Source: Klebsiella phage YMC16/01/N133_KPN_BP
DNA length: 58,387 nucleotides
Reading direction: 5' to 3' (one strand)
Sequence record: MF476925.1
In this document: positions 1 through 58,387 of the stretch, in pieces
Position numbering within the stretch: the first letter of the stretch is position 1
How the letters are laid out: each line of letters starts with the position of its first letter
Notes under the pieces: generated by a model
What the model was told of the DNA's origin: nothing
The model's database searches: none
Seen by the model: only the letters and a program-made list of their open reading frames with translations
Made by a program: the position numbers and the translations under genes

Positions 1-375
1 ATGATCGATGTCATCAAGGGCATTGAAACGCATCTGGAAGAGACCGGTCAGGTCGACAGCGATGACGATGAAGGCGATACCGGTGAGTTCAGCGATCGTA
101 TTCAGGCTCTGATCGATGAAGTTCCGGAAGAGCCTACCGCGGATGACATCACTGACCTGTTCAAAAAGTATCTGCCGAAAGACCTTGAAAAGGCAGAACG
201 TGACGCCCGCGCTGAAATCATCAAGCCGATTCTGGCCGGCGTGAAAGCGCCGAAGGCTTCTGCCGTGAAGGACGACGACCGCCGCGACGTCATGATCGAT
301 GTCATCAAGGGCATTGAAACGCATCTGGAAGAGACCGGTCAGGTCGACAGCGATGACGACGAAGGCCTGGTGTAA
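1..375 (+). CDS. 3' end of early acidic repeat protein whose start is at 57334 (gene spans the window boundary; circular/permuted assembly)
   Basis: Bases 283-375 continue the reading frame of the 57334 ORF. Bases 1-60 and 292-351 are identical (IDVIKGIETHLEETGQVDSD). Bases 61-291 repeat 57688-57917. The protein ends DSDDDEGLV-stop. Confidence 0.5.
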   Translation: MIDVIKGIETHLEETGQVDSDDDEGDTGEFSDRIQALIDEVPEEPTADDITDLFKKYLPKDLEKAERDARAEIIKPILAGVKAPKASAVKDDDRRDVMIDVIKGIETHLEETGQVDSDDDEGLV

Positions 376-404
376 CCAGTAGCTTGTGCTGACGGGGGTG
401 GCGA

Positions 405-1721
405 TTGCCACCCCTTTGCTTTGGGACCAACCTGATGCTGAAAACGATAGACGGAAAGGAAATCATAGACCTCGGATGGGGAGGTGTGCATTCCGAGCGC
501 AGTCCGTCGGCCGCTGACCGGTGGATGACATGCCCGGGCTCCGTGCAGCTGAGCCGCCTCTTTGACGATGAGACGAGCATCTTCGCCGCGGAGGGCACCT
601 GCGCCCACTGGGTACGCGAGCAGTGCCTGAATGACCGGTCGAAAAATGTCGAGGACTACGTCGGTACCATCATCCACGCCGACGGCTATTATTTTGAAGT
701 GCTACCAGAATGGGTAGGGTACCTGCAGCCTACGATCGACTGGGCGCGTGATGTCAGCAGCAAACGTGGCTGCGAGATGGTGGTCGAGTATCGCGTAGAC
801 CTGTCCCGCTGGCTTCCCGGCGACTCCGGCACTCTCGATCTTGGGATCACCACTCCCGATATCATTTACATCAATGATGAGAAGTTCGGACAGGGTGTGC
901 TGGTGGAGGCCGAGCGCAACCGGCAGCAGATGATTTACGCTCTCGGCTTCTGGTGGAACCACGCGCGCCACAAGACAAAGGCCACGACCTTCCGGCTGAT
1001 GATCGACCAGCCTCGCGCCCGCGGTGGCGTCGGCAGCTCGTGGGATTGTACGCTGGAAGAGCTGCTGGAGTTCGGCGAAGAGGTGCGCGTTGCCGGCGAG
1101 CTGACGCGTGACCCGGATGCTCCGCTGGTGGTGAGCGCCAAAGGCTGTCAGTTCTGCAAGGTCCTGTCCAATCTGGCGTGCCCGGCTGTGCACGACTTTG
1201 TCCAGGAGGCCGCTGGCCTCAACCCCGATATACCAAAACTCAAGGGGCCACTTATCATGCCTGAAATTGAAAAACTGGATATGGACCGCCGGCTTTACCT
1301 GCTGAAGAACTGGTCCATCATCTCGAAATACGGCAGCCTGCTGAAGCAGAACGTGCTGTCTGATGCCATGAGCGGCGAGCCCACCCCCGGCTTCAAAGCC
1401 GTGGCTACCGAAGGTGACCGCATGTGGGTCAGCGAAGAAAGTGTGATCGAGTTCTTCAGAGGGAAAATTCCGGATAAGGATTTATTCAATAAACAGTTGA
1501 AATCTCCTGCGCAAGTTGAGAAGATAGCCGGCACGCGGACATGGAAACAAGCGCAGGAGCTTATCGTCCGCCCTGAAGGCCCACCAGCCCTTGTTCCGGA
1601 ATCGGACAAGCGGCCGGCGCTGATGAATCTCACGGATCTGCTGGACGACCTGGACAGCGATGAGGACGACTTCTCCGACTTAATCGGAGAGGACGACGGG
1701 GATTTAGACTCCCTGATTTAA
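405..1721 (+). CDS. PD-(D/E)XK nuclease, DUF2800/Cas4-like, with Cys cluster CQFCx7C; C-terminal acidic tail ...GEDDGDLDSLI
   Basis: 438-aa ORF at the head of the polymerase module. The C-terminal Cys motif is typical of Cas4/RecB-family Fe-S nucleases. It sits in the DUF2800-DUF2815-PolA arrangement common in phages. Confidence 0.55.
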   Translation: MPPLCFGTNLMLKTIDGKEIIDLGWGGVHSERSPSAADRWMTCPGSVQLSRLFDDETSIFAAEGTCAHWVREQCLNDRSKNVEDYVGTIIHADGYYFEVLPEWVGYLQPTIDWARDVSSKRGCEMVVEYRVDLSRWLPGDSGTLDLGITTPDIIYINDEKFGQGVLVEAERNRQQMIYALGFWWNHARHKTKATTFRLMIDQPRARGGVGSSWDCTLEELLEFGEEVRVAGELTRDPDAPLVVSAKGCQFCKVLSNLACPAVHDFVQEAAGLNPDIPKLKGPLIMPEIEKLDMDRRLYLLKNWSIISKYGSLLKQNVLSDAMSGEPTPGFKAVATEGDRMWVSEESVIEFFRGKIPDKDLFNKQLKSPAQVEKIAGTRTWKQAQELIVRPEGPPALVPESDKRPALMNLTDLLDDLDSDEDDFSDLIGEDDGDLDSLI

Positions 1722-1724
1722 CAC

Positions 1725-1765
1725 CGTACTACTGACCAACGAACCGACTATCAACGTACTACTGA
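1725..1765 (+). repeat. Two exact direct copies of CGTACTACTGA spaced 30 bp apart, upstream of the SSB-like gene
   Basis: Copies at 1725-1735 and 1755-1765, 12 nt upstream of the ATG at 1777. Confidence 0.6.
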
Positions 1766-1776
1766 GGAATGTAAAA

Positions 1777-2382
1777 ATGGCTGAACAACGCTTAGGTACC
1801 TTTGCCATCACTGGTCGTCTGTCCTTCCCGAGAATCTGGAAGAAAGAGAAGTCCGCGGAAGAGGGTAAGCCGAAATACTCGCTGAACATCATCATGGACC
1901 CGGATACCTCTTCTGGCGAGAAGAGCATCGAGACCTGTGAGAGAGAGCTGAAAGCTCTGGCTAAGCGCACCTGGCAGGACAAAGGCCCGAAAGTGCTGAA
2001 AGCTCTGGACCGTAAACGCATCCCGCTGCTGGATGGTGACGAGTGCACCAACAGCGAAGGCGACGTTTATCAGGGCTATGAAGGCATGAAGATCTTCAAA
2101 TGCGCCAACCCGCGCGAATTCAAGCGCCTTGATCGTGATAAGTCCATCCTGACCGAAGAGACAGCTGATGAGCTGAATCGCCTGTACGGTGGCTGCTACG
2201 TTGACGCGGTGGTGAACATCTACGCCATCACCGATAAAGCGCGCGGCGGGAACGGTATTTTCGCTTCGATCGAAGTCCTTCGCCACCGCAAAGACGGCGA
2301 ACCGTTCGGTGCAGCACCGGTTGACGAGGATGATTACCTCGATGACCTGGGTGACGACGAAGACGAAGACGACCTGGTTTAA
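1777..2382 (+). CDS. Single-strand DNA-binding-like protein (DUF2815 type) with acidic C-terminal tail ...DDLGDDEDEDDLV
   Basis: 201-aa ORF between the nuclease and the polymerase. It has an acidic C-terminus like SSB tails. A Rho-independent terminator lies immediately downstream. Confidence 0.5.
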   Translation: MAEQRLGTFAITGRLSFPRIWKKEKSAEEGKPKYSLNIIMDPDTSSGEKSIETCERELKALAKRTWQDKGPKVLKALDRKRIPLLDGDECTNSEGDVYQGYEGMKIFKCANPREFKRLDRDKSILTEETADELNRLYGGCYVDAVVNIYAITDKARGGNGIFASIEVLRHRKDGEPFGAAPVDEDDYLDDLGDDEDEDDLV

Positions 2383-2399
2383 TCCACGTCAAATTTATC

Positions 2400-2421
2400 A
2401 AGGGGCTTCGGCCCCTTTTTC
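2400..2421 (+). terminator. Rho-independent terminator (AGGGGCTTCGGCCCCTTTTT)
   Basis: GC hairpin with a GNRA-like loop followed by a T5 run, directly after the stop at 2382. Confidence 0.7.
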
Positions 2422-2445
2422 AACTGACTGTGGAGCATTCAATGT

Positions 2446-4635
2446 ATGGCTGCAGAAAAGATCCATCTCGACTATGAATCCCGGAGCACGCTGCCGTTCG
2501 GCAAACAGGGCGGCGTGACCACCTACCAGTATTCCCGTCACCCCACGACCGAAATCCTTCTCGCCAGTTATAAGATTGGCTCGGACCCCATCGAGCGCTG
2601 GCGCCGTGGGCAACCTCTTCCTAAGCGGCTCCGTGAGGCGGTGGGGGATGGCCTGAAGCTGTGTGCGCATAACTTCGCGTTCGAATGGGCCATGTGGAAC
2701 AACATATGGGTGCCCCGTCTGGGAGCGCCCGTTTTGCCGTTCTCTCAAGGGGACTGTACCGCGGTGCGCGCTTCCGTGCTGGCGCTGCCTCGCTCATTGT
2801 CCGAAGCCTGTAAAGCCCTCGGCCTGTCTGTCCGTAAGGACGAGGAAGGCGCGAAGGTGATGCTGAAGATGGCGAAGCCGCGTAAGGCCCGTAAGGACGA
2901 GGATCCGGACAGCATCTGGTGGTGGGACACCCCTGAACTGATGGACCGCCTGCACGACTACTGCGACATCGACGTCGAGGTGGAATACGCGCTTGATCAG
3001 GTCCTTCCAGAGCTTACCGAAGACGAGTGGCAGCTGTGGCAAATGGACCACCGCACTAATCAGCGCGGCGTGCTGCTGGACATGCCCTTTATCCATAAGG
3101 CGAAGCGGCTCATGGCCGTGTCAGAGCGCCACTACAATAACGAGCTTTCGAAGATCACCGGCGGTGAAGTCAAGGCGGTCACAGAGGTAGGACCTCTGCG
3201 AAACTGGGTGAACGATAACAGCGAGCTGGCGCTACCGAGTTTTGATAAGACCCAGGTCGAAAATGCGTTGAAAGATCCCGACGTCCCGGATGACGTTCGT
3301 CGCGTTCTGGAGATCCGCCAGGAAGCCGGCAAGTCCTCAGTCGCCAAATACACAAAATTCGAGCTGCTGGCCTATCTTGACAACGTCATGCGGGAAAACT
3401 TCCTGCATCATGGGGCCAACACCGGGCGCAGCGCCGGCAAAGGTGCCCAGCTGCAGAACCTGCCGTCCCGCGGCGGGTTGAAGTGGTACCAGGCCGTCGA
3501 AGTGATCAAGATGGTCATGGAGACTGACGACCCAGAATGGGCGTTCCAGCGCATAGAGATGATTTATGGCGGCGTGCCAGAAGCCCTGTCGTCATGCCTG
3601 CGCCTGTGCATCATCGCGCGCCCGGGCAAAAAGCTGTACGTGGCTGACTTCTCGAACATCGAGGGGCGCGTCGCGGCATGGCTCGGCGGTGAGAAGTGGA
3701 AGCTGGAAGCATTCAAGCTCTACGATACCCCTCTGCTGGACGAGCACGGCCAGAAAATCCCGGATCCCGACACCGAGTTCAAGCGGAAAGGGCCTGACCT
3801 GTACAAGGTCACCGCCGCGCAGATCCTCGGCACGACGCCGGACATCATCAACAAGGTGCAGCGTAACGTCATGGGTAAGGTCCCGGAGCTGGCGCTGGGC
3901 TTTGGTGGCGGCGTCGGCGCCTTCCAGTCAATGGCGAAGATCTACAACGTCAATATGGCGGACTACTGGGACATCGTCCGGACGTCGCTGGACCAGCGCT
4001 TCGTGGACAAGGCGTTCGATAACTGGGAGTCCTTCGGCAAGAAATCTGGCATCCCGCAGGACGAGTGGCTGGCTTCCGAGACCGTCAAGCTGGCGTGGCG
4101 CGCCCGCCACCCTGGCATTGTGCGCTGCTGGCGCGACGCTGAAGAGTGCGCGGTCAAGGCGCTGAAGACCCCCGGCAAATGGTTCAAATTCGCCGGCGGC
4201 AAATGTGCCTTCGGGGCGAAGAAGATCGGCGAAAAGATGTTCCTCATCTCCCGGCTTCCCAACGGCCGCCGCGTGTACCGCTGCGACGCCCACCTGAAAA
4301 CGGTGAAGAAGTTCGGCCGCATGGTCGATGAAATCCGCTTCATGGGCGTGGACAGCGTCACGAAGCAGTGGGTCCGCATGAGCACCTACGGTGGTGACCT
4401 CTTCCAGACCTTCGTGCAGGCGATCGCACGCGACATCATGAAAGACGGGATGGCGAACGTAGAAGCCGCTGACTTCGACCCGATCCTGGAGGTCCACGAC
4501 GAGGTGGGCTCTGAAGGCGACGAAGACCGCGACCTCCATGAATACGAGAACCTGATGGCAACGCTGAAGCCTTGCTACGACGGGTGCCCGGTATCCGCGC
4601 TCGGCTACGTCGCCGACCGGTACCGTAAGGACTGA
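2446..4635 (+). CDS. Family A DNA polymerase with N-terminal 3'-5' exonuclease
   Basis: 729 aa. Exo motif HLDYESRS. Pol motif A DFSNIEGR. Motif B KVPELALGFGGG. Motif C VHDEVG. Confidence 0.85.
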   Translation: MAAEKIHLDYESRSTLPFGKQGGVTTYQYSRHPTTEILLASYKIGSDPIERWRRGQPLPKRLREAVGDGLKLCAHNFAFEWAMWNNIWVPRLGAPVLPFSQGDCTAVRASVLALPRSLSEACKALGLSVRKDEEGAKVMLKMAKPRKARKDEDPDSIWWWDTPELMDRLHDYCDIDVEVEYALDQVLPELTEDEWQLWQMDHRTNQRGVLLDMPFIHKAKRLMAVSERHYNNELSKITGGEVKAVTEVGPLRNWVNDNSELALPSFDKTQVENALKDPDVPDDVRRVLEIRQEAGKSSVAKYTKFELLAYLDNVMRENFLHHGANTGRSAGKGAQLQNLPSRGGLKWYQAVEVIKMVMETDDPEWAFQRIEMIYGGVPEALSSCLRLCIIARPGKKLYVADFSNIEGRVAAWLGGEKWKLEAFKLYDTPLLDEHGQKIPDPDTEFKRKGPDLYKVTAAQILGTTPDIINKVQRNVMGKVPELALGFGGGVGAFQSMAKIYNVNMADYWDIVRTSLDQRFVDKAFDNWESFGKKSGIPQDEWLASETVKLAWRARHPGIVRCWRDAEECAVKALKTPGKWFKFAGGKCAFGAKKIGEKMFLISRLPNGRRVYRCDAHLKTVKKFGRMVDEIRFMGVDSVTKQWVRMSTYGGDLFQTFVQAIARDIMKDGMANVEAADFDPILEVHDEVGSEGDEDRDLHEYENLMATLKPCYDGCPVSALGYVADRYRKD

Positions 4636-4637
4636 TT

Positions 4638-4904
4638 ATGCCGAAAGTTTATAATAAGCATTACCCGGGCGTTCCGGATGACGCGGTCTGCATTGAGAGA
4701 ACCACGGAGTGGGGAAACCCATTCCCGGTTCGCGGTGGCCGCACGCGAGACCAGGCTATCGACGCCTTTCGTGAATGGGCGCTGTCCGATCCCGATTATG
4801 TCCGCGCCGTCAAACGCGAGCTGAGCGGCAAGGACCTCGTCTGCTGCTGTAAGCCGAAGCGCTGTCACGGCGACGTCCTGCTGGAGATCGCTAATGGGTC
4901 TTGA
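4638..4904 (+). CDS. DUF4326-like protein (GNPF motif, CCCKPxxCHG)
   Basis: 88 aa. WGNPF and C-terminal Cys/His motifs are typical of the DUF4326 family found next to phage polymerases. Confidence 0.45.
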   Translation: MPKVYNKHYPGVPDDAVCIERTTEWGNPFPVRGGRTRDQAIDAFREWALSDPDYVRAVKRELSGKDLVCCCKPKRCHGDVLLEIANGS

Positions 4905-5175
4905 ATCAACGATCGAAGATGTCTGCTGCGAGGATGCGGAGGCTGACGGGTGGATGGTCAAAAAGATCAGCTTCCCCGGCAGCCGCGGCGCACTGGACCG
5001 GATGTTCATTAAAAATGGGCGTGTCGTTTTTATCGAGTTCAAGCGTCCCGGGAAGCTGAAAAATACCAGCACCGGCCAGAACGACACCATCAAAGACCTT
5101 ATTGCCGCCGGCGCCGAGTGCCACGTCGTGGACACTCCGCTGGCCGTCTACCGTATTTTAGGGATTAAACGATGA
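4894..5175 (+). CDS. VRR-NUC domain nuclease
   Basis: 93 aa. Core FPGSRGALDRMFIKNGRVVFIEFKRPGKLKNTSTGQ matches the VRR-NUC PD-(D/E)XK fold (D..EFK..). Confidence 0.7.
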   Translation: MGLESTIEDVCCEDAEADGWMVKKISFPGSRGALDRMFIKNGRVVFIEFKRPGKLKNTSTGQNDTIKDLIAAGAECHVVDTPLAVYRILGIKR

Positions 5176-6656
5176 GCGGATTACGACCGCGTTCTGCGCT
5201 CCGCAAGAGCCAGCAGGTCGCGTACAAACAGATTATGGGTGGGCCGGCCACGATGCTGTGGCTGGATATGGGCTCCGGGAAAACCGGCACATCGCTGACG
5301 GCCATTCGTGACCTTCTGGACTGGGGCTATGCAGCCCACGTGCTGGTCATCGCGCCGCTGCTGGTAGCCGAAGAGACCTGGCCGGACGAAATTGAGACGT
5401 GGGAGCACACCGTCGTCCTCGATTATGAGGTGCTGACCGGTGACCCTGACCGCCGGTCCAACCGTGCGCTGCGCCTCCCGGAGCTGAGCATTATCAACGG
5501 GGAGAACATCCCTTGGCTGGTCGAGTTCTGGGAAGAGCGCGGCGGGTGGCCCTACGACGTCGTCTTTATCGATGAGATCTCGCGATTCAAAAACCCGACG
5601 AAGCGCAACAAGCCGACCAAAAAGCAGGTGCGAGATGTCACTGAGCGCGTTCTGAAGGCGCTGCCGCGCGGTACCACTGAGGAAGATGCGGAGAACGCCC
5701 TGCGTAAGGAGCTGAAGAAGCTGCGCGGCGGGATCACCCGCTTCGGTGCGCTGTGCTCCGTGCTGCCGTACATCGATATCATGGTGGGCCTGACAGGTAC
5801 GCCCGGCCCAAATGGCCTGATCGACATCTGGGCTCAGTTCTATCTGCTGGACCAGGGCCAGCGTCTCGGCAGCAACATCACCGCCTATAAGAAGCGTTGG
5901 TTCGACAGCGATTACATGGGCTACAAATACGAGCCAAAGCCTCATGCATTCGGCCAAATCGTGGAGGCCATCCGCGACATCACGGTCAGCATCGAGTCAG
6001 ACGCCGAGCTACCTCCGGTTGTATATAACACTCTCCGTTGCAAGCTGCCTGCGAGCGTCATGAAGCAGTATCAGAAATTTGAGCGGACATTGTTGCTGGA
6101 AGAACACGATGTCAAAGCCGTCAATGAAGGGGTATTAACTGGCAAATTATTGCAGCTGGCGAATGGTTCTGTTTACCGGGACAACGAAGCCACAGGTGAG
6201 CGCGAAGTTATCGAGATCCACTCCCGGAAGCTGGAATATCTCGATCGCGTTATCGAAGAGGCCAACGGCAAACCCGTCATGGTGGCGTACAGCTACCAGT
6301 TCGACCTGGATAAGCTGAAGAAGAAGTACCCGCACGCGGAGGTCGTCGGTGAGACGAAGAACCTCCAGAAGCGCTGGAATGCGGGGGAAATCCAGCTGTT
6401 ACTGGCGCATCCGCAGTCTGCCGGTCACGGCCTGAACCTGCAATACGGTGGCTGTATTCTCGTATGGTATGGCCTCTGCTGGTCGCTGGAATATTACCAG
6501 CAGCTGAACAAGCGCCTGCACCGCCCGGGGCAGAAGGACACCGTGTTCATCCACCATATCATCTGCGAGGGAACAGTAGACGAAAGGGTGATGAAAGTTC
6601 TGCCTGACAAAGCCGCCACCCAGGACATGTTAATTCAGGCCACGATGCGCAAATAG
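5172..6656 (+). CDS. SNF2/DEAD-like superfamily 2 helicase
   Basis: 494 aa. Walker A DMGSGKTGT, motif II FIDEISRF, C-terminal helicase domain (QSAGHGLNLQ, HRPGQ). Confidence 0.8.
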   Translation: MSGLRPRSALRKSQQVAYKQIMGGPATMLWLDMGSGKTGTSLTAIRDLLDWGYAAHVLVIAPLLVAEETWPDEIETWEHTVVLDYEVLTGDPDRRSNRALRLPELSIINGENIPWLVEFWEERGGWPYDVVFIDEISRFKNPTKRNKPTKKQVRDVTERVLKALPRGTTEEDAENALRKELKKLRGGITRFGALCSVLPYIDIMVGLTGTPGPNGLIDIWAQFYLLDQGQRLGSNITAYKKRWFDSDYMGYKYEPKPHAFGQIVEAIRDITVSIESDAELPPVVYNTLRCKLPASVMKQYQKFERTLLLEEHDVKAVNEGVLTGKLLQLANGSVYRDNEATGEREVIEIHSRKLEYLDRVIEEANGKPVMVAYSYQFDLDKLKKKYPHAEVVGETKNLQKRWNAGEIQLLLAHPQSAGHGLNLQYGGCILVWYGLCWSLEYYQQLNKRLHRPGQKDTVFIHHIICEGTVDERVMKVLPDKAATQDMLIQATMRK

Positions 6657-6674
6657 AGAATCATTCCGCGACCC

Positions 6675-6712
6675 GTTGACACACTCAGAATCACTCGGTA
6701 GATGTGTCAACA
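6675..6712. promoter_or_regulatory. Perfect 9-bp inverted repeat GTTGACACA-N20-TGTGTCAAC overlapping a TTGACA -35-like hexamer upstream of the repressor gene
   Basis: Arms at 6675-6683 and 6704-6712. TTGACA at 6677 is followed 17 nt later by TAGATG. Confidence 0.45.
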
Positions 6713-6752
6713 ATCAGTTGAATGAATCCCAGTTTGTGGAAAGGTCACTAAG

Positions 6753-7418
6753 TTGCGCGATAAGGCATTTGCGCAGCGGCTCAATACCGCTTGCGATGGT
6801 CACCCTCATATACCGGCCTACGGACAGGGTCGGCAGACATGGGTGAAAGAGAAGCTGGATGTGAGCCATGAGGCTGTCCGGAAATGGTTCACCGGCGAGT
6901 CCCGGCCTCGTCCGGATAAGATGAAGATGCTGGCGCTTAACCTGGAGGTGGATGAGGCATGGCTGGCGCTGGGAATTGCGCCGGACCAGACGCCTCGCGA
7001 GAAGAAGGCGCGTGATGCTACCGCTGAAGGTGCGGTGAATGTGGTAACGGGCCTGCTGCAGATGAATGGTGCTACCTGCGCATTCCCGGCCGAGCAGGAT
7101 CCGGCCTCTGGGTATGTCCATGTTTACGCCATTATGCGCGGTGTGCAGCTCGCAATTCACGTCAGCCTGGCGAAGAAACTGGGCGATAATCAATGGAAAT
7201 TCATCATCCCTAAAGAATACGAACAGTGCCGGGTAATTGGCGCTATTCACGTCCGCCCGAACAGACTGCATCTGGTCAGCATGGATCATGACATGATAGA
7301 CCGGTACCGCGTCCGAAAGGGCGGATTTTTCGAGATTGTCGCCAGCTACCATGATGGACACTACTGGTCAGGTGGCGACAAATGGCCCCGTATAGAATCA
7401 TTTGCAAGGGATCTGTGA
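6753..7418 (+). CDS. CI-like repressor, helix-turn-helix DNA-binding protein (TTG start)
   Basis: 221 aa. N-terminal HTH-like region. Located between the replication and integration modules, preceded by the palindromic operator-like site. Confidence 0.5.
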   Translation: MRDKAFAQRLNTACDGHPHIPAYGQGRQTWVKEKLDVSHEAVRKWFTGESRPRPDKMKMLALNLEVDEAWLALGIAPDQTPREKKARDATAEGAVNVVTGLLQMNGATCAFPAEQDPASGYVHVYAIMRGVQLAIHVSLAKKLGDNQWKFIIPKEYEQCRVIGAIHVRPNRLHLVSMDHDMIDRYRVRKGGFFEIVASYHDGHYWSGGDKWPRIESFARDL

Positions 7419-7635
7419 CATGGAATGTCCGTGGGTCGCGCTACGCGACGTCGTTCACCTCTTTGGCATCACCTACGAGACCGCGAAGAACCGGATATAC
7501 GCCGAGAACTTCCCGGTCCCGGTGCGTAAGGAAGGCAGGCTGCTGGTGGTGGATAAAGCGGTGCTGGAACGTTATTTTGATGAGAGGCGTGCTGAAGATT
7601 TGGCGCGTCTTTCTTCAACCCGTGAATTCAACTAA
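7402..7635 (+). CDS. PrtN-family / excisionase-like small DNA-binding protein (putative activator or Xis)
   Basis: 77 aa. Resembles pyocin activator PrtN-type phage regulators (LFGITYETAKNRIYAENFPVPV). Confidence 0.4.
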   Translation: MQGICDMECPWVALRDVVHLFGITYETAKNRIYAENFPVPVRKEGRLLVVDKAVLERYFDERRAEDLARLSSTREFN

Positions 7636-7652
7636 CTGGTGAGAATGCAACT
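7626..7652 (+). promoter_or_regulatory. Direct repeat TTCAAC-N13-TGCAAC with 19-bp periodicity abutting the endolysin start
   Basis: TTCAAC at 7627 and TGCAAC at 7646. ATG at 7653. Confidence 0.45.
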
Positions 7653-8300
7653 ATGACTCAGGATCAGTTCCGACGTGCCGCGGGTATCACTGACGCGCTG
7701 GCGCAGCAGTGGTACCAGCCCATCACCGAAGCGATGCAGCGCTTCCAGATCAACACTCCGAAACGTCAGGCTGCTTTCCTGGCGCAGATCGGCCACGAGA
7801 GCCGCGGTTTTACCTGCGTGAGCGAGAGCCTTTACTACAAAGACCCGGAGCGCATCGCCCGGATCTTCAAGTCAGGCTTCGACCTCAATAAGAACGGCAA
7901 GGTCGACCTGGCCGAGGTAGAGTTCGCGAAGGGCTATGTCCGGAACTCTGTGAAGCTGGCGAACCGGGCATACGCGAATCGCCTGGGTAACGGGAGCGAA
8001 GCCAGCGGCGACGGGTACAAATTCCGCGGGCGCGGCCCGATGCAGACGACTGGCCGGCGCAACTATGAGCTGACCGGGCAGGGCATCGGCGTCGACCTCA
8101 TCGCGGATCCAGATCGTCTGTCCGACCCGAAGGTGGGCGCGCTGGCCGCTGGCTGGTACTGGAGCGTCAACGGCTGCAACGCGCTCGCCGATAAGGACCA
8201 GTTCACCGCTATCACCGTGCAGATTAACGGCCCTGCCAAACTCGGCCAGGATGACCGGGTGGCGCGCTGGAAACTGGCTAAATCTGTTTTATTGGCTTAA
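7653..8300 (+). CDS. Endolysin, glycoside hydrolase family 19 (chitinase-like lysozyme)
   Basis: 215 aa. The GHESRGF...YYKDPERIA...FRGRGPMQTTGRRNY pattern is typical of GH19 phage endolysins. Confidence 0.75.
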   Translation: MTQDQFRRAAGITDALAQQWYQPITEAMQRFQINTPKRQAAFLAQIGHESRGFTCVSESLYYKDPERIARIFKSGFDLNKNGKVDLAEVEFAKGYVRNSVKLANRAYANRLGNGSEASGDGYKFRGRGPMQTTGRRNYELTGQGIGVDLIADPDRLSDPKVGALAAGWYWSVNGCNALADKDQFTAITVQINGPAKLGQDDRVARWKLAKSVLLA

Positions 8301-8323
8301 TTATTCAACCAAACGTTGAATAA
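8301..8323. promoter_or_regulatory. Perfect palindrome TTATTCAAC-CAAAC-GTTGAATAA
   Basis: 9-bp arms with a 5-nt spacer, between the endolysin and the methyltransferase. Confidence 0.5.
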
Positions 8324-8380
8324 ACAACCGCAGCTGGGGTAAGATGAAGCCCTCTACTACACGATACGGCGGAACTTACT

Positions 8381-9451
8381 TTGGCTGCTTATTACAATGA
8401 GTGGGATAAAGACACGGCCCAGTGGCTCCGGGAACTCATCAAACGCGGCCTGATACCCGACGGCTATGTTGACGACAGGAGCATTGTCGATGTCCATCCA
8501 GATGACCTCAAAGAATTTACCCAGTGCCACTTCTTCGCTGGAATTGCAGGATGGCCTCTCGCCCTCAGAATGGCTGGATGGCCTGATAGCCGACCTGTAT
8601 GGACAGGAAGCCCTCCCTGCCAGCCCTTCAGCAACGCCGGCAAGGGGCTCGGGGCAGACGACCCCCGACATCTCGCTCCCGCCTTTGCCCGCCTCGTCAG
8701 AGAGTGTCGCCCTGCAAGGCTTTTTGGCGAACAGGTTAGCGCAGCGGTTAAGAAAGACCTGTGGGTCGATGATCTACGGACTCGACTGGAGGCAGAAGGC
8801 TACGCCTTTGGATTTTCCGTACTGCCAGCTGCTGGCGTCGGTGCCCCGCATAAAAGAGAGCGAATCTACTTCGGAGCCGGGCTTCTGGTATACCCCGACG
8901 ACGAACGTCAACCCACAGCCAGCGACAGCACGCGGCCTGCAGACACTGTTCGGTCAAGCTCGACACCTGGCGGCGTGGCCGACGGCAGCGGCTTCGGACC
9001 CATCTGGCGGTGGCTCAGCGAGCATCGCGCTCCGCAAGCTATCAGGGGACAAGCGACCGTCGGGGGCGAGTCTGCATTCTGGGCTCCGCGACTTCGTGCA
9101 ACTGGCGGCGTGGCCGACGCCAACGACGAGAGACTGGAAAGATGGGTCGGAATGCTTCAACGTCCCGACGAACTCATTGCTGGGACGTGTGGTGTGGCTG
9201 GCGGACCAGCCTATTCGCATAACAGCTTCTGGGACAGTGCTGACTGGCTCGGATGCCGCGATGGGAAGCTCAGGCCAGTTAGACCCGGCTCATTCCCGCT
9301 GGCTCATGGGATTCCCGGACGTGTGGTGCGACTGCGCGCCTACGGAAACGCGATCGTCCCGCCGCTCGCCGCGGAGTTCATCCTCTCGTTCGAAGAAGCC
9401 ATCGAAGACCTCATCGGATCTGGACGAGCTGATTTAGACGAACTCATTTGA
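8381..9451 (+). CDS. DNA (cytosine-5)-methyltransferase, apparently split across two frames by two compensating frameshifts; both frames end DLDELI
   Basis: Frame of 8381 carries motif I (FFAGIAGW), IV (PCQPFS), VI (LFGEQV), VIII (HKRERIYF) and X (AYGNAIVPPLAAEFI). The overlapping frame (8466..9437) carries the TRD-like repeats (AAWPTPTTRDWKDGSEC, AAWPTAAASDPSGGG) and motif IX RWLMGFPDVW. Confidence 0.7.
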   Translation: MAAYYNEWDKDTAQWLRELIKRGLIPDGYVDDRSIVDVHPDDLKEFTQCHFFAGIAGWPLALRMAGWPDSRPVWTGSPPCQPFSNAGKGLGADDPRHLAPAFARLVRECRPARLFGEQVSAAVKKDLWVDDLRTRLEAEGYAFGFSVLPAAGVGAPHKRERIYFGAGLLVYPDDERQPTASDSTRPADTVRSSSTPGGVADGSGFGPIWRWLSEHRAPQAIRGQATVGGESAFWAPRLRATGGVADANDERLERWVGMLQRPDELIAGTCGVAGGPAYSHNSFWDSADWLGCRDGKLRPVRPGSFPLAHGIPGRVVRLRAYGNAIVPPLAAEFILSFEEAIEDLIGSGRADLDELI

Positions 9452-9457
9452 CCAACG

Positions 9458-9476
9458 ATTCAACTATTCGTTGACT
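9458..9476. promoter_or_regulatory. Imperfect palindrome ATTCAAC-TATTC-GTTGAC immediately downstream of the methyltransferase
   Basis: Same half-site family as 8301-8323. Together they flank the MTase gene. Confidence 0.4.
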
Positions 9477-9868
9477 AAACTACAAAGCGTTGGCTATAGT
9501 GAAATTGTTCTCCTGACAGGTCGTGGCGCCGCACCCCGGTTTCCTCCGTTTCCCGGGATGCGGCGCACCTTCCTATGACACACAACAGGCGAGGGAATTA
9601 CCGGAAGCAACGTTGCGACTCGACACGCAGCCCACTGTGGTAAGTAGTTTCCTCTCCGTTGTGTGTGAATGCGCAGGCTGCAGCGCCCAGATTACATGCC
9701 CGTATCCCGAACTGGTTAAGACATGATTCTGGAAAGACGATGGACCACAGAACGCCATTAATGGCGGCGGGTAACCGCAATGAGGAAGACGCTCCACGGT
9801 CTCAAACTCGTCATGAAAAGGTGGAAGCCCTAAGCCGGATATCAGCCCCGGCCACCACAACGCAACGG

Positions 9869-9942
9869 CGCGGTATAGCATCAATTGGTAATGCAGCGGA
9901 CTCATAATCCGGGAGCTGAAGGTTCGAGTCCTTCTGCCGCCG
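9869..9942 (+). tRNA. tRNA-like element (anticodon CAT; Met/Ile2-like) or attP core; no encoded CCA; 1:72 and 27:43 mismatches
   Basis: Manual fold: acceptor 6/7 pairs. D-stem GCAT/ATGC with loop CAATTGGTA. Anticodon loop CTCATAA. T-arm GAAGG-TTCGAGT-CCTTC. The integrase stop and C-terminal codons overlap its 3' half. Confidence 0.4.
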
Positions 9943-10948
9943 CCTTCTCCACCACTGCCATCGGCATAGCCTTGTCGTGAAGCCTCTCCGGGCTCAGGTG
10001 GGTATAGCGCCTCAGCATATTCCAGTCGCGGTGTCCCGACACCAGCGCGACCTCCTGAATCTCGTAGCCCGCTTCGAACAGCCGGCAGATGCCCTCGTGG
10101 CGCAGGTCGTGCCAGCGGAGGTCCACCAGCCCCGCGCGCTCCACCGCCCGGCACCACGCAGCGCCGATGGACCCGGTCTTGTAAGGGAAGATCTCGCCGC
10201 GCTGGCGCACCTGACGTTTGATGATGTCGAAGGACCTGCCCAGCAGCGGCACGGTCTGGTCATTGCCCTTTTTCAGGGTGGGATGCTTACGGTCCCGGAT
10301 CACCACGGTGCGCTTCGCCTCATCGACGTCGCTCCAGCGTATCCGGCAGACCTCTGCCACCCGCATAGCTGTGTCAATGGAGAAGGCGATCAGCTCGTCC
10401 ATCGGGAGGGTGGACTGCATGTTGTCGAGGATCTGCTCTATCTCGTCATCGCTGACCCGGCGGGCGCGTTCGACAGACCTACCGGTCAGCCCATAGTTCC
10501 GCAGGGCGTGGCGGCCGCGCTTCCACTCGTCCCAGTCAGGGCGTACCTCCCAGAAGGTGTCGGCGTGGCGCAGGGCCATTGCGATGAAGACGAACTCCTG
10601 GTCCATCGTGCTGGGCGCCACGCCGCGGCCTTTGGTGTAGTCGAGCATCCACTTCGCGGTCAGCTGAGAGACGAGCACTCCGCTCAGCTTACGACGGAGG
10701 GTGCGCATCGTGGCGTGGTGGGTGCGCTGCAGAGGCTTAATCGGCAGGACCTCATCAATGTAGCGCTGGATCAGTACGCCGACGTCTGGGTCGTTCGCGT
10801 GGAACTTACCTTCCTCGATCGCGCCCTCCATTTCCCGGACCCATTTCTCCGCGAGGACTTTTTTGCTAAAGGTCTTCGACAGAGTTTTGTGTCCTTTGCG
10901 GCGGACCTGAGCCCTCCATCCTTCGCCGTGTTTGTAGATCGATGCCAT
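9902..10948 (-). CDS. int: Tyrosine integrase
   Basis: 348 aa. C-terminal catalytic region with R...HxLRH...Y pattern (RWHDLRHEG...LVSGHRDWNMLRRYTHL). The 3' end overlaps the tRNA-like sequence. Confidence 0.85.
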   Translation of the reverse strand: MASIYKHGEGWRAQVRRKGHKTLSKTFSKKVLAEKWVREMEGAIEEGKFHANDPDVGVLIQRYIDEVLPIKPLQRTHHATMRTLRRKLSGVLVSQLTAKWMLDYTKGRGVAPSTMDQEFVFIAMALRHADTFWEVRPDWDEWKRGRHALRNYGLTGRSVERARRVSDDEIEQILDNMQSTLPMDELIAFSIDTAMRVAEVCRIRWSDVDEAKRTVVIRDRKHPTLKKGNDQTVPLLGRSFDIIKRQVRQRGEIFPYKTGSIGAAWCRAVERAGLVDLRWHDLRHEGICRLFEAGYEIQEVALVSGHRDWNMLRRYTHLSPERLHDKAMPMAVVEKAAAEGLEPSAPGL

Positions 10949-10954
10949 ACCGTT

Positions 10955-11290
10955 CTTCCTTGTGTGCAGTGACCACTCCGGGCCGTGTGCAATCCAGTGT
11001 GCAGCCCGAAAATTATGGATCGAGGAAGTACAGGTTTTTCAATGGTCTGGCAAACGTCGAGCGTGATCGAAAATGGCCGTGTTTTTGCGTGGTGCACAAT
11101 GGAATTCAATAAGCGAAATCAGTATCTTAACGGCGAAAAAATCTTCGCCATTGCCCCCATGATGGACTGGACGGACTGTTTCTAAGTAGCTGAAATCGCG
11201 TCGATATTTATTTTCGATTTTCCCTGTGTGCAAATTCTGTGCAGTGCGTTTCCGGGTGCACCCGGCGTGGTAGCTCGTGTGCAGTTCTCA
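10955..11290. repeat. Non-coding region with at least 7 copies of a TGTGCA-type motif between int and the small terminase (candidate Int arm-type sites and/or cos/terminase binding sites)
   Basis: Motif copies seen at about 10957, 10994, 11006, 11089, 11228, 11241 and 11274. Confidence 0.4.
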
Positions 11291-11358
11291 ACCATCACTT
11301 GAATGTTCACCTTCCCGTGAGGCATTATTAAACTTTAAAGACTTCAGGACATTCGATT

Positions 11359-12039
11359 GTGGCAACGACCAAAACGACGAAGCGTGGCCCCGGCAGGCCA
11401 CCGAAAAATCCCCGGGCGAAGAAGGCGGAGACCCCAGCTGCCGATGGACTGGACGACCTGATCGGTGCCCCCGAGCAGCCTTCAGACGAAGACCTGTCGC
11501 TGGATATGGGTACCGTCTACGGCGGCGTGTCGGCGCACTGGCTGAGCCACGTCTTCGGGATGGACCGGGTGACGGTGAAGAAGCGCCTCGCGGAGGGCAA
11601 GTGCAAGATCGTCGGCAAGGGCCGGACCGGCGCGCCCATGTACCTGGTCCGCGATGCGGCTGCCTGGCTGGTTAAGCCACAGGTGGACATCACGAGCTAC
11701 ATTAAATCGTTGCGCCCGAATGACCTGCCGCCGATCCTGAACGCCGCCTACTGGGACGCGATGCTGAAGCGCCAGAAGTGGGAAGAGAACGCCGGCGACC
11801 TGTGGCGCACGAACGACGTGATGGACGTCTTCGGCAGTCTCGCGGCCACCCTGAAGTCGACTATCCAGCTTTGGCCGGAGCAGGTCTCCGGGCTGACGGA
11901 TAAGCAGCGGCTGGAGCTGGAGCAACGGTGCGACGGCCTGCTGAACGCTATTCACCACATCCTGGTGGAATCCCCGAACGGGCGCCGCACCCCGAGCAGC
12001 ATGGAAGAGCCTCCGGAGAAGGAGGACGACCTTGTTTAA
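11359..12039 (+). CDS. Terminase small subunit (GTG start) with acidic C-terminal tail ...PPEKEDDLV
   Basis: 226 aa. Basic N-terminus (GRPPKNPRAKK). Sits immediately upstream of, and overlaps, the large terminase. Confidence 0.55.
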   Translation: MATTKTTKRGPGRPPKNPRAKKAETPAADGLDDLIGAPEQPSDEDLSLDMGTVYGGVSAHWLSHVFGMDRVTVKKRLAEGKCKIVGKGRTGAPMYLVRDAAAWLVKPQVDITSYIKSLRPNDLPPILNAAYWDAMLKRQKWEENAGDLWRTNDVMDVFGSLAATLKSTIQLWPEQVSGLTDKQRLELEQRCDGLLNAIHHILVESPNGRRTPSSMEEPPEKEDDLV

Positions 12040-14146
12040 CAGCCTTGAGGAAATGATTGCAGCCGTCGCGCCTACAGTACACTCGCAGGAGCGTCTGACG
12101 GTGGCCGAAGCGGCAGAGAAATACCGCTTCATCAACAACCCCGGCTCGTATGTCGGGATGTGGGACAATGACTTCGCCCCGTACCTGGTGGAGCCTATGG
12201 AGGTGCTGACCAGCCTGGACTTCACGGGGATGGTCTTCGCCGGCCCTGCGCGTACCGGTAAGTCGGACATGTTCTTCAACTGGCTGACGCATACCTCGGT
12301 GACCGACCCCGCGGATATGATGATCGTTCATATGACCCAGACGGTTGCCCGCGACTGGTCCCAGAAGGACCTCCGGCGCGCCTTCCGGAACACTGATGCG
12401 CTGGGAAGGACGGTGATGCCCGGGCGCAACAACCAGTCCACGCACGACATCCGGTTTAAGAACGGGATGCACCTGCTGGTGAAATGGCCGACGGTGTCCG
12501 AGCTGTCGGGTAAGACGGTCAAATACAACTGGATCGCCGACTATGACCGCATCGCGGATGACATCGAGGGGGAAGGTAACGCCTTCGGCCTGACCCGCGC
12601 GCGTGCAACCACCTTTAAGCGCCGCGGCATGACGGTGGCTGAATCCTCCCCGGGTCGTGATGTCACCGATACGAAATGGTTGCCTCCATCCCCGGACTCT
12701 CACATGGCGCCACCATGTGGCGGTATTCTCGACCTGTATAACAGCGGAGACCGCCGGCGCTGGTACTGGCGCTGCCCGCAATGCAACGACCCCTTCGAAC
12801 CGGACTTCAAGCTGCTCAGCTGGCCGGACACCGACGACCCGCTGGAAGCCGGCGAGCGCGTGGTAATGGTCTGCCCTCACTGCGGTGGCTTCATCCATCA
12901 CGACGCGAATGACGCGGCAGGGCTCCCCGGGAAGTATGAGATGAATATCGGTGGCCGCTGGCTCCGGGAAGGTGAAATCTGGCTACCGGATGGCTCTCTC
13001 GGCGGTAACCCGCGGCGTGCGGAGATCGCCTCGTTCTGGCTGAAAGGTCCTGCAGCGGCATTCGCGGACTGGAAGAAGCTGGTGGTCGACTACAAAATGG
13101 CGATGGACGCCTATGAGCGCAGTGGTGACGAAGGTCCGCTGCGGGTAACGGTCAACACCGGTCAGGGCCTGCCCTACTCACCGAAGATCCTGTCTGCAGG
13201 CCGCAACCCGGAAGACGTGAAAGCGCTGGCGCGTGATATTGGTGACCGCGTGGTCCCACGCGGCGTGCGGTTCCTCGTAGCGACGGTCGACGTGCAGGCT
13301 GGCGCCCGCTCCAGCTTCGTCGTGCAGGTCCACGGCTTCAGCCGCTCCGGGAATATCGTCGTCATTGACCGCTTCAGCATCAAGAAATCCGAACGCCTGG
13401 ACGAAGACGGTGAACGCCACCGCCTGCGGCCGGACGCCTTTCTGGAGGACTGGGACACCCTCATTCATCAGGTTCTCCTGCGCTCGTACCCACTCGGTGA
13501 CGACAGCGGCCGTCGGATGTCGATCAAGGCCGTCGCCTGTGACTCCGGCGGTAAAGAGGGCGTGACGTCGAACGCCTATAACTTCTGGCGCCGCCTGCGG
13601 GACTCCGACGGCGAAGAGTTCCCGGCCAACCTGCATCGGCGTTTCCATCTGGTCAAAGGCTCATCACAGAAGACGGACCCGCGCGTTCGCCTGTCGTACC
13701 CGGATTCCGAACGTAAGGACCGCCATGCTGGCGCGCGCGGGGAAATCCCGGTGCTGATGCTCAATGGCGACCTCCTGAAGGACTACGTGGACACGCTGCT
13801 CGGCGGCAAGCAGGACGACGGTACTATTGTTGGCGGGCGGATCGTCTTCCCCAGCTGGCTTCCGGACTGGTTCTACAGCGAGGTGTGCGCAGAGACCAAA
13901 ACTGAGAAGGGCTGGCAGAACCTGGCGAAACTCCGCAACGAAGGTCTGGACTTGCTCTGCTACGCGATTGCCGTGGCAGTGTATCGCCCGATTTTCTGGG
14001 AGCGCATCGACTGGGATAACCCGGAGGGCTGGGCGGAAGACTGGGACGACAACGACCTGGTATTCAACGAAGGCGGCAAAACCATTGATGAGGACCAGGA
14101 AGAAGATGATACCGAACTCGAAGATTTGGGACGTCTGCTGGCGTAG
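12032..14146 (+). CDS. Terminase large subunit, lambda GpA family
   Basis: 704 aa. Lambda GpA-like ATPase/nuclease layout. Followed by gpW-, portal-, C-, D- and E-like genes in lambda order. Confidence 0.8.
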   Translation: MFNSLEEMIAAVAPTVHSQERLTVAEAAEKYRFINNPGSYVGMWDNDFAPYLVEPMEVLTSLDFTGMVFAGPARTGKSDMFFNWLTHTSVTDPADMMIVHMTQTVARDWSQKDLRRAFRNTDALGRTVMPGRNNQSTHDIRFKNGMHLLVKWPTVSELSGKTVKYNWIADYDRIADDIEGEGNAFGLTRARATTFKRRGMTVAESSPGRDVTDTKWLPPSPDSHMAPPCGGILDLYNSGDRRRWYWRCPQCNDPFEPDFKLLSWPDTDDPLEAGERVVMVCPHCGGFIHHDANDAAGLPGKYEMNIGGRWLREGEIWLPDGSLGGNPRRAEIASFWLKGPAAAFADWKKLVVDYKMAMDAYERSGDEGPLRVTVNTGQGLPYSPKILSAGRNPEDVKALARDIGDRVVPRGVRFLVATVDVQAGARSSFVVQVHGFSRSGNIVVIDRFSIKKSERLDEDGERHRLRPDAFLEDWDTLIHQVLLRSYPLGDDSGRRMSIKAVACDSGGKEGVTSNAYNFWRRLRDSDGEEFPANLHRRFHLVKGSSQKTDPRVRLSYPDSERKDRHAGARGEIPVLMLNGDLLKDYVDTLLGGKQDDGTIVGGRIVFPSWLPDWFYSEVCAETKTEKGWQNLAKLRNEGLDLLCYAIAVAVYRPIFWERIDWDNPEGWAEDWDDNDLVFNEGGKTIDEDQEEDDTELEDLGRLLA

Positions 14147-14147
14147 T

Positions 14148-14174
14148 GTTCAACTTTCCATTGGAAATTCAACT
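14148..14174 (+). promoter_or_regulatory. Direct repeat GTTCAAC-N12-ATTCAAC (19-bp periodicity)
   Basis: TTCAAC at 14149 and 14168. 45 nt upstream of the gpW-like gene. Confidence 0.45.
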
Positions 14175-14218
14175 GGACCTGGAATACACTTGGCGAAACA
14201 CCCGACCGGAATCTCATT

Positions 14219-14434
14219 ATGCCTGATTTGAATGTTTTGCTGGCTGAAGCTCGCGCTGCCTATCATCAGCTGATGATCGGGCAAAACATCGTCAGCCTCC
14301 GTGACAGCAACGGCGAGCAGATCCAGTACAATAACGCAAGCGCTTCCCGGCTTGCTGCGTACATCGCCCAGCTGGAGATTCAGCTGGGCATCGCCACGAC
14401 TACTGGCCCGATGCGTACCTGGATGGGGCCATGA
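14219..14434 (+). CDS. Head-tail joining protein, lambda gpW-like
   Basis: 71 aa. ARAAYHQLMIGQNIVSLRDSNG...AYIAQLEIQLG resembles lambda W (AARAALHDLMTGKRV...YIAELEVQTG). Confidence 0.6.
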   Translation: MPDLNVLLAEARAAYHQLMIGQNIVSLRDSNGEQIQYNNASASRLAAYIAQLEIQLGIATTTGPMRTWMGP

Positions 14435-16104
14435 CGAAAATCGTATTTACGGATGACCTAATCGGCGACCCGCTGGAAGCCGTACAGAACACCGGCAAAG
14501 AGCTGGCGATGTTCGGCAACCCCTCGTATGACGCCGCCAGCCAGTTTTCGGAAGAGCTGGCGCTGTGGTCTACGCCTATCCAGTCCGCGGACCAGGAAAT
14601 CTTGCCGGAGATGGGGGTCATCACGCCTCGCGTGCGTGACGTGACCCGCAATGACTCGCTGATGCGCGGCGCCCTGCAGACGCAGAAGGACAGCATCGTC
14701 GGCGAGCGCTTCCTGCTGAACTCCACCCCAAATACCCAGATCCTCGGTCTCGATGAAGTGTGGGCGGAAGAGTTCCAGGAAGAGGTCGAAGCGAAATTCA
14801 CCCTCTACGCTGAAAGTCTGATGAACTACCCGGACGCCCAGCGGAAAAACACCCTCACTGAAATGGTTCGCCTCGCGGTCGGCATCTACGGCCAGACCGG
14901 TGAAGTCATTTCGTCCGTCGAGTGGCTTCGCGACTCCGGGCGCCCCTACAGCACCGCGCTGCAGTTGATCGAGAACGAGCGGCTGTCTAACCCGAACAAT
15001 GGGATGGACACTCGTCTGCTGCGCGGTGGTGTACAACGGAACAGCTTCGGCGCCCCGATCGGCTACTACATCCGTGACGCGTTCCCGACGGACTATCTCG
15101 ACTTCGAAAATGTGAACTCCTGGACGTATGTGCCCGCCACGAAGCCGTGGGGCCGCATCCAGATGATTCACATCGTTGACCAGTGGCGCCCTGACCAGAC
15201 CCGTGGCATCTCCAACATCGTGGCCGCGCTCAAAGAGCTGCGCATGACGAAGAAGTATCGCGACATCGTTCTGCAGTCAGCGGCCCTGAATGCGACCTAC
15301 GCGGCCAGCATCGAATCCGATCTGCCGACTGACGTGGTGATGGCGCAGGCGGGAGGCGGAGACCCGGCGGCACTGTCGAAGTTCGCGAAGAGCTACCTGA
15401 GTGAGATCGCCCGGTACACCAAGAATTCCCGCAACCTCGTGCTCAACGGTGTGAAGATCCCGCATTTCTATCCCGGCACGAAGATGAACCTGCAGAACGC
15501 AGCGACACCGGGTGGCCTCGGCACCACGTTCGAAGCGTCGATGCTCCGCTACATTGCCGCGTCTCTGGGCCTGAGCTACGAGCAGTTCTCGAAAGATTAC
15601 ACGAAGGCCAACTACTCCAACCTGCGCGCGGCGCTGGCGGAGACCAACAAGCGTATGCGCGTTGAGAAGCGTCGTGTGGCTGACCGGTTCGCCAGCCTGT
15701 TCTTCCGCCTGTGGCTGGAAGAGGCGCTGAATAAGAACGAAATCACCTCGCTGCCCCGCAATGCCCCTAACTGGTACGAGGGGCAGAATGCCGACGCGTA
15801 CAGCGAGTGCTCGTGGATCGGTGCCAACATGGGCCAGATTGACGGCCTCAAAGAGACCCAGGCTGCCGTGCTCCGTCTGAACAACGGCCTGGGTACCGCT
15901 GAGGATGAGCTGGCGGCGCTCGGGAAGGACTGGCGTCAGGTTTACAAGCAGCTGGCGCGCGAGCAGAAATTCCGTGAGAAGATCGGCCTCGTGCTGGGCT
16001 CCGAGAAGACAAACACCAACATGATGAACGCGGCGAGCGGCACCCCTTCTGACGAAGGCGCGAAGCCCCGCAGCGAGACCAGTGAGGACAATACCGATGA
16101 GTAA
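14431..16104 (+). CDS. Portal protein, lambda gpB-like
   Basis: 557 aa. Position between W and the head protease. Acidic C-terminus. Confidence 0.75.
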   Translation: MTKIVFTDDLIGDPLEAVQNTGKELAMFGNPSYDAASQFSEELALWSTPIQSADQEILPEMGVITPRVRDVTRNDSLMRGALQTQKDSIVGERFLLNSTPNTQILGLDEVWAEEFQEEVEAKFTLYAESLMNYPDAQRKNTLTEMVRLAVGIYGQTGEVISSVEWLRDSGRPYSTALQLIENERLSNPNNGMDTRLLRGGVQRNSFGAPIGYYIRDAFPTDYLDFENVNSWTYVPATKPWGRIQMIHIVDQWRPDQTRGISNIVAALKELRMTKKYRDIVLQSAALNATYAASIESDLPTDVVMAQAGGGDPAALSKFAKSYLSEIARYTKNSRNLVLNGVKIPHFYPGTKMNLQNAATPGGLGTTFEASMLRYIAASLGLSYEQFSKDYTKANYSNLRAALAETNKRMRVEKRRVADRFASLFFRLWLEEALNKNEITSLPRNAPNWYEGQNADAYSECSWIGANMGQIDGLKETQAAVLRLNNGLGTAEDELAALGKDWRQVYKQLAREQKFREKIGLVLGSEKTNTNMMNAASGTPSDEGAKPRSETSEDNTDE

Positions 16105-17392
16105 CATCTGGGCTACCCGCGTAGCCAATCAGCCGGTTATGGTCGGTATCGCCGGCGCAGACTGGCTGCAGCAGCATCTGAACGGCGCGGCAATGGCGTC
16201 AGCGCAGCTCGATACCCGCCTGTCCGCGGACACCCCGGTGATGCAGGACGACTTCTGGCCGTCGAAAGACAGCTGGCTGTCCTACTTCCGCCCGTACAAC
16301 GTCTCGCAGGGCACGCTGTACGTCCCGATCAAGGGGATGCTGGTCCACGATTACGGGTATGCTCTCGGCGACTGGCTGACGGGCTACACCTACATCGCCA
16401 AAGCCTTTGAGCGCGGTATGGAAGACCCGGAAGTCGAGCGGATCGCGATGGTCATCTCTTCCGGTGGTGGCGAAGTGGCCGGGAACTTTGACCTCGTGGA
16501 TAAGATTTTCTCGATGCGCGGTCCGAAGCCTATCCAGGCATTCGTGAATGAGGCGGCGTACTCCGCGGCATACTCGCTGGCGTCTGCTGCGGATAAGATA
16601 TCGATGACCCGCACGGCCGGCGTAGGCAGCATCGGCGTGGTAACGGCGCACGTGGACTACAGTGAACTGTACAAAGACGCCGGCATCAAAGTGACGTTCA
16701 TTCATGCTGGCGACCACAAAGTCGACGGCAACCCTTACGAGCCTCTGCCGGAAGAAGTGAAAAAGCGGATGCAGGCGCGTATCGATAGCATGTATGATAT
16801 CTTCGTTTCAACTGTAGCGCGAAATCGTGGGGTGGACGAGAAGGCCATCCGGGATACCGAGGCACTGACGTACTCGGCTTCCGACGCAATTTCTGTCGGT
16901 CTCGCCGATGAAGTGCTACCTTTTGAAGAAGCTGTGGCCGCCTTCTCGGGCGCGCTAACCGATGATCCGGAAGTAGACCCGGACGAAAACTCTGGAGATG
17001 AAAATATGTCTTTTACCCAGGAAGATCTGGATAACGCCCGAGCAGATGGTGTGACGCAGGGCAAAGCTGAAGGCGCAACCGCCGAGCGTGCCCGTATTCA
17101 AGGCATCCTGACTGCGGAAGCGGCGACCAATCGTCGTGAGGTAGCTTTCCACCTCGCGTTGAATACTAACCAATCTGTGGAAGAAGCGACTGCGCTGCTG
17201 GCGATCACGCCTGAGCAAGCTGCGGCCCCTGCTACCACCACCCCTGCCGCCAATGCTTTCGAGCAGGCGATGGCCCACGGCAACCCGAATATCCAACCGG
17301 GTGGTGATAACGCCGAAGCCGCAGAGCAGGACGAATCCGCGAAAACTCTCGCTGAGTTCCGCGCTGTCAACGGCCTCAATAAGAAGGACTAA
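16082..17392 (+). CDS. Prohead protease, peptidase S49 (lambda gpC-like), with Ala-rich C-terminal scaffold-like region (possible nested Nu3-like scaffold)
   Basis: 436 aa. S49 core (VISSGGGEVAG...AYSAAYSLASAADKI). C-terminal low-complexity Ala/Glu-rich segment. Confidence 0.7.
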   Translation: MRTIPMSNIWATRVANQPVMVGIAGADWLQQHLNGAAMASAQLDTRLSADTPVMQDDFWPSKDSWLSYFRPYNVSQGTLYVPIKGMLVHDYGYALGDWLTGYTYIAKAFERGMEDPEVERIAMVISSGGGEVAGNFDLVDKIFSMRGPKPIQAFVNEAAYSAAYSLASAADKISMTRTAGVGSIGVVTAHVDYSELYKDAGIKVTFIHAGDHKVDGNPYEPLPEEVKKRMQARIDSMYDIFVSTVARNRGVDEKAIRDTEALTYSASDAISVGLADEVLPFEEAVAAFSGALTDDPEVDPDENSGDENMSFTQEDLDNARADGVTQGKAEGATAERARIQGILTAEAATNRREVAFHLALNTNQSVEEATALLAITPEQAAAPATTTPAANAFEQAMAHGNPNIQPGGDNAEAAEQDESAKTLAEFRAVNGLNKKD

Positions 17393-17397
17393 CCATC

Positions 17398-17817
17398 ATG
17401 GCGATTACCCCGACTCAACCAACCCCGGGTCTGGCTCAGTATGAGTCGGATACCGTCGGCGGCCTGGTCGAACTGTGGGCCGGTGACACCCCGGCTCCGG
17501 TGACCATCTCCGGCAAATACTCGGCGACTCTGGAAGCCGCCGGCATCCCGGCTAACACCCCGGTGAGCCTGGACTATGAAACCGGCGACATTGCGCTGGT
17601 GGACGGCACCACCGTGACCAAAGCCAACGCAATCACCGTCGGCGCTCTGCTGCCGCGCGCTGGTGGCACCGGCGGGTCGATGGCGGTGTACAAGGCAGGC
17701 TGCGTCAATATCAAGGCGCTGAACTGGCCGGCGTCGTTCGATACCGATGCGAAAAAACTGGCGGCGTTCGACCTGGCTGAATGCCAGATCTACGTCAAAG
17801 TCCCGTACTACTCTTAA
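17398..17817 (+). CDS. Head decoration protein, gpD-like
   Basis: 139 aa. Between the protease and the major capsid gene, as in lambda. Confidence 0.45.
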   Translation: MAITPTQPTPGLAQYESDTVGGLVELWAGDTPAPVTISGKYSATLEAAGIPANTPVSLDYETGDIALVDGTTVTKANAITVGALLPRAGGTGGSMAVYKAGCVNIKALNWPASFDTDAKKLAAFDLAECQIYVKVPYYS

Positions 17818-17830
17818 GGGCCACTGAATC

Positions 17831-18871
17831 ATGACGATTGAAATCCGTCCGCAGGACACCAGTACCCTTCTGGGTATGTACCGTGACGTGGAAGCCCCGG
17901 TGAACTACTTCCGTAGTCTGCTGGTATCTTCCGTGTACACCTCCACTGATGAGTGGATCGACTTCACCAAGATCACGAAGAGCCGTAAGCTGGCGCCGCT
18001 GGTTATCCCAACTGCGCAAGGCCGCCCGATCTTCAGCGAAGCGTCCAACGCGGCTCGCTTTAAGCCGGCCTACGTTAAGCCGAAGGACCCGATCAGCCCG
18101 TCTCGTGTGCTGAAGAAACGCCCGACGGAGAACATCTTCACTCCGTCGACGCTGACCCCGTATCAGCGCTATCTGCAGCTGCTGGGGGATATCATCACCG
18201 AGCATCGCGGATCCATCGAGAACCGTCTCGAATGGCTGGCGTCTCAGGCTGCGCTGTACGGCAAAGTTACGCTGGAAGGTCCGGACTACCCGACCACCAT
18301 CGTGGACTTTGAGCGTGACCCGTCACACACCATCACACTGGCGGGCACTGACCTGTGGAGCAACCCGGACGCCCCGATCGTTGACCAGCTCAACGCCTGG
18401 GTCGAAAAAGTCCGTCGCGCCTCATTCGGTGGCCCGGTCAACCGTGTAACCATCGGCAAGAACGTCGTCGGTCCGCTGATGAAGAACAAGCAGATCCTGG
18501 CTGAACGTGACCTGATGGTCCGTGACACCGGGGTGAGCCGTACCCGTGTTATCCGTAACGGGGACTACAGCGAGCTGGTGATGACCATCGGCAACCTGGA
18601 AATCTGGACCACCAGCGACTGGTACGAAAAACCTGATGGCACCATCGGCGAGTACATGGACCCGAACGGCGTGCTGCTGACTGGCCCGAACGTGAACATG
18701 GTGGAATGCTACGGCGCCATCCTGGACATCGACGCCCAGCTGCAGGCCCTGCCGGTCTTCATGAAGCAGTGGAAGAACGAAGACCCGAGCGTGGTGTATG
18801 TCATGGCTCAGTCTGCGCCGCTGGAAGTGCCGGTGAACCCGAACAACACCCTGTTCGCAACTGTTCTGTAA
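17831..18871 (+). CDS. Major capsid protein, lambda gpE-like
   Basis: 346 aa. C-terminus VMAQSAPLEVPVNPNNTLFATVL compared with lambda E TMIQSAPLMLLADPDEFVSVQLA. Strong terminator downstream. Confidence 0.8.
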   Translation: MTIEIRPQDTSTLLGMYRDVEAPVNYFRSLLVSSVYTSTDEWIDFTKITKSRKLAPLVIPTAQGRPIFSEASNAARFKPAYVKPKDPISPSRVLKKRPTENIFTPSTLTPYQRYLQLLGDIITEHRGSIENRLEWLASQAALYGKVTLEGPDYPTTIVDFERDPSHTITLAGTDLWSNPDAPIVDQLNAWVEKVRRASFGGPVNRVTIGKNVVGPLMKNKQILAERDLMVRDTGVSRTRVIRNGDYSELVMTIGNLEIWTTSDWYEKPDGTIGEYMDPNGVLLTGPNVNMVECYGAILDIDAQLQALPVFMKQWKNEDPSVVYVMAQSAPLEVPVNPNNTLFATVL

Positions 18872-18883
18872 GAGCGGCTGGTA

Positions 18884-18910
18884 TTGGCGGTCTCCGGGCC
18901 GCCCTTTTTC
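18884..18910 (+). terminator. Rho-independent terminator after the major capsid gene
   Basis: GGCGGTCTCCGGGCCGCC hairpin followed by CTTTTTCC. Confidence 0.65.
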
Positions 18911-18934
18911 CAGAAGCCGATTGAGGAATGAGAG

Positions 18935-19207
18935 ATGCCAAAAGTAAAAGCAGTCCACCAGCTGGTTATTGACGGGCAGGTCATTGCCCCCGGTAAGACT
19001 GTCAACGTCGCCAAAGAGCACCTTGACCGCCTTGTTACTCTGGGCGCCGTGACCCTGGCTACCGGTGAAGCGGCGGAAGACGCTGTAGTCACCGAAGCGG
19101 CCAAAGAGCAGGTTGCCCAGGTGACCGAAGGCTCCGACGCCCCGGCGGAAGAAAAGTCCGCTAAAGGCGGCAAGTCTGCCAAAAAGTCTAACGACGATCT
19201 GGTGTAA
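18935..19207 (+). CDS. Small head-assembly/packaging protein at the lambda FI position, with acidic C-terminal tail ...KKSNDDLV
   Basis: 90 aa. Synteny only. Confidence 0.4.
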   Translation: MPKVKAVHQLVIDGQVIAPGKTVNVAKEHLDRLVTLGAVTLATGEAAEDAVVTEAAKEQVAQVTEGSDAPAEEKSAKGGKSAKKSNDDLV

Positions 19208-19210
19208 GCC

Positions 19211-19618
19211 ATGACGTTCCGTGACCAGAAACGCAAAGCCCGTCGGCAGCTGCACCAGCGGCTGGCGGAGCCGGTTCTGTACCTCACGGACCCGGATGCG
19301 ACGCCCGTGGATATCACGGTGCGTCTGCATCTCCGTTTTGATGCGCTGGGTGAGCTTCTTACCGTGTCCGCAGGTTTCGCGGACCGTCAGGAGCTGACCC
19401 CGCGTATTATTTTTATGAACGATCAGATTAGCCCTAAGCGCAACGCCATCGTGGTGACCAAAGATATGGGCGCCTTCAACATCGAGACGGACGTTGCCCC
19501 GGACGATATCACGACCACCGCAATGGTCACCCCGGTCAGCAAGTCTATGGTTCAGTCGTGGGGATGGGACCCGGACGCGCTGTGGCTGGGCCTGACGCCG
19601 CCAGCGATTGTGGGGTGA
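19211..19618 (+). CDS. Head-tail joining protein, lambda FII-like
   Basis: 135 aa. C-terminal WGWDPDALWLGLTPPAIVG compared with lambda FII HLWLGRGVPPAVNRRR. Confidence 0.5.
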   Translation: MTFRDQKRKARRQLHQRLAEPVLYLTDPDATPVDITVRLHLRFDALGELLTVSAGFADRQELTPRIIFMNDQISPKRNAIVVTKDMGAFNIETDVAPDDITTTAMVTPVSKSMVQSWGWDPDALWLGLTPPAIVG

Positions 19619-19621
19619 CCT

Positions 19622-20209
19622 ATGGCCTACGTCTTCGCGGTTGAAGGGCTTTCCTCACTGGAAAACATCGATAACCTTCCCGAAGAAATCCTCCTGAAAG
19701 CCCGGCAGGCGATTAACGCCGCTGCCGATCGCGCGCGCACGCAGGCTGCGAAAGACATCCGCAGCGAACTGAACTTCCCCGCGCGTTATCTTACTGACAG
19801 GCTAACCGTGCGCGAACGGGCCCGCGGGACGAACCTGCAGGCCGTCATCTCCGGGCGCGACCGCCCGACGTCACTGGCCCGGTTCGCCACCAGCACCAAC
19901 ATCCAGGCGTCCCGGAAGAAGGGATTTGTGCAGGTCAAAGTAGGCAAATCCACGAAACGCATCTCCGGAGGATTCCTGATTAAGTTGAGGAATGATAATA
20001 TCGGTCTGGCGATGCGCCTGAAGCCTGGCGAAACGGTCAAAGGGAAGCGCGCGGCAGCGAAACGCTTCTCCAGTAAAGACGCGGACCTGGTGCTGCTGTA
20101 CGGCCCCAGCATTGATCAGGCGTTTCAGACAGAGGTCGACAAGACTAAACTTACTGACGACACGGCGCGATTTCTTGAAAACGAATTTATTCGACTGATG
20201 GGGATTTGA
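19622..20209 (+). CDS. Tail completion protein (lambda Z position)
   Basis: 195 aa (lambda Z is 192 aa). Synteny. Confidence 0.4.
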   Translation: MAYVFAVEGLSSLENIDNLPEEILLKARQAINAAADRARTQAAKDIRSELNFPARYLTDRLTVRERARGTNLQAVISGRDRPTSLARFATSTNIQASRKKGFVQVKVGKSTKRISGGFLIKLRNDNIGLAMRLKPGETVKGKRAAAKRFSSKDADLVLLYGPSIDQAFQTEVDKTKLTDDTARFLENEFIRLMGI

Positions 20210-20703
20210 TGATGGCTGACCCGCTTCGCCTCCGTATCCTGAAGGCGCTCACTGCAGAATTCGAGCAGATGACAGACGCAAACGGCGAGAGCATGGCCGG
20301 AAAGGTTTTCCGTGGTCGTGACCACTTTGGTAATGATGACCCGCTGCCGATGATCTCTATCCTTGAAGGCGTGGATGAGAAGGCCATCGCTGGCACCAGT
20401 GCGGAGATGCCGCGCGGCCGCTCTGTCCAGCAGTCACAGTGGGAGCTGCTGGTGCAGGGTTTTGTGGAAGACGACCGCTATAACCCGACAGATCCCGGCT
20501 ACCGTCTGCTGGCAATCGTGAAGCAGAAGCTGGCGGAGATCCGGAATGTGAAAGATAATATTCTCGGCTTTGGTCCGAAGGTCACCGACCTGACGTTCAG
20601 CGCCGGAGTGGTTCGGCCGGCAGACGAAGTATCGGATAAAACCTACTTCTGGCTGAAGGTCCGAATGAACGTCGCGGAAGATCACAGCGACCCTTACGCT
20701 TGA
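20206..20703 (+). CDS. Tail terminator protein (lambda U position)
   Basis: 165 aa. Synteny. Confidence 0.4.
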   Translation: MMMADPLRLRILKALTAEFEQMTDANGESMAGKVFRGRDHFGNDDPLPMISILEGVDEKAIAGTSAEMPRGRSVQQSQWELLVQGFVEDDRYNPTDPGYRLLAIVKQKLAEIRNVKDNILGFGPKVTDLTFSAGVVRPADEVSDKTYFWLKVRMNVAEDHSDPYA

Positions 20704-20708
20704 CGTAA

Positions 20709-20736
20709 GATTCAACTATCTGTAGCCATTTCAACG
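20709..20736 (+). promoter_or_regulatory. Direct repeat ATTCAAC-N12-TTTCAAC (19-bp periodicity) upstream of the major tail gene
   Basis: TTCAAC at 20711 and 20730. ATG at 20750. Confidence 0.45.
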
Positions 20737-20749
20737 ATGAGGTGAAAGT

Positions 20750-21532
20750 ATGGCAAAGCAAAATAACTACACGCTGGGTCGCGGGAAGCTGTACTTTGCG
20801 CGATTTAAGCCGGGCACTACCACGCCTGGTGGCGAACGTTATCTGGGTAACTCCCCGGAAGTGAGCTTCAGCTCTGACAGCCAGCGGCTAGACCACTACA
20901 ACAGCGACTCCGGTGTGCGTAACAAAGACGCCTCCGTGCTGCTGCAGATGGACTATGCTGGTGGTTTCTCTCTGGATGATATCCAGTTCGAAAACCTGGC
21001 TATGCTGTTCCTGGGTAACAGCGGCGTCGAAACTGTAGCGGCCAAAACCGCGCAGACTGAGACGTTCACCAACGTAATGCCGAAGCTGACCTATCAGCTG
21101 GGTACTACTGCCTCCACGCCAACCGGTACGCGCAACGTTACTGTCGCCAGCGTGAAGGATTCGACCACCACCTCTACCACCTACGCGGCGGGTACCGACT
21201 ACGTTGTGGATGAAGCGACCGGTCGTATCACCATCCTGGAAGGGACCACCATTCCGGCGGATGGTGGCATCACGGTAGAGTGGGCGAGCGAAGCGTACAC
21301 TCAGGAATTCGCGGTTTCCGACGCAGACACCATCGAAGGTCAGCTGCGCTACGTCGCCGATAACCCGATGGGCGAGAACATCGACTACCTCCTGCCGTGG
21401 GTGCAGATCACCCCGGATGGCGATTACGCGCTGAAGGGCGATGACTGGCAGGTGATGAACTTCACCCTGGCTATCCTGAAGAAAGGCGACCTCAAAGCGG
21501 TATACGCTAACGGCCGTCCTTACGTATCATAA
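20750..21532 (+). CDS. Major tail tube protein (lambda V position)
   Basis: 260 aa. Immediately precedes the G/GT chaperone pair and the tape measure. Confidence 0.55.
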   Translation: MAKQNNYTLGRGKLYFARFKPGTTTPGGERYLGNSPEVSFSSDSQRLDHYNSDSGVRNKDASVLLQMDYAGGFSLDDIQFENLAMLFLGNSGVETVAAKTAQTETFTNVMPKLTYQLGTTASTPTGTRNVTVASVKDSTTTSTTYAAGTDYVVDEATGRITILEGTTIPADGGITVEWASEAYTQEFAVSDADTIEGQLRYVADNPMGENIDYLLPWVQITPDGDYALKGDDWQVMNFTLAILKKGDLKAVYANGRPYVS

Positions 21533-21544
21533 GGAAACACGACT

Positions 21545-22003
21545 ATGGCTTTGAAGGACATTCAGATCCCGAAAGCCGATGTCTCAGTTGGCGCGGGCGG
21601 CTCTTTTGCCGTCCGCGGCCTTTCCACTGCCGACATCGAGTATTGCGTTCGAACCTACGGCCCTGAGCTGCGTAAGCTGTGGGACGATTTTGTTAACGGC
21701 AAACGAAAGCCCGAAGAAGCGCTGACGGAAGCCGGTTTTACCAGCATCTTTTCACAAATTGTACGTGAAGCCCCGGCACTCGTGCAGGGCATCATCGGTC
21801 TGGCGGCCGACGCGGATGAAGCGGATATGGCCGTACTGGTCAAGCTACCGATCACCGTCCAGATCGACGCGATTACCAAAGTCGCGATGCAGACCCTCTC
21901 GGTTGAAGGTGAGCCGGGAAAAGCGATCGAAACCGTGCTGGCCGCGCTCGGCAGCCTAAACGCGTTCATGGGAAGCGCCAACGCGGAGCTGGCGAAGAGC
22001 TAA
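21545..22003 (+). CDS. Tail assembly chaperone G
   Basis: 152 aa. Carries the slippery heptamer G_GGA_AAA at 21916-21922 near its 3' end. Confidence 0.6.
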   Translation: MALKDIQIPKADVSVGAGGSFAVRGLSTADIEYCVRTYGPELRKLWDDFVNGKRKPEEALTEAGFTSIFSQIVREAPALVQGIIGLAADADEADMAVLVKLPITVQIDAITKVAMQTLSVEGEPGKAIETVLAALGSLNAFMGSANAELAKS

Positions 22004-22257
22004 CGCTCGACGCCTGGGTGTGGGGATTACGCCGGCAGGTCAGCCTGCTGATGGCTGCCGGCCATCCCGACGCCGCGTTTTATCCCGTGCACCGGGTGTG
22101 GGAGGAAGCCCGGTTGGTCGTCCAACGGGAGAACGGCCGAGAAGTCACCCACGCCCTGCTAATTCAGCTCGCGGTTTCGTCGGCGATGACTGGGAAAAAG
22201 AGCGCCCAGACAGCCTTCAAAGACATTATCGAGGAACTAACAGATGGCGAAGGGTGA
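21545..22257 (+). CDS. Tail assembly chaperone GT fusion made by programmed -1 frameshift at GGGAAAA (21916-21922)
   Basis: After a -1 slip the frame stays open to 22257 and overlaps the tape measure start at 22244. This is the conserved G/GT architecture. Confidence 0.55.
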
Positions 22258-25200
22258 AGTCGACCTCATTATCAAGGCGAAGAACGAAGCGTCGAAATCC
22301 CTGGACGCCATCACGGCTTCGCTGAAAAACCTTACCGACCAGCAGATCATCGCCGGCGACAGCGCCGACAAAGCCGACGGTAAGCTGGCCTCCCTTTCTC
22401 TGGAGCTGACGAAGCTCCGCACCAACGCACAGAACCTGCAGCAGCTGGCGAACATCGGCGCGGTCATCGATAAAGCGACGGCCGCGCTGGAGCGCCAGAA
22501 GGAAACCCTGCAGCAGGCGAACAGCGAGCAGCAGAAACTGGCTTCCCAGTCGGAGACGATGAAGTCCCGGCAGCAGGAGCTTTCTGCCTCCCTGAAGCTG
22601 GCTACCGCCGACCTTGAGAAGCAGAAGGCAGCGGTCACGTCAGCGCGCAGTTCCCTGTCGGAGCTGAACAAAGAGGCAACGACACTCACCAATGGTCAGC
22701 GCAACGCCCAGCGGTCTCTCGATGCCCTGACGAAGCTGATCGCGACGCAGGAGGCCGCTCTGGAGAAAGCGGCCGCCAAACACGCTCAGCTCGCCGCTGC
22801 AGTCGACGCAGCTGAGAAGCCGACCAAACGCCTTACGACGTCGCTGGAGGCCGCTGAGCGCGCGCTGGCGAAGCGTCAGGCCGCTCTCGACGCATCACGT
22901 CAGAAGGAAGCCGGGCTGCGCGATACCCTGACGCAGAACGCCACGGCGCAGGAGAAGAACGCAGCCGCGATTGCCGAGGCCACCAGCAAGCTGCAGAGCG
23001 AGCAGAAAGCCGCTGACGCAGCGAAGGCAGCGGTCAGCGCCCTGAACACCGAGTCCTCCAGCCTCTCGAAAAGCCAGCAGTCACTGTCCCGTGACATGGA
23101 GAAATCCGCGGCCACGACAGCCGAGCTGCAGAAAGGCCTGGACGCCTCGCAGGCGGAGTTCAGCCAGATTCAGGCAGTCGCCGACAAGGCCCGTGCGAAG
23201 GTAGGCCAGGCTTCCGCCTCGATGACCGACGTCGGCCAGAGCGCTGTGCAGGCCGCGGCCCAGCTGGCGACTTTTGCCGCGCGCATGAAGGTGCTGCAGG
23301 CAGGCAGCGGCACGTCATCCCTGAAGACAACGCTGTTTGACCCGGCGGCAGTGACTGACGCGCTGTCGGCGTTGAGCAAAGCACAGGCCGTCGTTCAGGC
23401 TACCGAGCGTGACTACTCCCGCGCGGCCGTGTCTGCCGACGACCTGAAGAACGCGACGATCGCCGCCGGTAAGGCCGGCCAAACGCTCAGCACGGTCACC
23501 ACCGCCGTCACGCAGCAGAAAGCCGCTGTCGACGGTGCAGAGGCGTCGTGGAAAGCCGCAGAGGCGGAAGTCAAGCGGCTCGCCATCGCCATGCGAGAAG
23601 CCGGTCAGCCGTCGGAACAGCTGGCAGCTGCCCTCGGTCAGGCGCAGGGCCAGGCGAAGCTCGCGAAAAACGAATTCCTGAATCAGAAAAACGTCGGCGA
23701 CCAGCTGGCAAAAGCGCTGCAGCAGGCTGGCGTAGGGGCGGGCACGCTGTCGTCCGCAGAGGCGTCGTTGGCCGGATCTACCCGCGCAGCCACCTCCACG
23801 ATGAACCAGGCCACGCAGGCCAGCAATGCCCTCGCCAGCGCGCAGAACAACGCCCAGCAGTCGGGGTCCCGTCTGCAGAGCTTCTTCGCCAGCCTGGTAT
23901 CCGGTGGCAACCGCGTTGCGACAGCAGCAGGTCAGGCAGCGGGTGGCCTCGCCAAGATCCGCTCTGGCGCCGTTTCGGCGTCTGGCCCGGTAGGCAGTCT
24001 GACCGGGGAACTCCGTGGGCTGGTGGCCCAGGTGGCCGGCCTCTACGCGATCAAGGAAGGCATTACCGGCATCATCCAGACGTCCAACCAGTTCGACGCA
24101 CTGAGCGCGAAGCTGGGGGTGGCGTTCGCCGGCGACGTGACGAAGGCTAACCAGGCGCTGGATTACTCACTGGCCGTTGCCCGGAACCTGAAACTGCCGC
24201 TGCTGGAGACGGCGAACAGCTACTCTCAGCTGGCATCCGCCGCGCGCGGCACCTCGCTGGAAGGCGACGGGGTCAACAAGATCTTCACCGCCTTCGCGCA
24301 GGCAGCGCGTGTCACCCGGACGTCCACCGCCGACCTTGACGGTATCTTCCGCGCGCTGACGCAGTCCATCTCGAAAGGCAAGGTGCAGGCGGAAGAGCTG
24401 CGCGGCCAGCTCGGTGACCGTTTGCCGGGTGCCATCCAGCTGATGGCTTCTGCTCTGGGCGTAGGTACCAAAGACCTGGAGAAGATGCTGGAGAAAGGGC
24501 AGCTGACCACCGACACGCTGGTGCGCATGGCTGCCGAAGTATCCAGCCGTGTGGCGCCGGAGCTGGAGAAAGCCCTTAATAGCCCGCAGGCCAAACTGCA
24601 GGCATTCCAGAACTCGTGGACCGAGCTGCAGCTAAAACTGGCACAGTCCGGTTTCCTGGATGCGATCGCCAACGCTGCCGAGCGGTTCGGCGACGCGCTG
24701 TCCCGTCCTGACGTTATTCAGTCCGTGACCGAACTAGGCCAGGGTCTGGCGAACCTCGTCAACTATTTCGCCCAGCTGGAAGACCCGGTCGGCAAGGTCA
24801 CCACCCTGTTTGAGGTGCTGGTCGGCCTGCAGCTGGCGTCTTGGATCGGCGGCATCATTACCGGCCTCGTGTCGATGGTCTCTGGGCTGTACGCGCTGGC
24901 GACGGCAGCGGCCGCTGCGGATATCGCGCTAGCGCCGATCCTCATCACTGTGGGCGCGCTGGCGGCGTTGTTCGCGCTGCCGTGGCTCGCGACCTGGGCA
25001 TACGACAACTTCCCGGTCTTCGCGGAGCTGGTGCTCAAGTCGAAGGGCGCGGCCCTGCAGGCGTGGTCCGGTATCGTTGAGGGCTGGAACGTCGCCGGCG
25101 CGCTGCTGGTGAACTCGTTCGAACAGGTCATCAACAACATCATGGCGATGTGGCGCAGCATGATGAGCTGGATTGCGACCACCTCCAGTGATCTGCTGAG

Positions 25201-26716
25201 CAAAGTCGGCCTCGGTGGGCTGGTGGAAGGATGGGCGGCCGAAGCACAGAAAGCCTCGGAAGAAGCAGGTAAGAAAGCCGCGGACTCCCAGAAGGCCCAT
25301 GAGCAGGAAATTACCAGCATCCACGCCAAAGCAGCGAAGGACCGCGCGGATATCGATGCGGATATCGCCCGGCAGGTGCAGGACAAACTGACGGAGATTA
25401 GCCGCCGCGGGGAGAAGGACCGGGCGAAGGGCGCCGTTGTTCCTACAGTGCCCGGTGTCAACGCTGGCGCCGGCCTCGGCACGGTAACGCCGCCGTCCGG
25501 CACCTTTAAACCAGATACCTCTGATGCGGATGCCAAAGCTGCAGAGCGCGCGGCGAAGAAGCGTGCACAGCTGGAGCAGAGCGTCGCTGACCAGATCAGC
25601 TCTATCCGGGCGCGTCTGGACCAGAACCGTGCGAACGACCTGGACACCCAGCTGAAGGGCGTCGAAGAAAAGTACAAGGGCCTTTATGACGATCTGCGGA
25701 AACTCGGTCTCAGCGAGACCAGTGAGCAGTGGAAACAGGTCGACGCGCTGAAGGCTCAGGAGATGCAGCTCGTCCGTAATAAAGCGGCGAAGGCAGAACA
25801 GCAGGCCCAAGATAAGAAAACTCGTGAAGACATGCAGAACATCAATGACCTGATGTCTCTGCGTCGAGAGCTGCTGGAACAGATTAAATACGCGGAGGAC
25901 CACGGGGACCCTCAAACAGCTAACAAGTTGAAGGAGCAGTTCAATAACGTCAACGGCCTGATCTCCGCAGCCGCGGATAACATGATTAAGTTCTGGGAGG
26001 CCGCAGGAGGTCCGAAAGCTGATCTTGCTATTGCTAAGCTCAAGGCTCTTAAAGACGGGCTTAAAAATATTGATGATGGCGCTATTCTCACAGCTGACAA
26101 TATTAACAAGACGTTGCTTTCGACTGCGACCAGTGCTGGCGATAGTTTTATTGATAAAATCGCCGAAACTGGGGACGTCTTTGGGTCCCTGAAAGAATCG
26201 TTTCTTGACTTCGTAAGCTCCTTCTTGACGGGCATCGCGAAGATGATCATGCAGCAAATCATCTTCAATGCCCTGTCATCTGCCGGTTCAGCTGGCGGCG
26301 GCGGGGGCCTCGGAGGGATTATTATGAGCGGTATATCAGCGATGACCGGCTCGGCTCACACCGGGGGTATTGCCGGATCGCCGACACTGAACAAGCGCTC
26401 CGTGAACCCGGGCGTCTTCGCCAACGCTGTCCGGTATCACACAGGCGGCGTTGTCGGCCTGCAGCCGTGGGAAGTGCCGATTATCGCGAAGAAGAACGAA
26501 GAGGTGCTGACGGAGGATGACCCGCGGCACATTAACAACGTCGGCAGTTCAACAGAAAGTGGAAACGGCAACTCCGGTATGTCAAACTTGCAAATCATCA
26601 ATGCCATCGATTCCGAGTCGGTGGTGCAAGCGGGGCTTTCGTCGCCGGCCGGAGTTAAGACAGTCATCAACCTGGTCAAAGCGAACAAGCAGACGTTTAA
26701 ATCGATACTGGCTTAA
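22244..26716 (+). CDS. Tail tape measure protein
   Basis: 1490 aa. Long Ala/Gln/Lys-rich coiled-coil N-terminal half, internal TM-like segment, position after G/GT. Confidence 0.85.
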   Translation: MAKGEVDLIIKAKNEASKSLDAITASLKNLTDQQIIAGDSADKADGKLASLSLELTKLRTNAQNLQQLANIGAVIDKATAALERQKETLQQANSEQQKLASQSETMKSRQQELSASLKLATADLEKQKAAVTSARSSLSELNKEATTLTNGQRNAQRSLDALTKLIATQEAALEKAAAKHAQLAAAVDAAEKPTKRLTTSLEAAERALAKRQAALDASRQKEAGLRDTLTQNATAQEKNAAAIAEATSKLQSEQKAADAAKAAVSALNTESSSLSKSQQSLSRDMEKSAATTAELQKGLDASQAEFSQIQAVADKARAKVGQASASMTDVGQSAVQAAAQLATFAARMKVLQAGSGTSSLKTTLFDPAAVTDALSALSKAQAVVQATERDYSRAAVSADDLKNATIAAGKAGQTLSTVTTAVTQQKAAVDGAEASWKAAEAEVKRLAIAMREAGQPSEQLAAALGQAQGQAKLAKNEFLNQKNVGDQLAKALQQAGVGAGTLSSAEASLAGSTRAATSTMNQATQASNALASAQNNAQQSGSRLQSFFASLVSGGNRVATAAGQAAGGLAKIRSGAVSASGPVGSLTGELRGLVAQVAGLYAIKEGITGIIQTSNQFDALSAKLGVAFAGDVTKANQALDYSLAVARNLKLPLLETANSYSQLASAARGTSLEGDGVNKIFTAFAQAARVTRTSTADLDGIFRALTQSISKGKVQAEELRGQLGDRLPGAIQLMASALGVGTKDLEKMLEKGQLTTDTLVRMAAEVSSRVAPELEKALNSPQAKLQAFQNSWTELQLKLAQSGFLDAIANAAERFGDALSRPDVIQSVTELGQGLANLVNYFAQLEDPVGKVTTLFEVLVGLQLASWIGGIITGLVSMVSGLYALATAAAAADIALAPILITVGALAALFALPWLATWAYDNFPVFAELVLKSKGAALQAWSGIVEGWNVAGALLVNSFEQVINNIMAMWRSMMSWIATTSSDLLSKVGLGGLVEGWAAEAQKASEEAGKKAADSQKAHEQEITSIHAKAAKDRADIDADIARQVQDKLTEISRRGEKDRAKGAVVPTVPGVNAGAGLGTVTPPSGTFKPDTSDADAKAAERAAKKRAQLEQSVADQISSIRARLDQNRANDLDTQLKGVEEKYKGLYDDLRKLGLSETSEQWKQVDALKAQEMQLVRNKAAKAEQQAQDKKTREDMQNINDLMSLRRELLEQIKYAEDHGDPQTANKLKEQFNNVNGLISAAADNMIKFWEAAGGPKADLAIAKLKALKDGLKNIDDGAILTADNINKTLLSTATSAGDSFIDKIAETGDVFGSLKESFLDFVSSFLTGIAKMIMQQIIFNALSSAGSAGGGGGLGGIIMSGISAMTGSAHTGGIAGSPTLNKRSVNPGVFANAVRYHTGGVVGLQPWEVPIIAKKNEEVLTEDDPRHINNVGSSTESGNGNSGMSNLQIINAIDSESVVQAGLSSPAGVKTVINLVKANKQTFKSILA

Positions 26717-26728
26717 CGGCGGACCGGA

Positions 26729-29700
26729 ATGGCTGACAATGAAATCTTGATGAACCCCGAAGGGCTGGTGGTCAACGCTTACCGCGATGCCCCCGGCCGC
26801 GGGGATTACTTTAACGGGTCTTCCGGTACCTCGGAAGGCCAGTTCCTTTTCATTATCGGGATGCTGGATGCTTACGTCGCCACGGGCGATGAGCGGGCAC
26901 TGGCAATGGCTGAGAGGGCGCTGAACGCCACGCTTTACACTCTCTACCGCAACTCGCCTATCCCGGCGCAGGTCACCGAGCAGAAGATCTTCGCGCCTCA
27001 CTGGCTGTTCGCGGTCAAGTACCCTTTCAAATCGAGCCTGATCAACTACGACCTGGTGGTGAACTTCACCAACGGCGTCGGGGTAATCCCGAACAACGAC
27101 GTCCGCTACGTCTGGTATGCGCGGTCTCTCGACTCCACGCTGCTGTGGACCAACCCGTATTCCCCGCTGACCTCCGGCACGCGCTACGAGGTTGCGAGCT
27201 ATACGCCTGTGGCTGGCGGAATGCAGGTCACCCTGCAGACGGCGTACAACGGCCAGCTCCGCGTGGTCCACTCTGAACAGAACGGCCCGGTCATCGAGGT
27301 CAATGAGCCCTACGAGGCATGGCCGGACTGGCGTAAGCTGGACTCCACTGAGATCGAGGCAGCGTGCGACGTCTTCATCTGGGCGTACCGCGCCTTCCAG
27401 AAAGGCTACGAGGTCACCGGCAACCAGACGTGGGCTGACGCAGCACGCGCCACCCGCGAGCAGGCTGCTATCGCTATCGACCTGAACGACGGCCGGGACT
27501 GGCTGAAACCGACGTGGACGGATAGCCCGTTCGCCGACGGCAAGTGCTTCAGCTATGTCGACCGGTCACCGCCTCCGGGCTTTGGCGTCGATAGTTATGG
27601 CCGGGTGCAGATCGACATCCCTCAGTATCTGTCTGGCTCGGGCGAGGTGCAGTATGGCCGCGCCTCGATCGGCGATACCTATGCCGACGGCGACACGACC
27701 ACCATCACGCTGGGGTCGAACAAGCCTGTCACGGTGACGATCTACATCGACCAGTACCAGGCTTACGCGGACGCGAATCGCTATTCCGCGCAGGTCGCGC
27801 TGGCGGGTACCGGCGACCAGACGGTGACCCTGAACCGTGCGAGCTTTAAGAACAACGTCGGGGCTACGCTGCCGGCGGACTCCCCCGTTTACACGGTTGG
27901 CGTTTCATCCAACAACCATGACCCGCACACTCTGTGGATCACGCGCATCCGCCAGAGTCCGCCGCGCGACATTGCCTATTACCCCGGGGCTATCCCGTTC
28001 ACGGCTAACTTTGCCGGCAACCCGCCGATGCTCATCGACTGGCGCGGCCCGATTTACGCGGGCTACCAGGCGCCGCAGATGTGGACCATCGTCGGCAACC
28101 CGGGCGCCGCGCTGACGTGCGTCTACCTGCTGACGGATGCCCAGAACGCGTGGGTGGCGCAGACTGGTAAAATGCGCGGCCCGTTCGCCCCGGTTTACTA
28201 CTTCGACCGCGATGATGCCATCCAGTACGGCACGCCAGGCACCTTTGGCTGGAATGGCCCGGATCCCAACACGAAGTGGGGCGGGTACCAGTACCGCCCG
28301 CTGGCGGAGGTAGCCGAGTCCTTCTACGGCGCGACGCTGGGGACAACGTATTCCAACGCCTGCCTGAACCTGGTTACCGACTTCCTGCAGTATTTGAGCG
28401 CAGATAAGAACTGGATACCGTATTCCCCGCCAATGATGGCCGGGTTGGCCTCGACCGTCCGCAAATCCGCGCTGCTGATGTACGACACTGATGAGCAAGC
28501 GGCTGCTGATATCGACGCGCTGCCGTATCGCCAGGACGGGCCGCCGACGGACTACCCACAGACCGGGTCAGAGGTCAATTACAACGAGCCGCATATGGTG
28601 GCGTTGATCCTGCGCGCCTTCATCTTCCGGGATACCAAACTGCGGCCGACAGGCGGCAGCTGGGACTCCTGGGAGCACGACCTGTTTACGAAGTGCTACG
28701 GCCTGCTGAAGACCATGTACGTCGAGACGGGCGTGATGGCCGGCACGTTCTCCAACGACCCGGATAACCACGAATGGTATGGCTTCTGGCACGGCGAGAT
28801 CCTGTCAACCCTGACGCAGCTGCTGACCTGGTCCCAGAAGACGGGGACTCAGTACGCGAATGTCGAAGCGGATGCGCGCAAGTGGCTAAAGGGGATGACG
28901 GTCTGGGCGGAGGCTAACTCCCCGACCGGTGACTCCCCGTGGGGCGCTGCCATGTGGCCGTTCAGCCCTGACTGGGCGAATGGGGTCAACGAGGCTTTCG
29001 AGTTCTCGACCAATATCATCACCTCGTTTGACGGCAGCGAGCAGCGTATCGCCCGCCGGCCCAAGCACCGCCGAAGCCTGACCTTGCGTCATACCCTGAC
29101 GACGGGCGACCAGTCGGCGTTCTATGGCGCTATCCTGCGCGCCCGGCAGAACCGTCCGATGCTGGTGCCCCAGTGGCACATGGCTAGAAAGCTGGCAGCT
29201 GCCGCGTCCATCGGCCAGGAGTATCTCGACCTGAGCAGCGCGCCGCCGGACGACTGGGAATCCGGTACCGCCCTCGTGCTGGCGCAGGGGCCGACGACTC
29301 GCGAGATCAACTACGTTACTACGGTGGAAGGCAACCGGGTAAACCTGCGCCAGCCGCTGTCGATCAATCTCAGCACCCAGGCTCTGGCGATGGCCGCGTA
29401 TATGGGCCTCCTGAACAAAGAACTGTCGTCATCGAAGCCGACGACGGCGTATCTGGTGGCGGAGACCAACTTCCTCATGCTGCCACAGGAAGACGGCCGG
29501 AAGGTCCCGGCCCGCGGTTACCCCGGGATCTTCGAATACGGCATCGCCATGAACACGCTGGCAGCGCTGTACGTTCGCCGCGCTGCGGCGCTCGATGTCC
29601 GTATGCCGCTGGAGTGGCCGGAGCGTAACGTCTTCTCGACGCCGGTGCCTGAGTTTACGACTGACGGCGATACCCGTGAGGTGGTGACCCGGAAGCCGAA

Positions 29701-30256
29701 CTGGATCAGCGACGTCTCAGTGGTCGACTCCTGGGTCTATGAGGTGGTGGACTATTTCAACGGTCCGGTGACTCCAGCTGTGGGCGAGAACATTGGCCGG
29801 CGCACAATGCAGGCACGCTGGACATTGATGAATGACGTCGACTGCATCGACTTCCTGACGATGCTGGGGCGTCTGAAGGGCACCCGGAAAGCCTGCTGGT
29901 TGCCGTCCTGGAGCCGTGACTTCGAGCTGACCCGGGACCCGGTGGTCGCTAGTCAGCTGTACGTCCGGAGCAACGGCATTATCAGCGAGGGTATTCTGAA
30001 TGACGCCGCGATCGGCATCTGCGTCATCACGAAGGGCGGCGGCTTCCTGTGCGCCCGGGTGAACAGCTTTACCACCGGCACTACTGAGTCCGTGCTGACG
30101 CTCGATCGCAACCTCGACTTCCTGCCTAAGCGCAGCGAGGTCGCCCGCGTATGCCTGCTCTACCGCGTGCGCCAGGCGTCCGACAAATCCGACATCACCT
30201 GGCTCGCCCCCGATAAGGCTGAGGTGCAGGTGTCGTTTATTACGGTTCAGGAGTAA
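26729..30256 (+). CDS. Large tail tip protein (position of lambda M); N-terminal region resembles an (alpha/alpha)-barrel glycoside hydrolase
   Basis: 1175 aa directly after the tape measure. N-terminal GSSGTSEGQFLFIIGMLDAYVATGDERAL pattern. Fold assignment is tentative. Confidence 0.4.
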   Translation: MADNEILMNPEGLVVNAYRDAPGRGDYFNGSSGTSEGQFLFIIGMLDAYVATGDERALAMAERALNATLYTLYRNSPIPAQVTEQKIFAPHWLFAVKYPFKSSLINYDLVVNFTNGVGVIPNNDVRYVWYARSLDSTLLWTNPYSPLTSGTRYEVASYTPVAGGMQVTLQTAYNGQLRVVHSEQNGPVIEVNEPYEAWPDWRKLDSTEIEAACDVFIWAYRAFQKGYEVTGNQTWADAARATREQAAIAIDLNDGRDWLKPTWTDSPFADGKCFSYVDRSPPPGFGVDSYGRVQIDIPQYLSGSGEVQYGRASIGDTYADGDTTTITLGSNKPVTVTIYIDQYQAYADANRYSAQVALAGTGDQTVTLNRASFKNNVGATLPADSPVYTVGVSSNNHDPHTLWITRIRQSPPRDIAYYPGAIPFTANFAGNPPMLIDWRGPIYAGYQAPQMWTIVGNPGAALTCVYLLTDAQNAWVAQTGKMRGPFAPVYYFDRDDAIQYGTPGTFGWNGPDPNTKWGGYQYRPLAEVAESFYGATLGTTYSNACLNLVTDFLQYLSADKNWIPYSPPMMAGLASTVRKSALLMYDTDEQAAADIDALPYRQDGPPTDYPQTGSEVNYNEPHMVALILRAFIFRDTKLRPTGGSWDSWEHDLFTKCYGLLKTMYVETGVMAGTFSNDPDNHEWYGFWHGEILSTLTQLLTWSQKTGTQYANVEADARKWLKGMTVWAEANSPTGDSPWGAAMWPFSPDWANGVNEAFEFSTNIITSFDGSEQRIARRPKHRRSLTLRHTLTTGDQSAFYGAILRARQNRPMLVPQWHMARKLAAAASIGQEYLDLSSAPPDDWESGTALVLAQGPTTREINYVTTVEGNRVNLRQPLSINLSTQALAMAAYMGLLNKELSSSKPTTAYLVAETNFLMLPQEDGRKVPARGYPGIFEYGIAMNTLAALYVRRAAALDVRMPLEWPERNVFSTPVPEFTTDGDTREVVTRKPNWISDVSVVDSWVYEVVDYFNGPVTPAVGENIGRRTMQARWTLMNDVDCIDFLTMLGRLKGTRKACWLPSWSRDFELTRDPVVASQLYVRSNGIISEGILNDAAIGICVITKGGGFLCARVNSFTTGTTESVLTLDRNLDFLPKRSEVARVCLLYRVRQASDKSDITWLAPDKAEVQVSFITVQE

Positions 30257-30258
30257 TT

Positions 30259-31104
30259 ATGGCCTACGATGATATCGAGGACAGCGTAGATAACGGCGAA
30301 CCGCTGTTCTTCTACGAGTTTATCTACGACGTGGCGCCTGGCGCCGCGTATCGCTACGTGGCGGACACCCAGCGACGGGTGATGAGCGGCAAGGTCTGGC
30401 AACCCTTCGCCATCAAGCACGATGAGATCACGGTATCCGGGTCCCTCGATAAGCAGACGCTGACAGTTACCGCGCGCAACGACATCGCCATCACCGCGCT
30501 GTACATCGCCGGCTCCCCCAGCCGCGAGGTGCAGGTCAATATCTGGCGCGGTCATGCGGACACCACTGACATCGTCATGGAGTGGACCGGGCGCCTGCTG
30601 AACTGCGCCTGGAAAGGTCCGGACATCGAGATGTCGTGCGAGTCGCTAAGTACGGCGCTGACGGCGATCGGGCTGCGCAGGAAATACCAGCGCGGTTGCC
30701 CGCATACCCTCTACGGCAAAGCCTGCAGGGCCTCACGGCTGGCGCATACAGAGAACGGCACGGTCACCACGGTCAACAACAAACTGGACGTCAACGTCAC
30801 GCTCTCCGGAGCGGAGACAGGATTCACCGCCAGCAATCTCATTGGCGGCGTTTTCCGGGCGACTGTCGACAGCGGCATTACCGAGATCCGGGCTATCACA
30901 GGCGCCACACTGATCGGTGGCAGGCAGTGGCGTCTCTCGCTGATGTCGCAAATCCCGGAGGTCAGAACCGGGCTGGCGGTCTCCGTCTCTAAAGGGTGCC
31001 CGCATACCTTCGATGCGTGCCGGGATACTTTCCAGAACGCAGCTAACTATGGCGGATGTGCTAATATCCCCGAGAAGAACCCGTTCACCAATAATCAGTT
31101 CTAA
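30259..31104 (+). CDS. Minor tail protein L-like (DUF2163/BR0599 family) with paired Cys motifs (putative Fe-S)
   Basis: 281 aa. Two CPHT(L/F)xxxC motifs (CPHTLYGKAC, CPHTFDAC). Lambda-L/GTA hub position. Confidence 0.55.
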   Translation: MAYDDIEDSVDNGEPLFFYEFIYDVAPGAAYRYVADTQRRVMSGKVWQPFAIKHDEITVSGSLDKQTLTVTARNDIAITALYIAGSPSREVQVNIWRGHADTTDIVMEWTGRLLNCAWKGPDIEMSCESLSTALTAIGLRRKYQRGCPHTLYGKACRASRLAHTENGTVTTVNNKLDVNVTLSGAETGFTASNLIGGVFRATVDSGITEIRAITGATLIGGRQWRLSLMSQIPEVRTGLAVSVSKGCPHTFDACRDTFQNAANYGGCANIPEKNPFTNNQF

Positions 31105-31121
31105 AGTATTGAGGTGCTTTT

Positions 31122-31346
31122 ATGCCCGCCATTATTGTCCAGATCATTGTTGCTGTCGTTTTGTCACTTGCGTCTTACATGCTGTCGCGCAAGAAGCAGC
31201 AGTCAAACAACATCAAGGCGCAGGACTTAACTACGCCCACTGTCGACGCGGGTCGCTCGATCCCCGTGGTCTTTGGCCGGGTGCGCGTGAAGTCCCCCAA
31301 CTTGCTCTGGATGGGCGGCAACCGCTCTAAGGCAATCAAAAAATGA
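31122..31346 (+). CDS. Small membrane protein (tail region)
   Basis: 74 aa. N-terminal TM segment IIVQIIVAVVLSLASYML. Confidence 0.3.
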   Translation: MPAIIVQIIVAVVLSLASYMLSRKKQQSNNIKAQDLTTPTVDAGRSIPVVFGRVRVKSPNLLWMGGNRSKAIKK

Positions 31347-31564
31347 CGGATATCCTTGTTCTTCCCTGTGACCTGGCCCCAGTGGGCCTGTGTCTGGCCG
31401 GGGCCCGTCGGTGGTGCTCTGCCAATAACGTGGACTTCAAACAGTTCATTGACGAAGGCATTCCTGTAACGGTGCTCCGCGCCACCGGGTGCCCTCTGGC
31501 TGAGCGCGCATGTCAGGCCGCAGAAGAGCGAGTGCGCCAGGAGGTAGATAGTGGGCAGCAGTAA
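31343..31564 (+). CDS. Hypothetical small tail-region protein
   Basis: 73 aa. Overlaps both neighbours. Confidence 0.3.
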   Translation: MTDILVLPCDLAPVGLCLAGARRWCSANNVDFKQFIDEGIPVTVLRATGCPLAERACQAAEERVRQEVDSGQQ

Positions 31565-33818
31565 GAAAAAATCGACAGTCGGTTACAAGTATTACACGAC
31601 ACTGCATTTCGCGATCTGCCACGGCCCGGTGAACTCGATTCGGTCGATTTGGTGGTCTGATAAGGTCGCCTGGCAGGACTCATGGGTACAGGGCCCTGGC
31701 GACCCCGTGATGTGGAATTTCAAAAATGAAAGTATGTTCGGCGGAGATGACTCCGAGGGCGGTGCATCCGGTAGGGTGGAATTTGGCTTTGGTACTGCGG
31801 ACCAGACGATGCACGGCGTACTGCCGAACGGTACCTATGACCCGGCGCAGATGACTAAGGCCGCACTGGGGGTCGACAGCCCGGCGTTTCCATCAATGGC
31901 GATCAACTACCGTGGCCTCTGCGTGCTGTTTATGCACGACAACTATATTGGCAACAACGCCTACCTGAAAGACCTGTCTGTCGAGGTGGAGCGCTACTGG
32001 ACCGGCTGGCAACCTGGTCTGGCGCGCATCGGCGACAACATGAACCCGGCGCACATTATTTATGAATGCCTGACCAACGAAGAATGGGGTCTCGGATACG
32101 ACTCCAGCGTTATTGATGATGAGGCCTTCACGGCCTCTGCGCAGACCCTCTACAACGAGGGTTTCGGCCTTTCCTTCGTCTGGGACAGCGACCAGGACAT
32201 CTACGACTTCGTGGACCAGGTGCGCTCCTGCATCGAGGCGGCGTTCTACCTGAACCGGCGCACCGGCAAATACACCCTGAAGCTCATCCGCGCTGGCGCT
32301 ACGCCGAAGCTGACGGTCAGCCCGTCCAACGCTACGCTGGAGTCCTTCAGCCGTAAGGCAATGGGTGAAACGTCCAACGAAATTTCCGTCACCTGGCGCA
32401 ACCCGAACAACGAGGAAGACGAGACCGTCACTGTTCAGGACGTAGCGAACATTGAGGCGCAGGGCCGCGTTATCCAGACCGCGAAGGAATATATCGGCGT
32501 CCGTTCCGCGGCGCTGGCGACAACGCTGGCACAGCGAGACCTGCAGACGATCTCCGCCCAGCTGTCTGCTGCCGAAGTAGTGGTGAACCGGCAGGCGTGG
32601 GATCTGATGCCCGGAGACGTCGTGACACTAAACTGGCCTCCGCTGGGTATCTCGGACCTGCAGATGCGCGTCACTGAAGCGGCGCAGAGCGAACCGGGCT
32701 CTGACTCCATCCGGTTGCAGCTCGGCGAGGATATCTTCGGCCGTGCCAGCGGCTCGTTCTCCGGCGTGCAGGACCCCGGCTGGGTCGACCCGGCTTCACC
32801 GCCGACGCTCTTCCCGTTCACGCTGCCGTGGGAGTACCCTTATCCCTACGTCGTCAATTATATGGAGCTGGACCCGTCCACGCTACCGGAAGACACGGCC
32901 TACGGTACCGACCTGGCAGCTGGTGGCGCCTCGTCCTCCCGCCGCTTGCGGCTGTACGGGCGGGTGACCACCGAGAATGGCCCGGCATGGGAAGTTCTCG
33001 ACACTGGTGCTGTCACCACCGTCAGCAAGCTGGCCTCTGCGCTGACCCGTGAGCTTACGTCTACGGCCGCCCTCGACGGCACGCAATCCTTCGACCTGGC
33101 TGCAGTGGATACCGACAGCTTCGTGGTGCTGAGCGACGGCACTCATCAGGAGATCGCGCAGGTGTCCGGCGACCCGGCTTCCGGGACTATCACACTAACC
33201 CGTGGCCTGATGGATACCCACCCGCGGCAATGGCCGGCGGGGACCATGTTGTGGTTCGTCGGGACTACCGGTTTCGTTAGCGATGTCACTCAGTGGTCAC
33301 GTGGGTCAGTCGGCCGATACAAGCCTAGTATGCAGACGCCGCAGGGCTTCTTCGACCCTGACAGCATCCCGGAAGACACCATCACGTTCCGCAGCCGCTT
33401 CTCCCTGCCGTACTCTGTGGCGAATGTGACTGTGGAGGGGAGCTACTGGCCGGCGACCGTGACGATGGCGCAAGGGGACTTCCTGTTCAGCGTCGACTGG
33501 TCCACCCGTAACCGCCTGCTGCAGGACTCACCGGTTCAGGTTCCGTGGGGTGCCGGCAGCATCTCGCCGGAGGAAGGAACTACCTTTGTCGCCGAACTGT
33601 GGCAGGGCTCTACTCTTGTAGCCACCAGCGGCGAGGTAACAGGGACACACGCTGATATTCCGTTGTATGGCGTAGCCAGCGGCACGTATACTCTCAGGGT
33701 GTACAGCCTGCGCGGCGGTTATCGTAACTACATTGACTATGAGCACACATTCAATCTGGTAGCGCCTGCGGCGAACACAGGATATGGGAATGGCTATGGC
33801 TTTGGTTATGGCGTATAG
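31551..33818 (+). CDS. Central tail fiber / host specificity protein J-like
   Basis: 755 aa. N-terminus MGSSKKKSTVGYKYY compared with lambda J MGKGSSKGHTPREAK. Position after L-like. Confidence 0.6.
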   Translation: MGSSKKKSTVGYKYYTTLHFAICHGPVNSIRSIWWSDKVAWQDSWVQGPGDPVMWNFKNESMFGGDDSEGGASGRVEFGFGTADQTMHGVLPNGTYDPAQMTKAALGVDSPAFPSMAINYRGLCVLFMHDNYIGNNAYLKDLSVEVERYWTGWQPGLARIGDNMNPAHIIYECLTNEEWGLGYDSSVIDDEAFTASAQTLYNEGFGLSFVWDSDQDIYDFVDQVRSCIEAAFYLNRRTGKYTLKLIRAGATPKLTVSPSNATLESFSRKAMGETSNEISVTWRNPNNEEDETVTVQDVANIEAQGRVIQTAKEYIGVRSAALATTLAQRDLQTISAQLSAAEVVVNRQAWDLMPGDVVTLNWPPLGISDLQMRVTEAAQSEPGSDSIRLQLGEDIFGRASGSFSGVQDPGWVDPASPPTLFPFTLPWEYPYPYVVNYMELDPSTLPEDTAYGTDLAAGGASSSRRLRLYGRVTTENGPAWEVLDTGAVTTVSKLASALTRELTSTAALDGTQSFDLAAVDTDSFVVLSDGTHQEIAQVSGDPASGTITLTRGLMDTHPRQWPAGTMLWFVGTTGFVSDVTQWSRGSVGRYKPSMQTPQGFFDPDSIPEDTITFRSRFSLPYSVANVTVEGSYWPATVTMAQGDFLFSVDWSTRNRLLQDSPVQVPWGAGSISPEEGTTFVAELWQGSTLVATSGEVTGTHADIPLYGVASGTYTLRVYSLRGGYRNYIDYEHTFNLVAPAANTGYGNGYGFGYGV

Positions 33819-33844
33819 TTCAACCAATATTTGATTATTCAACT
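33817..33844 (+). promoter_or_regulatory. Direct repeat GTTCAAC-N12-ATTCAAC (19-bp periodicity) upstream of the fiber gene
   Basis: TTCAAC at 33819 and 33838. ATG at 33854. Confidence 0.45.
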
Positions 33845-33853
33845 GAGGGTATC

Positions 33854-34633
33854 ATGGCGGCGAAACAAGATCCTGTCCTCGGCCTTAACTACGGCTGGCT
33901 ACTCGGCGAAGACAACTGGAACACCGGGATGGACGCCAACCTTAAAAAGCTGGGCGCCCTTGTGATGGGCGCCGCAGCCTCGGTAGCTAATACGCCGGCG
34001 GTCACATCCAATGGCGCCAGGTATATCGTGGGGGCTTCACCGACTGGTGACTTTGCCGGTCAGTCCAACAAGCTCGCCGTGCGCATCGAGGGAGCCTGGC
34101 AGTTCTATGCGCCTGCAGCAGGCTGGGCGGTGTTCGACCTGTCGGTGTCCCGCTATCGCATCTTCAATGGTACTACCTGGGCGCTGGAGAAGGCCGTCAT
34201 TGACGCACGCAGCTTCCTGGAAGCGGCTAACCCGGGCTCGTGGACGTTCCCGACGGCAACCTGGATGAAGGTGCCACTGTACACGGTAACCACCGACACC
34301 GCGAATGCGTGGGATACCTCGACCAACACAGACTATGTCGTACCTGCGGACGGGATGTATCAGGTGGATGCAATAGTACGCCCGATCCGTTCTGGCACAG
34401 GGGCACTGCCAGACAGCACCTCTCTGGCAGTAGGCGTTGGCACGACTGCTGCAGACTCAAAAGACGTTGTCTGGGGCGCCGGCCTCGCGACAGCACTCCC
34501 ATTTTCGCTGGCGGTCTCCCGGGTCCTCCGCTGTGCTGCGGGGGACCGGCTATCCCTGTTCGCCCGTCACGCGGCTGCGGGCGCGGTAGGGATGGCATTT
34601 GCCAGCCTGACCATTCTCAATCTTTCGGAATAA
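33854..34633 (+). CDS. Tail fiber protein, DUF2793-like N-terminus (LGLNYGW) with jelly-roll (C1q-like) C-terminal domain
   Basis: 259 aa. NYGW motif typical of DUF2793 tail-fiber proteins. Confidence 0.45.
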   Translation: MAAKQDPVLGLNYGWLLGEDNWNTGMDANLKKLGALVMGAAASVANTPAVTSNGARYIVGASPTGDFAGQSNKLAVRIEGAWQFYAPAAGWAVFDLSVSRYRIFNGTTWALEKAVIDARSFLEAANPGSWTFPTATWMKVPLYTVTTDTANAWDTSTNTDYVVPADGMYQVDAIVRPIRSGTGALPDSTSLAVGVGTTAADSKDVVWGAGLATALPFSLAVSRVLRCAAGDRLSLFARHAAAGAVGMAFASLTILNLSE

Positions 34634-34643
34634 CGAGGGGATC

Positions 34644-37253
34644 ATGGCTGATTACAATGAGCTGTACAATGAAATGAAGGAAGCAGTGGGAGACTTGTCC
34701 GCGTCTTCCGTAGAAATGAAAGGTATGCTAACAGCGGGAGAGGATACCGACGTCAACGTCGAAGGGTACGGCCCGAAGCCTTCCTTCAGCAAACAGATAA
34801 AAGAGCTGGTGGTCGGGAAGTCGGAAGGTATATTCCGGCTATATGCGACACTAGCCGACGCACAGGCGGACATTGCTAATACTCCAGTTGGGTCTGTAAC
34901 CTATGTCCGGGGGTCCGATAGCACCTCCCTGGCCGATGAGTACATCAACAATGGCGGCACCCTAACTGCGACCGGACGGACGATGCCATCCGGGGTCGCC
35001 GTTGAGATCATGTCCGCTACCGTCCAGCGTTTAATGACGGCTTTGCACGTTATGGCGGAGGGCGACGCCGGTTCGGTTTCAGGTATTGACAGCAGCGATA
35101 CTGTGCAGGGCTTGATGACCGGATTCAACGTACTGGCGGAGTCCTTTAATAACCTTTCAGTGGAAAGTCAGAAAAATGCCTCCGGCCTGTCCGCCCTGGT
35201 CTCATCCGTCCAGATCTGCACTGAAGCACTGAATACGCTGGCGGCCCGGGTCGTGACCCCAGACGGCGCGTCGCAGTACGACTATATGGCATTTTCCACG
35301 CCCGGTACCGTCAACGCCAGTAACGGGACGTTCGGGGGCAACACCCAATACCGCAGAACCGGGATGATCCCGGTTCGCAAGGGCGACGTTGTGCGCCTCA
35401 CCGTTCACACCGCAACGACAGTCGCAGGCCACGCCGCCGCATTATATGACACAGCGGGAACATATGTGGGACCCCTGGGGATCATGTGCGGGACGTATGC
35501 GGCGTATAAGGCGCGGTATTACCAGTGTGAAATTACCCAGGATGGATTTGTTGTCGCAAACACGCTGGACCAGAGCGCGTCCCCTTCTGCAGATGTAACT
35601 GGTGCGTCACTGACGATTGACCATCGTCTTCGTGGCCGGGAAGCAGACACGGTTATTAAGCTGACAAAGTCTGATTTGGTCCCGGTCCGCCTGGATAACG
35701 GGAACATCAACGCCAGTTCACTCACCCAGGACGGAATCGTTAACTATTCCACCGGGCTATACTCCTGTGTGGGCGGCAGACTCCTGTTTAGCGGGTTGCC
35801 TGTGGCCTCATCTCCCGGCCAGAGCAGCAGTCTCTACAACGTCGTGTTTTATGATGCCGCCAAGACTCTGATCGCATATCGTCCTGTCTTCTCCAGTTCG
35901 GGATATGTGATTATCCCTGAAAATGCCGCGTACTGGGCGCAGCAGATAATCACCGACAGAACGCCCAACTGGTCCGAGGTCTCGATAGTTTACTACAACT
36001 ACGTCTACAAGGATGAGCTACACAAGCTGCTGTCGTCAGAACGCGAGCGCCTCGGACTGAACTATCCCAACGAATATTGGCTGCAGGATTTCAGCGGCGC
36101 TACCGATATTGAGTGGATCCAGAACGCAATGGACTGGGTGCATGATGCTGGCGGCGGGTGGTTGATAATATCATCCGATTATGTAAAGCGGCAGTTCATC
36201 ATCTCCGAAGCGGTTATCCACCGCAGCAATGTGTGGGTAGTTCTCGATGGTGTCGAGATTAAGCTGCAGGACGGCGTGCATGACAATCTGTTTCGTGCGG
36301 CAGGGGTTATTGTCAACCCTGCCGACCCGTTTGGTCTGTGCCTGGACCTGGAAATTACGGACAATGTCCGCCTGATTGGTACGGGATATCCGAAGTTAAG
36401 TGGTGCCGATGTGCCGTATTATGCGGATATCCCCGCAGGAACCGGGCCGCGCTACTGGATCGGCGACGAATATGGATGGCGCGGCACCGGGCTGATTTAT
36501 TACGGCACGCAGAACTTCGAGATTGGCGGCTTCAAACTCCAGAACGTAAAAAACTGGGGGACTGATTTCGGGTACGGTTCTAAAAATGGCTATATCCACG
36601 ATATCGACCTGTGGCAGCCGAACAAAAACGGCGACGGCATCCACTTCACTAACGGGGCCAGTCATATGCGCGTCCGTCAGATTTTCGGCTATGCGCGCGA
36701 CGACTGCCTAGCTATGGTTAATAGCGACGACTCCCTGGTTTACGGCCCGGACAAAGTCCCGACACCGGGGTCAATTCGCCAGTGGATCTACCCTACATGT
36801 CCATTCTGGTATGGTTGGGCGGGAAATGAGGCCGTGGGGACCAGTAACGACATCCACGATATCGTTGCTACGAATATCGGGTTAACCGGTAACGAGCAGG
36901 TCAGCACCATTCTGACCACGCAGTTTAAAATCTACAACGTGACAATCAGCGGTATCAGCAGCGTCAACTATATGACTCCAGGCCGGGGCTGGGATGAAGT
37001 TAATGCGATTCTGAAATCGTATGCGGCATTTGGTGACGGCTCCAGGTATCAGGCAGGTAATGTCAGCAATATCCGGATTAACAACATCATTGAGTGCGCA
37101 TCAAAAAATTACAGTATCGATATAACGCTGGAAGGGCGGGATATCCGCATCAACAGGTATATGAAACTGGACACCCGTGCGAAAACAAAAGGCGCGCTGA
37201 ATATCAGCAGCTCGGCGGCCCCGAATGTAACAACCTCTAACATCGTGGAATAA
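34644..37253 (+). CDS. Tailspike with right-handed beta-helix (pectate-lyase fold) polysaccharide depolymerase domain
   Basis: 869 aa. Central region rich in repeated G/N/D turns (IGTGYPKLSG...GGFKLQNVKNWGTDFGYGSKNGYIHDIDL...) typical of capsule depolymerases. Confidence 0.6.
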   Translation: MADYNELYNEMKEAVGDLSASSVEMKGMLTAGEDTDVNVEGYGPKPSFSKQIKELVVGKSEGIFRLYATLADAQADIANTPVGSVTYVRGSDSTSLADEYINNGGTLTATGRTMPSGVAVEIMSATVQRLMTALHVMAEGDAGSVSGIDSSDTVQGLMTGFNVLAESFNNLSVESQKNASGLSALVSSVQICTEALNTLAARVVTPDGASQYDYMAFSTPGTVNASNGTFGGNTQYRRTGMIPVRKGDVVRLTVHTATTVAGHAAALYDTAGTYVGPLGIMCGTYAAYKARYYQCEITQDGFVVANTLDQSASPSADVTGASLTIDHRLRGREADTVIKLTKSDLVPVRLDNGNINASSLTQDGIVNYSTGLYSCVGGRLLFSGLPVASSPGQSSSLYNVVFYDAAKTLIAYRPVFSSSGYVIIPENAAYWAQQIITDRTPNWSEVSIVYYNYVYKDELHKLLSSERERLGLNYPNEYWLQDFSGATDIEWIQNAMDWVHDAGGGWLIISSDYVKRQFIISEAVIHRSNVWVVLDGVEIKLQDGVHDNLFRAAGVIVNPADPFGLCLDLEITDNVRLIGTGYPKLSGADVPYYADIPAGTGPRYWIGDEYGWRGTGLIYYGTQNFEIGGFKLQNVKNWGTDFGYGSKNGYIHDIDLWQPNKNGDGIHFTNGASHMRVRQIFGYARDDCLAMVNSDDSLVYGPDKVPTPGSIRQWIYPTCPFWYGWAGNEAVGTSNDIHDIVATNIGLTGNEQVSTILTTQFKIYNVTISGISSVNYMTPGRGWDEVNAILKSYAAFGDGSRYQAGNVSNIRINNIIECASKNYSIDITLEGRDIRINRYMKLDTRAKTKGALNISSSAAPNVTTSNIVE

Positions 37254-37257
37254 ACAG

Positions 37258-38352
37258 ATGACTATATTGATTCAGGATTCATTACGTCGCGCCGTTGAAG
37301 CGGCCTCCCGCGGTGCGCAGACCGTGCTTTATACCCGATCTGGCGACCCGTCGTTTGTGAATATCATCCCCAAGTTTGACGTCAGCACGATTGATGCTTC
37401 GCTGGGATCAGGAACACACCCGGCGTTTATCATTAACGGCACCGAGGTTGACCAGATTTTCGTTGGCACCTACCCCGGCTGTATTGTTAACGGCCAACTG
37501 CTGTCCCTTCCGGACCGGATACCCGCCACGTCGGTGGCCTATGATACGGGCATCGGTCTCGCCCGGGCGGCCGGCATCGGCTGGCACGCCATGACAAACG
37601 CGGAATGGGCGGCAATCGCTTTGTTGTGCTATGCACAGGGGCAATCACCGCGCGGCAATACCAACTGGGGGCTGTCATCGGATAACCCCAGCGAGAAGGG
37701 GCGGCGGGCAGACGGGCTGGCCGCCGGGACCGAATCCGGAACGGGTCTGACGCTGACCGGCTCCGGTCCTGTCAGCTGGCGGCACAACCGCGACTATGCA
37801 GGCATTGCAGACCTGGCAGGCAACATTTGGGAGACCGTTACCGGGGTCCGTTTCTGCGGTGGCGAGCTGCAGATAATGGTCAATAACGACGCCGCGCTTT
37901 ACACCACCGACCACACGTTATCCTCAACGGCATGGAAAGCCGTTAGTGGTGTGGATGGGTCTCTTCTTACGCCGACTGGCACCGGAACGCCGGGAACAGG
38001 TTCATATGTTCCAACCACACCTAACTCAGTTCGTATCGGCCTTTCGGGGACCGGGAATTACACACTGATTTATGGTGAAAATACGCTGTTCACCAGTGCC
38101 ACGAACCCCGGGGCTACGCCGGTATCCGATGTCGCGCTAAGGGTGCTGCGCCGACTGATGTTGTTCCCGCTGCCGGGTCTGATTTCCGACGACTCCTTAT
38201 CGTATAAAGCGGGCGGGGAGGTCATGACACTCCGCGGCGGGGCGTATACCAACGGGGCTGGCGGGGGCATCAACGCGCTACTCGCTAACCGTGGACGTAC
38301 TTCAGTTGGTCGATCTAACTCTGGTGTCCGTCCTGTTTACTACAAGCCTTGA
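37258..38352 (+). CDS. Tail fiber / receptor-binding protein with FGE-sulfatase (DUF1566-like) type domain
   Basis: 364 aa. GIGWHAMTNAEWAAIALL resembles the lectin-like FGE/SUMF1 fold seen in some phage fibers. Tentative. Confidence 0.35.
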   Translation: MTILIQDSLRRAVEAASRGAQTVLYTRSGDPSFVNIIPKFDVSTIDASLGSGTHPAFIINGTEVDQIFVGTYPGCIVNGQLLSLPDRIPATSVAYDTGIGLARAAGIGWHAMTNAEWAAIALLCYAQGQSPRGNTNWGLSSDNPSEKGRRADGLAAGTESGTGLTLTGSGPVSWRHNRDYAGIADLAGNIWETVTGVRFCGGELQIMVNNDAALYTTDHTLSSTAWKAVSGVDGSLLTPTGTGTPGTGSYVPTTPNSVRIGLSGTGNYTLIYGENTLFTSATNPGATPVSDVALRVLRRLMLFPLPGLISDDSLSYKAGGEVMTLRGGAYTNGAGGGINALLANRGRTSVGRSNSGVRPVYYKP

Positions 38353-38357
38353 CATTA

Positions 38358-38385
38358 ATGCGCCATACGGCGCATTTCTTTCCTC
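38358..38385 (+). terminator. Rho-independent terminator after the fiber gene
   Basis: GCGCCATACGGCGC hairpin followed by ATTTCTTTCC. Confidence 0.55.
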
Positions 38386-38407
38386 TTTCCCGGCGTGGTG
38401 ACAGAAG

Positions 38408-38572
38408 ATGTTTATGAGGATTAGCTTTAAAAAGTCGAAATGGTCCCTCTTGTTATTTATTAAACTGATCACCGTGGCAATGTTGACTAATTTATTTGGT
38501 ATTGGATGGGGCCTTCTGGCTGTTGCGGTAGTGGAGTCTCTTCCATCCATCGAGATTAAGAGGTCGATGTGA
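38408..38572 (+). CDS. Small hydrophobic peptide (54 aa) in an AT-rich island: MFMRISFKKSKWSLLLFIKLITVAMLTNLFGIGWGLLAVAVVESLPSIEIKRSM
   Basis: Basic N-terminus plus one TM helix. AT-rich codons unlike the rest of the genome. Not in the ORF track because it is under 60 aa. Confidence 0.3.
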   Translation: MFMRISFKKSKWSLLLFIKLITVAMLTNLFGIGWGLLAVAVVESLPSIEIKRSM

Positions 38573-38667
38573 CCGCCTTCGGGTCCACGAAGGCTATCAC
38601 CCCCGATAATGGATGAGTCTAGCCGTGGCGTGGGTGCGGGGCCTAGTTTTTTTTGTCGTTACGGATA

Positions 38668-38735
38668 GTGGAAATTTCCACTGGAAGTGTCCAGAATAGT
38701 CCGAAGCGATCCGCTAACCGACTACAGGACTATTC
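38668..38735. promoter_or_regulatory. Cluster of palindromes upstream of the holin: GTGGAAATTTCCAC (38668-38681), CTGGA-N4-TCCAG, and 9-bp inverted repeat GAATAGTCC-N24-GGACTATTC (38694-38735)
   Basis: Directly seen. Ends 2 nt before the ATG at 38738. Confidence 0.5.
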
Positions 38736-38737
38736 TT

Positions 38738-39163
38738 ATGACTGATCCAGTTACCACCGGCACCACTCTGACGGCTGCGGCCGCCGGGGTCGGTGCCATC
38801 GGCTGGTGGGCCGGACTTGACCCGGGCACGGTCGTCGGTGCTTTCACCGGCGCCGTGTTTTTTGTTACCTATGCAAAAGAGCTGACGACCCGGGCGCGGT
38901 TCGGCTATGGCTTCGTCAGCTTTGTTTTCGGAATAGTCTGTGCGCAATGGTTTGCCGAGCTGCTATCGTGGGTAGTGAGCGCCTTCGTACCGGGTGACCA
39001 CAGCAAAGCACCCGTTCCCGTTGGCGCCGTGGTGGCCGCCACACTAGCGATCAGGATCCTCACGGCGATATCGACAAAGGAATTCAGCAACGCCGTTATT
39101 TCCCGGCTGCTGAGCTGGCTGCAGGCGGTCGTGGCTAAACCGAAGAACGGAGGGTCAGAATGA
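38738..39163 (+). CDS. Holin (multi-TM)
   Basis: 142 aa from the internal ATG. 3-4 predicted TM helices (AAGVGAIGWWAGL, VVGAFTGAVFFV, FVSFVFGIVCAQW, VGAVVAATLAI). Confidence 0.45.
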   Translation: MTDPVTTGTTLTAAAAGVGAIGWWAGLDPGTVVGAFTGAVFFVTYAKELTTRARFGYGFVSFVFGIVCAQWFAELLSWVVSAFVPGDHSKAPVPVGAVVAATLAIRILTAISTKEFSNAVISRLLSWLQAVVAKPKNGGSE

Positions 39164-39498
39164 ACGACCTTATCGCTTTTCATCAGGACCCGCTGGCACG
39201 CTGGCTGATCGTCCTGAATGCTATTGTCTGCTCTGTTATCGTTATCCGCCTGCTCACTTTTAAGCGCGATGGCGCCAAGCATAAGGCCTGGGGTGGTTTC
39301 CTGGCCTGGGCGCTCATCGTGCTCTATTCGTGGCGCCCCATCACTCTGGTAATGGAGATGATTCAGGGGCAGGTCCACATGGCAATCGACTGGACCCAAA
39401 TCGGGATAAACGTGGTGATGATGATCGCATTGCTGCGCCTGAAGGGTAACGTGATGCAGCTCTTCAAAATGGCCGGTACGCCCCGGCGACAACATTAA
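39160..39498 (+). CDS. Second holin/antiholin-like membrane protein
   Basis: 112 aa. Three hydrophobic segments. Overlaps the holin stop. Confidence 0.4.
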   Translation: MNDLIAFHQDPLARWLIVLNAIVCSVIVIRLLTFKRDGAKHKAWGGFLAWALIVLYSWRPITLVMEMIQGQVHMAIDWTQIGINVVMMIALLRLKGNVMQLFKMAGTPRRQH

Positions 39499-39518
39499 CG
39501 GCCTTCCGTGGCCGGGTG

Positions 39519-39812
39519 TTACTCGGCCGCGTCCGCCAGCTTATTCACCGCTTCCACCAACTCATCGTGGCTCATCGGCAGGATCTCGTAACTTGCGTCC
39601 GTGACCTTGAACATCCGATCGCTCGGCTTCCCTTTGCTGTCCATCCTTCGGTACATCAGTCCGAAAGCACCATTGACATAAACTTCCCCCAACGCTGGCC
39701 CACGAGCGAACACGCAGAATTGGGTGCCTGCCCGGTAACGTATGCTGTGGGTGCGAAGGCCGGCCACTTCAGCGCCGTTCACACCAGTCAAGGTGCTGCC
39801 ATTAATATTCAT
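39519..39812 (-). CDS. Hypothetical protein (last gene of the leftward early operon)
   Basis: 97 aa. ATGA-coupled to the upstream gene. Confidence 0.4.
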   Translation of the reverse strand: MNINGSTLTGVNGAEVAGLRTHSIRYRAGTQFCVFARGPALGEVYVNGAFGLMYRRMDSKGKPSDRMFKVTDASYEILPMSHDELVEAVNKLADAAE

Positions 39813-40324
39813 AATAAGCTCCAGTCAGTATCGATCTTATCACCGTACAGCTCGCACAATCGGCTGAAGGTGTCCCAGCAATGTATTACCCGCACTCCTT
39901 CGCCTTCGGCATACCTCAGACAGTTTGCTGTGCCGGCGTCGGTGCCGTCCCATAGGGAGAGGATGACGCCAGAGTAGTCGACCATCCACATGTTCCGGGT
40001 CTGCATCTTTACCGCGCTGTACCCGCCAGGGCTGACAACCTCGACCCGGTTAGCCCGACGCAGTATCCTCCGGTACCGCAGCTGGTCGTGGTCCCGCCAT
40101 CGAGCCTCCTGGCCGCGGAAAGGTATCGCCGCCGTCAACGGGATACCGTCCTCCAGAGCCACCAGCGCCAGCGCCGTATCCCAGCCCAGCGCAAGGCCGC
40201 TTACAAGTTCACTGGTACCCGCAGGGAGCATGAGGCGCACGGTGCGCTTCATCACGTCCATCATCAGCGGGTGGTAGCCGAGAGGGAGCTTGTCTGGGCG
40301 GTGCCCGGTTCCCGCAACAATCAC
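39809..40324 (-). CDS. SLOG-superfamily protein, YpsA/DUF1273-like
   Basis: 171 aa. N-terminal VAGTGHRPDKLPLG compared with YpsA ITGYKPFELG. Then LVSGLALGWDTALA and AAIPF...W, as in YpsA family members. Confidence 0.5.
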   Translation of the reverse strand: MIVAGTGHRPDKLPLGYHPLMMDVMKRTVRLMLPAGTSELVSGLALGWDTALALVALEDGIPLTAAIPFRGQEARWRDHDQLRYRRILRRANRVEVVSPGGYSAVKMQTRNMWMVDYSGVILSLWDGTDAGTANCLRYAEGEGVRVIHCWDTFSRLCELYGDKIDTDWSLL

Positions 40325-40515
40325 GCTATCTCCCCCTCATAGATTGCGTCCCAGGTCTGCTGCTCACCCTTGTGCATCGCTTCGATCGTATTACCACAAC
40401 GCGGGCACTTAGCCGCGGTAACAGAACCCCGGAAGGCAATGCGCAGCGGGAATATTTGTTTTAGAGACTTTTGGTTGAGTTCAAACACTTCGCCACAAGC
40501 GTCGCACGTCTTCAT
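40321..40515 (-). CDS. Zinc-ribbon protein (CxxC...CxxC)
   Basis: 64 aa from MKTCDACGEVF...AAKCPRCGN. ATGA-coupled to the upstream ORF. Confidence 0.45.
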   Translation of the reverse strand: MKTCDACGEVFELNQKSLKQIFPLRIAFRGSVTAAKCPRCGNTIEAMHKGEQQTWDAIYEGEIA

Positions 40516-40805
40516 GCCGGCCATCGGGTATCCCCTCTCGCGACTTTCAGCACGTTGCGCCAGTCCTTCAGGCTGAGGTGCTGCATCATATCGCTGGCCT
40601 TCATCCACGAAGAGCCGATGATCGACCCGGCGGCGCCACGTATCATCAACCGGTAGGTATTCGAGTGGTTGTTCCGCCAGGTCTCCAGCCACACGTAGCC
40701 CGGGTCGTCCCAGTCGACGTTGTGGCGGATATTCAGGTTTTTGACCTTCCGGTACAGGTCCGCAGGTTTAATCGCCTTCCGTGGCTCCTGCTGGCGCAGC
40801 TTCAT
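40512..40805 (-). CDS. Hypothetical protein
   Basis: 97 aa. Confidence 0.4.
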   Translation of the reverse strand: MKLRQQEPRKAIKPADLYRKVKNLNIRHNVDWDDPGYVWLETWRNNHSNTYRLMIRGAAGSIIGSSWMKASDMMQHLSLKDWRNVLKVARGDTRWPA

Positions 40806-40964
40806 CTATCGCCGGGCGCCGTTCGGCGACCGGGCATAACGGCTGGTGATCATCCGCAGGCCGGCCCACATGACAACCCGGCGAGCCCAGCGCGGTGTTT
40901 TGGGGTGAATGGCTACGCGCAGCAGCAATAGACGGAATTTGTGTACCTTAAACATCTCGGGTCC

Positions 40965-41159
40965 TTACCTGTCCTTCGACAGGCGCTTAGGGGAACAGTA
41001 GGCGATGATCGTGGTGTCCGACCCCACCTGGAGCTGCAGGCGCGTGTTGTACGCCTTCCGGGCGGCCGCTTCGCACGCCTCGACGGTGTAGAAGGTCTCG
41101 GTCACCGGTCTTTCCAGCACGCCGGCGGACAATACCCAGATGAACAGGATGCTGGTCAT
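40965..41159 (-). CDS. Small secreted/lipoprotein-like protein
   Basis: 64 aa from the internal Met. N-terminal signal-like MTSILFIWVLSAGV. ATGA-coupled. Confidence 0.4.
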   Translation of the reverse strand: MTSILFIWVLSAGVLERPVTETFYTVEACEAAARKAYNTRLQLQVGSDTTIIAYCSPKRLSKDR

Positions 41160-41455
41160 GACGGCGTCACCACGCGTGGAGGTACCGGTCCGTAGATAGG
41201 GCCCACCAGAGTCCAGCCGGCGATCGGCAGATCGCTTATCGAGTAGGTGACACACCCGCTCTCCGTTACAAACATGTAGCCGAGAAGCAGCAGGTTATCC
41301 GCAACAGAGGGCTTGCGGGTTTTGATATCGTACAGCTCGCGAATGGCATTACGGACCAGAGTCGGCGGGTGGAACGTGAACTCGTGCCCCTCAGACGTAT
41401 TCAGGTAGTCAGCCAGCTGCTCGACGGGCACTGGCTGGTATTCATATCGATCCAC
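41156..41455 (-). CDS. Hypothetical protein
   Basis: 99 aa. Confidence 0.4.
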   Translation of the reverse strand: MDRYEYQPVPVEQLADYLNTSEGHEFTFHPPTLVRNAIRELYDIKTRKPSVADNLLLLGYMFVTESGCVTYSISDLPIAGWTLVGPIYGPVPPRVVTPS

Positions 41456-41482
41456 ATAAAGTCCTTAGACCGGGATGACCGG

Positions 41483-41815
41483 TCATAGAAATAGCTTGCA
41501 AAAGTTACGGAGAGCTTCGACCTCATCAGGGGTAACCCTGAATCCGGGTTTACTCGGCGGCCAGAATACACCGCGTCTTCCTGATTTAGGCCAATCCCAT
41601 TCGAAGCGGCACTCACGCCGGTGGAATCTGACAAAGTAGAGAGCATTCAGTTGGCCAACAACGCCTCCCCACGAGCGCCCCAGAAGGTAGCAAATTCTCT
41701 CTATGCTATCACCACGGCGGACCGCTTTAATCAGGTATCTTTTCTCTTCATCACTCCAGCGTAAGCCCTCTCGCGGTGCTGGTGCTGACACTGAGATAAA
41801 CAGCTTATCGTCCAT
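41483..41815 (-). CDS. Hypothetical protein (start at the internal Met MDDKLF)
   Basis: 110 aa. The longer ORF-track N-terminus is low-complexity and unlikely to be translated. Confidence 0.35.
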   Translation of the reverse strand: MDDKLFISVSAPAPREGLRWSDEEKRYLIKAVRRGDSIERICYLLGRSWGGVVGQLNALYFVRFHRRECRFEWDWPKSGRRGVFWPPSKPGFRVTPDEVEALRNFCKLFL

Positions 41816-41819
41816 AACT

Positions 41820-42101
41820 TCACCCGAAAAACCAGTACCAGGCGCAGAAGGAGCCCACGGCTGCCAAGACGAGGGCGATGACACTGCCCATGAGTACGAG
41901 CTGGACGAACGGATCGCCGCCGCGCATATCCTCGACGTCGCGGAGGAACTGCTCTTCGCCAGCCTGGCGCCCGTCTTCCCATGCTTCGGCCTTCCGTTCG
42001 TCCACACGCCCGTCGCGCTGGGCGTAGGGATTCTCTTCAGGGCGGAGGCCGGCCTCTCCGGCCAGATAGCCGCGGTGCCACACAAAATCAGGTTTGCTCA
42101 T
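41820..42101 (-). CDS. Ribosome modulation factor (Rmf)-like motif protein with C-terminal TM anchor
   Basis: 93 aa. WHRGYLAGEAGLRPEENPYAQ compared with E. coli Rmf HQRGYQAGIAGRSKEMCPYQ. C-terminal VQLVLMGSVIALVLAAVGSFCAWYWFF. Confidence 0.4.
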   Translation of the reverse strand: MSKPDFVWHRGYLAGEAGLRPEENPYAQRDGRVDERKAEAWEDGRQAGEEQFLRDVEDMRGGDPFVQLVLMGSVIALVLAAVGSFCAWYWFFG

Positions 42102-42108
42102 AATGACC

Positions 42109-42351
42109 TCAGTATGAAAAGGCTAACACGGCCGGTACGATCGCGTAGTCCGCGAGGATGCGCTTCGTTTCTTCCGGCAACTGGTCGATCTCCTTCCGGT
42201 CCAGCCAGGACTCCGCCTGGCGCGGGTCGTCCACCAGCTCGGCATACTTCTCCAGCCTGCCGTTGCTGACCCGGGTAGATAGTTTGACGTACTTGCCGGA
42301 TGACTGGTCCTTGACCAGCAGGACCGTCATCTGAAGGTTGAAACTGGTCAT
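42109..42351 (-). CDS. Hypothetical protein
   Basis: 80 aa from the internal Met (GAGGGA Shine-Dalgarno). ATGA-coupled. Confidence 0.35.
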   Translation of the reverse strand: MTSFNLQMTVLLVKDQSSGKYVKLSTRVSNGRLEKYAELVDDPRQAESWLDRKEIDQLPEETKRILADYAIVPAVLAFSY

Positions 42352-42548
42352 ACGGCGTCCCTCGCATCTGGAGCGATGTCCATCTGTGCGTTGAGTAAAC
42401 ATTTCAGCCGACGACGAGCGTCTTTGGCATTCCGCTCTATTACAGGGCGGTCGGCGGGGTCCTGAGAACCGCTCCAGGACAAGTCTATCTCGGCAGCGAC
42501 GAGCTCTGAGATGGCTTCGTTGATCGCCTTACGTTCTTTGACGTTCAT
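42348..42548 (-). CDS. Hypothetical protein
   Basis: 66 aa. Confidence 0.4.
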   Translation of the reverse strand: MNVKERKAINEAISELVAAEIDLSWSGSQDPADRPVIERNAKDARRRLKCLLNAQMDIAPDARDAV

Positions 42549-42557
42549 TTTGGTTCC

Positions 42558-42878
42558 TTAGCGCCCGATAGCGCCGCGACGACGTTCAAGTTTAGCCTTG
42601 CGCTTAGCAGCCTTACGGGCGTCTACCGCGCGGTTGTGGATCTCGATGTCACGCTGCTGACGCCGGCGAGCCATTAGTACCGCTTGCTCGCTTTGCAGCT
42701 TCGCGTAGTCCTTATTCAGGACGTCGTTAGCCTGAGCCAGCTGTTCATCGCTCATCTGGGTTGACTGGTAAGCACCGACGTTGAACCGCAGCAGGTTAAC
42801 TGTATTTTGGACGCTGGTGACCATTGAATGCCGTTGCACCAGATGGACAAATTCTGTTATCAGTTCTTCACGTTCCAC
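42558..42878 (-). CDS. Hypothetical coiled-coil protein
   Basis: 106 aa. Lys/Arg-rich C-terminus. Confidence 0.4.
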   Translation of the reverse strand: MEREELITEFVHLVQRHSMVTSVQNTVNLLRFNVGAYQSTQMSDEQLAQANDVLNKDYAKLQSEQAVLMARRRQQRDIEIHNRAVDARKAAKRKAKLERRRGAIGR

Positions 42879-42940
42879 GTTGTTTCCTTAGCCCTGACAG
42901 GCGTGTTTGGTTTTCATCATTGATACTACCACCAGCGGAA

Positions 42941-43010
42941 TAATATTCAACCTTTAGTTGAGTGAATTTACACTGGGCATGAAAAAGCCCCGGTGAAGGG
43001 GCTTTGGGTT
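42941..43010 (-). promoter_or_regulatory. Repeated about-70-bp cassette (copy 1): minus-strand Rho-independent terminator (GCCCCTTCACCGGGGCTTTTT), then a TTGAAT-N16-TAGTAT sigma70-like promoter, containing palindrome ATTCAAC-CTTTA-GTTGAGT
   Basis: Nearly identical copy at 44955-45025. Confidence 0.5.
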
Positions 43011-43341
43011 AATCGTCTTGTTTGACGCAGATCACGTAGAAGTCGGGCCACCGGTAGATCCGTCCTTCGCTCCAGGGCCGCTCACTGAGCGAATAGCTGA
43101 GGCGCAGTTTCCCGGGGCGGCTGGTGGATTCCCGCACCCCGGTAATAGGGCGCACGGCCCCCAGCGTCTGCCAGTCCATACGCCCGATCATGATGTCGCC
43201 CGGCTTCACGTCGCGCAGGCGCTTCATCACGAGCCGGGGCTTCAGGTGCTTCGGTGCAGAAGCCACCCGCTGACCGGGGAAGAAGCTGGGCATACGCGGC
43301 GAGTTCTTCAGGATGATGATCTTATCCAGCTCTGTGCTCAT
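43009..43341 (-). CDS. Hypothetical protein (possible PUA/ASCH-like fold)
   Basis: 110 aa. Fold guess is weak. Confidence 0.3.
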   Translation of the reverse strand: MSTELDKIIILKNSPRMPSFFPGQRVASAPKHLKPRLVMKRLRDVKPGDIMIGRMDWQTLGAVRPITGVRESTSRPGKLRLSYSLSERPWSEGRIYRWPDFYVICVKQDD

Positions 43342-43546
43342 ACAACCTCCGGATCAATTCTCCGAGGGCCTTAACTGCAGAGTAAATCCACTCCGACAGA
43401 GCGAATGGCAGTATGAAAGGCCAGGCGAACGTGAACAGCACGACGTCAGTCCGGTCAAAGGGGCACTTACCCAGGCCACTAATCAGGCCCGCTAATGCGG
43501 GGATGCAGATGAGTCCAGCCAGGTACACCAGCAGGAAGGTAGTCAT
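43322..43546 (-). CDS. Small membrane protein
   Basis: 74 aa. Two TM segments. Confidence 0.4.
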   Translation of the reverse strand: MTTFLLVYLAGLICIPALAGLISGLGKCPFDRTDVVLFTFAWPFILPFALSEWIYSAVKALGELIRRLYEHRAG

Positions 43547-44895
43547 ACGGATTTACCCCCGGCGGCTTTACGGTTCTCGATGCGGTGGTCTTCGCGGCTC
43601 ATGTTGTAGGCCAGCTTCTCCACGATAGCGCCTGCCACGTCCATGTTCAGGCCCCCGGCCAGGTCCATGATGCGGATGACGGCGTCTGCCAGCTCGACTT
43701 CCAGCATCCCCCGGTGAGGAATTTTGTCGTCTTTCAGCCCTTTGCGATGACCTTCCATCGCCTCGGCGACTTCGGTCACGATGAGCATCAGCTTCGCGGA
43801 GACCCAGTTATCGAGGTGCTTCTTCGGCCAGTTGCGGACGTCTTCCCCTGTCTCCAGGTCTGTCCACCACCCGGCGTTGTTAGCCAGGCCGTAGCAGACG
43901 TCCTGCAGCACCAGCAGGCGCTTGACGACGTCGAGGCGCGCCGGTTCAACGACATCAGCCAGCTTATCGACTGCGTCTTTCCAGCGCCGGATAGCCGCAG
44001 GGTCCGTTAATGGGTCCGGGGTATTGTCGTTGGCCGGCTCTACGGCACACGGTTTGCCGTCCAGCAGCTGTGACTCCGCGCGTCCGCAGTGGCGGCACTG
44101 GTCCAGCACGACTTCCCCGTTGCGGTCTTTGATCTGCTCCGGCGCATCAGCGTCACCGGTGCTATAGAGTTCGTGGCTCGGGTGGCACGGCTTCGCGTTG
44201 TAGGGGTCGTACTCCGCCTCCTGAGCAGGGGCGCTGTAGGAGGCGAGTTCATTATTGGCCTTAATCAGGGCTGCGATATCAGTCGTGCAACCATTATTGA
44301 TAATGCGCACTGGGGCTGCAAACGTCGCAAATTCCCGATGCGACTTTTGGACGGTCAAAGCGAGATTAAATACCGCGGACGCCAGCTTATCGATCAGCGC
44401 GGAGCTTTCGCAGTGGGTGAAGGCTTTTGGCGCCCGGGCCATCACTGCGGCGCAGGAAGTCTTTATCTCCAGGATGTCTTTGTCGAATTCGCGGCTAACC
44501 TGTTCAGCTTCAGTGGGAAGCTCACCGTCCATAATTTGTACCAGTCGGGTACCGGGAAACGCCGTCTGCACGTTTAACGGTGTTGCGCCAGCAGACATAC
44601 GACGGTAGTCACCGAGGATGTCGAGCACCTGCTGCACAGGAGAGCGGCCGCCGGACTCCCTGACCATCTCAGCGTCACTCAGATACTTCCAGACTTCGCG
44701 CCATGCGGATGCCTGATCGAGGGTAGATGCTTTGCCGTCACACACGGAGATCAGGGCTTTCGCCAGGTCAATTACCGCCGAAGCTCTCTCCCCGTGTTTG
44801 TATCCGTGCTCGCGGATAAGTCTAATTGCTGCGCCGGACTCTAGGGGTGACAGATCTGCTAATTTTTTGGCGAGTTCGAAAATATTCTTGTCCAT
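43543..44895 (-). CDS. Large protein with C-terminal MazG-like nucleotide pyrophosphohydrolase domain and central Cys cluster
   Basis: About 450 aa from MDKNIFEL (AGGAGA Shine-Dalgarno). C-terminal LIVTEVAEAMEGHRKG...EVELADAVIRIMDLAGGL fits the MazG EExxE/D helices. Confidence 0.45.
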   Translation of the reverse strand: MDKNIFELAKKLADLSPLESGAAIRLIREHGYKHGERASAVIDLAKALISVCDGKASTLDQASAWREVWKYLSDAEMVRESGGRSPVQQVLDILGDYRRMSAGATPLNVQTAFPGTRLVQIMDGELPTEAEQVSREFDKDILEIKTSCAAVMARAPKAFTHCESSALIDKLASAVFNLALTVQKSHREFATFAAPVRIINNGCTTDIAALIKANNELASYSAPAQEAEYDPYNAKPCHPSHELYSTGDADAPEQIKDRNGEVVLDQCRHCGRAESQLLDGKPCAVEPANDNTPDPLTDPAAIRRWKDAVDKLADVVEPARLDVVKRLLVLQDVCYGLANNAGWWTDLETGEDVRNWPKKHLDNWVSAKLMLIVTEVAEAMEGHRKGLKDDKIPHRGMLEVELADAVIRIMDLAGGLNMDVAGAIVEKLAYNMSREDHRIENRKAAGGKSV

Positions 44896-44954
44896 ACGTT
44901 CTCCTGATTGAAAAGTGATTTGACTACGGGATTGAGCATACCACTTCCGGGAGA

Positions 44955-45025
44955 ACATTCAACCTTTAGTTGAGTAATTTTTACCTGGGCATGAAAAAGC
45001 CCCGGCTGTCGGGGCTTCGGGTCAG
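44955..45025 (-). promoter_or_regulatory. Repeated cassette (copy 2): terminator (GCCCCGACAGCCGGGGCTTTTT) then TTGAAT-N16-TATGCT promoter with ATTCAAC-CTTTA-GTTGAGT
   Basis: See copy 1. Confidence 0.5.
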
Positions 45026-45189
45026 GCGTAGTAGGCTGCTGCGAAAACGAGGATGATTAGCATCCAGCAGACCGCTTGCAGGTACCATCGCAGTGTGTCC
45101 GGGTCCATCGGCGGCCGCTCGATGACTGGCCGGGTCTTCGGGTACTTGTGCTTATGGCGATACTTCCGCCGGCCGTTGAACTTACTCAT
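45022..45189 (-). CDS. Small basic membrane protein
   Basis: 55 aa from MSKFNGRRKYRHK. C-terminal TM. ATGA-coupled. Confidence 0.35.
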   Translation of the reverse strand: MSKFNGRRKYRHKHKYPKTRPVIERPPMDPDTLRWYLQAVCWMLIILVFAAAYYA

Positions 45190-45647
45190 TTTTCGTGGTC
45201 CCCCGGATTGTCGTAGTGACGCACAACGTGGCACGTGAGGCCCAGCGACCGGATGTGCTTCGCCACTCGGAGGTTGTCTTCGAAGCAGCACAGGATACGG
45301 TCGAAGCCAATGCGACGCAGCCAGGATTCTTTGAACGCAGTGTCCGGGCGGTGGTCACCCGTCGGCCGCATAATCAGGTCGTAGTAAGGTACCTCGTGAC
45401 GCTCCAGCCAGTCGTAGGTCTCCCAGTGTGCGACATTGCAGCAACTGGTCAGAATGATGATGCTGTGCGTTTGGCTAAGCGACCGCAGCAGACGGATGTT
45501 ATCCATGATCGGCGCATCTTTGCCGCACGCCAGGTTGAAGGCGTCCCAGCTCTCGGTGCGGTCCAGATTCTCTTTCGGCACCAGATGTAACCGGTGGGCC
45601 CCGTCGCGCAGTGTGCCGTCTAAATCAAAAACGATAATGTCTTTCAT
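45186..45647 (-). CDS. HAD-superfamily phosphatase (5'(3')-deoxyribonucleotidase/Pnkp-phosphatase-like)
   Basis: 153 aa. N-terminal FDLDGTL motif I and downstream HAD motifs. Confidence 0.55.
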   Translation of the reverse strand: MKDIIVFDLDGTLRDGAHRLHLVPKENLDRTESWDAFNLACGKDAPIMDNIRLLRSLSQTHSIIILTSCCNVAHWETYDWLERHEVPYYDLIMRPTGDHRPDTAFKESWLRRIGFDRILCCFEDNLRVAKHIRSLGLTCHVVRHYDNPGDHEK

Positions 45648-45655
45648 GGAATTCC

Positions 45656-45997
45656 TTAGTCTTCGTCGTCATCGAGATCCGGCAGCAGGTCTACGGCGCC
45701 CTGGTGCTGCGCCAGCAGTTTCTCCCAGTGCTCGGTGTGCACCCGGAACTGGCGCTTCTTCCACCACATGCAGATGGTCTTTGGTATCCACATCTGGCTG
45801 CCGTCTTCCAGGGTGACCAGCAGCGCCTGCGCGGTCAGCTCCAGGTCCTGGGTGGACGTCACGTTCTGCCACACGTCTTCACGAGCATACTGGGCGTCCC
45901 AGTAGTCGTAATGCCGGCGGACATTGATGTTCTCAACTGGCCGGGGGCGGCCGTTGATAATCCGGTTGATCTGCTCGTCTGCGTATTCGCCCATCAT
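45656..45997 (-). CDS. Hypothetical acidic protein (ends ...LLPDLDDDED)
   Basis: About 113 aa from the internal MMGEY start (GGGAGGA Shine-Dalgarno). Confidence 0.35.
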   Translation of the reverse strand: MMGEYADEQINRIINGRPRPVENINVRRHYDYWDAQYAREDVWQNVTSTQDLELTAQALLVTLEDGSQMWIPKTICMWWKKRQFRVHTEHWEKLLAQHQGAVDLLPDLDDDED

Positions 45998-46073
45998 TCC
46001 TCCCAGTGGAAGAAGAACCAGATAAGGCCGACGACAATCGCCGCGGCCCCCAGTAACCATTCGGCGGTGTACA

Positions 46074-46652
46074 TCATCCGATGGTCCCACACTTGCCGCA
46101 GACGGTGCCGAGCGCCCGCCCATCCTGGTCGGTGTGCACCAGCCAGTCGTGCTCGCAGCCTTTCGGATCAGCGAGAATACGGGCCTTTGGGCCTCCGTCG
46201 TACTCCTGCAGGATCGCCTGCAGCTTCGTCTTCAGCACCCGGGAGATGTGATAGGCCGAGCCATTGCGGAACCAACTATCCAGAATCGCCAGCGCCTCAG
46301 CATCGAGGCCCGTGAATCCATTCACCTGGATGTAGACGTCCATATCCGTTGCACACGGCTTGAGAAGCGGGTCACCTCCGCAGACCCACGTCAGGCCAGA
46401 GACCTTGCGAACCGCCACTACGCTGTTCAATAGCGGAGGCAGGTCGTGTTTACGGGCTATCTCGGCGCGCAGCTCGACAATGTGCAGCGCCTTCTCAATG
46501 TCCTGACGACCGTTCTTCTGGCGGTGACGCGATACATACTTCAGGATGCTGGACGTGGCGAAGTCGTACATCTGCGTCATCGCAAATTCCATCGGCTGGA
46601 TCGGCATCTCACTGTAATGCGTACCGCCGACCTGCGTGTTTAATGCACTCAT
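46074..46652 (-). CDS. DUF3310 / T7 gp1.7-like nucleotide kinase domain protein with C-terminal zinc ribbon
   Basis: 192 aa. GGTHYSEMPIQPMEFA...SSILKYVSRHRQK compared with T7 gp1.7 KPSHYMLFDDIEAIEV...GNILKYRLRAGKK. Confidence 0.45.
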   Translation of the reverse strand: MSALNTQVGGTHYSEMPIQPMEFAMTQMYDFATSSILKYVSRHRQKNGRQDIEKALHIVELRAEIARKHDLPPLLNSVVAVRKVSGLTWVCGGDPLLKPCATDMDVYIQVNGFTGLDAEALAILDSWFRNGSAYHISRVLKTKLQAILQEYDGGPKARILADPKGCEHDWLVHTDQDGRALGTVCGKCGTIG

Positions 46653-46990
46653 GAGTCCTCCGATAAACGGGCAAGTTCTTCCAGGTCAGCGCGCTCGATA
46701 AGTTTGCCGCGCATCTCCTTTTCGAGTTTGTTTTCCATCTTCTCCAGGCAGCTCTTCAGCATCCGCAAGCCGGTCTCAGGGAACGGGCTGGTGGAGATGC
46801 CGTCGAGGGTGGCCCGGAGGCTTTTGTTCGCCGCACGCGGCGCGATAGCCCGCGCGCAGTGGCGCAGGGCTACCGGTACGCTGCGCTTGTCCAGCTGGGC
46901 TTCCTTGCGCGCCAGCTCCAGCGTCCAGATGGCATCCGGGAATTCGGCGTACTTCGACGCCATGATCAGGTCCATTGGCACAAAGCTCAT
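46649..46990 (-). CDS. Hypothetical protein
   Basis: 113 aa from the internal Met (GGGAGG Shine-Dalgarno). Confidence 0.35.
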   Translation of the reverse strand: MSFVPMDLIMASKYAEFPDAIWTLELARKEAQLDKRSVPVALRHCARAIAPRAANKSLRATLDGISTSPFPETGLRMLKSCLEKMENKLEKEMRGKLIERADLEELARLSEDS

Positions 46991-47097
46991 CCCTGACCTC
47001 CCGGTATCACGCAGGTCCACACTGCCAGCAGGCCAAGCGCCAGAGCGCCGGCCATCCACGCCAGGGTGATCAGCATCTCGCGTTTCTGGTTCGGCAT
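46987..47097 (-). CDS. Unannotated 36-aa membrane peptide (MPNQKREMLITLAWMAGALALGLLAVWTCVIPGGQG)
   Basis: ATGA-coupled on both sides. One TM helix. Confidence 0.3.
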   Translation of the reverse strand: MPNQKREMLITLAWMAGALALGLLAVWTCVIPGGQG

Positions 47098-47291
47098 CAC
47101 AGGTCCTCCACCGGTGCGCTGTAACGCCATTTGCAGATGGCGCGCTCGGAACGCGGGCTGCTCTGTCCCCGCCGTTTGCAGTCAGGGCACTCAACGTAGT
47201 AACGGACGCCGCCGGCGCCCACCGTTTGCTTCACTTCCGCGTCGCCCCCGCAGGGGCAAACGAGTAATGGTTTGAGGTTGGCTGGCATCAT
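47097..47291 (-). CDS. Lar-family restriction-alleviation-like zinc-finger protein
   Basis: 64 aa. LKPLLVCPCGG...YYVECPDCKRRG resembles the Lar/Rac restriction alleviation proteins (CPFCGG...C..C). Confidence 0.4.
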   Translation of the reverse strand: MMPANLKPLLVCPCGGDAEVKQTVGAGGVRYYVECPDCKRRGQSSPRSERAICKWRYSAPVEDL

Positions 47292-48358
47292 CAGATCAGG
47301 TCCTCATCTTCGACGTCGCCAGTAAGTGACTTCGGCTCGTCCAGCTCTTCGCCGTTGACGTGGCTGATCTTCCAGCCCTTCAGCGCGTCTACCATCGACT
47401 GCACTTCGTCGTCGCTCATGTCGCGCAGCGCTTCACCGCCCAGTGACACGACAACGCCGTCAACCAGCGAGTCCAGCGCATCCACGGTCAGCAGCAGAGT
47501 AGCCTTCGCCAGCGCGATACCGGATTCGTCTTCCGTGTCGGCGCCGGCGTCGTCCTGCGCCATGTCGATCAGCGCGTCAGGCCAGGATACCGATTTGAAT
47601 GCCAGGTTTTCGTTGAGGATGAAGCGCGTGCCGCCGTGCAGGTGGTCGTCGTAGTAGCCCAGCTCCAGCGACACGACCTGGTAGTCTTCGCTCAGCAGCT
47701 CGCTCAGGGTCGAAGAGTCGAGATCGACGCTTTTCCCAGAGAGCACCTGGGACCCCTCCAGCTTGCCCTTCGCAGTGAACGCTTCGCCCACTGACAGCTG
47801 CGACGGGACAACCGTGCCGGCTACCCAGTCCGTGAACTGCGTGACGACGGGCTTCTTCGCCGTCAGCGGCTGCACGGGTAACGAGCCGAGCACACGACGG
47901 ACCGCGCCCAGCACCAGCTCCGCCTTCTTCGCGCTGGTGGTTTCAACGTAGACCCAGCTGCCGCTGATCAGCACGTTCACGCGGCTGTAGTCGATCAGCG
48001 CGTTTTCCATCATCCCGATGATGACGTCGTTCTTCAGGCCCTGCTTCTCGTCCTTCGTGGGGACGCGGGCATACTTTTCTTCCCAGTCCTTCAGGCGCTT
48101 ATCCAGCTCGCGCTTGACGATCTTGTTCGGGACAATGCGCAGCGCGGTTTCCAGCGTCAGCGCGTACTTGTTCTTCGCCAGCACGGTCAGCAGCTCATCG
48201 TTGCCGTCGATGGTGGGCACGAAGCCTGAGCGTTGCATCTGAAAGGTGGCCGGATCGCCGGCAGGCAGCACAGCCAGGCGCTCGGGTAGTATGTCGAACG
48301 GTACCTTGTCTGCCTTCAGCAGCCGGTACACCAGAAAACTCTTGAATCCTGCTTTCAT
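47291..48358 (-). CDS. Recombination-associated protein RdgC-like with acidic tail ...DVEDEDLI
   Basis: 355 aa. N-terminal FKSFLVYRL compared with E. coli RdgC FKNLMVYRL, and similar domain length. Confidence 0.6.
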   Translation of the reverse strand: MKAGFKSFLVYRLLKADKVPFDILPERLAVLPAGDPATFQMQRSGFVPTIDGNDELLTVLAKNKYALTLETALRIVPNKIVKRELDKRLKDWEEKYARVPTKDEKQGLKNDVIIGMMENALIDYSRVNVLISGSWVYVETTSAKKAELVLGAVRRVLGSLPVQPLTAKKPVVTQFTDWVAGTVVPSQLSVGEAFTAKGKLEGSQVLSGKSVDLDSSTLSELLSEDYQVVSLELGYYDDHLHGGTRFILNENLAFKSVSWPDALIDMAQDDAGADTEDESGIALAKATLLLTVDALDSLVDGVVVSLGGEALRDMSDDEVQSMVDALKGWKISHVNGEELDEPKSLTGDVEDEDLI

Positions 48359-48744
48359 GACAGGGTCTCCTGCAGTCGTGATTATTTTTCCCGTTGAGCC
48401 GTCTCAACTGACGCAAGAATACTCAACAAAAGGTATGTTTCCCAAACGGATTTACTCAGCCAAATTTTTGGAACGAGCAAGGTTTTTGAAAATTCAGGGA
48501 TTTTTGCCGAACTACTGGGTACCCTTCCAGCGGTTTTCAGCGTGGCGCCACGGTGCTGCAGTTTGCGAAATCTTTTGCCCAACCGAAAATTACACGCTTT
48601 TTGAGGGGGTCGGGCGGGGTCGGGTATGGGGCGCAGGCCGCGCACGCGCCGCGCTGCCGGGCGTTCTCTGGTGACTGTATGCGACGGTACAGGGTCGAGG
48701 GTTGCGCCGCTCCTGACGCGTTACAGCGCGTTTTACGGCGCAGG

Positions 48745-48790
48745 GGGTGGCGGGGTCCCCTTTCGGGGGTCCCCTTTCGGGGGTCGCCGG
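48745..48790. repeat. GC-rich tandem repeat GGGGTCCCCTTTC x2 with flanking G-tracts (part of the 48360-48860 non-coding region)
   Basis: GGGGTCCCCTTTCGGGGGTCCCCTTTCGGGGGTCGCC seen directly. Further G-tracts at 48590-48625. Confidence 0.6.
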
Positions 48791-48814
48791 GCGCTGGCGG
48801 GGCCGATCAACGGG

Positions 48815-48842
48815 CATAAAAAAGCCCGCTCGAAAGCGGGCA
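48815..48842 (-). terminator. Rho-independent terminator (minus strand) after the YjgR-like gene
   Basis: Minus strand reads GCCCGCTTTCGAGCGGGCTTTTTTATG. Confidence 0.65.
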
Positions 48843-48863
48843 AAGGGCGCACGGCGTTACAGA

Positions 48864-50360
48864 CTATCGGCGGCGGGGGCGCTGGTGGTTGGCGCGGCCC
48901 TGGGCAATGCCCGCGCATACCGCTAAGGATAGCACAAGGGGCAGCGGGTACAGGATGACGGCAGGCGGCAGCAGCGCGGAGATCTTGGACACGACCCCGG
49001 ACCACGGAGCGCACAGGACACCGCCCACGGCGACGGCGGCAAGGTATAGCCAGCCGTGGCGACGGTCTGCCTTGCTGCTGTCATCGCGTGGCAAGTTCTG
49101 AATGTTAGGGTAAGGAGATTGCCAGCGCCCACGGCTCACGCGCTCCGCGCCGGGCACGGTCTCCGGCTCACGCCATCCGGGGAACATCAAGGCGGCGCGT
49201 TCTGCGTCACTGAGTGGGGACAAGCGGCAGCGCGGCAGCGCCATTTTGACAACGCGCGCGGCGGTCAGCGTGCCATCGTCACCCATGAATGAGACCAGCG
49301 CGGACCCTTTCGGCAGCGTCCCGATCACATCGGCAGCTTTAAAGCCCACGGGCGCGGGCATCGACTGCGCGGCGGCGTACACTGCCCGGGCATCAGCAGG
49401 CGTCACCGACCGCAGCGCGTGCTGTATGCGCAGGTGTAGCTGCCGTGAGATGCTATCCGGCAGATCGCCGGGTGCCTGCGTGGCGAAGAATACGCCTACA
49501 CCTTTTGAGCGGATGAGGCGCACGGTCTGATCTATCATGCGCAGCAGCTCGGGCGGCGCGTCATCGAATATCAGGTGAGCCTCATCGAGGATCATTGCGA
49601 AAATCGGCTTGTCAGTGTCTCCGACTTCAGGCAGCAGCGCCGCCAGGCGGTCAAGTATCATCATGAGAACGGCGGCATAGAGCCGGGGCGCACGTATCAG
49701 GCGCACGCAGTCGAGCATTGAGACAACGCCGCGCCCGTCGGGGGTATGCGCCAGCAGGTCAGCAAGGGCGAACGTGGAGCGGTCAAAGAAGGCCGCGCCG
49801 CCTGCGCGTTCAAGGCCCAGGATCGCCCGGCCAATTGCTGCGACGCTCGACGGCGTGATCAGACCGTAGCGGCTGCCGATGGCGTCCCGGTTCTCCGCGC
49901 AATGGTTCACCACGGTGCGCAGGTCCCGCAACGTGTCGAGCGGCAGCCCGTCATCCTCCGCAACGGCGAAAGCGATCTCTATCACGCCCGCCTGCACATC
50001 GGTAGCGCCCAGCGCACGCGCCACCAGCGCGGGACCCATCGCCCGGATCGTGGTGGTCAGCGGTCCGCCGCGCTCCCGGAAAACGTCCAGCAGGCGCACG
50101 GGCGCGGCTTCAGGTCGCCAGCCGGGGAACTCCTTCGCGCCGTCGAGCGTCGACGCCGCCGCCATCCCTGAGAGGTCGCCTTTTACGTCTGTGAGGAATA
50201 CCGGGACGCCGATCCGCGCCAGCGACTCAGCAAGCCCGATTGCGCTCACGCTTTTACCGGTACCCGTTGCGCCCGCGATCAAGCCGTGGCGGTTGAGGTA
50301 CTTCGCAGGGACGAAAACGGGGCCGCAGTCGGCCCCGATCATAATCTGGTAGTTAGTCAT
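48864..50360 (-). CDS. YjgR/DUF853-family HerA-like P-loop ATPase with C-terminal TM segments
   Basis: 498 aa. NRHGLIAGATGTGKSV, GVPVFLTDVKGDLSG, RLIRSKGVGVFFATQAPGDLPD and LRIQHALRSVTP closely parallel E. coli YjgR. Confidence 0.65.
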   Translation of the reverse strand: MTNYQIMIGADCGPVFVPAKYLNRHGLIAGATGTGKSVSAIGLAESLARIGVPVFLTDVKGDLSGMAAASTLDGAKEFPGWRPEAAPVRLLDVFRERGGPLTTTIRAMGPALVARALGATDVQAGVIEIAFAVAEDDGLPLDTLRDLRTVVNHCAENRDAIGSRYGLITPSSVAAIGRAILGLERAGGAAFFDRSTFALADLLAHTPDGRGVVSMLDCVRLIRAPRLYAAVLMMILDRLAALLPEVGDTDKPIFAMILDEAHLIFDDAPPELLRMIDQTVRLIRSKGVGVFFATQAPGDLPDSISRQLHLRIQHALRSVTPADARAVYAAAQSMPAPVGFKAADVIGTLPKGSALVSFMGDDGTLTAARVVKMALPRCRLSPLSDAERAALMFPGWREPETVPGAERVSRGRWQSPYPNIQNLPRDDSSKADRRHGWLYLAAVAVGGVLCAPWSGVVSKISALLPPAVILYPLPLVLSLAVCAGIAQGRANHQRPRRR

Positions 50361-50363
50361 CGT

Positions 50364-50591
50364 TCAGGACCCCGCGAATATAAATTTTTCACCGAAAGCG
50401 CGGACTTTGCAGCACTCACAGCGAAAGGAGTTTTCGCCCTCCACGGTCTCCGCCATTGAGAGCGGACCGTGTGCGGACTTCAGGAGGGCATAACCTGAAA
50501 ACATCGCGGTTTCACGCTCGATCGGCATATCCTCGATCTCATCGTTGGCGATGTAGTTCGCGCAGCTGGCGCACAGTTCGAAAGTAATCAT
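50364..50591 (-). CDS. Small Cys-rich protein (CxxC...CxCC)
   Basis: 75 aa. Confidence 0.4.
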   Translation of the reverse strand: MITFELCASCANYIANDEIEDMPIERETAMFSGYALLKSAHGPLSMAETVEGENSFRCECCKVRAFGEKFIFAGS

Positions 50592-50594
50592 AAT

Positions 50595-50735
50595 TCATGC
50601 TCCTGCATTCAGGCCGCGCAGGGCGACCCGAAAGTAATGTTTTGCGAGGATCCGCGCTTCAGTGGTCCTGATGGCTGCGAACTCACGCGCAAGCCGGTAG
50701 GCCGGGTGATTCCTGTATGCCTGCTGCCGGTTCAT
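50595..50735 (-). CDS. Unannotated 46-aa basic ORF (MNRQQAYRNHPAYRLAREFAAIRTTEARILAKHYFRVALRGLNAGA)
   Basis: Fills the gap between two ORFs with ATGA coupling. Coordinates approximate to +/-1. Confidence 0.25.
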   Translation of the reverse strand: MNRQQAYRNHPAYRLAREFAAIRTTEARILAKHYFRVALRGLNAGA

Positions 50736-50968
50736 ATCAGCGACTCCTGCACCTCGATTATCAGGCACTGCGCCGGCATCTCATCCGCGCGGCTCGTTAC
50801 CACTATCGCCGCCTTTTGGGTGATGCTTACGCCGATCTGTGAGGCGGCGGCGCTAAACTGTTTTTGCACGCGGGTAACGTCGCCGCCATCGACCGCCCAC
50901 AAGGTGCGGTCGCCGGGCTTCATAGTCCGCAGTAAATCTATCTTGCTGGATACCGGGTTGATCATCAT
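50732..50968 (-). CDS. Hypothetical protein
   Basis: 78 aa. Preceded directly by the 19-bp direct-repeat motif. Confidence 0.4.
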   Translation of the reverse strand: MMINPVSSKIDLLRTMKPGDRTLWAVDGGDVTRVQKQFSAAASQIGVSITQKAAIVVTSRADEMPAQCLIIEVQESLI

Positions 50969-50996
50969 GTTGAATATTCCACAAATGGTTGAATGT
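50966..50996 (-). promoter_or_regulatory. Direct repeat ATTCAAC-N12-ATTCAAC (minus-strand orientation) abutting the start codon
   Basis: Plus strand GTTGAA at 50969 and 50988 (19-bp periodicity). Confidence 0.45.
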
Positions 50997-51676
50997 TAGG
51001 ACCAGCACGAGACTACATAGCGGCCTTCGCGGTTTACTTTCAGCTTCTCGCCTACTTTAATTTCAGGTTTACCGATGCTTATTTCCCCGGCCTCGATCTT
51101 CTGGTCTACCGCTGCGGCGTCATCACCATATGCTGCGTAATAGCTGACCGCGTCGGCGTGTTTCTCCTGGTAGTCGGGGGCGCTGTCTGCGTCCTATGCA
51201 CTTAATGTAATACCTTACAGTTGTATTGTCAACTATTGGTTGAATGCTTTTCGCGTTCTCCTGTGGTGCTGACCGTGGCGCGGGCGGCGCTGTCCTGGGG
51301 CCTGGTCTGCGTGCTGCCCTGCTGGCCAGGTCTCACGGTTTCACTGTGCGCGCCAGCCAGGCGGGGGAGAATCCCATCAACTCAATGAACGGTTGAGCGT
51401 AGGCCGCGCCAGCCTGGCGGCGTGATGCGCGGCGGCGGTCGCTTTCAGGTCGGAGGGTGACCGGGTCGCTCGGGGTCCCATCGGGGGTGGGGTGGGTCGC
51501 CGCGGGGGACGCGGAGCGCGGTTTTCGAGGAATTTCAAAAACGTCAATAGCCCCCTACGACCGAAATCGTTTTTGTTTCGTTCGAAAGTGAGGGCTTTAA
51601 GTTATTGAGTTAAAAGGTTTCGCGGTTACTGCGGGGTTAGGATTTATCCGATATGTGGATCCCCATATCGGGCCCC

Positions 51677-52087
51677 TTAGATGAGTTCATCGATATCGTC
51701 ATCCGCCGGGTCTTCCGGTTTCGCGGTCTCCGCGGTTTCTTCGTAGCCGATGTCGTCCGGGATCAGCTCCATGAAGTCGGCCACATTCAGGTGGTCCCAG
51801 ACGTCGTTGCGCTCGGCGCCATCCACCAGTTCGAAGATTTTCTTCAAGGCCGCAGTATGGACCGCGGGCGCAATCTCCACCACACTGTCGATCTGCGGGT
51901 TATGCTTCGGCCAGAAACCGTATGTACGGTGGCACTCGTGAAAGGCGGCATCGCCGGCCGGTAGGCTGTTCTTCCCGTTCCACGGCTGCGCCAGCGAGAC
52001 CTCGAAGGAGAACGTGCGCGGGGCGAACGCGCCGGGGTTGTCGTCGGACTCACGGTAGGCGGTGGCTGTTACGAGGTATTTAGGCAT
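51677..52087 (-). CDS. Hypothetical early protein with acidic tail ...PADDDIDELI
   Basis: 136 aa. Confidence 0.45.
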   Translation of the reverse strand: MPKYLVTATAYRESDDNPGAFAPRTFSFEVSLAQPWNGKNSLPAGDAAFHECHRTYGFWPKHNPQIDSVVEIAPAVHTAALKKIFELVDGAERNDVWDHLNVADFMELIPDDIGYEETAETAKPEDPADDDIDELI

Positions 52088-52096
52088 TCTTACCCC

Positions 52097-52720
52097 CTAG
52101 ATCAGTTCGTCTTCTTCGGCGTCTGCTGCTGCCTGCGGGTGCAGGTAGTCACCGATGCCGCGGGTGTACGGGATGCGGAGGGACAGGCCGATGGTGGCGG
52201 TGGTGAACAGCACAAGAGCGGTACCGAAGTTCACCCCTGTCTTCATCGTCTGGCCGTCCCGCTCCATGAAATTGTAGCGGCCGTCTGGCTCGTACACGAT
52301 CACGTCGTACTGCAGGTTATCCCGCCACCAGTTCGACACCGGCTCGTAGGGCAGCAGCATCATGCCAGGGCGGCCGGCAGCCTGCTGCTTACGGGCGTGC
52401 TGGATGAACTCCACCTTGCGGTCAAACGGCGGATTGCACCACCAGTCGGCGGGCCAGTCGAGCTGCAGGCTGTCGTCGCCACGATCGAGGCCGAAATAGT
52501 CCACGATGCCGCACTTGCTGGTGGCCTTCTCTGCCGCGACGTCGAACAGGAACGGGCGCCCGTAGAGGTGCTGCGCGTCATAGAACTGCCGCCACGAGGT
52601 GGCCCAGAAATTCTTGTCCCCGTCGGCCGTTGACGACTTCTTGCCGGGGTTAAATGATCCAGCCATAAGGCTCCTTAAAACGTCAGTTGCGAATTCAACA
52701 TTCAGGTGAGATTCTGGCAC
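52097..52720 (-). CDS. Phage Dam-family N6-adenine DNA methyltransferase (NPPF motif) with acidic tail ...DAEEDELI; GTG start
   Basis: 207 aa. FWATSWRQFYD...DWWCNPPFD matches the phage Dam (pfam05869-type) layout. Confidence 0.65.
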   Translation of the reverse strand: MPESHLNVEFATDVLRSLMAGSFNPGKKSSTADGDKNFWATSWRQFYDAQHLYGRPFLFDVAAEKATSKCGIVDYFGLDRGDDSLQLDWPADWWCNPPFDRKVEFIQHARKQQAAGRPGMMLLPYEPVSNWWRDNLQYDVIVYEPDGRYNFMERDGQTMKTGVNFGTALVLFTTATIGLSLRIPYTRGIGDYLHPQAAADAEEDELI

Positions 52721-52734
52721 AGGTTGAGGTCAGT

Positions 52735-52753
52735 ATTCAACCAAATATTGAAT
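52735..52753. promoter_or_regulatory. Palindrome ATTCAAC-CAAAT-ATTGAAT upstream of Rz
   Basis: Followed by the AGGAGG Shine-Dalgarno and the ATG at 52771. Confidence 0.45.
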
Positions 52754-52770
52754 ATTCTTCAGGAGGTATC

Positions 52771-53178
52771 ATGATCCAGAAAATACTCGGTGCTGTCGCG
52801 GCCATTCTGCTGGTGGTCGCCGGCACGCTGGCCTTTCAGCTACACGGTGCTCGATCGGAGGTCAGCACGCTAACCAGCGACCGGGACGCGGCTAAGCAGG
52901 AGGCCAGCAACGCGAAGCAGGCGCAGGCGGTGGCGGAGGCGCAGAACGCTCTGCTCGCCGGTGCTTTCAAAGCCCTCGATACTCGGCTGCAGCAGCTCGG
53001 CACCGACCAGAAACTCAACAACGAACAGCTCGCCCGCCAGATCGAGGGGCTGGGCAATATCCAGAAATCCGAAGGAGATGACCCAAATGCGATTACATGC
53101 CTTGATACCCGTGTGCCTGCTGAGCTTGATAAGTGGCTGCTCGACGCCCCCTACGACCCAGCCAACGGTCATCACTGA
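52771..53178 (+). CDS. i-spanin (Rz-like)
   Basis: 135 aa. N-terminal TM (ILGAVAAILLVVAGTLAF) then coiled-coil. Strong AGGAGG Shine-Dalgarno. Confidence 0.6.
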   Translation: MIQKILGAVAAILLVVAGTLAFQLHGARSEVSTLTSDRDAAKQEASNAKQAQAVAEAQNALLAGAFKALDTRLQQLGTDQKLNNEQLARQIEGLGNIQKSEGDDPNAITCLDTRVPAELDKWLLDAPYDPANGHH

Positions 53179-53380
53179 GTACAGGAATGTTTACATCCCG
53201 GAGACAATGCTCACGGCCTGCGAGAAGACCGCATGGCGTGGCGGCACCTACCGTGGGCTCGCGGCGCTGGCGAAGTCCAGAGGGACCGACGTCGATAACT
53301 GCAATGCTCAGCTTAAAGCGGCAAGGGACTATCAGAACGATCTGAGGGCTCGTGAAGAGTCAAACCGGGCCAAAAAGTAG
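53087..53380 (+). CDS. o-spanin (Rz1-like lipoprotein), overlapping the 3' end of Rz in another frame
   Basis: 97 aa. Signal peptide with lipobox LISGC (MRLHALIPVCLLSLISGCSTPP). Confidence 0.55.
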   Translation: MRLHALIPVCLLSLISGCSTPPTTQPTVITEYRNVYIPETMLTACEKTAWRGGTYRGLAALAKSRGTDVDNCNAQLKAARDYQNDLRAREESNRAKK

Positions 53381-53717
53381 GATGTAACCTAATAATCCGC
53401 CGATTACCTTTTATTTTGGGGCGTCGGCGGATTAGGTATCTCCCCGAACTGGTTCAATTTCATATAGATAGCCCTCAAAGTTACCTAATAACTCAATAAC
53501 CTAATATATGAACTACACATATGTAAATATTGTCGTCGTACATATGAACGGTGAGATCATGTGTCACACATATAAATACATATGCACATATAAGGGGTAG
53601 GAAAGATTGGGTAACTTCAAATTTTAGGTAAAAACGCTCGCAAGCATATGAAAAATAACATGAAAGTGCGCGTACCCATTCAGTAACATGACCTCTTTAT
53701 CAGGTAACAGGTAACAA
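53381..53717. other. AT-rich non-coding region with repeated CATATG/ACATATG motifs (candidate origin of replication or regulatory hub next to the primase)
   Basis: At least 5 CATATG-containing motifs between 53519 and 53650 (CACATATGTAAA, GTACATATGAAC, CACACATATAAATACATATGCACATATAA, GCATATGAAAAA). Confidence 0.4.
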
Positions 53718-53746
53718 CAAAAAACCCGCCGAAGCGGGTTTTGTTT
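53718..53746. terminator. Bidirectional Rho-independent terminator AAAAAACCCGCCGAAGCGGGTTTTGTTT between the spanins and the primase
   Basis: Hairpin flanked by an A-run and a T-run. Confidence 0.7.
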
Positions 53747-56585
53747 AAATCAGGTCGTCATTTTCCATATCATCGCCTTCACCTTCCTCCAGCGCTCGAT
53801 GTTTTTCCAGCGCCTTCTTCAGCATCTCCTTGCCCCTGAGACTGAGCTTTCCATCCTCCTGAAGGAGAGATACGTCCCTGGTATAGACCGACAGCTTCGT
53901 CAGGTTGCCATCAATTCTGACCACCGTATTCTGCGCGGCTCGGAATCCCTGCGGCACCAGAAACGAGGCTCCGCTCTTCGTATTGAGGCTTCTGTCGACC
54001 CCGTGGATCTGAAAAGCCTCCTTCAGATGAGACATGATGAGGATGTCGCTGGTGATGCACGGGTACCTGTCGTCATCGAGCAGGTCCTGGAGAATCGTCT
54101 CTGCTTCTGACCGGGCGTTGTTAGCCACTATCGTCCGGTAGCGCGTGCGCGGGGCACGTTCCTTCGGGCGATAATACTCGCTGAACTGGTATTTCTCGAA
54201 ATAGGCTTTGAACTGCCACGGGTGGTCCTTAATGTGCTCGTACAGCGTCTGGACATAGTGCACCCCTTCCTTCTCCCGGTTGGCCTCGCGCCACTCGGTC
54301 ACCGCGTCGTCCGTATGGAAGCGGGTGAACACCACCAGATAGCGGTCGTCGCTCTCGTCCAGCGGCAGGGCGTTCTCGTGGTTGGTCATCATGTAGAAGT
54401 TCGCGAGGTTTTCCTGCTGCTCGGCATCCTTGTTCATGGCGCGCACAGAGGCCGTGGAGTTCGAAATCAGTGGCTTCATCTTCTCCAGAACTGCGTAGGC
54501 TTCCAGGCCGCCGATTTTCACCTCTTCCAGACCAACGAAGCACCGGTTCGAAATCCAGCCGTTGTGCTTTTCCTTCAGCACGTCGTTGTTGATCTCGTTG
54601 CAGTTCTGTTTACCGAGCATACGGGTGATCAGCGTCTTCAGCGTGGACTTACCTTCGTTACGGGACCCCTTTACCAGCAGCGCATACGGCAGCTTGACGC
54701 CCGGGAATTTCACACAATGAGCGACGAAATCAGACACCAGAGCGCGCTCGCGGTCATCCGGGAACAGGTCCTTCATGAGTCGTTTATACAGCTTGACGCC
54801 CTCGTTACCCCGGTACGCGGTGCGCTCGATGATGGCAGGCCGGTAGAGGTTAAGCAGGCACTCTCCACCGACAATAGGCAACCTGTCATCCGGGTGCTGC
54901 GGGTCGTAGGTAGTGCGAATGGCGCGCGGCACAGGGTTATTGGACCCCAGAGCTGCCGACAGAGCCGGGATGCGCGGTGTCCCGTTCTCCGTCACCCCAT
55001 AGGTGTCGATCGCTTCCTTGAAGTAGCGGTTGTTGAACGCCTCTTTCCCCATAGGACGCATCTCATTGTCTGACAGGCAGTAGAATGCGTTCTCGCTGAC
55101 CACGAAAACCACGTCGTCCAGCCATTCAGGGCGGTTATCATCCCCGTTTCCGATGAGCCGGTTAACCTTCCGCTCAGTGACTTCCTTTCGAACGAAAGCC
55201 TTCGTCATCGGCGAGCCAAGCTCTTTGGCCTTTTCGATGATTTTCGGGATGAAGTTCTCCCGGCGCCACGCCTGCAGGAAGTCGGCTGGTGCGCCGGCGA
55301 TGGCATGGCATACCTTCTGCAGGTCGTCCACGTTCTCCGCGATGCGGATCAGGCGGAACACCTCGGTGCAGTATTCCTCCAGGGTCTTCGGCTTTTTGCG
55401 CTTCGGAGTGGTGTCGCCGATAAGGTCGTCTTCATCGTCGTCCTCCTCATCATCGCCAAAATCAGGCAGCAGGGCAGCGGCCATCTCTGTCTGCTCTTCC
55501 TCAATCTCGGCTTCGATCTCCGCCAGCGCCTCCAGCACGGCAGGCTGCTGGCGCATCAGGGCTTCCATCGCCTTGTACGACTCCAGCTCTACCGGCGAGC
55601 TGATATCATCCTTGTCGATGCCGTCATCCAGGTCGCCGAACAGCACCAGACGCCCGGTGTCAAAGGTGGTGTGCTGGCCGTGGGCCACGTCGGAGTGCGA
55701 GTGGTCAGAGTGGATAAAGGCGTCGTCGTAGATGCGGACTGACGCGGCGCCGGAGGCACCAAACGGGCGGTAACGTCCTTCCCCCACATACTCGTAATGG
55801 TCAGACAGGAACTGCTCGATGAAGTCTTCCGGGGTGTACGCGCGGTGGACGGCCGTGATAATAGGGGCTGTCGTTTTCTTGTCTTCCGGGTGCTGCCGGC
55901 TGCCGGTGATGCCTTTGGCACTGTCGACGCCATCCGGGCGAACAGGCCAGCTGTCAGGGTCGGTAATGTCGTACTTTTTGAACGCCTTTTTAGGGTCCAG
56001 GAACTTGCCATCGAACGTCTGGTGGAAGAACTCTCCATCAGAGCAGACGCTGGGCATAAACATCAGCTGCGCGGTCACGAATGACTCAGCGGCGACGGCC
56101 ATCATATTCTCGTCAACCAGCTCCGCGACGTAGCGGACCACCAGCTCGTACTCATCTTTGGTGACATCAGCGGCCAGCGGCACGATAACGCGGAAACGCG
56201 GCTTCTCGATGGTGTGCTTGCGGGTGGTGTGGACGTGATAGGCCAGGCCTTTGAGCCCCTCTATACCGCCGCGGTAGATAATCTCGTCCCAGACAGTGTC
56301 CGCATGGTCATCGATGTCTAGCGTAACGACCGAACGGCATTCCAGATTCACTTTGCGGCGCTTGCCGTCTTTGAACTGGCCGCCTACGAAATAGCCCTTA
56401 TTCTTGAGGTTGCGTTGCTCTTCAACCGACATATCGAGGTAGTCGGCGAGGGTAACGTCATCGCGAACTGGTTCTTCGAAACGAGAGACGAGTTCCTGCC
56501 ACGTCAGCTCTTCGTTTTTTACTACCGACAGGTTTTTCTTACCTGGCTTGCCGAAGGAGACCTTCAGCGTGCGGGTTTGACTCAT
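53745..56585 (-). CDS. Primase-helicase (P4 alpha / D5-like) with acidic tail ...EGDDMENDDLI
   Basis: 946 aa. N-terminal primase-polymerase-like region (VVTLDIDD). C-terminal P-loop (VKGSRNEGKSTL) as in D5/P4-type helicases. Confidence 0.65.
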   Translation of the reverse strand: MSQTRTLKVSFGKPGKKNLSVVKNEELTWQELVSRFEEPVRDDVTLADYLDMSVEEQRNLKNKGYFVGGQFKDGKRRKVNLECRSVVTLDIDDHADTVWDEIIYRGGIEGLKGLAYHVHTTRKHTIEKPRFRVIVPLAADVTKDEYELVVRYVAELVDENMMAVAAESFVTAQLMFMPSVCSDGEFFHQTFDGKFLDPKKAFKKYDITDPDSWPVRPDGVDSAKGITGSRQHPEDKKTTAPIITAVHRAYTPEDFIEQFLSDHYEYVGEGRYRPFGASGAASVRIYDDAFIHSDHSHSDVAHGQHTTFDTGRLVLFGDLDDGIDKDDISSPVELESYKAMEALMRQQPAVLEALAEIEAEIEEEQTEMAAALLPDFGDDEEDDDEDDLIGDTTPKRKKPKTLEEYCTEVFRLIRIAENVDDLQKVCHAIAGAPADFLQAWRRENFIPKIIEKAKELGSPMTKAFVRKEVTERKVNRLIGNGDDNRPEWLDDVVFVVSENAFYCLSDNEMRPMGKEAFNNRYFKEAIDTYGVTENGTPRIPALSAALGSNNPVPRAIRTTYDPQHPDDRLPIVGGECLLNLYRPAIIERTAYRGNEGVKLYKRLMKDLFPDDRERALVSDFVAHCVKFPGVKLPYALLVKGSRNEGKSTLKTLITRMLGKQNCNEINNDVLKEKHNGWISNRCFVGLEEVKIGGLEAYAVLEKMKPLISNSTASVRAMNKDAEQQENLANFYMMTNHENALPLDESDDRYLVVFTRFHTDDAVTEWREANREKEGVHYVQTLYEHIKDHPWQFKAYFEKYQFSEYYRPKERAPRTRYRTIVANNARSEAETILQDLLDDDRYPCITSDILIMSHLKEAFQIHGVDRSLNTKSGASFLVPQGFRAAQNTVVRIDGNLTKLSVYTRDVSLLQEDGKLSLRGKEMLKKALEKHRALEEGEGDDMENDDLI

Positions 56586-56788
56586 ATCAGCTCCCTGTCA
56601 CGCAAGTCTTTTAATTTGAGTTCGATCAGCTCCAGCATTGAGTCTGGAACGGTGTGGTACTTCCCCGAATGCCAGTCCTTTGCCCGCTGGTAACTACGTC
56701 GGGTTATGGTGGCTACTTGCTGCAGGGTCAGACCGTATTCTTTGACTAGCGAACGAAACTTCGCAGTATTGGGATGTATACTTTCCAA
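56582..56788 (-). CDS. HTH DNA-binding regulator
   Basis: 68 aa. LTLQQVATITRRSYQRAKDW HTH. Confidence 0.45.
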   Translation of the reverse strand: MESIHPNTAKFRSLVKEYGLTLQQVATITRRSYQRAKDWHSGKYHTVPDSMLELIELKLKDLRDRELI

Positions 56789-56882
56789 AGTGGAGTCCTC
56801 TGTGGCGCCGTATTTAGAGCAATACTATCAGAGGAATCTTAGGAGGTGCAACTGTTAGCCGATAATTCGACTAACAGTTGAA

Positions 56883-57131
56883 TCAGATGACGAACTTGAG
56901 CAGCTCAGACTGGAGGATATTGCCGTTGGCGAGTTCCACGATTTGCTTCACGCGCTTCGGCGGGACTCGCCCGGCTTCAATCCATTTGTAGACGTTCTGG
57001 TAGGACACTCCTAGGCGCTTCGCCAGGAGCATAATGCTGCGTTTTCCCTTAGCGTCCGGGGGGCACGCCTGCAGCAGCAGGTCATGCAGCGGACCTAAGT
57101 CTCCGTACCGGCCCGCTGGTTTGATGGTCAT
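56883..57131 (-). CDS. Cro/YdaS-like HTH regulator
   Basis: 82 aa from the internal Met. LLAKRLGVSYQNVYKWIEAGRVP is a typical Cro/CI-type HTH. Confidence 0.5.
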   Translation of the reverse strand: MTIKPAGRYGDLGPLHDLLLQACPPDAKGKRSIMLLAKRLGVSYQNVYKWIEAGRVPPKRVKQIVELANGNILQSELLKFVI

Positions 57132-57185
57132 AGTTGCTCCACTCAATAGATGGTTGAATGATTGCAGCATACAGCAGCCAGGCAT

Positions 57186-57333
57186 TCGTGATCAAGTAGA
57201 ACGCAAGAACACGTTGCAACACGCAAAAGAATTTTCAACTTTTTATTGAATTGCCGAGATGACATGTGCTTAAATCTGTTCAAGCCGAAAACGTTCGGCC
57301 ACCCAAAACAACTAACAGTAACCGGAGAACATT
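57186..57333. promoter_or_regulatory. Divergent early control region with palindromes GTTGCAAC (57213-57220) and TTCAAC-TTTTTA-TTGAAT (57234-57251)
   Basis: Between the leftward Cro-like gene and the rightward first replication-module gene. Confidence 0.45.
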
Positions 57334-58387
57334 ATGTCCATTGAGAAGGCTATTGCCGACCAGACCGCCGCGATTGAAAAGAACACCGAAGCCCAAGAAA
57401 AGGCCACCGAAGTTCAGCTGCAGGTTTTAGCTGCACTGCAGGCCCTGGCCGCTGCTGGTGGTACCACTACCGTCACCTCTGAAAAGGGTGCAGGCAAAAC
57501 CCGCACTACCAAAAACACGGATAAATCCACTGATGCGGACCCGATCTACTGGCACATCCCGGGCACCGAAGAGTTCGGCTCCGTTGATACTGAAGCCGAG
57601 TGGAAAAAGCTGAAGAAGGCGAAGGCTAAGGCTGTCAAGATCCCAGAGTCGAAGTACCAGACCCTGGTTGAAGCGGCCAGCGGCACCGACGATGAAGGCG
57701 ATACCGGTGAGTTCAGCGATCGTATTCAGGCTCTGATCGATGAAGTTCCGGAAGAGCCTACCGCGGATGACATCACTGACCTGTTCAAAAAGTATCTGCC
57801 GAAAGACCTTGAAAAGGCAGAACGTGACGCCCGCGCTGAAATCATCAAGCCGATTCTGGCCGGCGTGAAAGCGCCGAAGGCTTCTGCCGTGAAGGACGAC
57901 GACCGCCGCGACGTCATGGGCCGCTGCTGGTGGTACCACTACCGTCACCTCTGAAAAGGGTGCAGGCAAAACCCGCACTACCAAAAACACGGATAAATCC
58001 ACTGATGCGGACCCGATCTACTGGCACATCCCGGGCACCGAAGAGTTCGGCTCCGTTGATACTGAAGCCGAGTGGAAAAAGCTGAAGAAGGCGAAGGCTA
58101 AGGCTGTCAAGATCCCAGAGTCGAAGTACCAGACCCTGGTTGAAGCGGCCAGCGGCACCGACGATGAAGGCGATACCGGTGAGTTCAGCGATCGTATTCA
58201 GGCTCTGATCGATGAAGTTCCGGAAGAGCCTACCGCGGATGACATCACTGACCTGTTCAAAAAGTATCTGCCGAAAGACCTTGAAAAGGCAGAACGTGAC
58301 GCCCGCGCTGAAATCATCAAGCCGATTCTGGCCGGCGTGAAAGCGCCGAAGGCTTCTGCCGTGAAGGACGACGACCGCCGCGACGTC
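57334..58387 (+). CDS. Early acidic repeat protein (5' part), continues into 1..375; as assembled it is interrupted by a 470-bp out-of-frame tandem duplication
   Basis: ATG at 57334 with AGGAGA-like Shine-Dalgarno. Frame breaks at 57907 (…RRDVMGRCWWYHYRHL-stop) where the sequence jumps back to a copy of 57447 onward. Confidence 0.45.
57448..58387 (+). repeat. Exact 470-bp tandem duplication (57448-57917 = 57918-58387), most likely an assembly artefact of a repeat-containing gene at a circular junction
   Basis: Direct comparison of the two segments. 470 is not a multiple of 3. Confidence 0.6.

Follow-up and report, generated by a model that had tools for sequence, protein, structure and literature searches.

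Phage T7 docks its SSB, gp2.5, and its primase-helicase, gp4, on the gp5 polymerase through acidic C-terminal tails, and in bacteria the C-terminal tip of SSB (DDDIPF) recruits many genome-maintenance enzymes. In phage T4, several unrelated proteins of replication, transcription and repair carry at the end of a linker a C-terminal peptide that is 'hydrophobic and acidic' and can be exchanged between them (PMC2988020; PMC6212786), and gp43 (EKASLDFLFG-COOH), gp33, gp55 and the LDFLFD loop of the ligase all bind the sliding clamp gp45 (PMC6212786, PMC2988020). The bacterial beta-clamp-binding motif, QL[SD]LF, also occurs in the phage Mu proteins MuC and Mor, as Qx[DE][LM]F (bioRxiv 10.1101/2025.01.04.631326). 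In the small terminase subunits (TerS) of lambda and P22, a flexible C-terminal region binds the N-terminus of the large subunit (TerL), gpNu1 pairing with gpA and gp3 with gp2 (PMC9611059).

We analysed a stretch of 58,387 nucleotides from Klebsiella phage YMC16/01/N133_KPN_BP (MF476925.1), referred to here as the window. The phage is a siphophage similar to the Casjensviridae; its head and terminase module is of the lambda type, and its replication module comprises a DUF2800 protein, a gp2.5-type SSB and PolA. About a dozen unrelated DNA-handling proteins of the window (10–12 clients) bear a common C-terminal tail, in which acidic residues precede a terminal Leu and Ile or Val (Table 1). The original prediction had listed ten such C-termini, and all ten were found where it placed them. 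Pfam upheld its annotations of the DUF2800 (PD-(D/E)XK, Cas4-like) nuclease, the Enc34-type SSB, the C5 methyltransferase, the DUF1441 TerS, RdgC, Dam and the DUF5906/VapE primase-helicase. The tails themselves are real, but the open reading frame at 1–375 proved to be an incomplete gene, and we added two weaker cases to the list. PolA, the SNF2 helicase, the integrase, the endolysin and the structural proteins are tail-free in the window, as had been claimed; this does not extend to relatives, some of which have a tailed helicase, integrase or polymerase. Inspection of the C-termini of window genes found TerL without a tail as well.

Table 1. Tail-bearing genes of the window and their C-terminal sequences
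Feature	Coordinates	Strand	Domain match or other feature	C-terminus
ORF3-like early gene, 3' part, chimeric	1..375	+		DDDEGLV
Early gene, 5' part, interrupted by terminal repeat	57334..57954	+	aligns with N-terminal part of L096 226-aa protein	tail-free
DUF2800 (PD-(D/E)XK, Cas4-like) nuclease	405..1721	+	PF10926, 1e-65	DLDSLI
gp2.5/Enc34-type SSB	1777..2382	+	PF10991	DEDEDDLV
C5 cytosine methyltransferase	8381..9451	+	PF00145; internal EDLIG	extension SGRADLDELI
TerS (DUF1441, gpNu1-like)	11359..12039	+	PF07278	KEDDLV
90-aa protein directly after major capsid gene ('FI position')	18935..19207	+	Lys-rich linker	NDDLV
RdgC-like protein	47291..48358	-	PF04381, 2e-43	EDEDLI
78-aa protein, weak/possible member	50732..50968	-	phrog_5988	VQESLI
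136-aa early protein	51677..52087	-		DIDELI, kept in L096 and L097
Dam-type N6-adenine methyltransferase	52097..52720	-	PF05869	EEDELI, kept in L096 and L097
Primase-polymerase / SF3 helicase	53745..56585	-	DUF5906	ENDDLI
68-aa repressor-like protein, weak/possible member	56582..56788	-		RDRELI, kept in L096 and L097

The frame at 1–375 is chimeric because the ends of the window are redundant (64–294 equals 57688–57918, and 64–291 equals 58160–58387). An intact ORF3-like orthologue in the relative L096 (5993–6673, 226 aa) has an identical DDDEGLV end, and the Phobosvirus orthologue ends in DEDGLI. Several tails come as tandem motif copies, namely SDLIG...DLDSLI, the internal and terminal copies of the DUF2800 nuclease, EDLIG...DLDELI, and DDLLGDDLEDLI; the C5 methyltransferase gene is one unbroken frame by tblastn against homologues. 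The TerS tail follows a P/E-rich linker and ends in EDDLV, and the adjoining TerL is of the gpA type, matching GpA_ATPase and GpA_nuclease. Pfam and PHROG scans of the 136-aa early protein returned no match.

The C-terminal pattern [DE][DEGS]L[IV], which was set after data inspection, ends 11 of the 70 called window genes where 0.025 would be expected from composition (binomial P ~3e-26), an excess far too large for the post-hoc choice of pattern to matter. Only 15 of the 572 six-frame open reading frames of at least 30 aa end in L[IV], with acidic residues preceding in 12 of the 15, and the full pattern is matched by 1 of 385 non-gene frames. The codons for Leu, for Ile/Val and for the acidic residues, as well as the stop codons, all vary among the ten tail genes, and therefore selection acts on the peptide rather than on the DNA, with no repeated DNA element. 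These counts confirm the tail motif as real and far beyond chance.

The comparison of homologous C-termini in related phages, which the original prediction had proposed as its check, came out in its favour: the tail is kept at ~80% and at 37–57% identity. All nine testable window tails are retained (9/9) in two relatives at ~80% amino-acid identity, and 69 of 70 SSB homologue clusters, spanning 37–98% identity, have an acidic run and then [LMVF][IVL] at the end, after variable linkers with poly-Ser/Gly insertions. Across 88 related loci (from about 90 related genomes and contigs), TerS is the commonest client (49/79), and the tail is found on SSB (19/27), DUF2800 (9/25), VRR-NUC (6/36) and C5 methyltransferase (3/12) proteins; the post-capsid-gene protein bears it in nearly all relatives. 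Portal, capsid and tail proteins are essentially without it, and in the same loci we counted none on TerL (0/82), protease (0/61), capsid (0/53) or PolA (0/26) and one on portal (1/68). Bearers that vary among relatives include RdgC, primase-helicase, SNF2 helicase, VRR-NUC, methyltransferases, integrase, AlpA and even a DNA polymerase. Orthologues both gain and lose the tail, which is preceded by variable, low-complexity linkers; comparison of the primase-helicase C-termini found none in Phobosvirus, and Salvo and AchV4 have few or weak tails.

The consensus of the tail is D-[D/I/L]-[DE]-[DE/S]-L-[IV]-COOH, followed in some lineages by a Gly. Of 120 collected tails, 116 terminate in I, V or L, and about 65% have acidic residues at positions -3 and -4. 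A hydrophobic residue is often present at -5, giving an amphipathic Φ-x-x-L-Φ pattern. Lineages differ in dialect (DDL[IV], EDGLI, DDEV, DDVV, DL[VI]G, LIG, LLG, DLL, DLGI), of which DL[VI]G, LIG, LLG, DLL, DLGI and DDVV belong to other clades. Each genome has a dialect that is common to its non-homologous proteins, DDEV in Enc34 and SPN19 and EDGLI/LEDLI in Phobosvirus. Orthologues of one protein carry different endings: ELQQLI, EDDDEV, LTADLI and DFDDLI on DUF2800 proteins, DIEDLI (PspYZU01) and EDDDEV (SPN19) on RdgC, and DDEDEV (Enc34) and D[LS][TQ]DLL (L099–L101) on primase-helicases, while the tails of C5 methyltransferase homologues follow the dialect of the genome that encodes them (LIEDLL, LIGDLL, DRLLG, FEGLV, RELIG). 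In a permutation test, non-homologous tails of the same genome matched at 1.04 of the last 3 residues against a null of 0.59 (z = 15; 0/5000 permutations reached the observed value); structural proteins, put through the same test as a control, gave 0.224 against 0.216, which is not significant.

Among phages with known docking peptides, the window resembles T7 in that the SSB and primase-helicase of one phage carry the same flexible acidic tail with a hydrophobic last residue (DEDDLV and ENDDLI in the window, WDEDEV and DDEDEV in Enc34). The analogy drawn by the original prediction to the gp2.5 and gp4 tails is thereby supported, as it is by the fold of the SSB, which is predicted to be that of gp2.5 with a confident core: its AF2 model matches Enc34 ORF6 (5odl, E = 3e-13) and T7 gp2.5 (1je5, E = 9e-8). 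Only gp2.5 and gp4 among T7 proteins end in acidic residues plus F (EDGDF, NDTDF), whereas the window has 10–12 clients that include methyltransferases, RdgC, TerS and a head protein, joined in relatives by integrase and AlpA, and the tails end in L-[IV] rather than D-F, lacking an aromatic C-terminal Phe. As in T4, several unrelated proteins here end, after a linker, in one peptide that is both hydrophobic and acidic, and the T4 pattern L-D-x-L-Φ-(G)-COOH resembles LDELI, LDDLI, DEDLVG and EDLFG of the window and its relatives. Here, however, the residues are aliphatic rather than aromatic and the client list is much wider; Pfam and PHROG scans of about 50 window proteins found no gp45/PCNA/DnaN-like clamp or clamp loader.

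The beta-clamp motif, through which a range of DNA enzymes and phage regulators attach to one DNA-bound ring, has a similar [DE]-L-hydrophobic core. The tails nevertheless depart from QL[SD]LF / QLxLxL in having no Gln in the consensus, an I/V rather than F/L end and hydrophobic residues at -5, -2 and -1 (spacing i, i+3, i+4), and their dialects differ among phages of near-identical enterobacterial hosts (DDEV, DLI, DLE). Like the bacterial SSB tip, the tail follows a disordered linker, is acidic with a hydrophobic end and would serve as a hub interaction code, and [WF]DDEDEV of Enc34 looks much like that tip, but the polarity is reversed, as here the enzymes themselves bear the tip together with the SSB. 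The Pro-Phe of the SSB tip occurs in no window tail and in none of 70 SSB homologues. As in lambda and P22, a flexible TerS C-terminal segment lies beside a gpA-type TerL, and gpNu1 has an LDELI within its gpA-binding C-terminal region (region: PMC9611059). The lambda LDELI is internal, however, 12 residues from the end, and is common to no other lambda protein, whereas in the window the same peptide is also found on replication, recombination and modification enzymes.

We consider it probable that the tail is a short linear motif, tethered by a linker, through which many clients dock on a partner that they share. Conservation of the tail, its variable linkers and its concerted change in non-homologous proteins of one genome all support the shared docking peptide put forward originally. 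Most of the phage's DNA-transaction proteins would have acquired the tail, on its flexible acidic or low-complexity linker, independently of one another; its two aliphatic end residues, often with the hydrophobic residue at -5, would fit a hydrophobic pocket of the partner, where a basic rim would be met by the acidic run. Docking of this kind could gather the nuclease, SSB, primase-helicase, RdgC, methyltransferases, TerS and head protein at one place on phage DNA, in a 'toolbelt' arrangement such as T4 achieves with its clamp-binding tails or T7 with those of gp2.5 and gp4. A different and rather unlikely reading has each acidic tail fold as a DNA mimic onto its own protein's DNA-binding surface, sharpening specificity by autoinhibition in cis with no common partner. 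Every client does bind or act on DNA, and the Enc34 SSB, once its C-terminal 21 residues are removed, binds dsDNA as well as ssDNA (PMC5686142). In Enc34 crystals a neighbouring SSB accommodates the proximal tail in its groove, but the last 11 residues are invisible (PMC5686142), and the end of the window SSB is likewise disordered in the AF2 model, with pLDDT of 40–68 across the tail, only the proximal DDYLDDL segment semi-ordered and the last three residues below 50, which suggests that these are free rather than packed in cis. An identical terminal L-[IV], moreover, would hardly be required by ten different DNA-binding folds, and autoinhibition does not account for last residues that vary in step among the non-homologous proteins of a genome.

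The remaining explanations are weaker still. The tail might be a capsid-targeting signal that loads proteins into the head for injection, and the DLGI and DLIG dialects may resemble C-terminal encapsulin cargo peptides. LC-MS/MS of purified virions of the relative AchV4 identified 18 proteins, among them the tailed post-capsid-gene protein (82% coverage), but not SSB, DUF2800 nuclease, primase, early protein, TerS or RdgC (PMC7996906 Table 1). With only one bearer in the AchV4 virion, a 946-aa primase-helicase and a stoichiometric SSB that are implausible as cargo, and a TerS that works outside the head, packaging and injection as anti-restriction cargo, one of the two functions first suggested, is disfavoured and very improbable. 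Somewhat less remote, though still quite improbable, is a role as C-terminal degron or stability tag, by which a protease or adaptor of the host or the phage would give the phage's DNA-transaction proteins a common lifetime. Bacteria are known to use non-polar C-terminal residues as degradation signals, proteases act on many phage DNA regulators, and integrase and AlpA-type proteins are among the clients; acidic residues beside the end, however, usually weaken ssrA-type recognition. The tails do not have the ssrA-like form of three non-polar last residues with no acidic residue directly before, and they are borne by abundant, long-lived proteins such as SSB, TerS and the virion protein. The variation of dialect among phages of closely related enterobacterial hosts also argues against a conserved host reader. 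Finally, acidic codons (GAG, GAA) are similar to a Shine-Dalgarno sequence and TerS overlaps the TerL start, but several tail genes precede terminator-like hairpins or long spacers rather than a coupled gene. An embedded Shine-Dalgarno for the downstream gene, a DNA-level repeat and chance are all refuted by the binomial P value, the varied codons, the scarcity of the pattern in non-gene frames and the conservation of the peptide at 37–98% identity.

Given docking, we infer that it occurs in trans, with one receptor or two at the most. The polymerase, originally proposed as a possible common hub, is a poor candidate for a universal one: its family is swapped in many tail-bearing relatives, and the polymerase of L098 has an appended tail; as it can itself be a client, it is probably not the receptor. 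Each of the replisome proteins, a polymerase among them, is a client in some genome, which argues against each as a universal receptor, and a replisome component (e.g. the SSB groove or polymerase) is a tentative choice. The TerS-binding N-terminal region of TerL is equally tentative; TerL is a candidate because it is the only phage DNA enzyme never seen tailed and because TerS C-termini bind the TerL N-terminus in lambda and P22, and, for the TerS tail at least, it is a viable receptor. The N-terminus of TerL hardly varies from dialect to dialect, and E. coli phage 611R5 and Jerseyvirus have no gpA-type TerL, yet carry tails on DUF2800, SSB or primase. The host sliding clamp is slightly more doubtful than either, and the remaining likelihood falls to another phage or host protein. 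Integrase and AlpA clients do not easily fit a packaging hub or a replisome hub. A scan of receptor columns against the G-ending dialect, confounded by phylogeny, singled out no one protein among TerL, portal, capsid and others. Within genomes, the tails fall into two sub-dialect classes, drawn up after data inspection, with the SSB, the ORF3-like early protein and the post-capsid head protein in one and the enzymes and site-specific DNA binders in the other.

The original prediction listed ten proteins of the window that share an acidic C-terminal tail closed by Leu and Ile or Val, and on inspection all ten C-termini were as written. Ends in L[IV] are rare, occurring in 15 of 572 six-frame ORFs of at least 30 aa, and acidic residues precede 12 of these 15. 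A homology-seeded codon model, which we also applied to high-GC relatives, gave 70 window genes. Amino-acid composition predicts 0.025 of these with a [DE][DEGS]L[IV] end, whereas 11 have one (binomial 3e-26); among 385 non-gene ORFs there is a single case. Also as predicted, the tail is absent in the window from polymerase, SNF2 helicase, integrase, endolysin, TerL and the structural proteins. The codons for the Leu, the Ile or Val, the acidic residues and the stop vary from gene to gene among the tail genes, several of which are followed by terminator-like hairpins and not by a coupled gene. This indicates that the conserved object is the peptide, not a DNA repeat or an embedded ribosome-binding site.

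At 58.4 kb, the window covers all or nearly all of a siphophage genome. Its packaging and head module is of lambda type (DUF1441 TerS, gpA-type TerL, gpW, gpB-type portal, protease, gpD-like decoration protein and capsid), and its replication module comprises a DUF2800 nuclease, an Enc34/gp2.5-type SSB, PolA, VRR-NUC, SNF2 helicase and primase-helicase. The SSB and PolA genes lie in the same frame with two stop codons between them; a profile search of genome contigs with the PolA alignment gave no relatives, and the exact window SSB had no record in public assemblies. The closest isolates belong to the Casjensviridae genus Phobosvirus (PspYZU01, Phobos and Ppu-503), at 38-59% protein identity. 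The ends repeat each other, suggesting that the assembly is circular or terminally redundant and that ~472 bp of it are duplicated. Given these repeats, the ORF at the left end is a chimeric 3' fragment of a ~226-aa early gene (ORF3-like), which the end repeat has broken in two; in a close relative this gene is intact and has the same C-terminal peptide. The presence of the integrase gene suggests that the phage is probably temperate.

Features of the window, with positions and strand where assigned
Feature	Position	Strand	Remarks
ORF3-like early gene, two parts	57334-57954 and 1-375		1-375 chimeric
End repeats	64-294 = 57688-57918; 64-291 = 58160-58387		right-end copies 228-231 bp, 100% identical
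GC-rich hairpins with T runs, terminator-like	about 376-415, 2383-2445, 53700-53744		directly after the stops of the early, SSB and primase-helicase genes
C5-methyltransferase cassette	8300-9500		
C5 methyltransferase, frame backed by homologues	8381-9451		
Alternative-frame ORF	8466-9437	+	323 aa
Diverged 14-nt tandem repeat	9410-9451		GATCTGGACGAGCT / GATTTAGACGAACT
Tyrosine integrase	9902-10948	-	between methyltransferase and TerS, opposite strand; no tail
TerL	12032-14146		C-terminus about 14100-14146
Post-capsid protein	18935-19207		
YpsA/SLOG-family protein	39809-40324	-	accessory gene
MazG-like pyrophosphatase	43543-44958	-	phrog_5658; accessory gene
PNKP-type HAD phosphatase	45186-45647	-	accessory gene
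155-aa protein	45656-46123	-	ends LLPDLDDDED
HerA_C/YjgR-like ATPase	48864-50360	-	accessory; very basic C-terminus RANHQRPRRR

The original prediction hinged on conservation of the tail in related phages, where we found it retained. Two metagenomic relatives at ~80% amino-acid identity (L096 and L097) keep all testable tails and have new ones on small accessory genes. In Phobosvirus, [DE][DG]LI or EDLL ends RdgC, the post-capsid protein (the product of the gene right after the major capsid gene), SSB, the ORF3-like early protein, two small early proteins and the SNF2 helicase, while TerS and primase have no tail. Among SSB homologues from 70 database clusters (37-98% identity), 69 have an acidic run and then [LMVF..][IVL] at the C-terminus, preceded by a linker of varying length and composition. 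Across 88 loci around relatives of the gpA-type TerL, mostly from IMG/VR, the tail was present on nearly all post-capsid proteins and on TerS (49/79), SSB (19/27), DUF2800 (9/25), VRR-NUC (6/36) and the C5 methyltransferase (3/12); in the same loci it was found on none of 82 TerL, 61 protease, 53 capsid and 26 PolA proteins, and on one of 68 portals. Temperate relatives have tail-positive P4-type integrases and AlpA-like proteins, so that the window integrase differs from those of several relatives. In the relative L098, a DNA polymerase of a different family (phrog_1252; 10492-12474) has an appended tail, ...NDQLDDLI. This contig also encodes an HU-like protein (990-1262) and an Acb2/Tad1-like anti-defence protein (634-990). 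Outside the family, Salmonella phage celemicas (a Jerseyvirus) has the same replication module with a different terminase, and a mini-dialect ...DLE(A) on its primase (783-2969), DUF2800 nuclease (4772-6241) and a 77-aa protein (493-726); E. coli phage 611R5 has ...DLI and ...ALI on nuclease and SSB. Being conserved, yet often gained or lost by single orthologues, the tail behaves as a short linear motif does.

The terminal residues vary between lineages, yet they are common to non-homologous proteins of one genome, such that each lineage has its own dialect. The window phage uses D[DE]L[IV] and Phobosvirus EDGLI and LEDLI, while in Enc34 and Chivirus SPN19 the primase, ORF3, nuclease, SSB, TerS, post-capsid protein and RdgC share DDEV. 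Other clades have DDVV, x[AMQ]I, DD[LVI]A, DLGI or DLL, or Gly-terminated versions (DL[VI]G, LIG, LLG, D[IL]FG). In a permutation test on 214 tails from 45 dereplicated genomes, the tails of each protein family were shuffled between genomes; sharing over the last three positions among the non-homologous tails of a genome was 1.04, against 0.59 in the null (sd 0.03; 0/5000). Structural proteins, taken as the control, had no such effect (0.224 vs 0.216), and the effect persisted without any tail filter. The pooled consensus of 120 tails, D(-6)-[D/I/L](-5)-[DE](-4)-[DE/S](-3)-L(-2)-[IV](-1) with an optional Gly after it, describes an acidic peptide whose hydrophobic residues are spaced i, i+3, i+4, and tandem copies exist (SDLIG...DLDSLI, EDLIG...DLDELI and DDLLGDDLEDLI). 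Within a genome, one variant tends to be common to SSB, the ORF3-like early protein and the post-capsid head protein (DDLV/EGLV in the window; EDGLI, DDVV and D[LV]A, each three times, in Phobosvirus and in L022 and L082, two further compared genomes, respectively), and enzymes and site-specific DNA binders share another. Similarity within classes exceeded that between classes by 0.51 of 4 positions (2/5000 permutations), for classes set after inspection of the data, and four further genomes gave partial support, with LV always on the early protein and SSB, LI mostly on the nuclease and LL on the primase. A second tier of the tail code, separating coating proteins from enzymes, is possible.

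The C5 methyltransferase looks like a recently exchanged accessory gene. Its cassette is 99% identical in DNA to that of L096, where neighbouring proteins are only ~80% identical, and its codon-usage score is negative. Across its family the end follows the dialect of the host genome of each member: LDELI, LIEDLL, LIGDLL, DRLLG, FEGLV or RELIG. A frameshift in the gene was ruled out, as homologues align full length in one frame. An alternative-frame ORF across the gene also ends in SDLDELI, because of a diverged 14-nt tandem repeat. The gene caller of a public collection picked this frame in L096, but homologues back only the methyltransferase frame, and the alternative ORF is probably not a gene.

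Docking of unrelated proteins on one hub through a shared acidic and hydrophobic C-terminal tail is an established principle. T7 has two such clients, which we confirmed in T7 sequences; in T4, gp43, gp33, gp55 and a ligase loop share a peptide, and the bacterial SSB and beta-clamp networks are further examples. The proteins bearing the tail here consist of a folded domain, a variable P/G/S/A/E-rich linker, an acidic run and two aliphatic residues that lie at the free carboxylate or beside it, which is the anatomy of known tethering peptides. We conclude that the tail most likely docks in trans onto a common surface, which would offer a hydrophobic pocket with a basic rim, and that docking would concentrate the phage DNA-transaction proteins at one place. 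The peptide itself is shared and conserved, and its dialects change in concert; docking in trans and a common receptor we infer, mainly from that concerted change.

Other explanations for the tail are less likely. Chance or a DNA-level element is excluded by the binomial probability, the near absence of the motif from non-gene ORFs and the codon differences. The tails could instead act in cis as autoinhibitory DNA mimics with no common partner, which accounts for their acidity but leaves the shared, co-varying terminal dipeptide unexplained. An AlphaFold model of the SSB (65-sequence alignment) has a confident gp2.5-type core (mean pLDDT 89.8) that matches Enc34 ORF6 and T7 gp2.5. Its proximal DDYLDDL segment is semi-ordered and its end disordered (last three residues pLDDT <50); the terminal motif is accordingly not predicted to pack in cis. 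That the tail is a degron is unlikely, given that SSB, TerS and a virion protein carry it. The original prediction also offered co-packaging of tail-bearing proteins as injected cargo. This is contradicted in the relative AchV4, as LC-MS/MS of purified virions detected the post-capsid protein (24 peptides, 82% coverage), whereas SSB, nuclease, primase, early protein, RdgC and TerS were not among the proteins found (PMC7996906).

If the tail docks in trans, several receptors could be considered. The polymerase, suggested earlier on the T7 model, is weakened as a hub, since the polymerase family is swapped in many tail-bearing relatives and the L098 polymerase is itself a client. The SSB groove is another candidate, since in Enc34 SSB crystals the proximal tail lies in a neighbour's groove (PMC5686142), but the last 11 residues are invisible in these crystals and AlphaFold2 leaves the end free. 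TerL alone among the phage DNA enzymes was never seen with a tail, the C-terminal moiety of TerS in lambda and P22 binds the TerL N-terminus (PMC9611059), and lambda gpNu1 has LDELI inside its C-terminal, TerL-binding region. On the other side, integrase and AlpA as clients sit uneasily with TerL, as do tails in phages whose terminases are unrelated. The TerL N-terminus was rejected as a co-evolving specificity element, being nearly invariant across dialects. Alignment columns tracking the Gly-ending dialect had similar top scores (0.8-0.9, confounded by phylogeny) in TerL, TerS, gpW, portal, protease, capsid, FII, Z, U and G, so that this comparison does not discriminate between the families. 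A sliding clamp would fit the client spectrum, and the tail resembles the T4 clamp motif LDFLF(G) (PMC6212786, PMC2988020) and the MuC/Mor motif, but it lacks the Gln and Phe that define the clamp-binding motif; no clamp gene was found among the window proteins scanned. The use of three dialects by enterobacterial phages argues against a conserved host pocket.

What is new here is the scale, with 10-12 clients per genome, the breadth, which takes in methyltransferases, RdgC, TerS and a head protein and, in relatives, integrase, AlpA, resolvase, helicase and polymerase, the spread over the whole family of Casjensviridae-like phages, and lineage-specific dialects with a possible two-tier structure. 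No previous account of a common tail in this phage group turned up in the literature searched, whose coverage was incomplete, so that this is no proof of absence. A fuller reading, which we offer tentatively and judge somewhat improbable as a whole, is that Casjensviridae-like phages have a genome-wide, lineage-specific C-terminal address code, in which one or two phage or host receptor surfaces read a 5-6-residue acidic-aliphatic tail, new DNA enzymes (methyltransferase cassette, integrase, polymerase) are wired into the DNA factory by growing a tail, a second tier separates DNA-coating proteins (SSB, ORF3-like, head protein) from enzymes, and diversification would keep co-infecting relatives and satellites orthogonal. 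The dialects do suggest a mechanism of orthogonality between competing phages. If a single tail peptide does bring most of the DNA enzymes of a phage to one partner, it would be a simple, testable wiring rule by which mosaic phage genomes absorb acquired genes. Where the T7 paradigm has two clients and that of T4 four, there would be more than 10, with integrase, excisionase-like proteins and a virion protein among them. The tag would also give a handle on the hub that organises replication, recombination, modification and packaging in a large family that has been little studied and to which Chi, Enc34, Nazgul, Sano/Salvo and Phobos-like phages belong, and a sequence signature for annotating unknown small proteins into the DNA-transaction network.

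In the post-capsid protein and its relatives (families f25, f35, f43 and f54), a small N-terminal domain is joined to the acidic tail by a Lys/Ala/Pro-rich, histone-H1-like linker, an architecture unlike that of lambda gpFI. Lambda, which also has no shared tail, was rejected as a model. The AchV4 counterpart is an abundant virion protein. TerL ends in a family-conserved pattern of its own, unlike the client tail: an acidic run and then L-x-x-L-[AG]-x-x-L-[AG] (here ELEDLGRLLA), which by analogy with lambda gpA is probably its portal-binding end. The 155-aa protein has an acidic end without the terminal hydrophobic dipeptide, which may be a degenerate or a different kind of tail.

Follow-up and report, generated by a model that had tools for sequence, protein, structure and literature searches.

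Dispersed copies of a 17-bp palindrome in a Klebsiella phage genome as putative operators for the phage's own CI-like protein

Genome-wide silencing networks built on a repressor are already known from a few temperate phages. The sites of phiC31 are 17-bp inverted repeats, which are intergenic and include the autoregulatory operator of the repressor. Phage P1 has one immunity repressor, C1, and many scattered operators, mostly overlapping the promoters of separate operons; these operators are 17 bp long and asymmetric, and C1 belongs to a different protein family. The repressor gp71 of mycobacteriophage L5 (Cluster A) has more than 20 dispersed sites, located at promoters and in short intergenic gaps, and the orientation of these operators and stoperators is correlated with transcription direction (PMC9283540, PMC4557955).

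The window, which is the whole stretch of 58,387 nt of Klebsiella phage DNA that was analysed, contains a 17-bp palindrome, TTCAAC-N5-GTTGAA, at about 25 loci. We propose, with a probability of roughly 0.6, that these are operators for the phage's own CI-like HTH protein (6753-7418), a putative global repressor with operators at promoters and possibly at roadblock sites. This arrangement shares with L5 the many dispersed sites, their presence both at promoters and in promoterless gaps, and an orientation correlated with transcription. However, the L5 site is a 13-bp asymmetric sequence recognized by a monomer with two domains, whereas the 17-bp palindrome described here, often in tandem, points to dimers; the two repressors have no relationship outside the HTH, the host range here is proteobacterial, and the block of elongation demonstrated for L5 is a prediction here. 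The phiC31 system differs by its repressor family (three isoforms), its host and its promoters, and to our knowledge it has neither a 19-bp tandem arrangement nor a site doubling as a -35 hexamer; we likewise know of no class of P1 sites abutting start codons. With the CI proteins of lambda, 434 and P22, the protein studied here has in common an XRE-type HTH, palindromic operators, adjacent operators lying over the -35 and -10 hexamers, and probable autoregulation, but lambda-type phages have six operators rather than about 25, and the CI-like protein lacks their S24 C-terminal domain and its gene is not divergent from cro.

An earlier note on this DNA had described TTCAAC direct repeats of exact 19-bp period upstream of five genes. 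Our counts bore this out, with four exact pairs (TTCAAC-N13-TTCAAC at 14149, 20711 and 33819 on the plus strand and at 50969 on the minus strand, against 0.01 expected; none of 100 shuffled sequences reached four) and a fifth, 7627/7646, that departs from the pattern by one mismatch (TTCAAC...TGCAAC). When up to two mismatches were allowed, the direct repeat was found at 25 sites in the window against 2.7 expected. Among the distances between TCAAC copies on the same strand, 19 alone formed a peak (6 pairs in the window, 18 in relatives); every other distance was seen five times at most. The direct repeat was nevertheless an incomplete description, since the stronger signal is the 17-bp inverted repeat, which is present in 14 copies with at most one mismatch (0.07 expected) and in 27 copies with at most two. 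This inverted repeat was the top-ranked de novo dyad in the window and in the related phage AchV4 alike; inverted pairs of half-sites showed a sharp peak at N5, and the half-sites of the palindrome are separated by 11 bp, a distance that fits an HTH dimer. A weaker second palindrome (O2), in which the left half TTCAAC is the best-preserved portion, often follows the strong copy (O1) after 2 bp, and this gap between O1 and O2 produces the exact 19-bp period of the direct repeats. The TTCAAC repeats thus appear to be the more conspicuous half of a palindromic putative binding site that is present in about 25 copies, some of which occur outside the range covered earlier (e.g. 1485, 2419, 6706, 51228, 52675-52760, 56866, 57142 and 57234).

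Two classes of sites were distinguished. At about nine window sites (class A), the right half of the palindrome (TTGAAT, TTGACA, TTGGAA) doubles as a sigma-70 -35 hexamer, and a -10 hexamer is located 16-18 nt 3' of it. At class B sites, which include four of the five pairs first described, the motif adjoins the ribosome-binding site and the start codon. Apart from the control region of the CI-like gene and three intragenic sites, which are given further below, the sites include the following.

2402..2443, plus strand: class B; a terminator hairpin (2402-2420), then TTCAACTGACTGTGGAGCATTCAAT, 2 nt 5' of the DNA polymerase ATG at 2446
7627..7651, plus strand: class B, first of the five pairs described earlier; TTCAAC-N13-TGCAAC, with the endolysin ATG (7653) 1 nt further on
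8304..8345, plus strand: class A; perfect palindrome 8304-8320, -35 TTGAAT (8316-8321), 18 nt, -10 TAAGAT (8340-8345)
9459..9500, plus strand: class A; palindrome 9459-9475, -35 TTGACT, 18 nt, -10 TATAGT, a 10/12 sigma-70 match
11287..11328, plus strand: class A, 5' of terS; CTCAAC-N5-CTTGAA, -35 TTGAAT, 18 nt, -10 CATTAT
14149..14190, plus strand: tandem operators, second pair; O1 14149-14165, with its right half TTGGAA as the -35, O2 14168-14184, -10 TACACT 14185-14190, gpW ATG 14219
20711..20746, plus strand: class B tandem, third pair; ribosome-binding site GAGGTGA within the second copy, major tail ATG 20750
33819..33854, plus strand: class B tandem, fourth pair; immediately past the stop codon of the upstream gene, DUF2793 protein ATG 33854
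42923..42962, minus strand: class A, after a terminator; CTCAAC-N5-GTTGAA, -35 TTGAAT, 16 nt, -10 TAGTAT
44935..44974, minus strand: class A, after a terminator and 5' of the pyrophosphatase gene; CTCAAC-N5-GTTGAA, -35 TTGAAT, 16 nt, -10 TATGCT
50952..50993, minus strand: class B tandem, fifth pair; second TTCAAC touching the ATG at 50968
51204..51244, minus strand: class A, probably the main leftward promoter; palindrome with -35 TTGACA, 17 nt, -10 TACATT, a 10/12 sigma-70 match
52675..52760, no single strand: control region of two divergent genes, Dam (minus) and 52771 (plus); palindromes 52675, 52694 and 52736, the 5' leader of each gene carrying the -35 operator of the other gene's promoter
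56858..57275, no single strand: three sites (56866, 57142, 57234) round the Cro/YdaS-like gene (56883-57134, minus); 57142 immediately 5' of its ATG, 57234 with a rightward -10 TTAAAT (57270-57275)

Of the 27 palindromes, 18 are intergenic, against a non-coding share of 6.9% of the genome (p = 4e-15), and in 12 of 13 cases the weaker copy or +19 half-site is gene-proximal and points the same way as the local gene. The two top-scoring sigma-70 matches of the window (10/12 positions each) both have their -35 within the palindrome. Among 110 non-redundant sites of the clade, a -10 hexamer is found at 16-18 nt on the gene strand in 19 and on the opposite strand in 4, for a background rate of 1.9% (p = 3e-13). 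The view of the earlier note that the repeats are not sigma-70 -35 elements therefore fails at the class A sites, 14149/14168 among them, while it holds at 7627, 20711, 33819 and 50969. At these four class B sites, a correctly spaced -10 is absent and the ATG intervenes; the second repeat is followed by the start codon after 1 nt at the endolysin gene (7653), 14 nt at the major tail gene (20750), 10 nt at the DUF2793 protein gene (33854) and 0 nt at the minus-strand gene (50968), within the 0-15 nt given previously, compared with 45 nt for gpW (14219), and no promoter fits in so short a space. Class B pairs are wedged between the stop codon or terminator upstream and the ribosome-binding site and ATG of the next gene. 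Their right halves are weakly conserved, which would not be expected if a symmetric dimer bound there and speaks against the CI-like model.

The protein that we consider the probable binder is encoded, together with its control region, as follows.

6664..6741, plus strand: control region of the CI-like gene; weak palindrome 6664-6680 with -35 TTGACA (6676-6681), -10 TAGATG (6699-6704), strong palindrome 6706-6722 at about +1, weak copy 6725-6741
6753..7418, plus strand: CI-like HTH regulator gene; XRE-type N-terminal domain, beta-rich C-terminal domain

The CI-like protein matched PHROG 2967 ('transcriptional regulator') and Pfam HTH_3, and its N-terminal domain matched P22 C2, 434 Cro and TP901-1 CI by both fold and sequence. 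Its recognition helix, S-H-E-A-V-R-K-W-F, is almost unchanged across 60 homologues, and the few changes at the start of this helix and in helix 2 accompany changes of the outer operator bases from TT to AT, GT or AA. The model of the C-terminal domain (pLDDT >90) gave its best fold matches with PD-(D/E)xK proteins (Hjc and I-Ssp6803I, weak at E ~2e-3), and no Pfam match to Peptidase_S24 was found in the protein; RecA-type self-cleavage is thus not expected. The gene runs in the same direction as the replication and lysis genes, at a distance of about 8 kb from the Cro-like gene (57134), from which it is not divergent, whereas a 45%-identical homologue in L042 does stand divergent from a P22_Cro-like gene. 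In the majority of the nine relatives read, the CI-like gene is preceded by TTGACx, 17 nt, a weak -10 and then the palindrome, which sits at this -10 or shortly past it; the placement of the -10 is ambiguous in L010 and L020. A 45%-identical homologue in an unrelated prophage of the cI/cro type is among the genes with this layout.

Comparison with relatives from Achromobacter, Pseudomonas, metagenomes and one integrated prophage showed the motif at the same positions. The tandem pair 5' of the major tail gene is kept, with a varying spacer sequence, in L002/3, L009, L010, L014, AchV4, L019/20, L024 and SS2019XI, while it is missing in Phobos and PspYZU01. Syntenic counterparts of the endolysin site (7627..7651) were found in L006, L009, L037 and AchV4, and the promoter geometry of the 8304 site is kept at the syntenic site in L002, L006, L009, L010, L014 and L037. 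The terminator, TTCAAC-N13-TTCAAC and ATG of 2402..2443 recur in the same arrangement in prophage L037, and AchV4 has an identical CAACTGnAnnTGGAATACACTT block 5' of its gpW gene. In complete genomes that encode the CI-like protein, the core CAAC-N5-GTTG was observed 6 times against 0.7 expected in the window, 14 against 1.3 in AchV4 and 12 against 0.9 in SS2019XI. It was not enriched in Phobos (2 against 0.8 expected), which has no CI-like gene between helicase and endolysin, and the enrichment was not significant in AH2 (4 against 1.0), in which the CI-like protein is 40% identical. The presence of the motif follows a phage gene, that of the CI-like protein, in phages whose hosts are alpha-, beta- and gamma-proteobacteria. 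A temperate lifestyle is suggested by an integrase encoded in the window (9902-10948) and by a relative with the same sites that is integrated beside genes of its host (assembly labelled Sinorhizobium medicae). However, L002 and L010 have both the CI-like gene and the motif but no integrase within the fetched region, so the CI-like protein may regulate lytic timing instead of, or besides, lysogeny.

The geometry of the class A sites suggests how such a repressor would act. With the right half of O1 serving as the -35 and O2 occupying the spacer up to the -10, bound protein would shut the promoter, in the way that lambda CI acts on PR from OR2/OR1, and two neighbouring dimers on O1 and O2 would probably bind cooperatively. 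The proposal of a tandem-binding activator made in the earlier note is thus retained for one half: the fixed 19-bp period, conserved in related phages, makes tandem protein binding very probable, while activation is not supported, given an arrangement of repressor type over the -35 and spacer and the lack of space for a downstream promoter at four of the five pairs (ATG within 0-14 nt). We infer that class B pairs would instead be roadblocks against transcription read-through in the lysogen, for example where transcription of the repressor gene would continue into that of the endolysin, although an additional roadblock seems redundant where, as at several class B sites, a terminator precedes. 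A wider formulation, which we put forward tentatively and hold to be doubtful, is that class B sites are orientation-dependent elongation roadblocks formed by a dimeric or tetrameric XRE repressor with a C-terminus of PD-(D/E)xK fold, in a stoperator-like network of proteobacterial phages that would have evolved independently of its actinophage counterparts and be shared by phages with alpha-, beta- and gamma-proteobacterial hosts. Repressor oligomers could possibly also bridge dispersed sites into loops that compact the prophage.

If the CI-like protein is the binder, the sites would constitute a regulatory map for Casjensviridae-like temperate phages, with about nine sigma-70 promoters gated by one repressor, and the sites at gene starts may stop read-through in this phage group. 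Genome-wide repressor networks, deemed unusual and mainly a feature of actinobacteriophages, would then extend to phages of Gram-negative hosts, including Klebsiella. The operator consensus can mark immunity groups and the temperate potential of therapy-candidate phages, and the repressor-operator pair would be a compact part for synthetic gene switches.

A role of the Cro/YdaS-like protein (56883-57134) as main binder, or as a partner that uses the operators jointly with the CI-like protein as lambda Cro and CI do, seems unlikely to us. Three motif sites flank its gene, one of them immediately 5' of the ATG, and in Phobos, which has no CI-like gene at the syntenic position, the Cro-like homologue (50% identity) is directly preceded by TTCAAC-N5-GGTGAA and one further intergenic copy of the palindrome is kept; the recognition helices also look alike by eye (VYKWI in the Cro-like and VRKWF in the CI-like protein). 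However, Phobos and PspYZU01 both have the Cro-like gene while the motif is not enriched genome-wide in either, the Cro-like proteins are only 44-50% identical among phages that share the motif, and BLASTP gave no alignment between the two HTH regions. Some of the sites might nevertheless belong to the Cro-like protein or be shared by it, and its sharing of a few early operators would be compatible with the CI-like model.

An action of the class B repeats in mRNA, either as a hairpin (UUCAAC/GGUGAA) sequestering the ribosome-binding site or as a translational operator for an RNA-binding protein, is very unlikely. These repeats do overlap the ribosome-binding site and start codon, always in sense orientation, and their right half is often GGTGA, which is Shine-Dalgarno-like. 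However, the predicted RNA folds of six class B regions were no stabler than those of shuffled sequences (z from -0.9 to +1.2), Rfam gave no match to the class B repeats, and the left half is conserved in sequence across phages with no compensatory changes in the right half. At class A sites, moreover, the motif is 5' of the transcription start and would not be transcribed.

The candidate activator of the earlier note is encoded by a small gene.

7420..7635, plus strand (ORF 7402-7635): Xis/Cox-like small gene, termed PrtN-like earlier; 76% identical to AchV4_0079 (annotated putative excisionase)

That the tandem repeats are activator sites for this Xis/PrtN-like protein, defining phage-specific late promoters, is slightly less probable again. 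The gene stands just 5' of the late region, the repeats stand 5' of late genes, and the protein is strongly conserved (85-88% identity to L006 and L009, in addition to the 76% to AchV4). A search of Pfam at E <= 0.05 gave no match, PrtN included, while a weak excisionase-type PHROG match was found (E = 0.0025). In L002 and L010, the homologue is missing and the endolysin gene comes directly after the CI-like gene, but both keep the palindromes and the tandem TTCAAC pair 5' of the major tail gene. A transcript starting 3' of four of the sites would moreover lose its ribosome-binding site or start codon, and where a -10 hexamer is present the motif overlies the -35 and spacer. This protein is therefore not supported as the binder; the motif tracks the CI-like gene (6753-7418) instead.

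Least probable of all is that no dedicated protein takes part and that the motif marks sigma-70 promoters, which may be bidirectional, or is recognized by a host factor. Its right half is similar to TTGACA, and a -10 hexamer at the proper distance is present at about 17% of sites, but the left half (-47 to -42), which has no role in sigma-70 recognition, is the best-conserved portion, opposite-strand -10 hexamers are as rare as given above, the majority of sites have no -10 at all, and the motif tracks a phage gene across hosts of three proteobacterial classes.

Three further sites are located within genes.

1477..1520, no strand assigned: intragenic site in the exonuclease gene
17147-17182: intragenic site in the protease gene
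26548-26572: intragenic site at the end of the tape-measure gene

Each of the three could be a chance product of protein coding; those at 1485 and 17147 are found again at identical codons in AchV4 and may thus be a by-product of conserved protein sequence.

Exact matches to TTCAAC-N13-TTCAAC in the window were above chance (4 against 0.01 expected), and allowing two mismatches gave 25 sites against 2.7 expected. The earlier note had placed such a direct pair at five genes; four of these pairs are exact (plus strand, 14149, 20711 and 33819; minus strand, 50969), but that at 7627/7646 reads TTCAAC...TGCAAC. The exact 19-bp period was upheld, since same-strand TCAAC pairs peaked solely at 19 bp, both in the window (n=6) and in its relatives (n=18). 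So were the distances to the start codons, the second repeat ending 1 nt (endolysin), 45 nt (gpW), 14 nt (major tail), 10 nt (DUF2793) and 0 nt (50968, minus strand) before the start.

A weight matrix, once iterated, converged on an inverted repeat, TTCAAC-N5-GTTGAA. This was the top dyad of the genome in a de novo search and was present in the window in 14 copies with at most one mismatch, when 0.07 were expected. The consensus of 20 aligned, gene-oriented sites (a-TTCAAC-tAa..-GTTGAa-Ta-TtCaAC-.g...-GT.g.a) reads as a strong 17-bp palindrome, O1, followed after 2 bp by a weaker palindrome, O2; the 19-bp direct repeat thus consists of the left halves of these two tandem palindromes. Eighteen of the 27 sites fell between genes, non-coding sequence making up 6.9% of the genome (p = 4e-15), and O2 was the gene-proximal copy in 12 of 13 cases. 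The repeats are highly non-random, and the mechanism first proposed for them is largely wrong: judged from sequence, they are most readily taken as putative operators of a type already known, in which one phage repressor has many sites dispersed over the genome. The sites considered here lie either at sigma-70 promoters (class A) or against a ribosome-binding site and ATG (class B).

Class A and class B sites in the window
8304, plus strand: class A
9459, plus strand: class A
11287, plus strand: class A
14149/14168, plus strand: class A
42962, minus strand: class A
44974, minus strand: class A
51244, minus strand: class A
52728, minus strand: class A, Dam promoter
57234: class A
2419: class B, polymerase
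7627: class B, endolysin
20711: class B, major tail
33819: class B, fibre
50993, minus strand: class B
52736: class B

At class A sites, the -35 element is the right half of O1 (TTGAAT, TTGACT, TTGACA or TTGGAA); directly after O2, 16-18 nt from this -35, comes a TAnnnT hexamer. The two top sigma-70 matches of the window are both of this class. The statement that the repeats are not sigma-70 -35 elements is half right: class A sites, 14149/14168 included, have a -35-like right half with a spaced -10, and at class B no promoter fits. Among 110 non-redundant sites of the clade, the -10 hexamer was found on the gene strand in 19 and on the opposite strand in 4 (background 1.9%), a scarcity that led us to reject bidirectional promoters. 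The spacer sequences of class A sites vary between phages and the geometry is preserved.

With this layout, O1 would span about -47 to -31, over the -35, and O2 about -28 to -12. A helix-turn-helix protein bound there would compete with sigma region 4 and polymerase, and is therefore read as a repressor rather than as the activator originally suggested; O1 overlies the -35 itself, and the promoters seem competent unaided, in line with repression. The fixed 19-bp offset, with O2 often keeping its left half only, fits two dimers binding cooperatively. The strongest of the motif-associated promoters (9471-9500) is followed, about 370 nt downstream, by a complete tRNA-Met gene (anticodon CAT, 9869-9944, plus strand). 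This tRNA gene overlaps the 3' end of the tyrosine integrase gene (9902-10948, minus strand) and possibly marks the region of the attachment site.

The proposed binder is the CI-like XRE-type protein encoded at 6753-7418, between the helicase and lysis genes, a position that it occupies in every motif-bearing relative examined. In phages Phobos and PspYZU01 the endolysin gene directly follows the helicase gene, with no CI-like gene there, and the motif is not enriched. In most of the nine relatives read, the promoter of the CI-like gene itself carries a palindrome at its -10 or immediately downstream of it (the placement of the -10 being unclear in L010 and L020); one of these relatives is a different prophage, of cI/cro type, whose homologue is 45% identical. 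Over 60 homologues the recognition helix, S-H-E-A-V-R-K-W-F, hardly varies; the few substitutions seen where it begins and in helix 2 go together with altered outer operator bases, which, in so few lineages, is suggestive only. The C-terminal domain (residues ~105-215) was modelled confidently (pLDDT above 90) and its best PDB folds were PD-(D/E)xK nucleases (Hjc resolvase, I-Ssp6803I and the SPARDA nuclease domain), as weak matches (E ~2e-3, TM 0.45-0.57); neither an S24 peptidase match nor an evident conserved (D/E)xK motif was found in it.

The Cro/YdaS-like protein (56883-57134, minus strand) may share a few of these operators. Phobos (L043), which lacks the syntenic CI-like gene, carries TTCAAC-N5-GGTGAA (6534-6550) 3 nt 5' of its Cro-like ATG and one more intergenic copy (50950), a hint of operator recognition shared by the Cro-like protein; BLASTP gave no alignment between the latter and the CI-like N-terminal domain. 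The PrtN-like protein at 7402-7635, the earlier candidate, is not supported as the binder: the actual ORF is 7420-7635 and its product is Xis/Cox-like with no PrtN match, and it is missing in L002 and L010, two relatives that keep the repeats. A further ORF, 7382-7642, was discarded as being in the wrong frame. The RcsAB box has the core GAATATTC; neither it nor the sites of IHF, sigma-E or sigma-54 fit the TTCAAC/CAAC core or its geometry.

At class B sites, the pair occupies the gap between an upstream stop codon or terminator and the next gene, with the ribosome-binding site within a right half and the ATG 0-14 nt past the second TTCAAC, so that there is no room for a promoter downstream. 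The automated distance to the next ORF start was noisy, the TTG in GTTGA being scored as a start codon, and was used qualitatively only. Our best guess is that bound repressor would act here as a roadblock to read-through, for example where transcription of the repressor gene itself would run on into the endolysin gene, which has the same orientation, or past leaky terminators; a parallel is offered by L5 with its stoperators and by phiC31 with its dispersed sites (PMC9283540, PMC4557955). A GAnnAT hexamer is frequent 5-7 nt before the class B ATG. Promoters of leaderless mRNAs, unproven in any case, were rejected for these sites since there is no fitting -35 and a terminator stands in the -35 position at 2419. 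RNA hairpins or sequestration of the ribosome-binding site are disfavoured by folds that were not significant and by the absence of covariation at class B pairs across phages, and no Rfam family was found at the sites.

Achromobacter phage AchV4 showed enrichment of the motif (9 exact dyads where 0.02 were expected), as did many IMG/VR relatives and a prophage situated beside dus, dnaJ and uvrB of its host; the assembly containing this prophage is labelled Sinorhizobium medicae. In Pseudomonas phage SS2019XI the motif takes the variant form ATCAAC-N5-GTTGTA, and exact cores number 12, where 0.9 were expected. Syntenic positions are those before the CI-like, endolysin, gpW, polymerase and major tail genes and before the gene after endolysin. 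At least eight diverged phages retain the tandem pair 5' of the major tail gene, with an N13 spacer that is variable except for G (8/8) and T (7/8) where the right half begins. In Burkholderia phage AH2, whose CI-like protein is 40% identical, the core was not significantly enriched. The early promoters of AH2 (L035/L036, 5547-13000 and 57620) form a family of their own, TTGACAC-N9-GTGTC-N3-TAnnnT (6 exact dyads against 0.07 expected), with a different palindrome embedded between -35 and -10.

The AchV4 protein AchV4_0078 has been reported as 58% identical to an HTH protein of Klebsiella phage YMC16/01/N133_KPN_BP (PMC7996906). We computed 57.9% for the protein of the window, which is thus probably this phage or one close to it. 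Such a motif goes unmentioned in the AchV4 genome paper and in a paper on a Rhodobacter phage, and no published description of it was found in the searchable literature, where the hexamers returned primer noise only and Casjensviridae and phiC31 nothing specific. Since the region covered in L002 and L010 contains no integrase, the CI-like protein may have a role in lytic timing.

Palindromes also occur inside the exonuclease (1485-1501) and prohead protease (17147-17163) genes, on the same codons as in AchV4 (51262 and 5750), which encode F-N-x-x-L-K and A-F-(H/N)-L-A-(L/M)-N; both protease-gene sites have a second copy 19 bp downstream. Conservation of the encoded proteins may account for three intragenic sites. 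An atypical site between two minus-strand genes (48403-48427; GTTGAG-ccgt-CTCAAC, N13, CTCAAC on the plus strand) fits neither class cleanly.

The window is a Casjensviridae-type phage. Its replication module spans 405-6656 and its structural genes extend to 38352; it also has lysis and lysogeny genes, a leftward nucleotide-metabolism operon, a primase gene and the Cro/YdaS-like gene. About 830 bp around the holin gene (38000-38827) share 96% identity with Klebsiella phages KPN N137, U2874 and N98, and the remainder of the genome had no close match in the phage collection, which suggests a recent exchange of the lysis cassette and Klebsiella as host. The segment 57447-57915 is repeated exactly at 57919-58387, in tandem with a 472-bp period, and the sequence of 64-294 recurs unchanged at 57688-57918. 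The pattern suggests assembly wrap-around or terminal redundancy, with a unit genome of ~58.1 kb. The weak motif matches at 57648 and 58120 are one sequence of this repeat counted twice.

Follow-up and report, generated by a model that had tools for sequence, protein, structure and literature searches.

M.EcoHK31I of E. coli HK31 (Lee, Kam and Shaw 1995, as described in PMC2836561 and PMC3404938) is a C5-methyltransferase made of two polypeptides, in which alpha carries motifs I-VIII and X, beta carries motif IX, and both chains are required. Its beta lies wholly within the alpha gene and is read in a different frame, internal ATGs of the beta frame can act as starts, and the N-terminal portion of beta plays a role in its association with alpha; the target-recognition domain (TRD) is placed on alpha in the literature. 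M.EaeI is a single-chain isoschizomer of this enzyme. M.AquI (PMC3404938, PMC5944983) is another natural two-subunit C5-methyltransferase, split in the variable region separating motifs VIII and IX, with motifs IX and X on beta and the two genes essentially consecutive. In enzymes of the circularly permuted M.BssHII type (PMC5944983), the motif order is non-canonical and motifs IX-X precede motif I.

We analysed a locus of Klebsiella phage YMC16/01/N133_KPN_BP (MF476925.1) within a window of 58,387 nucleotides, the whole stretch of DNA to which all positions refer. The locus is one gene region with two overlapping frames on the plus strand, frame A (8381-9451) and frame B (A+1, 8466/8490-9437), whose products are referred to as alpha and beta. 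As in M.EcoHK31I, alpha has motifs I-VIII as well as X and contains a nested, out-of-frame beta with its own start, a comparison made by published description. The locus differs from M.EcoHK31I in several respects: beta spans 88% of alpha (315/356 aa); selection on the recognition-type modules acts in the beta frame and not in alpha; there are several such modules, and they are exchangeable; the enzyme is an orphan of the phage, outside any R-M pair; and each chain ends in an acidic D[DE]LI tail. It would share the two-subunit split between motifs VIII and IX with M.AquI but has motif X on alpha and its genes nested out of frame. The motif order is non-canonical as in the M.BssHII type, but here only a motif II-like segment, YYNEWDK, seems to precede motif I. 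The M.EcoHK31I layout has been known since 1995; what is added here is the recurrence of such a layout in every related phage locus examined and the acidic tail shared by both proteins. We consider it likely that this locus makes one C5-methyltransferase as two polypeptides, translated independently from one mRNA in overlapping frames, with alpha as the catalytic and beta as the recognition subunit. By analogy, the two would form an alpha/beta heterodimer.

Motifs of a C5-methyltransferase in two frames

An earlier note on this DNA had described the motifs of a C5-methyltransferase as divided between two frames that both end in DLDELI, and the motifs, their positions and both endings are all found in the sequence as it had said (Table 1).

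Table 1. Features of the alpha/beta locus, positions in the window
Feature	Position	Strand	Frame and description
Alpha ORF	8381..9451	+	A; 356 aa, TTG start; catalytic domain, linker, C-terminal motif X block and acidic tail
YYNEWDK	8390..8410	+	A; motif II-like, 5' of motif I
Motif I FFAGIAGW	8531-8554	+	A
Motif IV PPCQPFS	8612-8632	+	A
Motif VI FGEQV	8723-8737	+	A
Motif VIII HKRERIYF	8849-8872	+	A
Motif X YGNAIVPP, then helix	9341-9364	+	A; A-only codon pattern
Alpha tail DLDELI and TGA	9431..9451	+	A; gat tta gac gaa ctc att TGA; offset by 14 nt from beta tail
Shine-Dalgarno AGGAG of beta	8477..8481	+	8 nt 5' of ATG 8490; inside alpha codons D-D-R-S
Beta ORF	8490..9437	+	B (A+1); 315 aa from ATG 8490; nested wholly inside alpha
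Conserved helix and beta-hairpin, SVALQGFLANRL...GSMIYGLDWRQKATPLDFPYCQLLAS	8697..8840	+	B, residues 70-117; overlaps alpha motifs VI-VIII; constrained in both frames
Three recognition-type (WPTP) modules	8886..9212	+	B; from 8886, 8976 and 9111
Module WYTPTTNVNPQ...	from 8886	+	B
Module WPTAAASD... (AAWPTAAASD)	tryptophan at 8976	+	B
Module WPTPTTRDWKDG... (AAWPTPTTRDWKDG)	from 9111	+	B
C-terminal block IRITASG..LTGSDA..GQLDPAHSRWLMGFPDVW	9213..9326	+	B; motif IX-like; dual-coded with frame A FWDSADWLGCRDGKLRPVRPGSFPLAHGIPGRVV; all three codon phases conserved, 0.60-0.91
QLDPAHSRWLMGFPDVW	9276-9326	+	B
Beta tail DLDELI and TAG	9417..9437	+	B; gat ctg gac gag ctg att TAG
Codon-phase selection, A only	8390-8690 (also 8843-8872)		
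Codon-phase selection, both frames	8697-8850		about 150 nt
Codon-phase selection, B only	8892-9220		
Codon-phase selection, both frames	9222-9340		about 120 nt
Codon-phase selection, A only	from 9342		

Frame A belongs to the C5-methyltransferases by its motifs IV (PCQ), VI and VIII and by a score above the gathering threshold of Pfam PF00145 (65.9 bits, cut-off 22), a match confined to aa 75-164. Comparison of the frame A profile with M.HhaI by hhalign gave a probability of 98% and aligned motifs I and IV-VIII, skipping M.HhaI residues 34-69 (motifs II-III) between motifs I and IV. A weak local alignment with M.HhaI 36-46 hints that YYNEWDK may be a motif II displaced ahead of motif I. The Pfam, PDB and hhalign matches of frame A all end at motif VIII, and the ten motifs I to X do not stand in order within a single polypeptide, the motif IX-like block being located in frame B. 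Frame A is 100% identical to the GenBank entry 'DNA methyltransferase [Klebsiella phage YMC16/01/N133_KPN_BP]' and matches phrog_363 (E 5e-79). A megablast search of the gene against the phage collection found no match, and a scan of the locus for promoters and terminators gave nothing informative. AF2 was run on single chains and the two models are of low quality as a whole (mean pLDDT 53 and 56); that of alpha matches M.HhaI and is folded at residues 1-148 and 327-346, the latter a helix with pLDDT 65-85, with residues 149-322 below 50.

Frame B is open from 8454, with a further ATG upstream at 8466 and another at 8502, and matches phrog_1008 and phrog_31772. More than 2200 frame B homologues lack any Pfam domain, a profile search of frame B against the PDB found no match, and beta has no significant similarity to any Pfam family or solved structure. 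The sole alignment of the beta profile with M.HhaI by hhalign pairs beta 262-280 with HhaI 272-290 at motif IX and is not significant (19 columns, E 0.23); the motif IX-like RWLMGFPDVW lies in this frame. In the AF2 model of beta, the conserved helix and hairpin reach pLDDT 75-90. Frame B is annotated 'Mte8-like' in K1ind1; a cluster look-up returned the same name only, and a literature search on 'Mte8-like' gave nothing informative.

Selection on both frames and the start of beta

The comparison set comprised 82 analysable related loci, 78 of them distinct, which come from independent phages and metagenomes and show 42-72% identity. The A+1 frame is open in 82/82 loci, typically over 85-90% of A, against only 9-41% for the third frame, and indels between relatives are multiples of 3 that preserve both frames. 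When codons were shuffled synonymously with the A protein fixed, 4.0 stops were expected in B, whereas none was observed in 78 loci (mean P 0.037 per locus); with the B protein fixed, 8.2 stops were expected in A and again none was observed in the 78 loci (mean P 1e-4 per locus). The earlier note had suggested that both frames are genuinely translated, and these results support this. Its alternatives, a pseudogene or a sequencing artefact, are excluded because both open frames are conserved throughout the family. In general form, such an explanation holds that a pseudogene or a sequencing or assembly error with two indels accounts for the locus and that the second frame arises from base composition; it draws on nothing beyond the first look of a split gene, and we give it practically no weight. 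The same two frames are open across the whole range of divergence, indels between relatives keep both frames in register, the synonymous shuffles contradict a compositional origin, and the selection pattern in the middle of the gene is specific to frame B.

Selection follows the frames in defined segments (Table 1). Constraint extends to all three codon phases in two stretches, 8697-8850 and 9222-9340, indicating that both frames are read there. Between them, in the region of the modules, position 3 of B is the least conserved, which is a B-only codon pattern, and frame A beneath the modules is an unconstrained, stop-free linker.

Beta has its own translation start. Across loci, the alpha Arg codon is always NGG and the following Ser codon always AGY, so that the synonymous choice of these two codons fixes a beta Shine-Dalgarno sequence, [AC]GGAG, 8-9 nt before the ATG. 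An SD-like sequence with an ATG for frame B is present in 61/78 loci, compared with 8/78 in the control frame. In the close homologues P0001-P0004, gene callers place the beta start at MSIQMTSKN. The beta stop lies a median of 26 nt ahead of the alpha stop across loci. Thus both frames are open and selected in defined segments, beta has a start of its own, and both tails are under selection.

The selected frame changes at about 8860-8890 and 9320-9345, where the earlier note had located two compensating shifts for one protein. A single canonical methyltransferase made through two programmed frameshifts, the first (+1) taking ribosomes from A into B once motif VIII has been read and the second (-1) returning them to A ahead of motif X, would explain these switches, and A-B-A stitching gives the canonical order I-VIII, TRD, IX, X, with 13 codons from motif IX to motif X (PD at 9315, GN at 9344) compared with 17 in M.HhaI. 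However, this mechanism leaves much unaccounted for and we judge it very improbable. It does not call for a conserved SD and ATG of beta's own, for the conserved folded beta element that lies 5' of the first proposed shift, for about 150 nt and about 120 nt constrained in both frames, or for selection on both C-terminal tails, and a whole-length absence of stops in both frames would be needless for a frameshift product. Frame B is read to its own stop with a conserved tail, and in other phages it runs on past motif IX into Dam (E 4e-53), HNH, DUF2800 or nuclease domains. Neither junction shows a slippery heptamer (9321-9343, 8870-8890) or a stop-codon context, and two serial shifts are expected to be of very low efficiency. 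On account of the separate beta start, the dual-coded stretches, the selected tails and the frame B fusions, a double frameshift is rejected as the main mechanism.

Recognition-type modules and the proposed roles of alpha and beta

The modules of beta lie between motifs VIII and IX in tandem and are exchangeable. In the C5-methyltransferases of Bacillus phages SPR, phi3T and rho11s, tandem recognition modules lie between motifs VIII and IX and vary among related phages, and the modules of these multispecific enzymes serve the evasion of several host restriction systems. Those enzymes are single polypeptides read in one frame and no sequence similarity to them was found at the locus described here, for which multispecificity is inferred. 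In the near-identical relatives P0002-P0004, whole modules have been gained, lost or replaced, and a 27-nt junction repeat occurs at 8964-8990 and 9099-9125. This swapping among near-identical phages suggests a multispecific enzyme whose set of specificities may be altered by recombination at the repeated (L)AAWPT junctions, with the WPTP modules as its putative target-recognition domains.

In the two-polypeptide enzyme that we favour, alpha would provide the domain for AdoMet binding and catalysis (motifs I and IV-VIII), a linker of about 115 residues (residues 166-282) whose sequence is unselected and must merely lack stop codons, and a conserved C-terminal block with motif X at its end. Beta would be initiated about 110 nt into alpha, with an SD and ATG of its own; its N-terminus would be disordered and dispensable, its conserved helix and hairpin are proposed as the interface with alpha, and its string of exchangeable WPTP modules, followed by motif IX, is proposed to carry out target recognition. 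Association of alpha and beta would yield the usual enzyme of large and small domains, as found experimentally for M.EcoHK31I.

We also considered whether alpha alone is a complete methyltransferase and beta an overprinted protein with an independent role, for instance in anti-restriction or in regulation through DNA binding. Motifs I, IV, VI, VIII and X are present in alpha together with a segment, GKLRPVRPGSFPLAHGIP, that resembles motif IX loosely and is under selection in frame A, so that alpha by itself might be active; in addition, GenBank and PGAP annotate frame A only, and the lack of a significant match of beta to a Pfam family or solved structure is compatible with a separate function. 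Nevertheless, no amino-acid selection acts on the stretch of alpha from motif VIII to motif X, which is also predicted to lack order, and alpha thus has no recognisable TRD. The beta modules and RWLMGFP occupy the exact canonical place of the TRD and motif IX, the fusion of beta to Dam ties beta to DNA methylation, and both chains of M.EcoHK31I are required (PMC2836561). We therefore regard a self-sufficient alpha as unlikely, less so than the double frameshift, and retain the model of a catalytic alpha and a recognition beta.

The recognition and motif IX part of beta matches 6834 clusters. Among the 150 best-scoring relatives of this part, none of the ten longest has PF00145 in the same chain. 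P0120 was the only candidate found for a single-chain relative that combines the catalytic part with WPTP and motif IX; in it A is fused to B ahead of motif VIII, so that motif VIII is missing, and it looks frameshifted and was rejected.

Acidic tails and the wider family

Both frames end in the same six residues. The two tail 18-mers share 14/18 bases, and all four differences are synonymous. A dual D[DE]LI ending occurs in four lineages, the present locus and relatives L084, L087 and L088, with different codons, which upholds the suggestion in the earlier note that the tail is selected in each frame. The beta tails of relatives read DLDELI, WDELI, WDDLI or PDDLI and the alpha tails DLDELI, DLADDLI or DIDDLI, likewise with differing codons. 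Scans of IMG/VR and GTDB genomes with degenerate patterns for the dual tail gave no match.

The tail extends beyond the methyltransferase. A [DE][DE]L[IV] C-terminus is found on 8/70 ORFs of the phage, with beta in addition, against 0.066 expected (P = 5.5e-15). The carriers, at least nine proteins, include both methyltransferase subunits, SSB, primase-helicase, Dam, an RdgC-like protein, TerS and small proteins; a 90-aa protein of the head region also has the tail, and the exonuclease ends in the close variant DSLI. This match between the methyltransferase tail and the C-termini of at least nine phage proteins suggests that the acidic tail may be a shared docking motif.

Acidic C-termini of this kind are familiar from T7, in which gp4 carries one. 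T7 gp2.5 also has an acidic tail, which binds other replication proteins (PMC10359462). As in T7, the gp2.5-like SSB (..DEDEDDLV) and the primase-helicase (..MENDDLI) of this phage have an acidic run and a final hydrophobic residue at the extreme C-terminus; unlike in T7 gp2.5, the tail ends in L-I or L-V instead of F and is spread over the methyltransferase subunits, Dam, the RdgC-like protein, TerS and small proteins. On the model of T7 gp2.5, the tail may dock both subunits on a common partner, for which the tail-less DNA polymerase (2446-4635) or the SSB would be the most likely candidates. The presence of the tail on TerS and on the 90-aa head-region protein fits poorly with a purely replisomal hub.

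The family to which this locus belongs comprises at least 8000 proteins of the alpha type and, for the beta type, about 6800 clusters at 50% identity. A broader picture, which we offer tentatively and which falls somewhat short of being probable, is that the C5-methyltransferases of phages and prophages include a very large family in which alpha and beta are obligate partners and their genes overlap out of frame for about 300 codons, with beta cassettes that are shuffled and kept stop-free in the alpha frame. In one clade, a duplication offset by 14 nt would give both subunits the D[DE]LI tail, and this tail would bring them, along with Dam, SSB, primase-helicase and nucleases, to a common hub at the replication fork, where new DNA would be methylated as it is made.

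To our knowledge, few conserved same-strand overlaps of phage genes are as long as this one, and its unusually clean map of frame selection makes it a good model for two proteins that share one sequence. Most genomes are annotated with one frame only, GenBank and PGAP taking A and many gene callers taking B as a hypothetical protein, so thousands of phage methyltransferases have probably been described incompletely, and cloning frame A alone may yield an enzyme that is inactive or lacks specificity. Should specificity be set by the beta modules, phages would change their anti-restriction repertoire by exchange of cassettes, which would be useful for host-range prediction and for the engineering of m5C methyltransferases. 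The shared acidic tail further suggests a mechanism by which DNA modification may be coupled to replication.

Two overlapping frames and their occurrence in the family

The window, 58,387 bp, is the whole genome of Klebsiella phage YMC16/01/N133_KPN_BP, and its methyltransferase locus holds two ORFs with almost complete overlap. The product of frame A, alpha, is 100% identical to the protein named 'DNA methyltransferase' in the phage's own record and carries C5-methyltransferase motifs I (FFAGIAGW), IV (PPCQPFS), VI (FGEQV), VIII (HKRERIYF) and X (YGNAIVPP). Its PF00145 match in Pfam covers residues 75-164 only, and its PDB and hhalign matches to M.HhaI reach over motifs I and IV-VIII and no further. 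The product of frame B, beta, contains AAWPTAAASD, AAWPTPTTRDWKDG and QLDPAHSRWLMGFPDVW and gave no match in Pfam or PDB searches. These observations agree in every detail with the earlier note, which had described a methyltransferase divided between two frames that both end in DLDELI-stop.

Coordinates of the features
Feature	Position	Strand	Remark
Promoter-like element	8305-8345		attcaaccaaacgTTGAATaaac...TAAGAT
Frame A ORF	8381-9451	+	356 aa, TTG start
Motif II-like YYNEWDK	8390-8410		frame A
Motif I	8531-8554		frame A
Frame B ORF	open from 8454, stop at 9437	+	frame A+1; ATGs 8466 and 8490
AGGAG	8477-8481		SD of frame B
Selected segment	8390-8690		A only; A position 3 identity ~0.4
Selected segment	8697-8850		both frames; 0.55-0.75 in all three phases
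Selected segment (motif VIII)	8843-8872		A only
Selected segment	8892-9220		B only; lowest conservation at B position 3, 0.32-0.46
Selected segment	9222-9340		both frames; all phases up to 0.8-0.9
Selected segment (motif X)	from 9342		A only
Repeat at module junctions	8964-8990, 9099-9125		DNA level
Doubled-base run	9308-9320		GGGATTCCCGGAC
DLDELI-stop	9417-9437		frame B
DLDELI-stop	9431-9451		frame A
Out-of-phase repeat	8447-8468, 8580-8601		GLIPDGY, GLIADLY
Out-of-phase repeat	9183-9200, 9317-9334		GRVVRL, GRVVWL
Out-of-phase repeat	9167-9178, 9423-9434, 9437-9448		DELI three times
Promoter-like element	9455-9500		attcaactattcgTTGACTaaac...TATAGT
tRNA-Met (CAT) gene or tRNA-like sequence	9869-9944	+	over 3' end of integrase ORF
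Integrase ORF	9902-10948	-	
Tail-bearing ORFs, DSLI variant included	1-375, 405-1721, 1777-2382, 11359-12039, 18935-19207		
Tail-bearing ORFs, DSLI variant included	47291-48358, 51677-52087, 52097-52720, 53745-56585	-	
Family A DNA polymerase	2446-4635		no such tail

In alpha, a motif II-like sequence followed by G.VDDRSI.DV precedes motif I, and alignments to M.HhaI skip its residues 34-69 (motifs II-III) between motifs I and IV; together these weakly suggest that the AdoMet-binding half is locally permuted. Two similar promoter-like elements lie on either side of the gene, of which the downstream one alone reached the threshold of the scan. The tRNA-Met sequence downstream is probably an attP region or a phage-borne tRNA.

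The same ORF pair occurs at ~72% nucleotide identity in distant phages, among them Klebsiella phage VLCpiM12a and the E. coli phages Kagunavirus K1ind1 and phiEc4. The K1ind1 GenBank record annotates both frames ('C-specific methylase' and 'Mte8-like protein'), and K1ind1 and phiEc4 differ by an indel of 120 nt that leaves both open. A further 80 loci were taken from IMG/VR (42-52% amino-acid identity). Every one of the 82 analysable loci has an A+1 frame that stays open along typically 85-90% of A, as against only 9-41% for the third frame. Synonymous-codon shuffling of A predicted 4.0 stops in B and shuffling of B predicted 8.2 in A; each of 78 distinct loci has none in either frame and ~15 in the third. 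In protein databases the two frames make up two large, separate families: frame A has at least 8000 members, each carrying PF00145, and frame B more than 2200 without any Pfam domain, the module-plus-motif IX part of frame B alone forming 6834 clusters at 50% identity. PHROGs places one frame in phrog_363 and the other in phrog_1008/31772, separate families both named 'DNA methyltransferase'. A pseudogene or a sequencing artefact had been named as alternatives. The artefact reading was rejected since both frames are open family-wide, and for the same reason decay of the gene has a negligible probability.

Selected frame and the start of frame B

Selection was mapped by averaging pairwise nucleotide identity for each codon phase, on codon alignments based once on frame A and once on frame B. 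The selected frame switches near the two points at which the earlier note had placed its changes, and 120-150 nt read in both frames flank each of the switches. The note had explained the switches by two compensating shifts. Such recoding would carry translation from A to B and back, but a simple A-B-A reading would not give doubly read flanks, and frame B has an SD sequence and ATG of its own; recoding is therefore very improbable.

The AGGAG of frame B lies 8 nt upstream of ATG 8490, where gene callers place the start of close homologues (MSIQMTSKN). At this site alpha encodes D-E-R-S-I throughout the family, with Arg always NGG and Ser always AGY, giving [AC]GGAG, and loci without it have another ATG with an SD in front nearby. 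An SD-like sequence with an in-frame ATG was found in 61/78 loci versus 8/78 in the control frame. Frame B has a start of its own. In three IMG/VR loci (L013, L019, L072), alpha has already run for ~190-265 nt before frame B opens, at a point just upstream of the helix-hairpin that is conserved; this agrees with the lack of amino-acid selection found on the first ~66 residues of beta.

Alpha and beta were each modelled as single chains. Alpha residues 1-148 are folded (pLDDT 60-89) and match M.HhaI, residues 149-322 have pLDDT <50, and the motif X helix (327-346) is confident again. Beta residues 1-66 are disordered in the model, residues 70-117 form a confident helix and hairpin (pLDDT 75-90) coinciding exactly with the first dual-coded stretch, and pLDDT is low in the modules and moderate at 240-280.

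Modules of beta and known two-subunit enzymes

Among the near-identical relatives P0002, P0003 and P0004, whole WPTP-initiated modules of frame B are gained, lost or replaced, and a repeat is present at the module junctions. The sole hhalign match of the beta profile to M.HhaI is the block after the modules, at motif IX (RKLHPRECARVMGYPDSYK; E 0.23, suggestive, not significant). By these features frame B behaves as the enzyme's putative recognition part. The doubled-base run at the position of motif IX gives a similar G-x-P in both frames (G-I-P-G in A, G-F-P-D in B).

In the homologue P0060, the motif IX-like block is followed, still in frame B, by an entire Dam adenine methyltransferase domain (E 4e-53). 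Beta C-terminal fusions to Dam, HNH/endonuclease VII-like or DUF2800/PD-(D/E)XK nuclease domains occur in other phages (P0060, P0072, P0319 and IMG/VR locus L009, 1571-2785), which indicates that ribosomes stay in frame B there. Of the 150 best-scoring representatives the ten longest were inspected, and in none does PF00145 share a chain with the frame B module part; P0120 is its only carrier among frame B hits. This single protein of 359 aa (NCBI and Logan) has motifs I-VI from frame A and passes into frame B ahead of motif VIII; it has the look of a P0040-type locus copied with a frameshift or misassembled, rather than of an ancestral single-chain form.

The nested two-frame architecture is, by published description, like that of M.EcoHK31I: its beta lies wholly within alpha in another frame, alpha carries motifs I-VIII as well as X, motif IX is on beta, and the two are needed together (PMC2836561, PMC3404938). 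M.AquI, the other natural two-subunit C5-methyltransferase, is split at a different place. Unlike M.EcoHK31I, the phage beta is nearly alpha's length; the recognition-type modules, of which there are several and which can be exchanged, are under selection in the beta frame and not in that of alpha; the enzyme is a phage orphan; a motif II-like YYNEWDK seems, on weak evidence, to lie ahead of motif I; and both chains bear an acidic tail. Our literature search found no paper on this arrangement in the phage family. The locus is probably explained by one methyltransferase made of two nested polypeptides, each translated independently. An unlikely alternative is that alpha is active by itself, with beta serving some other function.

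Acidic tails

The two tail 18-mers agree at 14/18 bases and differ at the other four only synonymously. Dual D[DE]LI tails are present in the window, its close relative L086 (DLDELI on both chains) and three more distant relatives: L084 (alpha TDLDELI, beta SDLDELI), L087 (DLADDLI, SWDDLI) and L088 (DIDDLI, DPDDLI); L085, a fourth relative, has alpha DLDELI and beta GWDELI. Codons and preceding residues vary by locus, the 14-nt offset is constant and the beta stop overlaps the alpha tail. Retention of the peptide in both frames despite differing codons reflects selection on the peptide and hence implies translation of both frames to their own stops, as the earlier note had proposed.

A [DE][DE]L[IV] C-terminus ends 8/70 non-overlapping ORFs of the window, beta being the ninth, where 0.066 were expected (P = 5.5e-15). 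Other carriers are a gp2.5-like SSB (..DEDEDDLV), an RdgC-like protein, Dam, primase-helicase, TerS and two small proteins, and the exonuclease ends in the close variant ..GDLDSLI. Relatives (L084-L088) retain the tails of SSB, exonuclease and TerS. The acidic tail of T7 gp2.5 contacts other replication proteins (PMC10359462), and by analogy D[DE]LI may be a shared docking tail, whose hub, given its presence on TerS, need not be purely replisomal. Imperfect short direct repeats with spacing not a multiple of 3 give similar peptides once in frame A and once in B; GC-rich DNA might produce them by chance, or they might be relics of the origin of the overlap and tails.

An enzyme of this kind is already known, if obscure; what is new is how widely the family shows it, the map of selection, the cassettes carried on beta and the docking-type tail present in duplicate.

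Follow-up and report, generated by a model that had tools for sequence, protein, structure and literature searches.

The gap between the HerA-like gene and rdgC

The sequence analyzed here is the genome of Klebsiella phage YMC16/01/N133_KPN_BP (record MF476925.1; family Casjensviridae), a stretch of 58,387 nucleotides that we call the window, and our literature search found this phage only in its taxonomy listing. From the stop codon of a HerA_C/YjgR-like ATPase gene (48864-50360; Pfam PF05872, E 2.8e-126) to the start of rdgC (47291-48358; Pfam PF04381, E 2e-43) there is a gap of 505 nt (48359-48863), and both of the bordering genes are on the minus strand. The product of the HerA_C/YjgR-like gene and the protein of Klebsiella phage YMC16/01/N133_KPN_BP share 100% identity. 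This gene closes the leftward transcription unit upstream of the gap, and rdgC opens the leftward unit downstream of it. The original prediction of about 500 bp lacking a credible ORF between these genes was confirmed. Its description of the gap as a GC-rich block holds for the HerA-proximal half (GC 0.62-0.74, about 48590-48863) but not for the rdgC-proximal half (GC 0.40-0.51, 48360-48590).

The mechanical ORFs within the gap are 75-142 aa long, and none of them has a Pfam match or GC3 codon bias or stays open in the relatives in a six-frame comparison (the longest frame, for example, is broken in lineage L014). We considered a hidden gene and rejected it, as the similarity to relatives involves several frames and both strands simultaneously and Pfam matches are absent. 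We also rejected the idea that the gap keeps remains of HNH, Acb2, or other genes present here in relatives, because a tblastn search of the gap was empty.

A gene-free gap of 450-630 nt follows the HerA gene in all ten related lineages that we recovered (named for this gap are L001, L002, L003, L004, L010, L014, L015, L016, and L019), which supports a real non-coding element rather than a missed gene. Non-conservation in relatives had been put forward as the finding that would speak against such an element; the gap is conserved, and this objection therefore falls. Between the window and L014, gap identity is 0.91-0.97 outside the repeat zone and block B1 (0.80 in B1; both described below), compared to 0.75 at the 4-fold sites of HerA, which hints that the sequence is more constrained, or has been exchanged more recently, than would be needed for a pure spacer. 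L002, L003, and L015 carry an HNH endonuclease gene (phrog_374) between block B2 and rdgC, accompanied in L002 and L003 by an Acb2/Tad1-like gene. In one relative of 97% identity, the sequence upstream of the promoter is unrelated; a mosaic break at the promoter is seen in L012. The homologous junction in L002, L003, and L015 thus carries an insertion of the kind seen at landing sites of HNH homing endonucleases, whereas the window itself has no endonuclease gene or detectable remnant in the gap.

Searches of the gap DNA against phage, E. coli genome, and plasmid collections (blastn in a distant mode) returned no match, the phage collection apparently being one that lacks the record of this phage. 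Single-protein scans of IMG/VR with RdgC or HerA as the query gave no match, an exact look-up of the RdgC protein matched no record, and scans with alignments of IMG/VR, GTDB genomes, and JGI metagenomes gave only RdgC relatives of 31-35% identity. In the two of these that were inspected, L008 and L009, there is no HerA-length ORF upstream, and this set of relatives was put aside.

Terminator, C-rich spacer and putative promoter region

The terminator scan and conservation both mark a hairpin on the minus strand at 48818-48841 (T1; GCCCGCTTTCGAGCGGGC), which begins 22 nt past the HerA stop codon and reads GCCCGC-TTTCGA-GCGGGC followed by TTTTTT. T1 is kept in ten lineages with a compensatory change of the outer stem pair from G-C to A-T, while the inner stem extensions vary across relatives, and its structure conservation index of 0.40-0.43 is the only non-zero value in the gap. 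With a GC hairpin and a U-tract past the stop codon and a stem that is kept, T1 qualifies as an intrinsic (Rho-independent) terminator. In L004, the scan called a second intrinsic terminator at the position of the 14-nt repeat described below; in L015, a homologous hairpin with a T-run was found at this position by alignment, and the terminator scan did not call it.

Next to T1, the transcribed strand of the 48600-48812 region (minus strand) has the base composition of a C-rich, comparatively G-poor spacer. The best 78-nt spacer window (48604-48681) contains 38 C and 21 G (27% G), and the excess of C over G reaches at least the 99th percentile of the locus in every one of the ten lineages. The spacer folds no better than shuffled sequence. 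Its identity to distant relatives (0.41-0.56) is near the baseline of 4-fold sites (0.44-0.47), implying that composition is kept and sequence is not. Of the nine relatives tested, seven have 4-6 copies of the motif ACCCC in the gap, as does the window, where 0.2-0.8 would be expected; the L014 gap has two copies and the L019 gap has one.

Two tandem repeats were detected by TRF in the spacer, a 10-nt repeat of GGGGTCGGGC (1.9 copies, 48606-48624) and a 14-nt repeat of GGGGTCCCCTTTCG on the plus strand (2.4 copies, 48752-48785, score 68; GACCCCCGAAAGGG units on the minus strand). The latter bears out the tandem repeat that had been noticed near 48752-48778; it has the top TRF score among the short repeats of the genome, and zero occurrences are expected by chance. 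It is not conserved even in relatives of 89-93% identity: at this position, a single diverged unit is found in L001, two units in L014, and three units of a different sequence in L016 and L017. We therefore read it as a slippage-prone, variable-number repeat. GGGGTC is not enriched genome-wide, while five of its 20 same-strand copies fall in the gap, where 0.15 would be expected. The G-tract repeats are the C-rich spacer read from the other strand, and their exact sequence and copy number appear not to be under selection.

The AT-rich half contains a candidate promoter for rdgC on the minus strand (48416-48445), located by alignment position, with a sigma-70-like −35 hexamer TTGGGA (48445-48440), an 18-nt spacer, and a −10 hexamer TATTCT (48421-48416). 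It matches the consensus at 8/12 positions, which is below the 9/12 cut-off of the promoter scanning tool. TTGC[TCA]A-17-TATTCT occupies shared alignment columns in L001, L016, L017, L014, L010, and L004, six lineages in which rdgC is adjacent, and L011 has an offset pair, TTTGCA-18-TATTCT, one column upstream. Across the window and the relatives, the hexamers match at 8-9/12 positions and the −10 element has its A2 and T6, and GTTGAGTATTCT is invariant at the promoter. A 10-nt deletion in the window replaces the −35 hexamer common to the relatives. We infer the rdgC promoter, its transcription start, and the terminator efficiencies from these sequence features.

At about +2 to +17 of the rdgC mRNA that would start here, the hairpin GUUGAG-ACGG-CUCAAC (48393-48408, minus strand) adopts the same fold in each lineage at −5.7 to −8.0 kcal/mol. 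MAFFT put the two arms of this hairpin out of register, and so we used individual folds of each lineage instead. In the window the stem has GAG/CUC, which becomes GAA/UUC in L010, and both L004 and L011 have a U.G pair in it; the hairpin is kept through these compensatory changes. The inverted repeat of the original prediction is hence present, although at 48393-48408 and not at 48403-48418; on the plus strand it reads GTTGAG-CCGT-CTCAAC, ACGG being the loop of the minus strand. The exact palindrome occurs only once in the genome, and matches with up to two mismatches are found at the chance rate, so that its significance rests on conservation in relatives and not on statistics within this genome. 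A Shine-Dalgarno sequence, AGGAG (48367-48371, minus strand), can be read directly 8 nt before the rdgC ATG (48358-48356).

Two blocks on the minus strand exceed the neutral identity baseline. Block B1, CCCCCTCAAAAAGCG-N5-ATTTTCGGTTGGGCAAAAGATTTC (48560-48612; alignment A4 and nhmmer), occurs in one copy per locus (nhmmer E 1e-11 to 1e-20) with an identity to distant relatives of 0.57-0.68 against the baseline of 0.44-0.47, and L010 and L019 lack it or have it in degenerate form. A stretch near 51.55 kb, in the second gene-poor region, looks like B1 by eye, but the likeness is not significant by nhmmer and we rejected it as a paralogue. Block B2, AATTTTCAAAAACCTTGCTCGTTCCAAAAATTT (48462-48494), has a near-palindromic core, CCAAAAATTTGG (also given as GTTCCAAAA). 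Its GTTCC-AAA is invariant in all 11 sequences of alignment A4, with one further A at 90% or more; B2 is single-copy in the genome and is also found in the more distant clade L019-L021 (E 6e-7). An exact-pattern scan of IMG/VR for B2 gave one chance match, inside a 773-aa ORF. Both blocks persist across phages whose flanking proteins are 54-69% (rdgC) and 62-67% (HerA) identical. B2 lies a steady ~115-140 nt away from the next start codon and is overlapped by a weak promoter-like pair, TTTTCA-17-AAAAAT; it may act as an upstream regulatory site or as an additional, upstream promoter. By eye, neither block gave a convincing fit to the sites of IHF, Fis, LexA, DnaA, sigma-54, sigma-E, or sigma-32, nor, in an equally informal comparison, to lambda boxA/boxB or CII sites.

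Alternative readings of the gap

A structured non-coding RNA, a recombination hotspot, and an origin or iteron had all been suggested for this gap. A gene for a non-coding RNA, whether structured or an unstructured or antisense small RNA, would suit a gap that is conserved and non-coding, but we consider it improbable. Rfam gave chance-level matches only at E up to 10 and none at the gathering threshold, no tRNA or tmRNA was found in the gap, and the folding energies compared to shuffled sequence (z = 0.05, −0.26, and −0.51) carry no folding signal, with z near 0 on both strands. The RNAalifold consensus of the gap is −2.3 kcal/mol with an unfavourable covariation term of +0.9, and, apart from T1, both strands have a structure conservation index of about 0; consensus structure and covariation are both absent, and a structured RNA is not supported. 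There are two candidate layouts from which an RNA could come, a rightward (plus-strand) transcript from the promoter-like ATGACA-17-GATTAT (48357-48385), and a C-rich RNA between two terminators as L004 and L015 are arranged. The plus-strand site matches at 9/12 and points into the gap, but it is confined to the clade of the window. L004 has its tandem terminators ~120 nt apart with a promoter-like TTGCCC-18-TACACT between them and a dyad beside B1 that scores as an antisense-strand terminator, and the second hairpin of L015 is homologous by alignment, though uncalled by the scan. However, the second terminator is degenerate and has no U-run in the window clade, and conservation among close relatives is lowest in the stretch between the terminators. 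Still more doubtful, in our judgment, is that the G-tracts are themselves the functional unit, as a G4/i-motif switch or a recombination hotspot. Multiple tracts capable of forming G-quadruplexes had been predicted, and under the rule of at least four G3+ tracts separated by 1-7-nt loops (G3+N1-7), the gap has one canonical motif, GGGGGTCGGGCGGGGTCGGGTATGGGG (48605-48631, plus strand), found by a regex scan. It has loops of 1-3 nt, takes in the 10-nt repeat (48606-48624), and is on the strand that serves the leftward operons as template, whereas the non-conserved tandem-repeat stretch at 48745-48805 fails the rule because its loops are 9 nt. The G-richness of the template strand is conserved in all lineages, and the only other G4 motif of the genome (51455-51508) also sits at a gene-poor, C-rich leftward junction; yet two motifs against 2.3 expected is no enrichment, and of the eight relatives scanned, four keep the motif (L001, L016, L014, and L002) and four do not have it (L010, L004, L015, and L003). 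Motifs in bacterial regulatory regions resemble the one here in that it is canonical, on the template strand, and between operons, but they are not matched by its absence in four of the eight lineages scanned, its lack of enrichment, or the failing tract. As for recombination, the junction is mosaic in relatives and has received insertions, which agrees loosely with a hotspot, but none of the 33 genomic copies of the Chi octamer GCTGGTGG is in 48359-48863, the nearest (48881-48888) being inside HerA.

A lytic replication origin, in which GACCCC/GGGGTC would be short iterons beside an AT-rich unwinding region and B1/B2 would be sites for an initiator or host factor, also seems improbable to us. 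In its favor, five GACCCC in the same orientation fall within 180 nt (0.15 expected) and adjoin the AT-rich half (GC 0.40-0.51, 48360-48590), ACCCC is enriched in the gaps of most relatives, B1 and B2 are unique conserved sites, and the phage encodes a D5/DUF5906-type primase-helicase (53745-56585), relatives of which use short iterons in SaPI-type elements. This resembles the iteron-type origins of phages, plasmids, and SaPIs, with short repeats in one orientation by an AT-rich stretch. Unlike in those origins, the repeats vary among close relatives and do not lie beside the initiator gene, DnaA boxes are missing, and the conserved elements, B1 and B2, are unrepeated. GACCCC occurs five times in the window and in L016, twice in L001, L014, L015, and L002, once in L004 and L003, and not at all in L010, with differing spacing. 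Neither the number nor the spacing is kept, nor is the repeat sequence among relatives of 81-93% identity, and conserved iterons thus appear to be absent from the gap. No DnaA box (TTATCCACA, up to one mismatch) was found in the gap, which is 4.9 kb away from the primase-helicase gene. Immediately 3' of that gene, an AT-rich region of 400 nt (53345-53745) with many direct and inverted repeats would be the better origin-like candidate, and the fixed distance of B2 to the start codon is that of a promoter element. The origin or iteron suggested for the gap is thus not supported. B1 and B2, as single-copy conserved elements, would be compatible with an origin or some other unique cis-site as well, and with the C-rich repeat spacer they might form an undescribed, unique cis-site of Seodaemunguvirus-like phages that is more than a plain promoter region. 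Such a site could be a transcription-coupled lytic origin, or a dedicated insulator/anti-termination point that is bound by a phage-encoded factor and gates the rdgC-side operon; we regard this as unlikely.

A probable junction of two leftward transcription units

We favor, with fair though not full confidence, the reading of the gap as a non-coding junction between two leftward transcription units, made of a terminator, a C-rich spacer, and a promoter region, in a temperate-looking phage of the Casjensviridae. The gap would then be an element of an ordinary type, neither an RNA gene nor a clear replication origin. Transcripts of the primase-to-HerA unit would end at the conserved T1. The ~210-nt spacer that follows, with a C-rich RNA strand, a G-rich template strand, and no stable fold, is partly built of what look like slippage-prone 10-14-nt GACCCC-N units and may act as a fail-safe barrier to read-through, possibly by Rho loading on C-rich untranslated RNA, by the G-rich template strand, or by both. 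In L004 and L015, a second intrinsic terminator (by alignment in L015) would take the place of such spacer repeats. The AT-rich promoter region would then restart transcription for rdgC and the genes beyond it, from a putative sigma-70-like promoter that is conserved in position and has a moderate match to the consensus. B1 and B2 are putative binding sites for regulators, with B2 alternatively serving as an extra upstream promoter or a UP-like element, and the 5' hairpin of the mRNA probably stabilizes the message or acts as an operator. In relatives, HNH homing-endonuclease and Acb2-like genes are inserted at the same junction.

Known terminator-promoter junctions between operons of temperate phages and bacteria share with this gap a GC hairpin and U-tract directly past the last stop codon, an AT-rich −35/−10 region, a 5'-UTR hairpin and a Shine-Dalgarno sequence before the next gene, and conservation in short blocks. 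This junction differs from them in the ~210 nt of compositionally constrained C-rich spacer that intervenes and in the two strongly conserved single-copy blocks, B1 and B2, which have no recognisable factor. For the spacer, the closest comparison is with Rho-dependent terminators and their rut sites, such as lambda tR1, where RNA past the coding region is likewise C-rich, untranslated, and predicted to have no stable fold. Here, the excess of C over G is conserved across lineages and the sequence is not. Classical rut sites are more G-poor than this spacer, whose best window, at 27% G, is not strongly G-poor, and the spacer sits after an intrinsic terminator that looks efficient.

For the eye-catching repeats, which are evolutionarily unstable, the labels of origin, non-coding RNA, and G-quadruplex are unsupported. 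The modest point that remains is that B1 and B2 are conserved, short, and single-copy, and match the site of no known factor. For this group of phages, the gap would mark the end of one early or middle transcription unit and the start of the next, and it shows an insertion point for accessory and anti-defence cargo (the HNH endonuclease and Acb2-like genes), which may be of use in annotating and engineering Klebsiella phages.

Gene content around the HerA-rdgC gap and its relatives

The gap (48359-48863, 505 nt) between the HerA_C/YjgR-like gene (48864-50360, minus strand) and rdgC (47291-48358, minus strand), both identified by Pfam matches, works like an ordinary terminator-to-promoter junction. 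The phage belongs to the Casjensviridae, genus Seodaemunguvirus. In its first ~38.3 kb, replication and virion genes (exonuclease, DNA polymerase, large terminase, portal) occupy the + strand. The minus-strand, leftward block runs from 57185 to 38302; a Cro/YdaS-like HTH protein is encoded at its start, along with a DUF5906 primase-helicase. Since transcription proceeds in the order HerA, gap, rdgC, the gap was read on the minus strand. The original prediction that it is non-coding was upheld: its mechanically called ORFs gave no match in a Pfam scan and lack the GC3 excess of real genes. A hidden gene was also ruled out because several frames and both strands match simultaneously in translated comparisons and no reading frame stays open across relatives. 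The gap contains no detectable remnant of any gene that sits at this place in relatives.

Searches of annotated phage, E. coli and plasmid collections found no sequence similar to the gap. IMG/VR, GTDB and JGI returned only RdgC relatives of 31-35% identity, and the two such loci inspected have no HerA-sized ORF upstream. Usable relatives came from protein searches of Logan, ENA and NCBI assemblies, from which the contigs were fetched. Their HerA identity to the window is 89% (L016/L017), 81% (L014), 67% (L015), 66% (L002), 65% (L004) and 62% (L010), and 63% over 78% of the protein in a distant clade (L019-L021); L001 (93%) and L003 (60%) are related by rdgC identity, and L011 and L012 are partial loci. 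A gene-free gap of 450-630 nt follows HerA in all loci containing HerA.

The flanking genes have features of their own. The HerA_C match stops at residue 392 of 498, and the C-terminal ~100 aa (48864-49160) contain two stretches, LYLAAVAVGGVLCAPW and LLPPAVILYPLPLVLSLAVCAGIA, that are hydrophobic by eye; judged in this way, the tail may be a membrane anchor. HerA relatives in the close clade are of similar length (481-514 aa). RdgC has 355 aa in the window, and its closest relatives have 430-450 aa with FtsK_gamma (PF09397) near the C-terminus; this domain is cleanly lost in frame with the acidic tail ...EDEDLI retained, a short form common to the proteins P0001, P0003 and P0008. Directly after rdgC, a 64-aa ORF (47097-47291) gave a Lar-like restriction-alleviation match (phrog_599, E 8e-6), and L012 likewise has a Lar_restr_allev gene nearby. 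Elsewhere, a full tRNA-Met gene (9869-9944, + strand) overlaps the 3' end of an integrase gene (9902-10948, minus strand); the overlap is probably the attP region, and the arrangement indicates a temperate lifestyle. At the end of the record (57447-58387), a 472-nt unit, whose length is no multiple of 3, stands twice in tandem with 100% identity; part of a third copy is found at ~83-294, and bases 1-68 recur at 292-359. These end repeats look like an assembly or circularisation artefact, and the true genome is probably ~0.7 kb shorter than the record.

Terminator, spacer, conserved blocks and predicted promoter

The terminator scan placed T1 at 48841-48818 (minus strand), 22 nt past the HerA stop codon. 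T1 has the sequence of an intrinsic terminator, and sequence and conservation together show it to end the HerA unit. Every lineage has it, with a compensatory switch from G-C to A-T in the outer pair, and nowhere else in the gap does the structure conservation index differ from zero. The G-tract tandem repeat noticed originally is real (GGGGTCCCCTTTCG, 14 nt, x2.4, 48752-48785), and a 10-nt repeat, GGGGTCGGGC, occurs x1.9 at 48606-48624. The repeat zone is the least conserved stretch among close relatives, with one diverged unit in L001, two in L014 and three of different sequence in L016/L017, so that on the transcribed strand the repeat amounts to an array of GACCCC-N8 units whose number varies. 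At its position, the scan called a second intrinsic terminator in L004, and the alignment shows a homologous hairpin and T-run in L015, for which the scan made no call.

The gap had been described as GC-rich, which applies to the HerA-side half (0.62-0.74 GC) and not to the rdgC-side half (0.40-0.51). On the transcribed strand, C-richness extends across the entire HerA-side half, and in 10/10 lineages the C-minus-G excess of the best 78-nt window reaches or exceeds the 99th percentile of its own locus. The gap of the window and those of seven of the nine tested relatives contain 4-6 copies of ACCCC each, versus 0.2-0.8 expected; the exceptions are L014 (two) and L019 (one). Spacer identity to distant relatives is 0.41-0.56, near the neutral baseline of HerA 4-fold sites (0.44-0.47): composition is conserved and sequence is not. 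A second gene-poor leftward junction (51205-51677) has a strong sigma-70-like promoter (TTGACA-17-TACATT, 51232-51204, minus strand) and, at 51453-51530, the segment where C exceeds G most strongly in the early region. This layout may be a repeated one at operon junctions.

Two blocks rise above the neutral baseline, B1 (48612-48560, identity 0.57-0.68) and B2 (48494-48462, identity 0.56-0.75), each present once in the genome and once per locus. The B2 core GTTCC-AAA is invariant in 11/11 aligned sequences, with one more A conserved in at least 90%, and the distant clade still has a recognisable B2 (E 6e-7); its one match in IMG/VR is a chance match inside an ORF. B2 is near-palindromic around CCAAAWWTTTGG, carries a weak promoter-like pair and lies ~45-55 nt upstream of the -35 hexamer, with B1 ~190 nt upstream. 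We take both to be putative regulator or upstream-promoter elements. In two lineages the B2 core is doubled ~25-30 nt apart, as CGTTCCAAAATTTT ... AGTTCCCAAAAATTA in L010 (4810-4870) and CGTTCCAAAATC ... AGTTCCGATTCCCAAAAATCC in L019 (5832-5895), which hints at a repeated binding site.

Six lineages in which rdgC directly follows share a sigma-70-like pair, TTGC[TCA]A-17-TATTCT, in identical alignment columns, with GTTGAGTATTCT invariant at the promoter; L011 has an offset pair, TTTGCA-18-TATTCT. In the window a 10-nt deletion removes the shared -35 hexamer and leaves TTGGGA-18-TATTCT, with the predicted -10 at 48421-48416 (minus strand). The predicted rdgC promoter is conserved in position and only moderate in its match to consensus. 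The inverted repeat pointed out in the original prediction exists, ten bases to the left of where it had been placed (48393-48408), immediately after the inferred start site and before the Shine-Dalgarno AGGAG (48371-48367, minus strand). Its hairpin is retained in the 5'-UTR of each lineage with differing loops. In the stem, the window pairs GAG/CUC and L010 pairs GAA/UUC; L004 and L011 have a U.G pair, which is more in keeping with an RNA hairpin than with an operator in DNA.

Alternative identities of the gap

The gap is not the structured RNA that had been proposed as a possibility: the Rfam search found no family and the gap does not belong to an Rfam-type ncRNA class, folding z-scores were 0.05, -0.26 and -0.51, the covariation term counted against a consensus fold of -2.3 kcal/mol, and outside T1 the structure conservation index is ~0 on both strands. 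An origin or iteron, likewise proposed, is unlikely, because the repeats are unstable among close relatives, DnaA boxes are absent from the gap and there is another region in which an origin would more conventionally lie; tested as an iteron origin, the gap fell outside that class. That region is a 400-nt AT-rich, gene-free region (53345-53745) immediately 3' of the primase-helicase gene, whose terminator lies at 53742-53721. It is packed with direct and inverted repeats, including TAACCTAATA x3, several ACATATG-type repeats and an 11-nt perfect inverted repeat, and is more plausible as an origin or operator region than the gap.

The G-tracts do provide one canonical G-quadruplex motif (48605-48631, + strand), and loops of 9 nt would be required in the second G-rich stretch. 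The genome-wide number of canonical motifs, two, matches the expected 2.3, the other motif being at 51455-51508 (+ strand) in the junction at 51205-51677. A G-quadruplex element is unlikely because, of eight lineages scanned, four lack the gap motif. The proposed recombination hotspot holds only in the form of insertion and exchange at this junction in relatives. L002, L003 and L015 carry a gene for a 234-243-aa HNH endonuclease (phrog_374, E 1e-37 to 3e-30) between B2 and rdgC, followed in L002 and L003 by an Acb2/Tad1-hairpin gene, which is anti-CBASS/Thoeris sponge-like (inserted genes at L002 2498-3496, L003 1842-2834 and L015 6099-6830). In L012, whose rdgC is 97% identical, the sequence becomes unrelated immediately upstream of the -35 hexamer. 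In L010 an HNH_3/NUMOD4 gene stands immediately after rdgC. The gap is no Chi hotspot, as none of the genomic copies of the E. coli-type Chi octamer GCTGGTGG, all of which were checked, lies within it. The genome has 33 (21 on +, 12 on -; for example 899-906, 48881-48888 and 57926-57933) versus 2.8 +/- 1.8 expected from dinucleotide shuffles, and this >10-fold excess suggests selection for protection from RecBCD.

Proposed role of the junction

As a terminator-to-promoter junction, the gap would divide two leftward transcription units. The C-rich, unstructured and untranslated spacer may serve as a fail-safe against read-through, because its composition is conserved, it directly follows T1 and two relatives have a second terminator there. 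Rho entry at a rut-like site could have this effect, and so could a template strand rich in G; we infer the barrier from composition, with a G content of 27%, above that of textbook rut sites. Transcription would restart from the moderate promoter in the AT-rich half. It is improbable that B1, B2 and the spacer together amount to a cis-acting site in its own right, for instance an origin or a dedicated point of control. What remains new in this junction is the two conserved single-copy blocks together with a compositionally constrained spacer.
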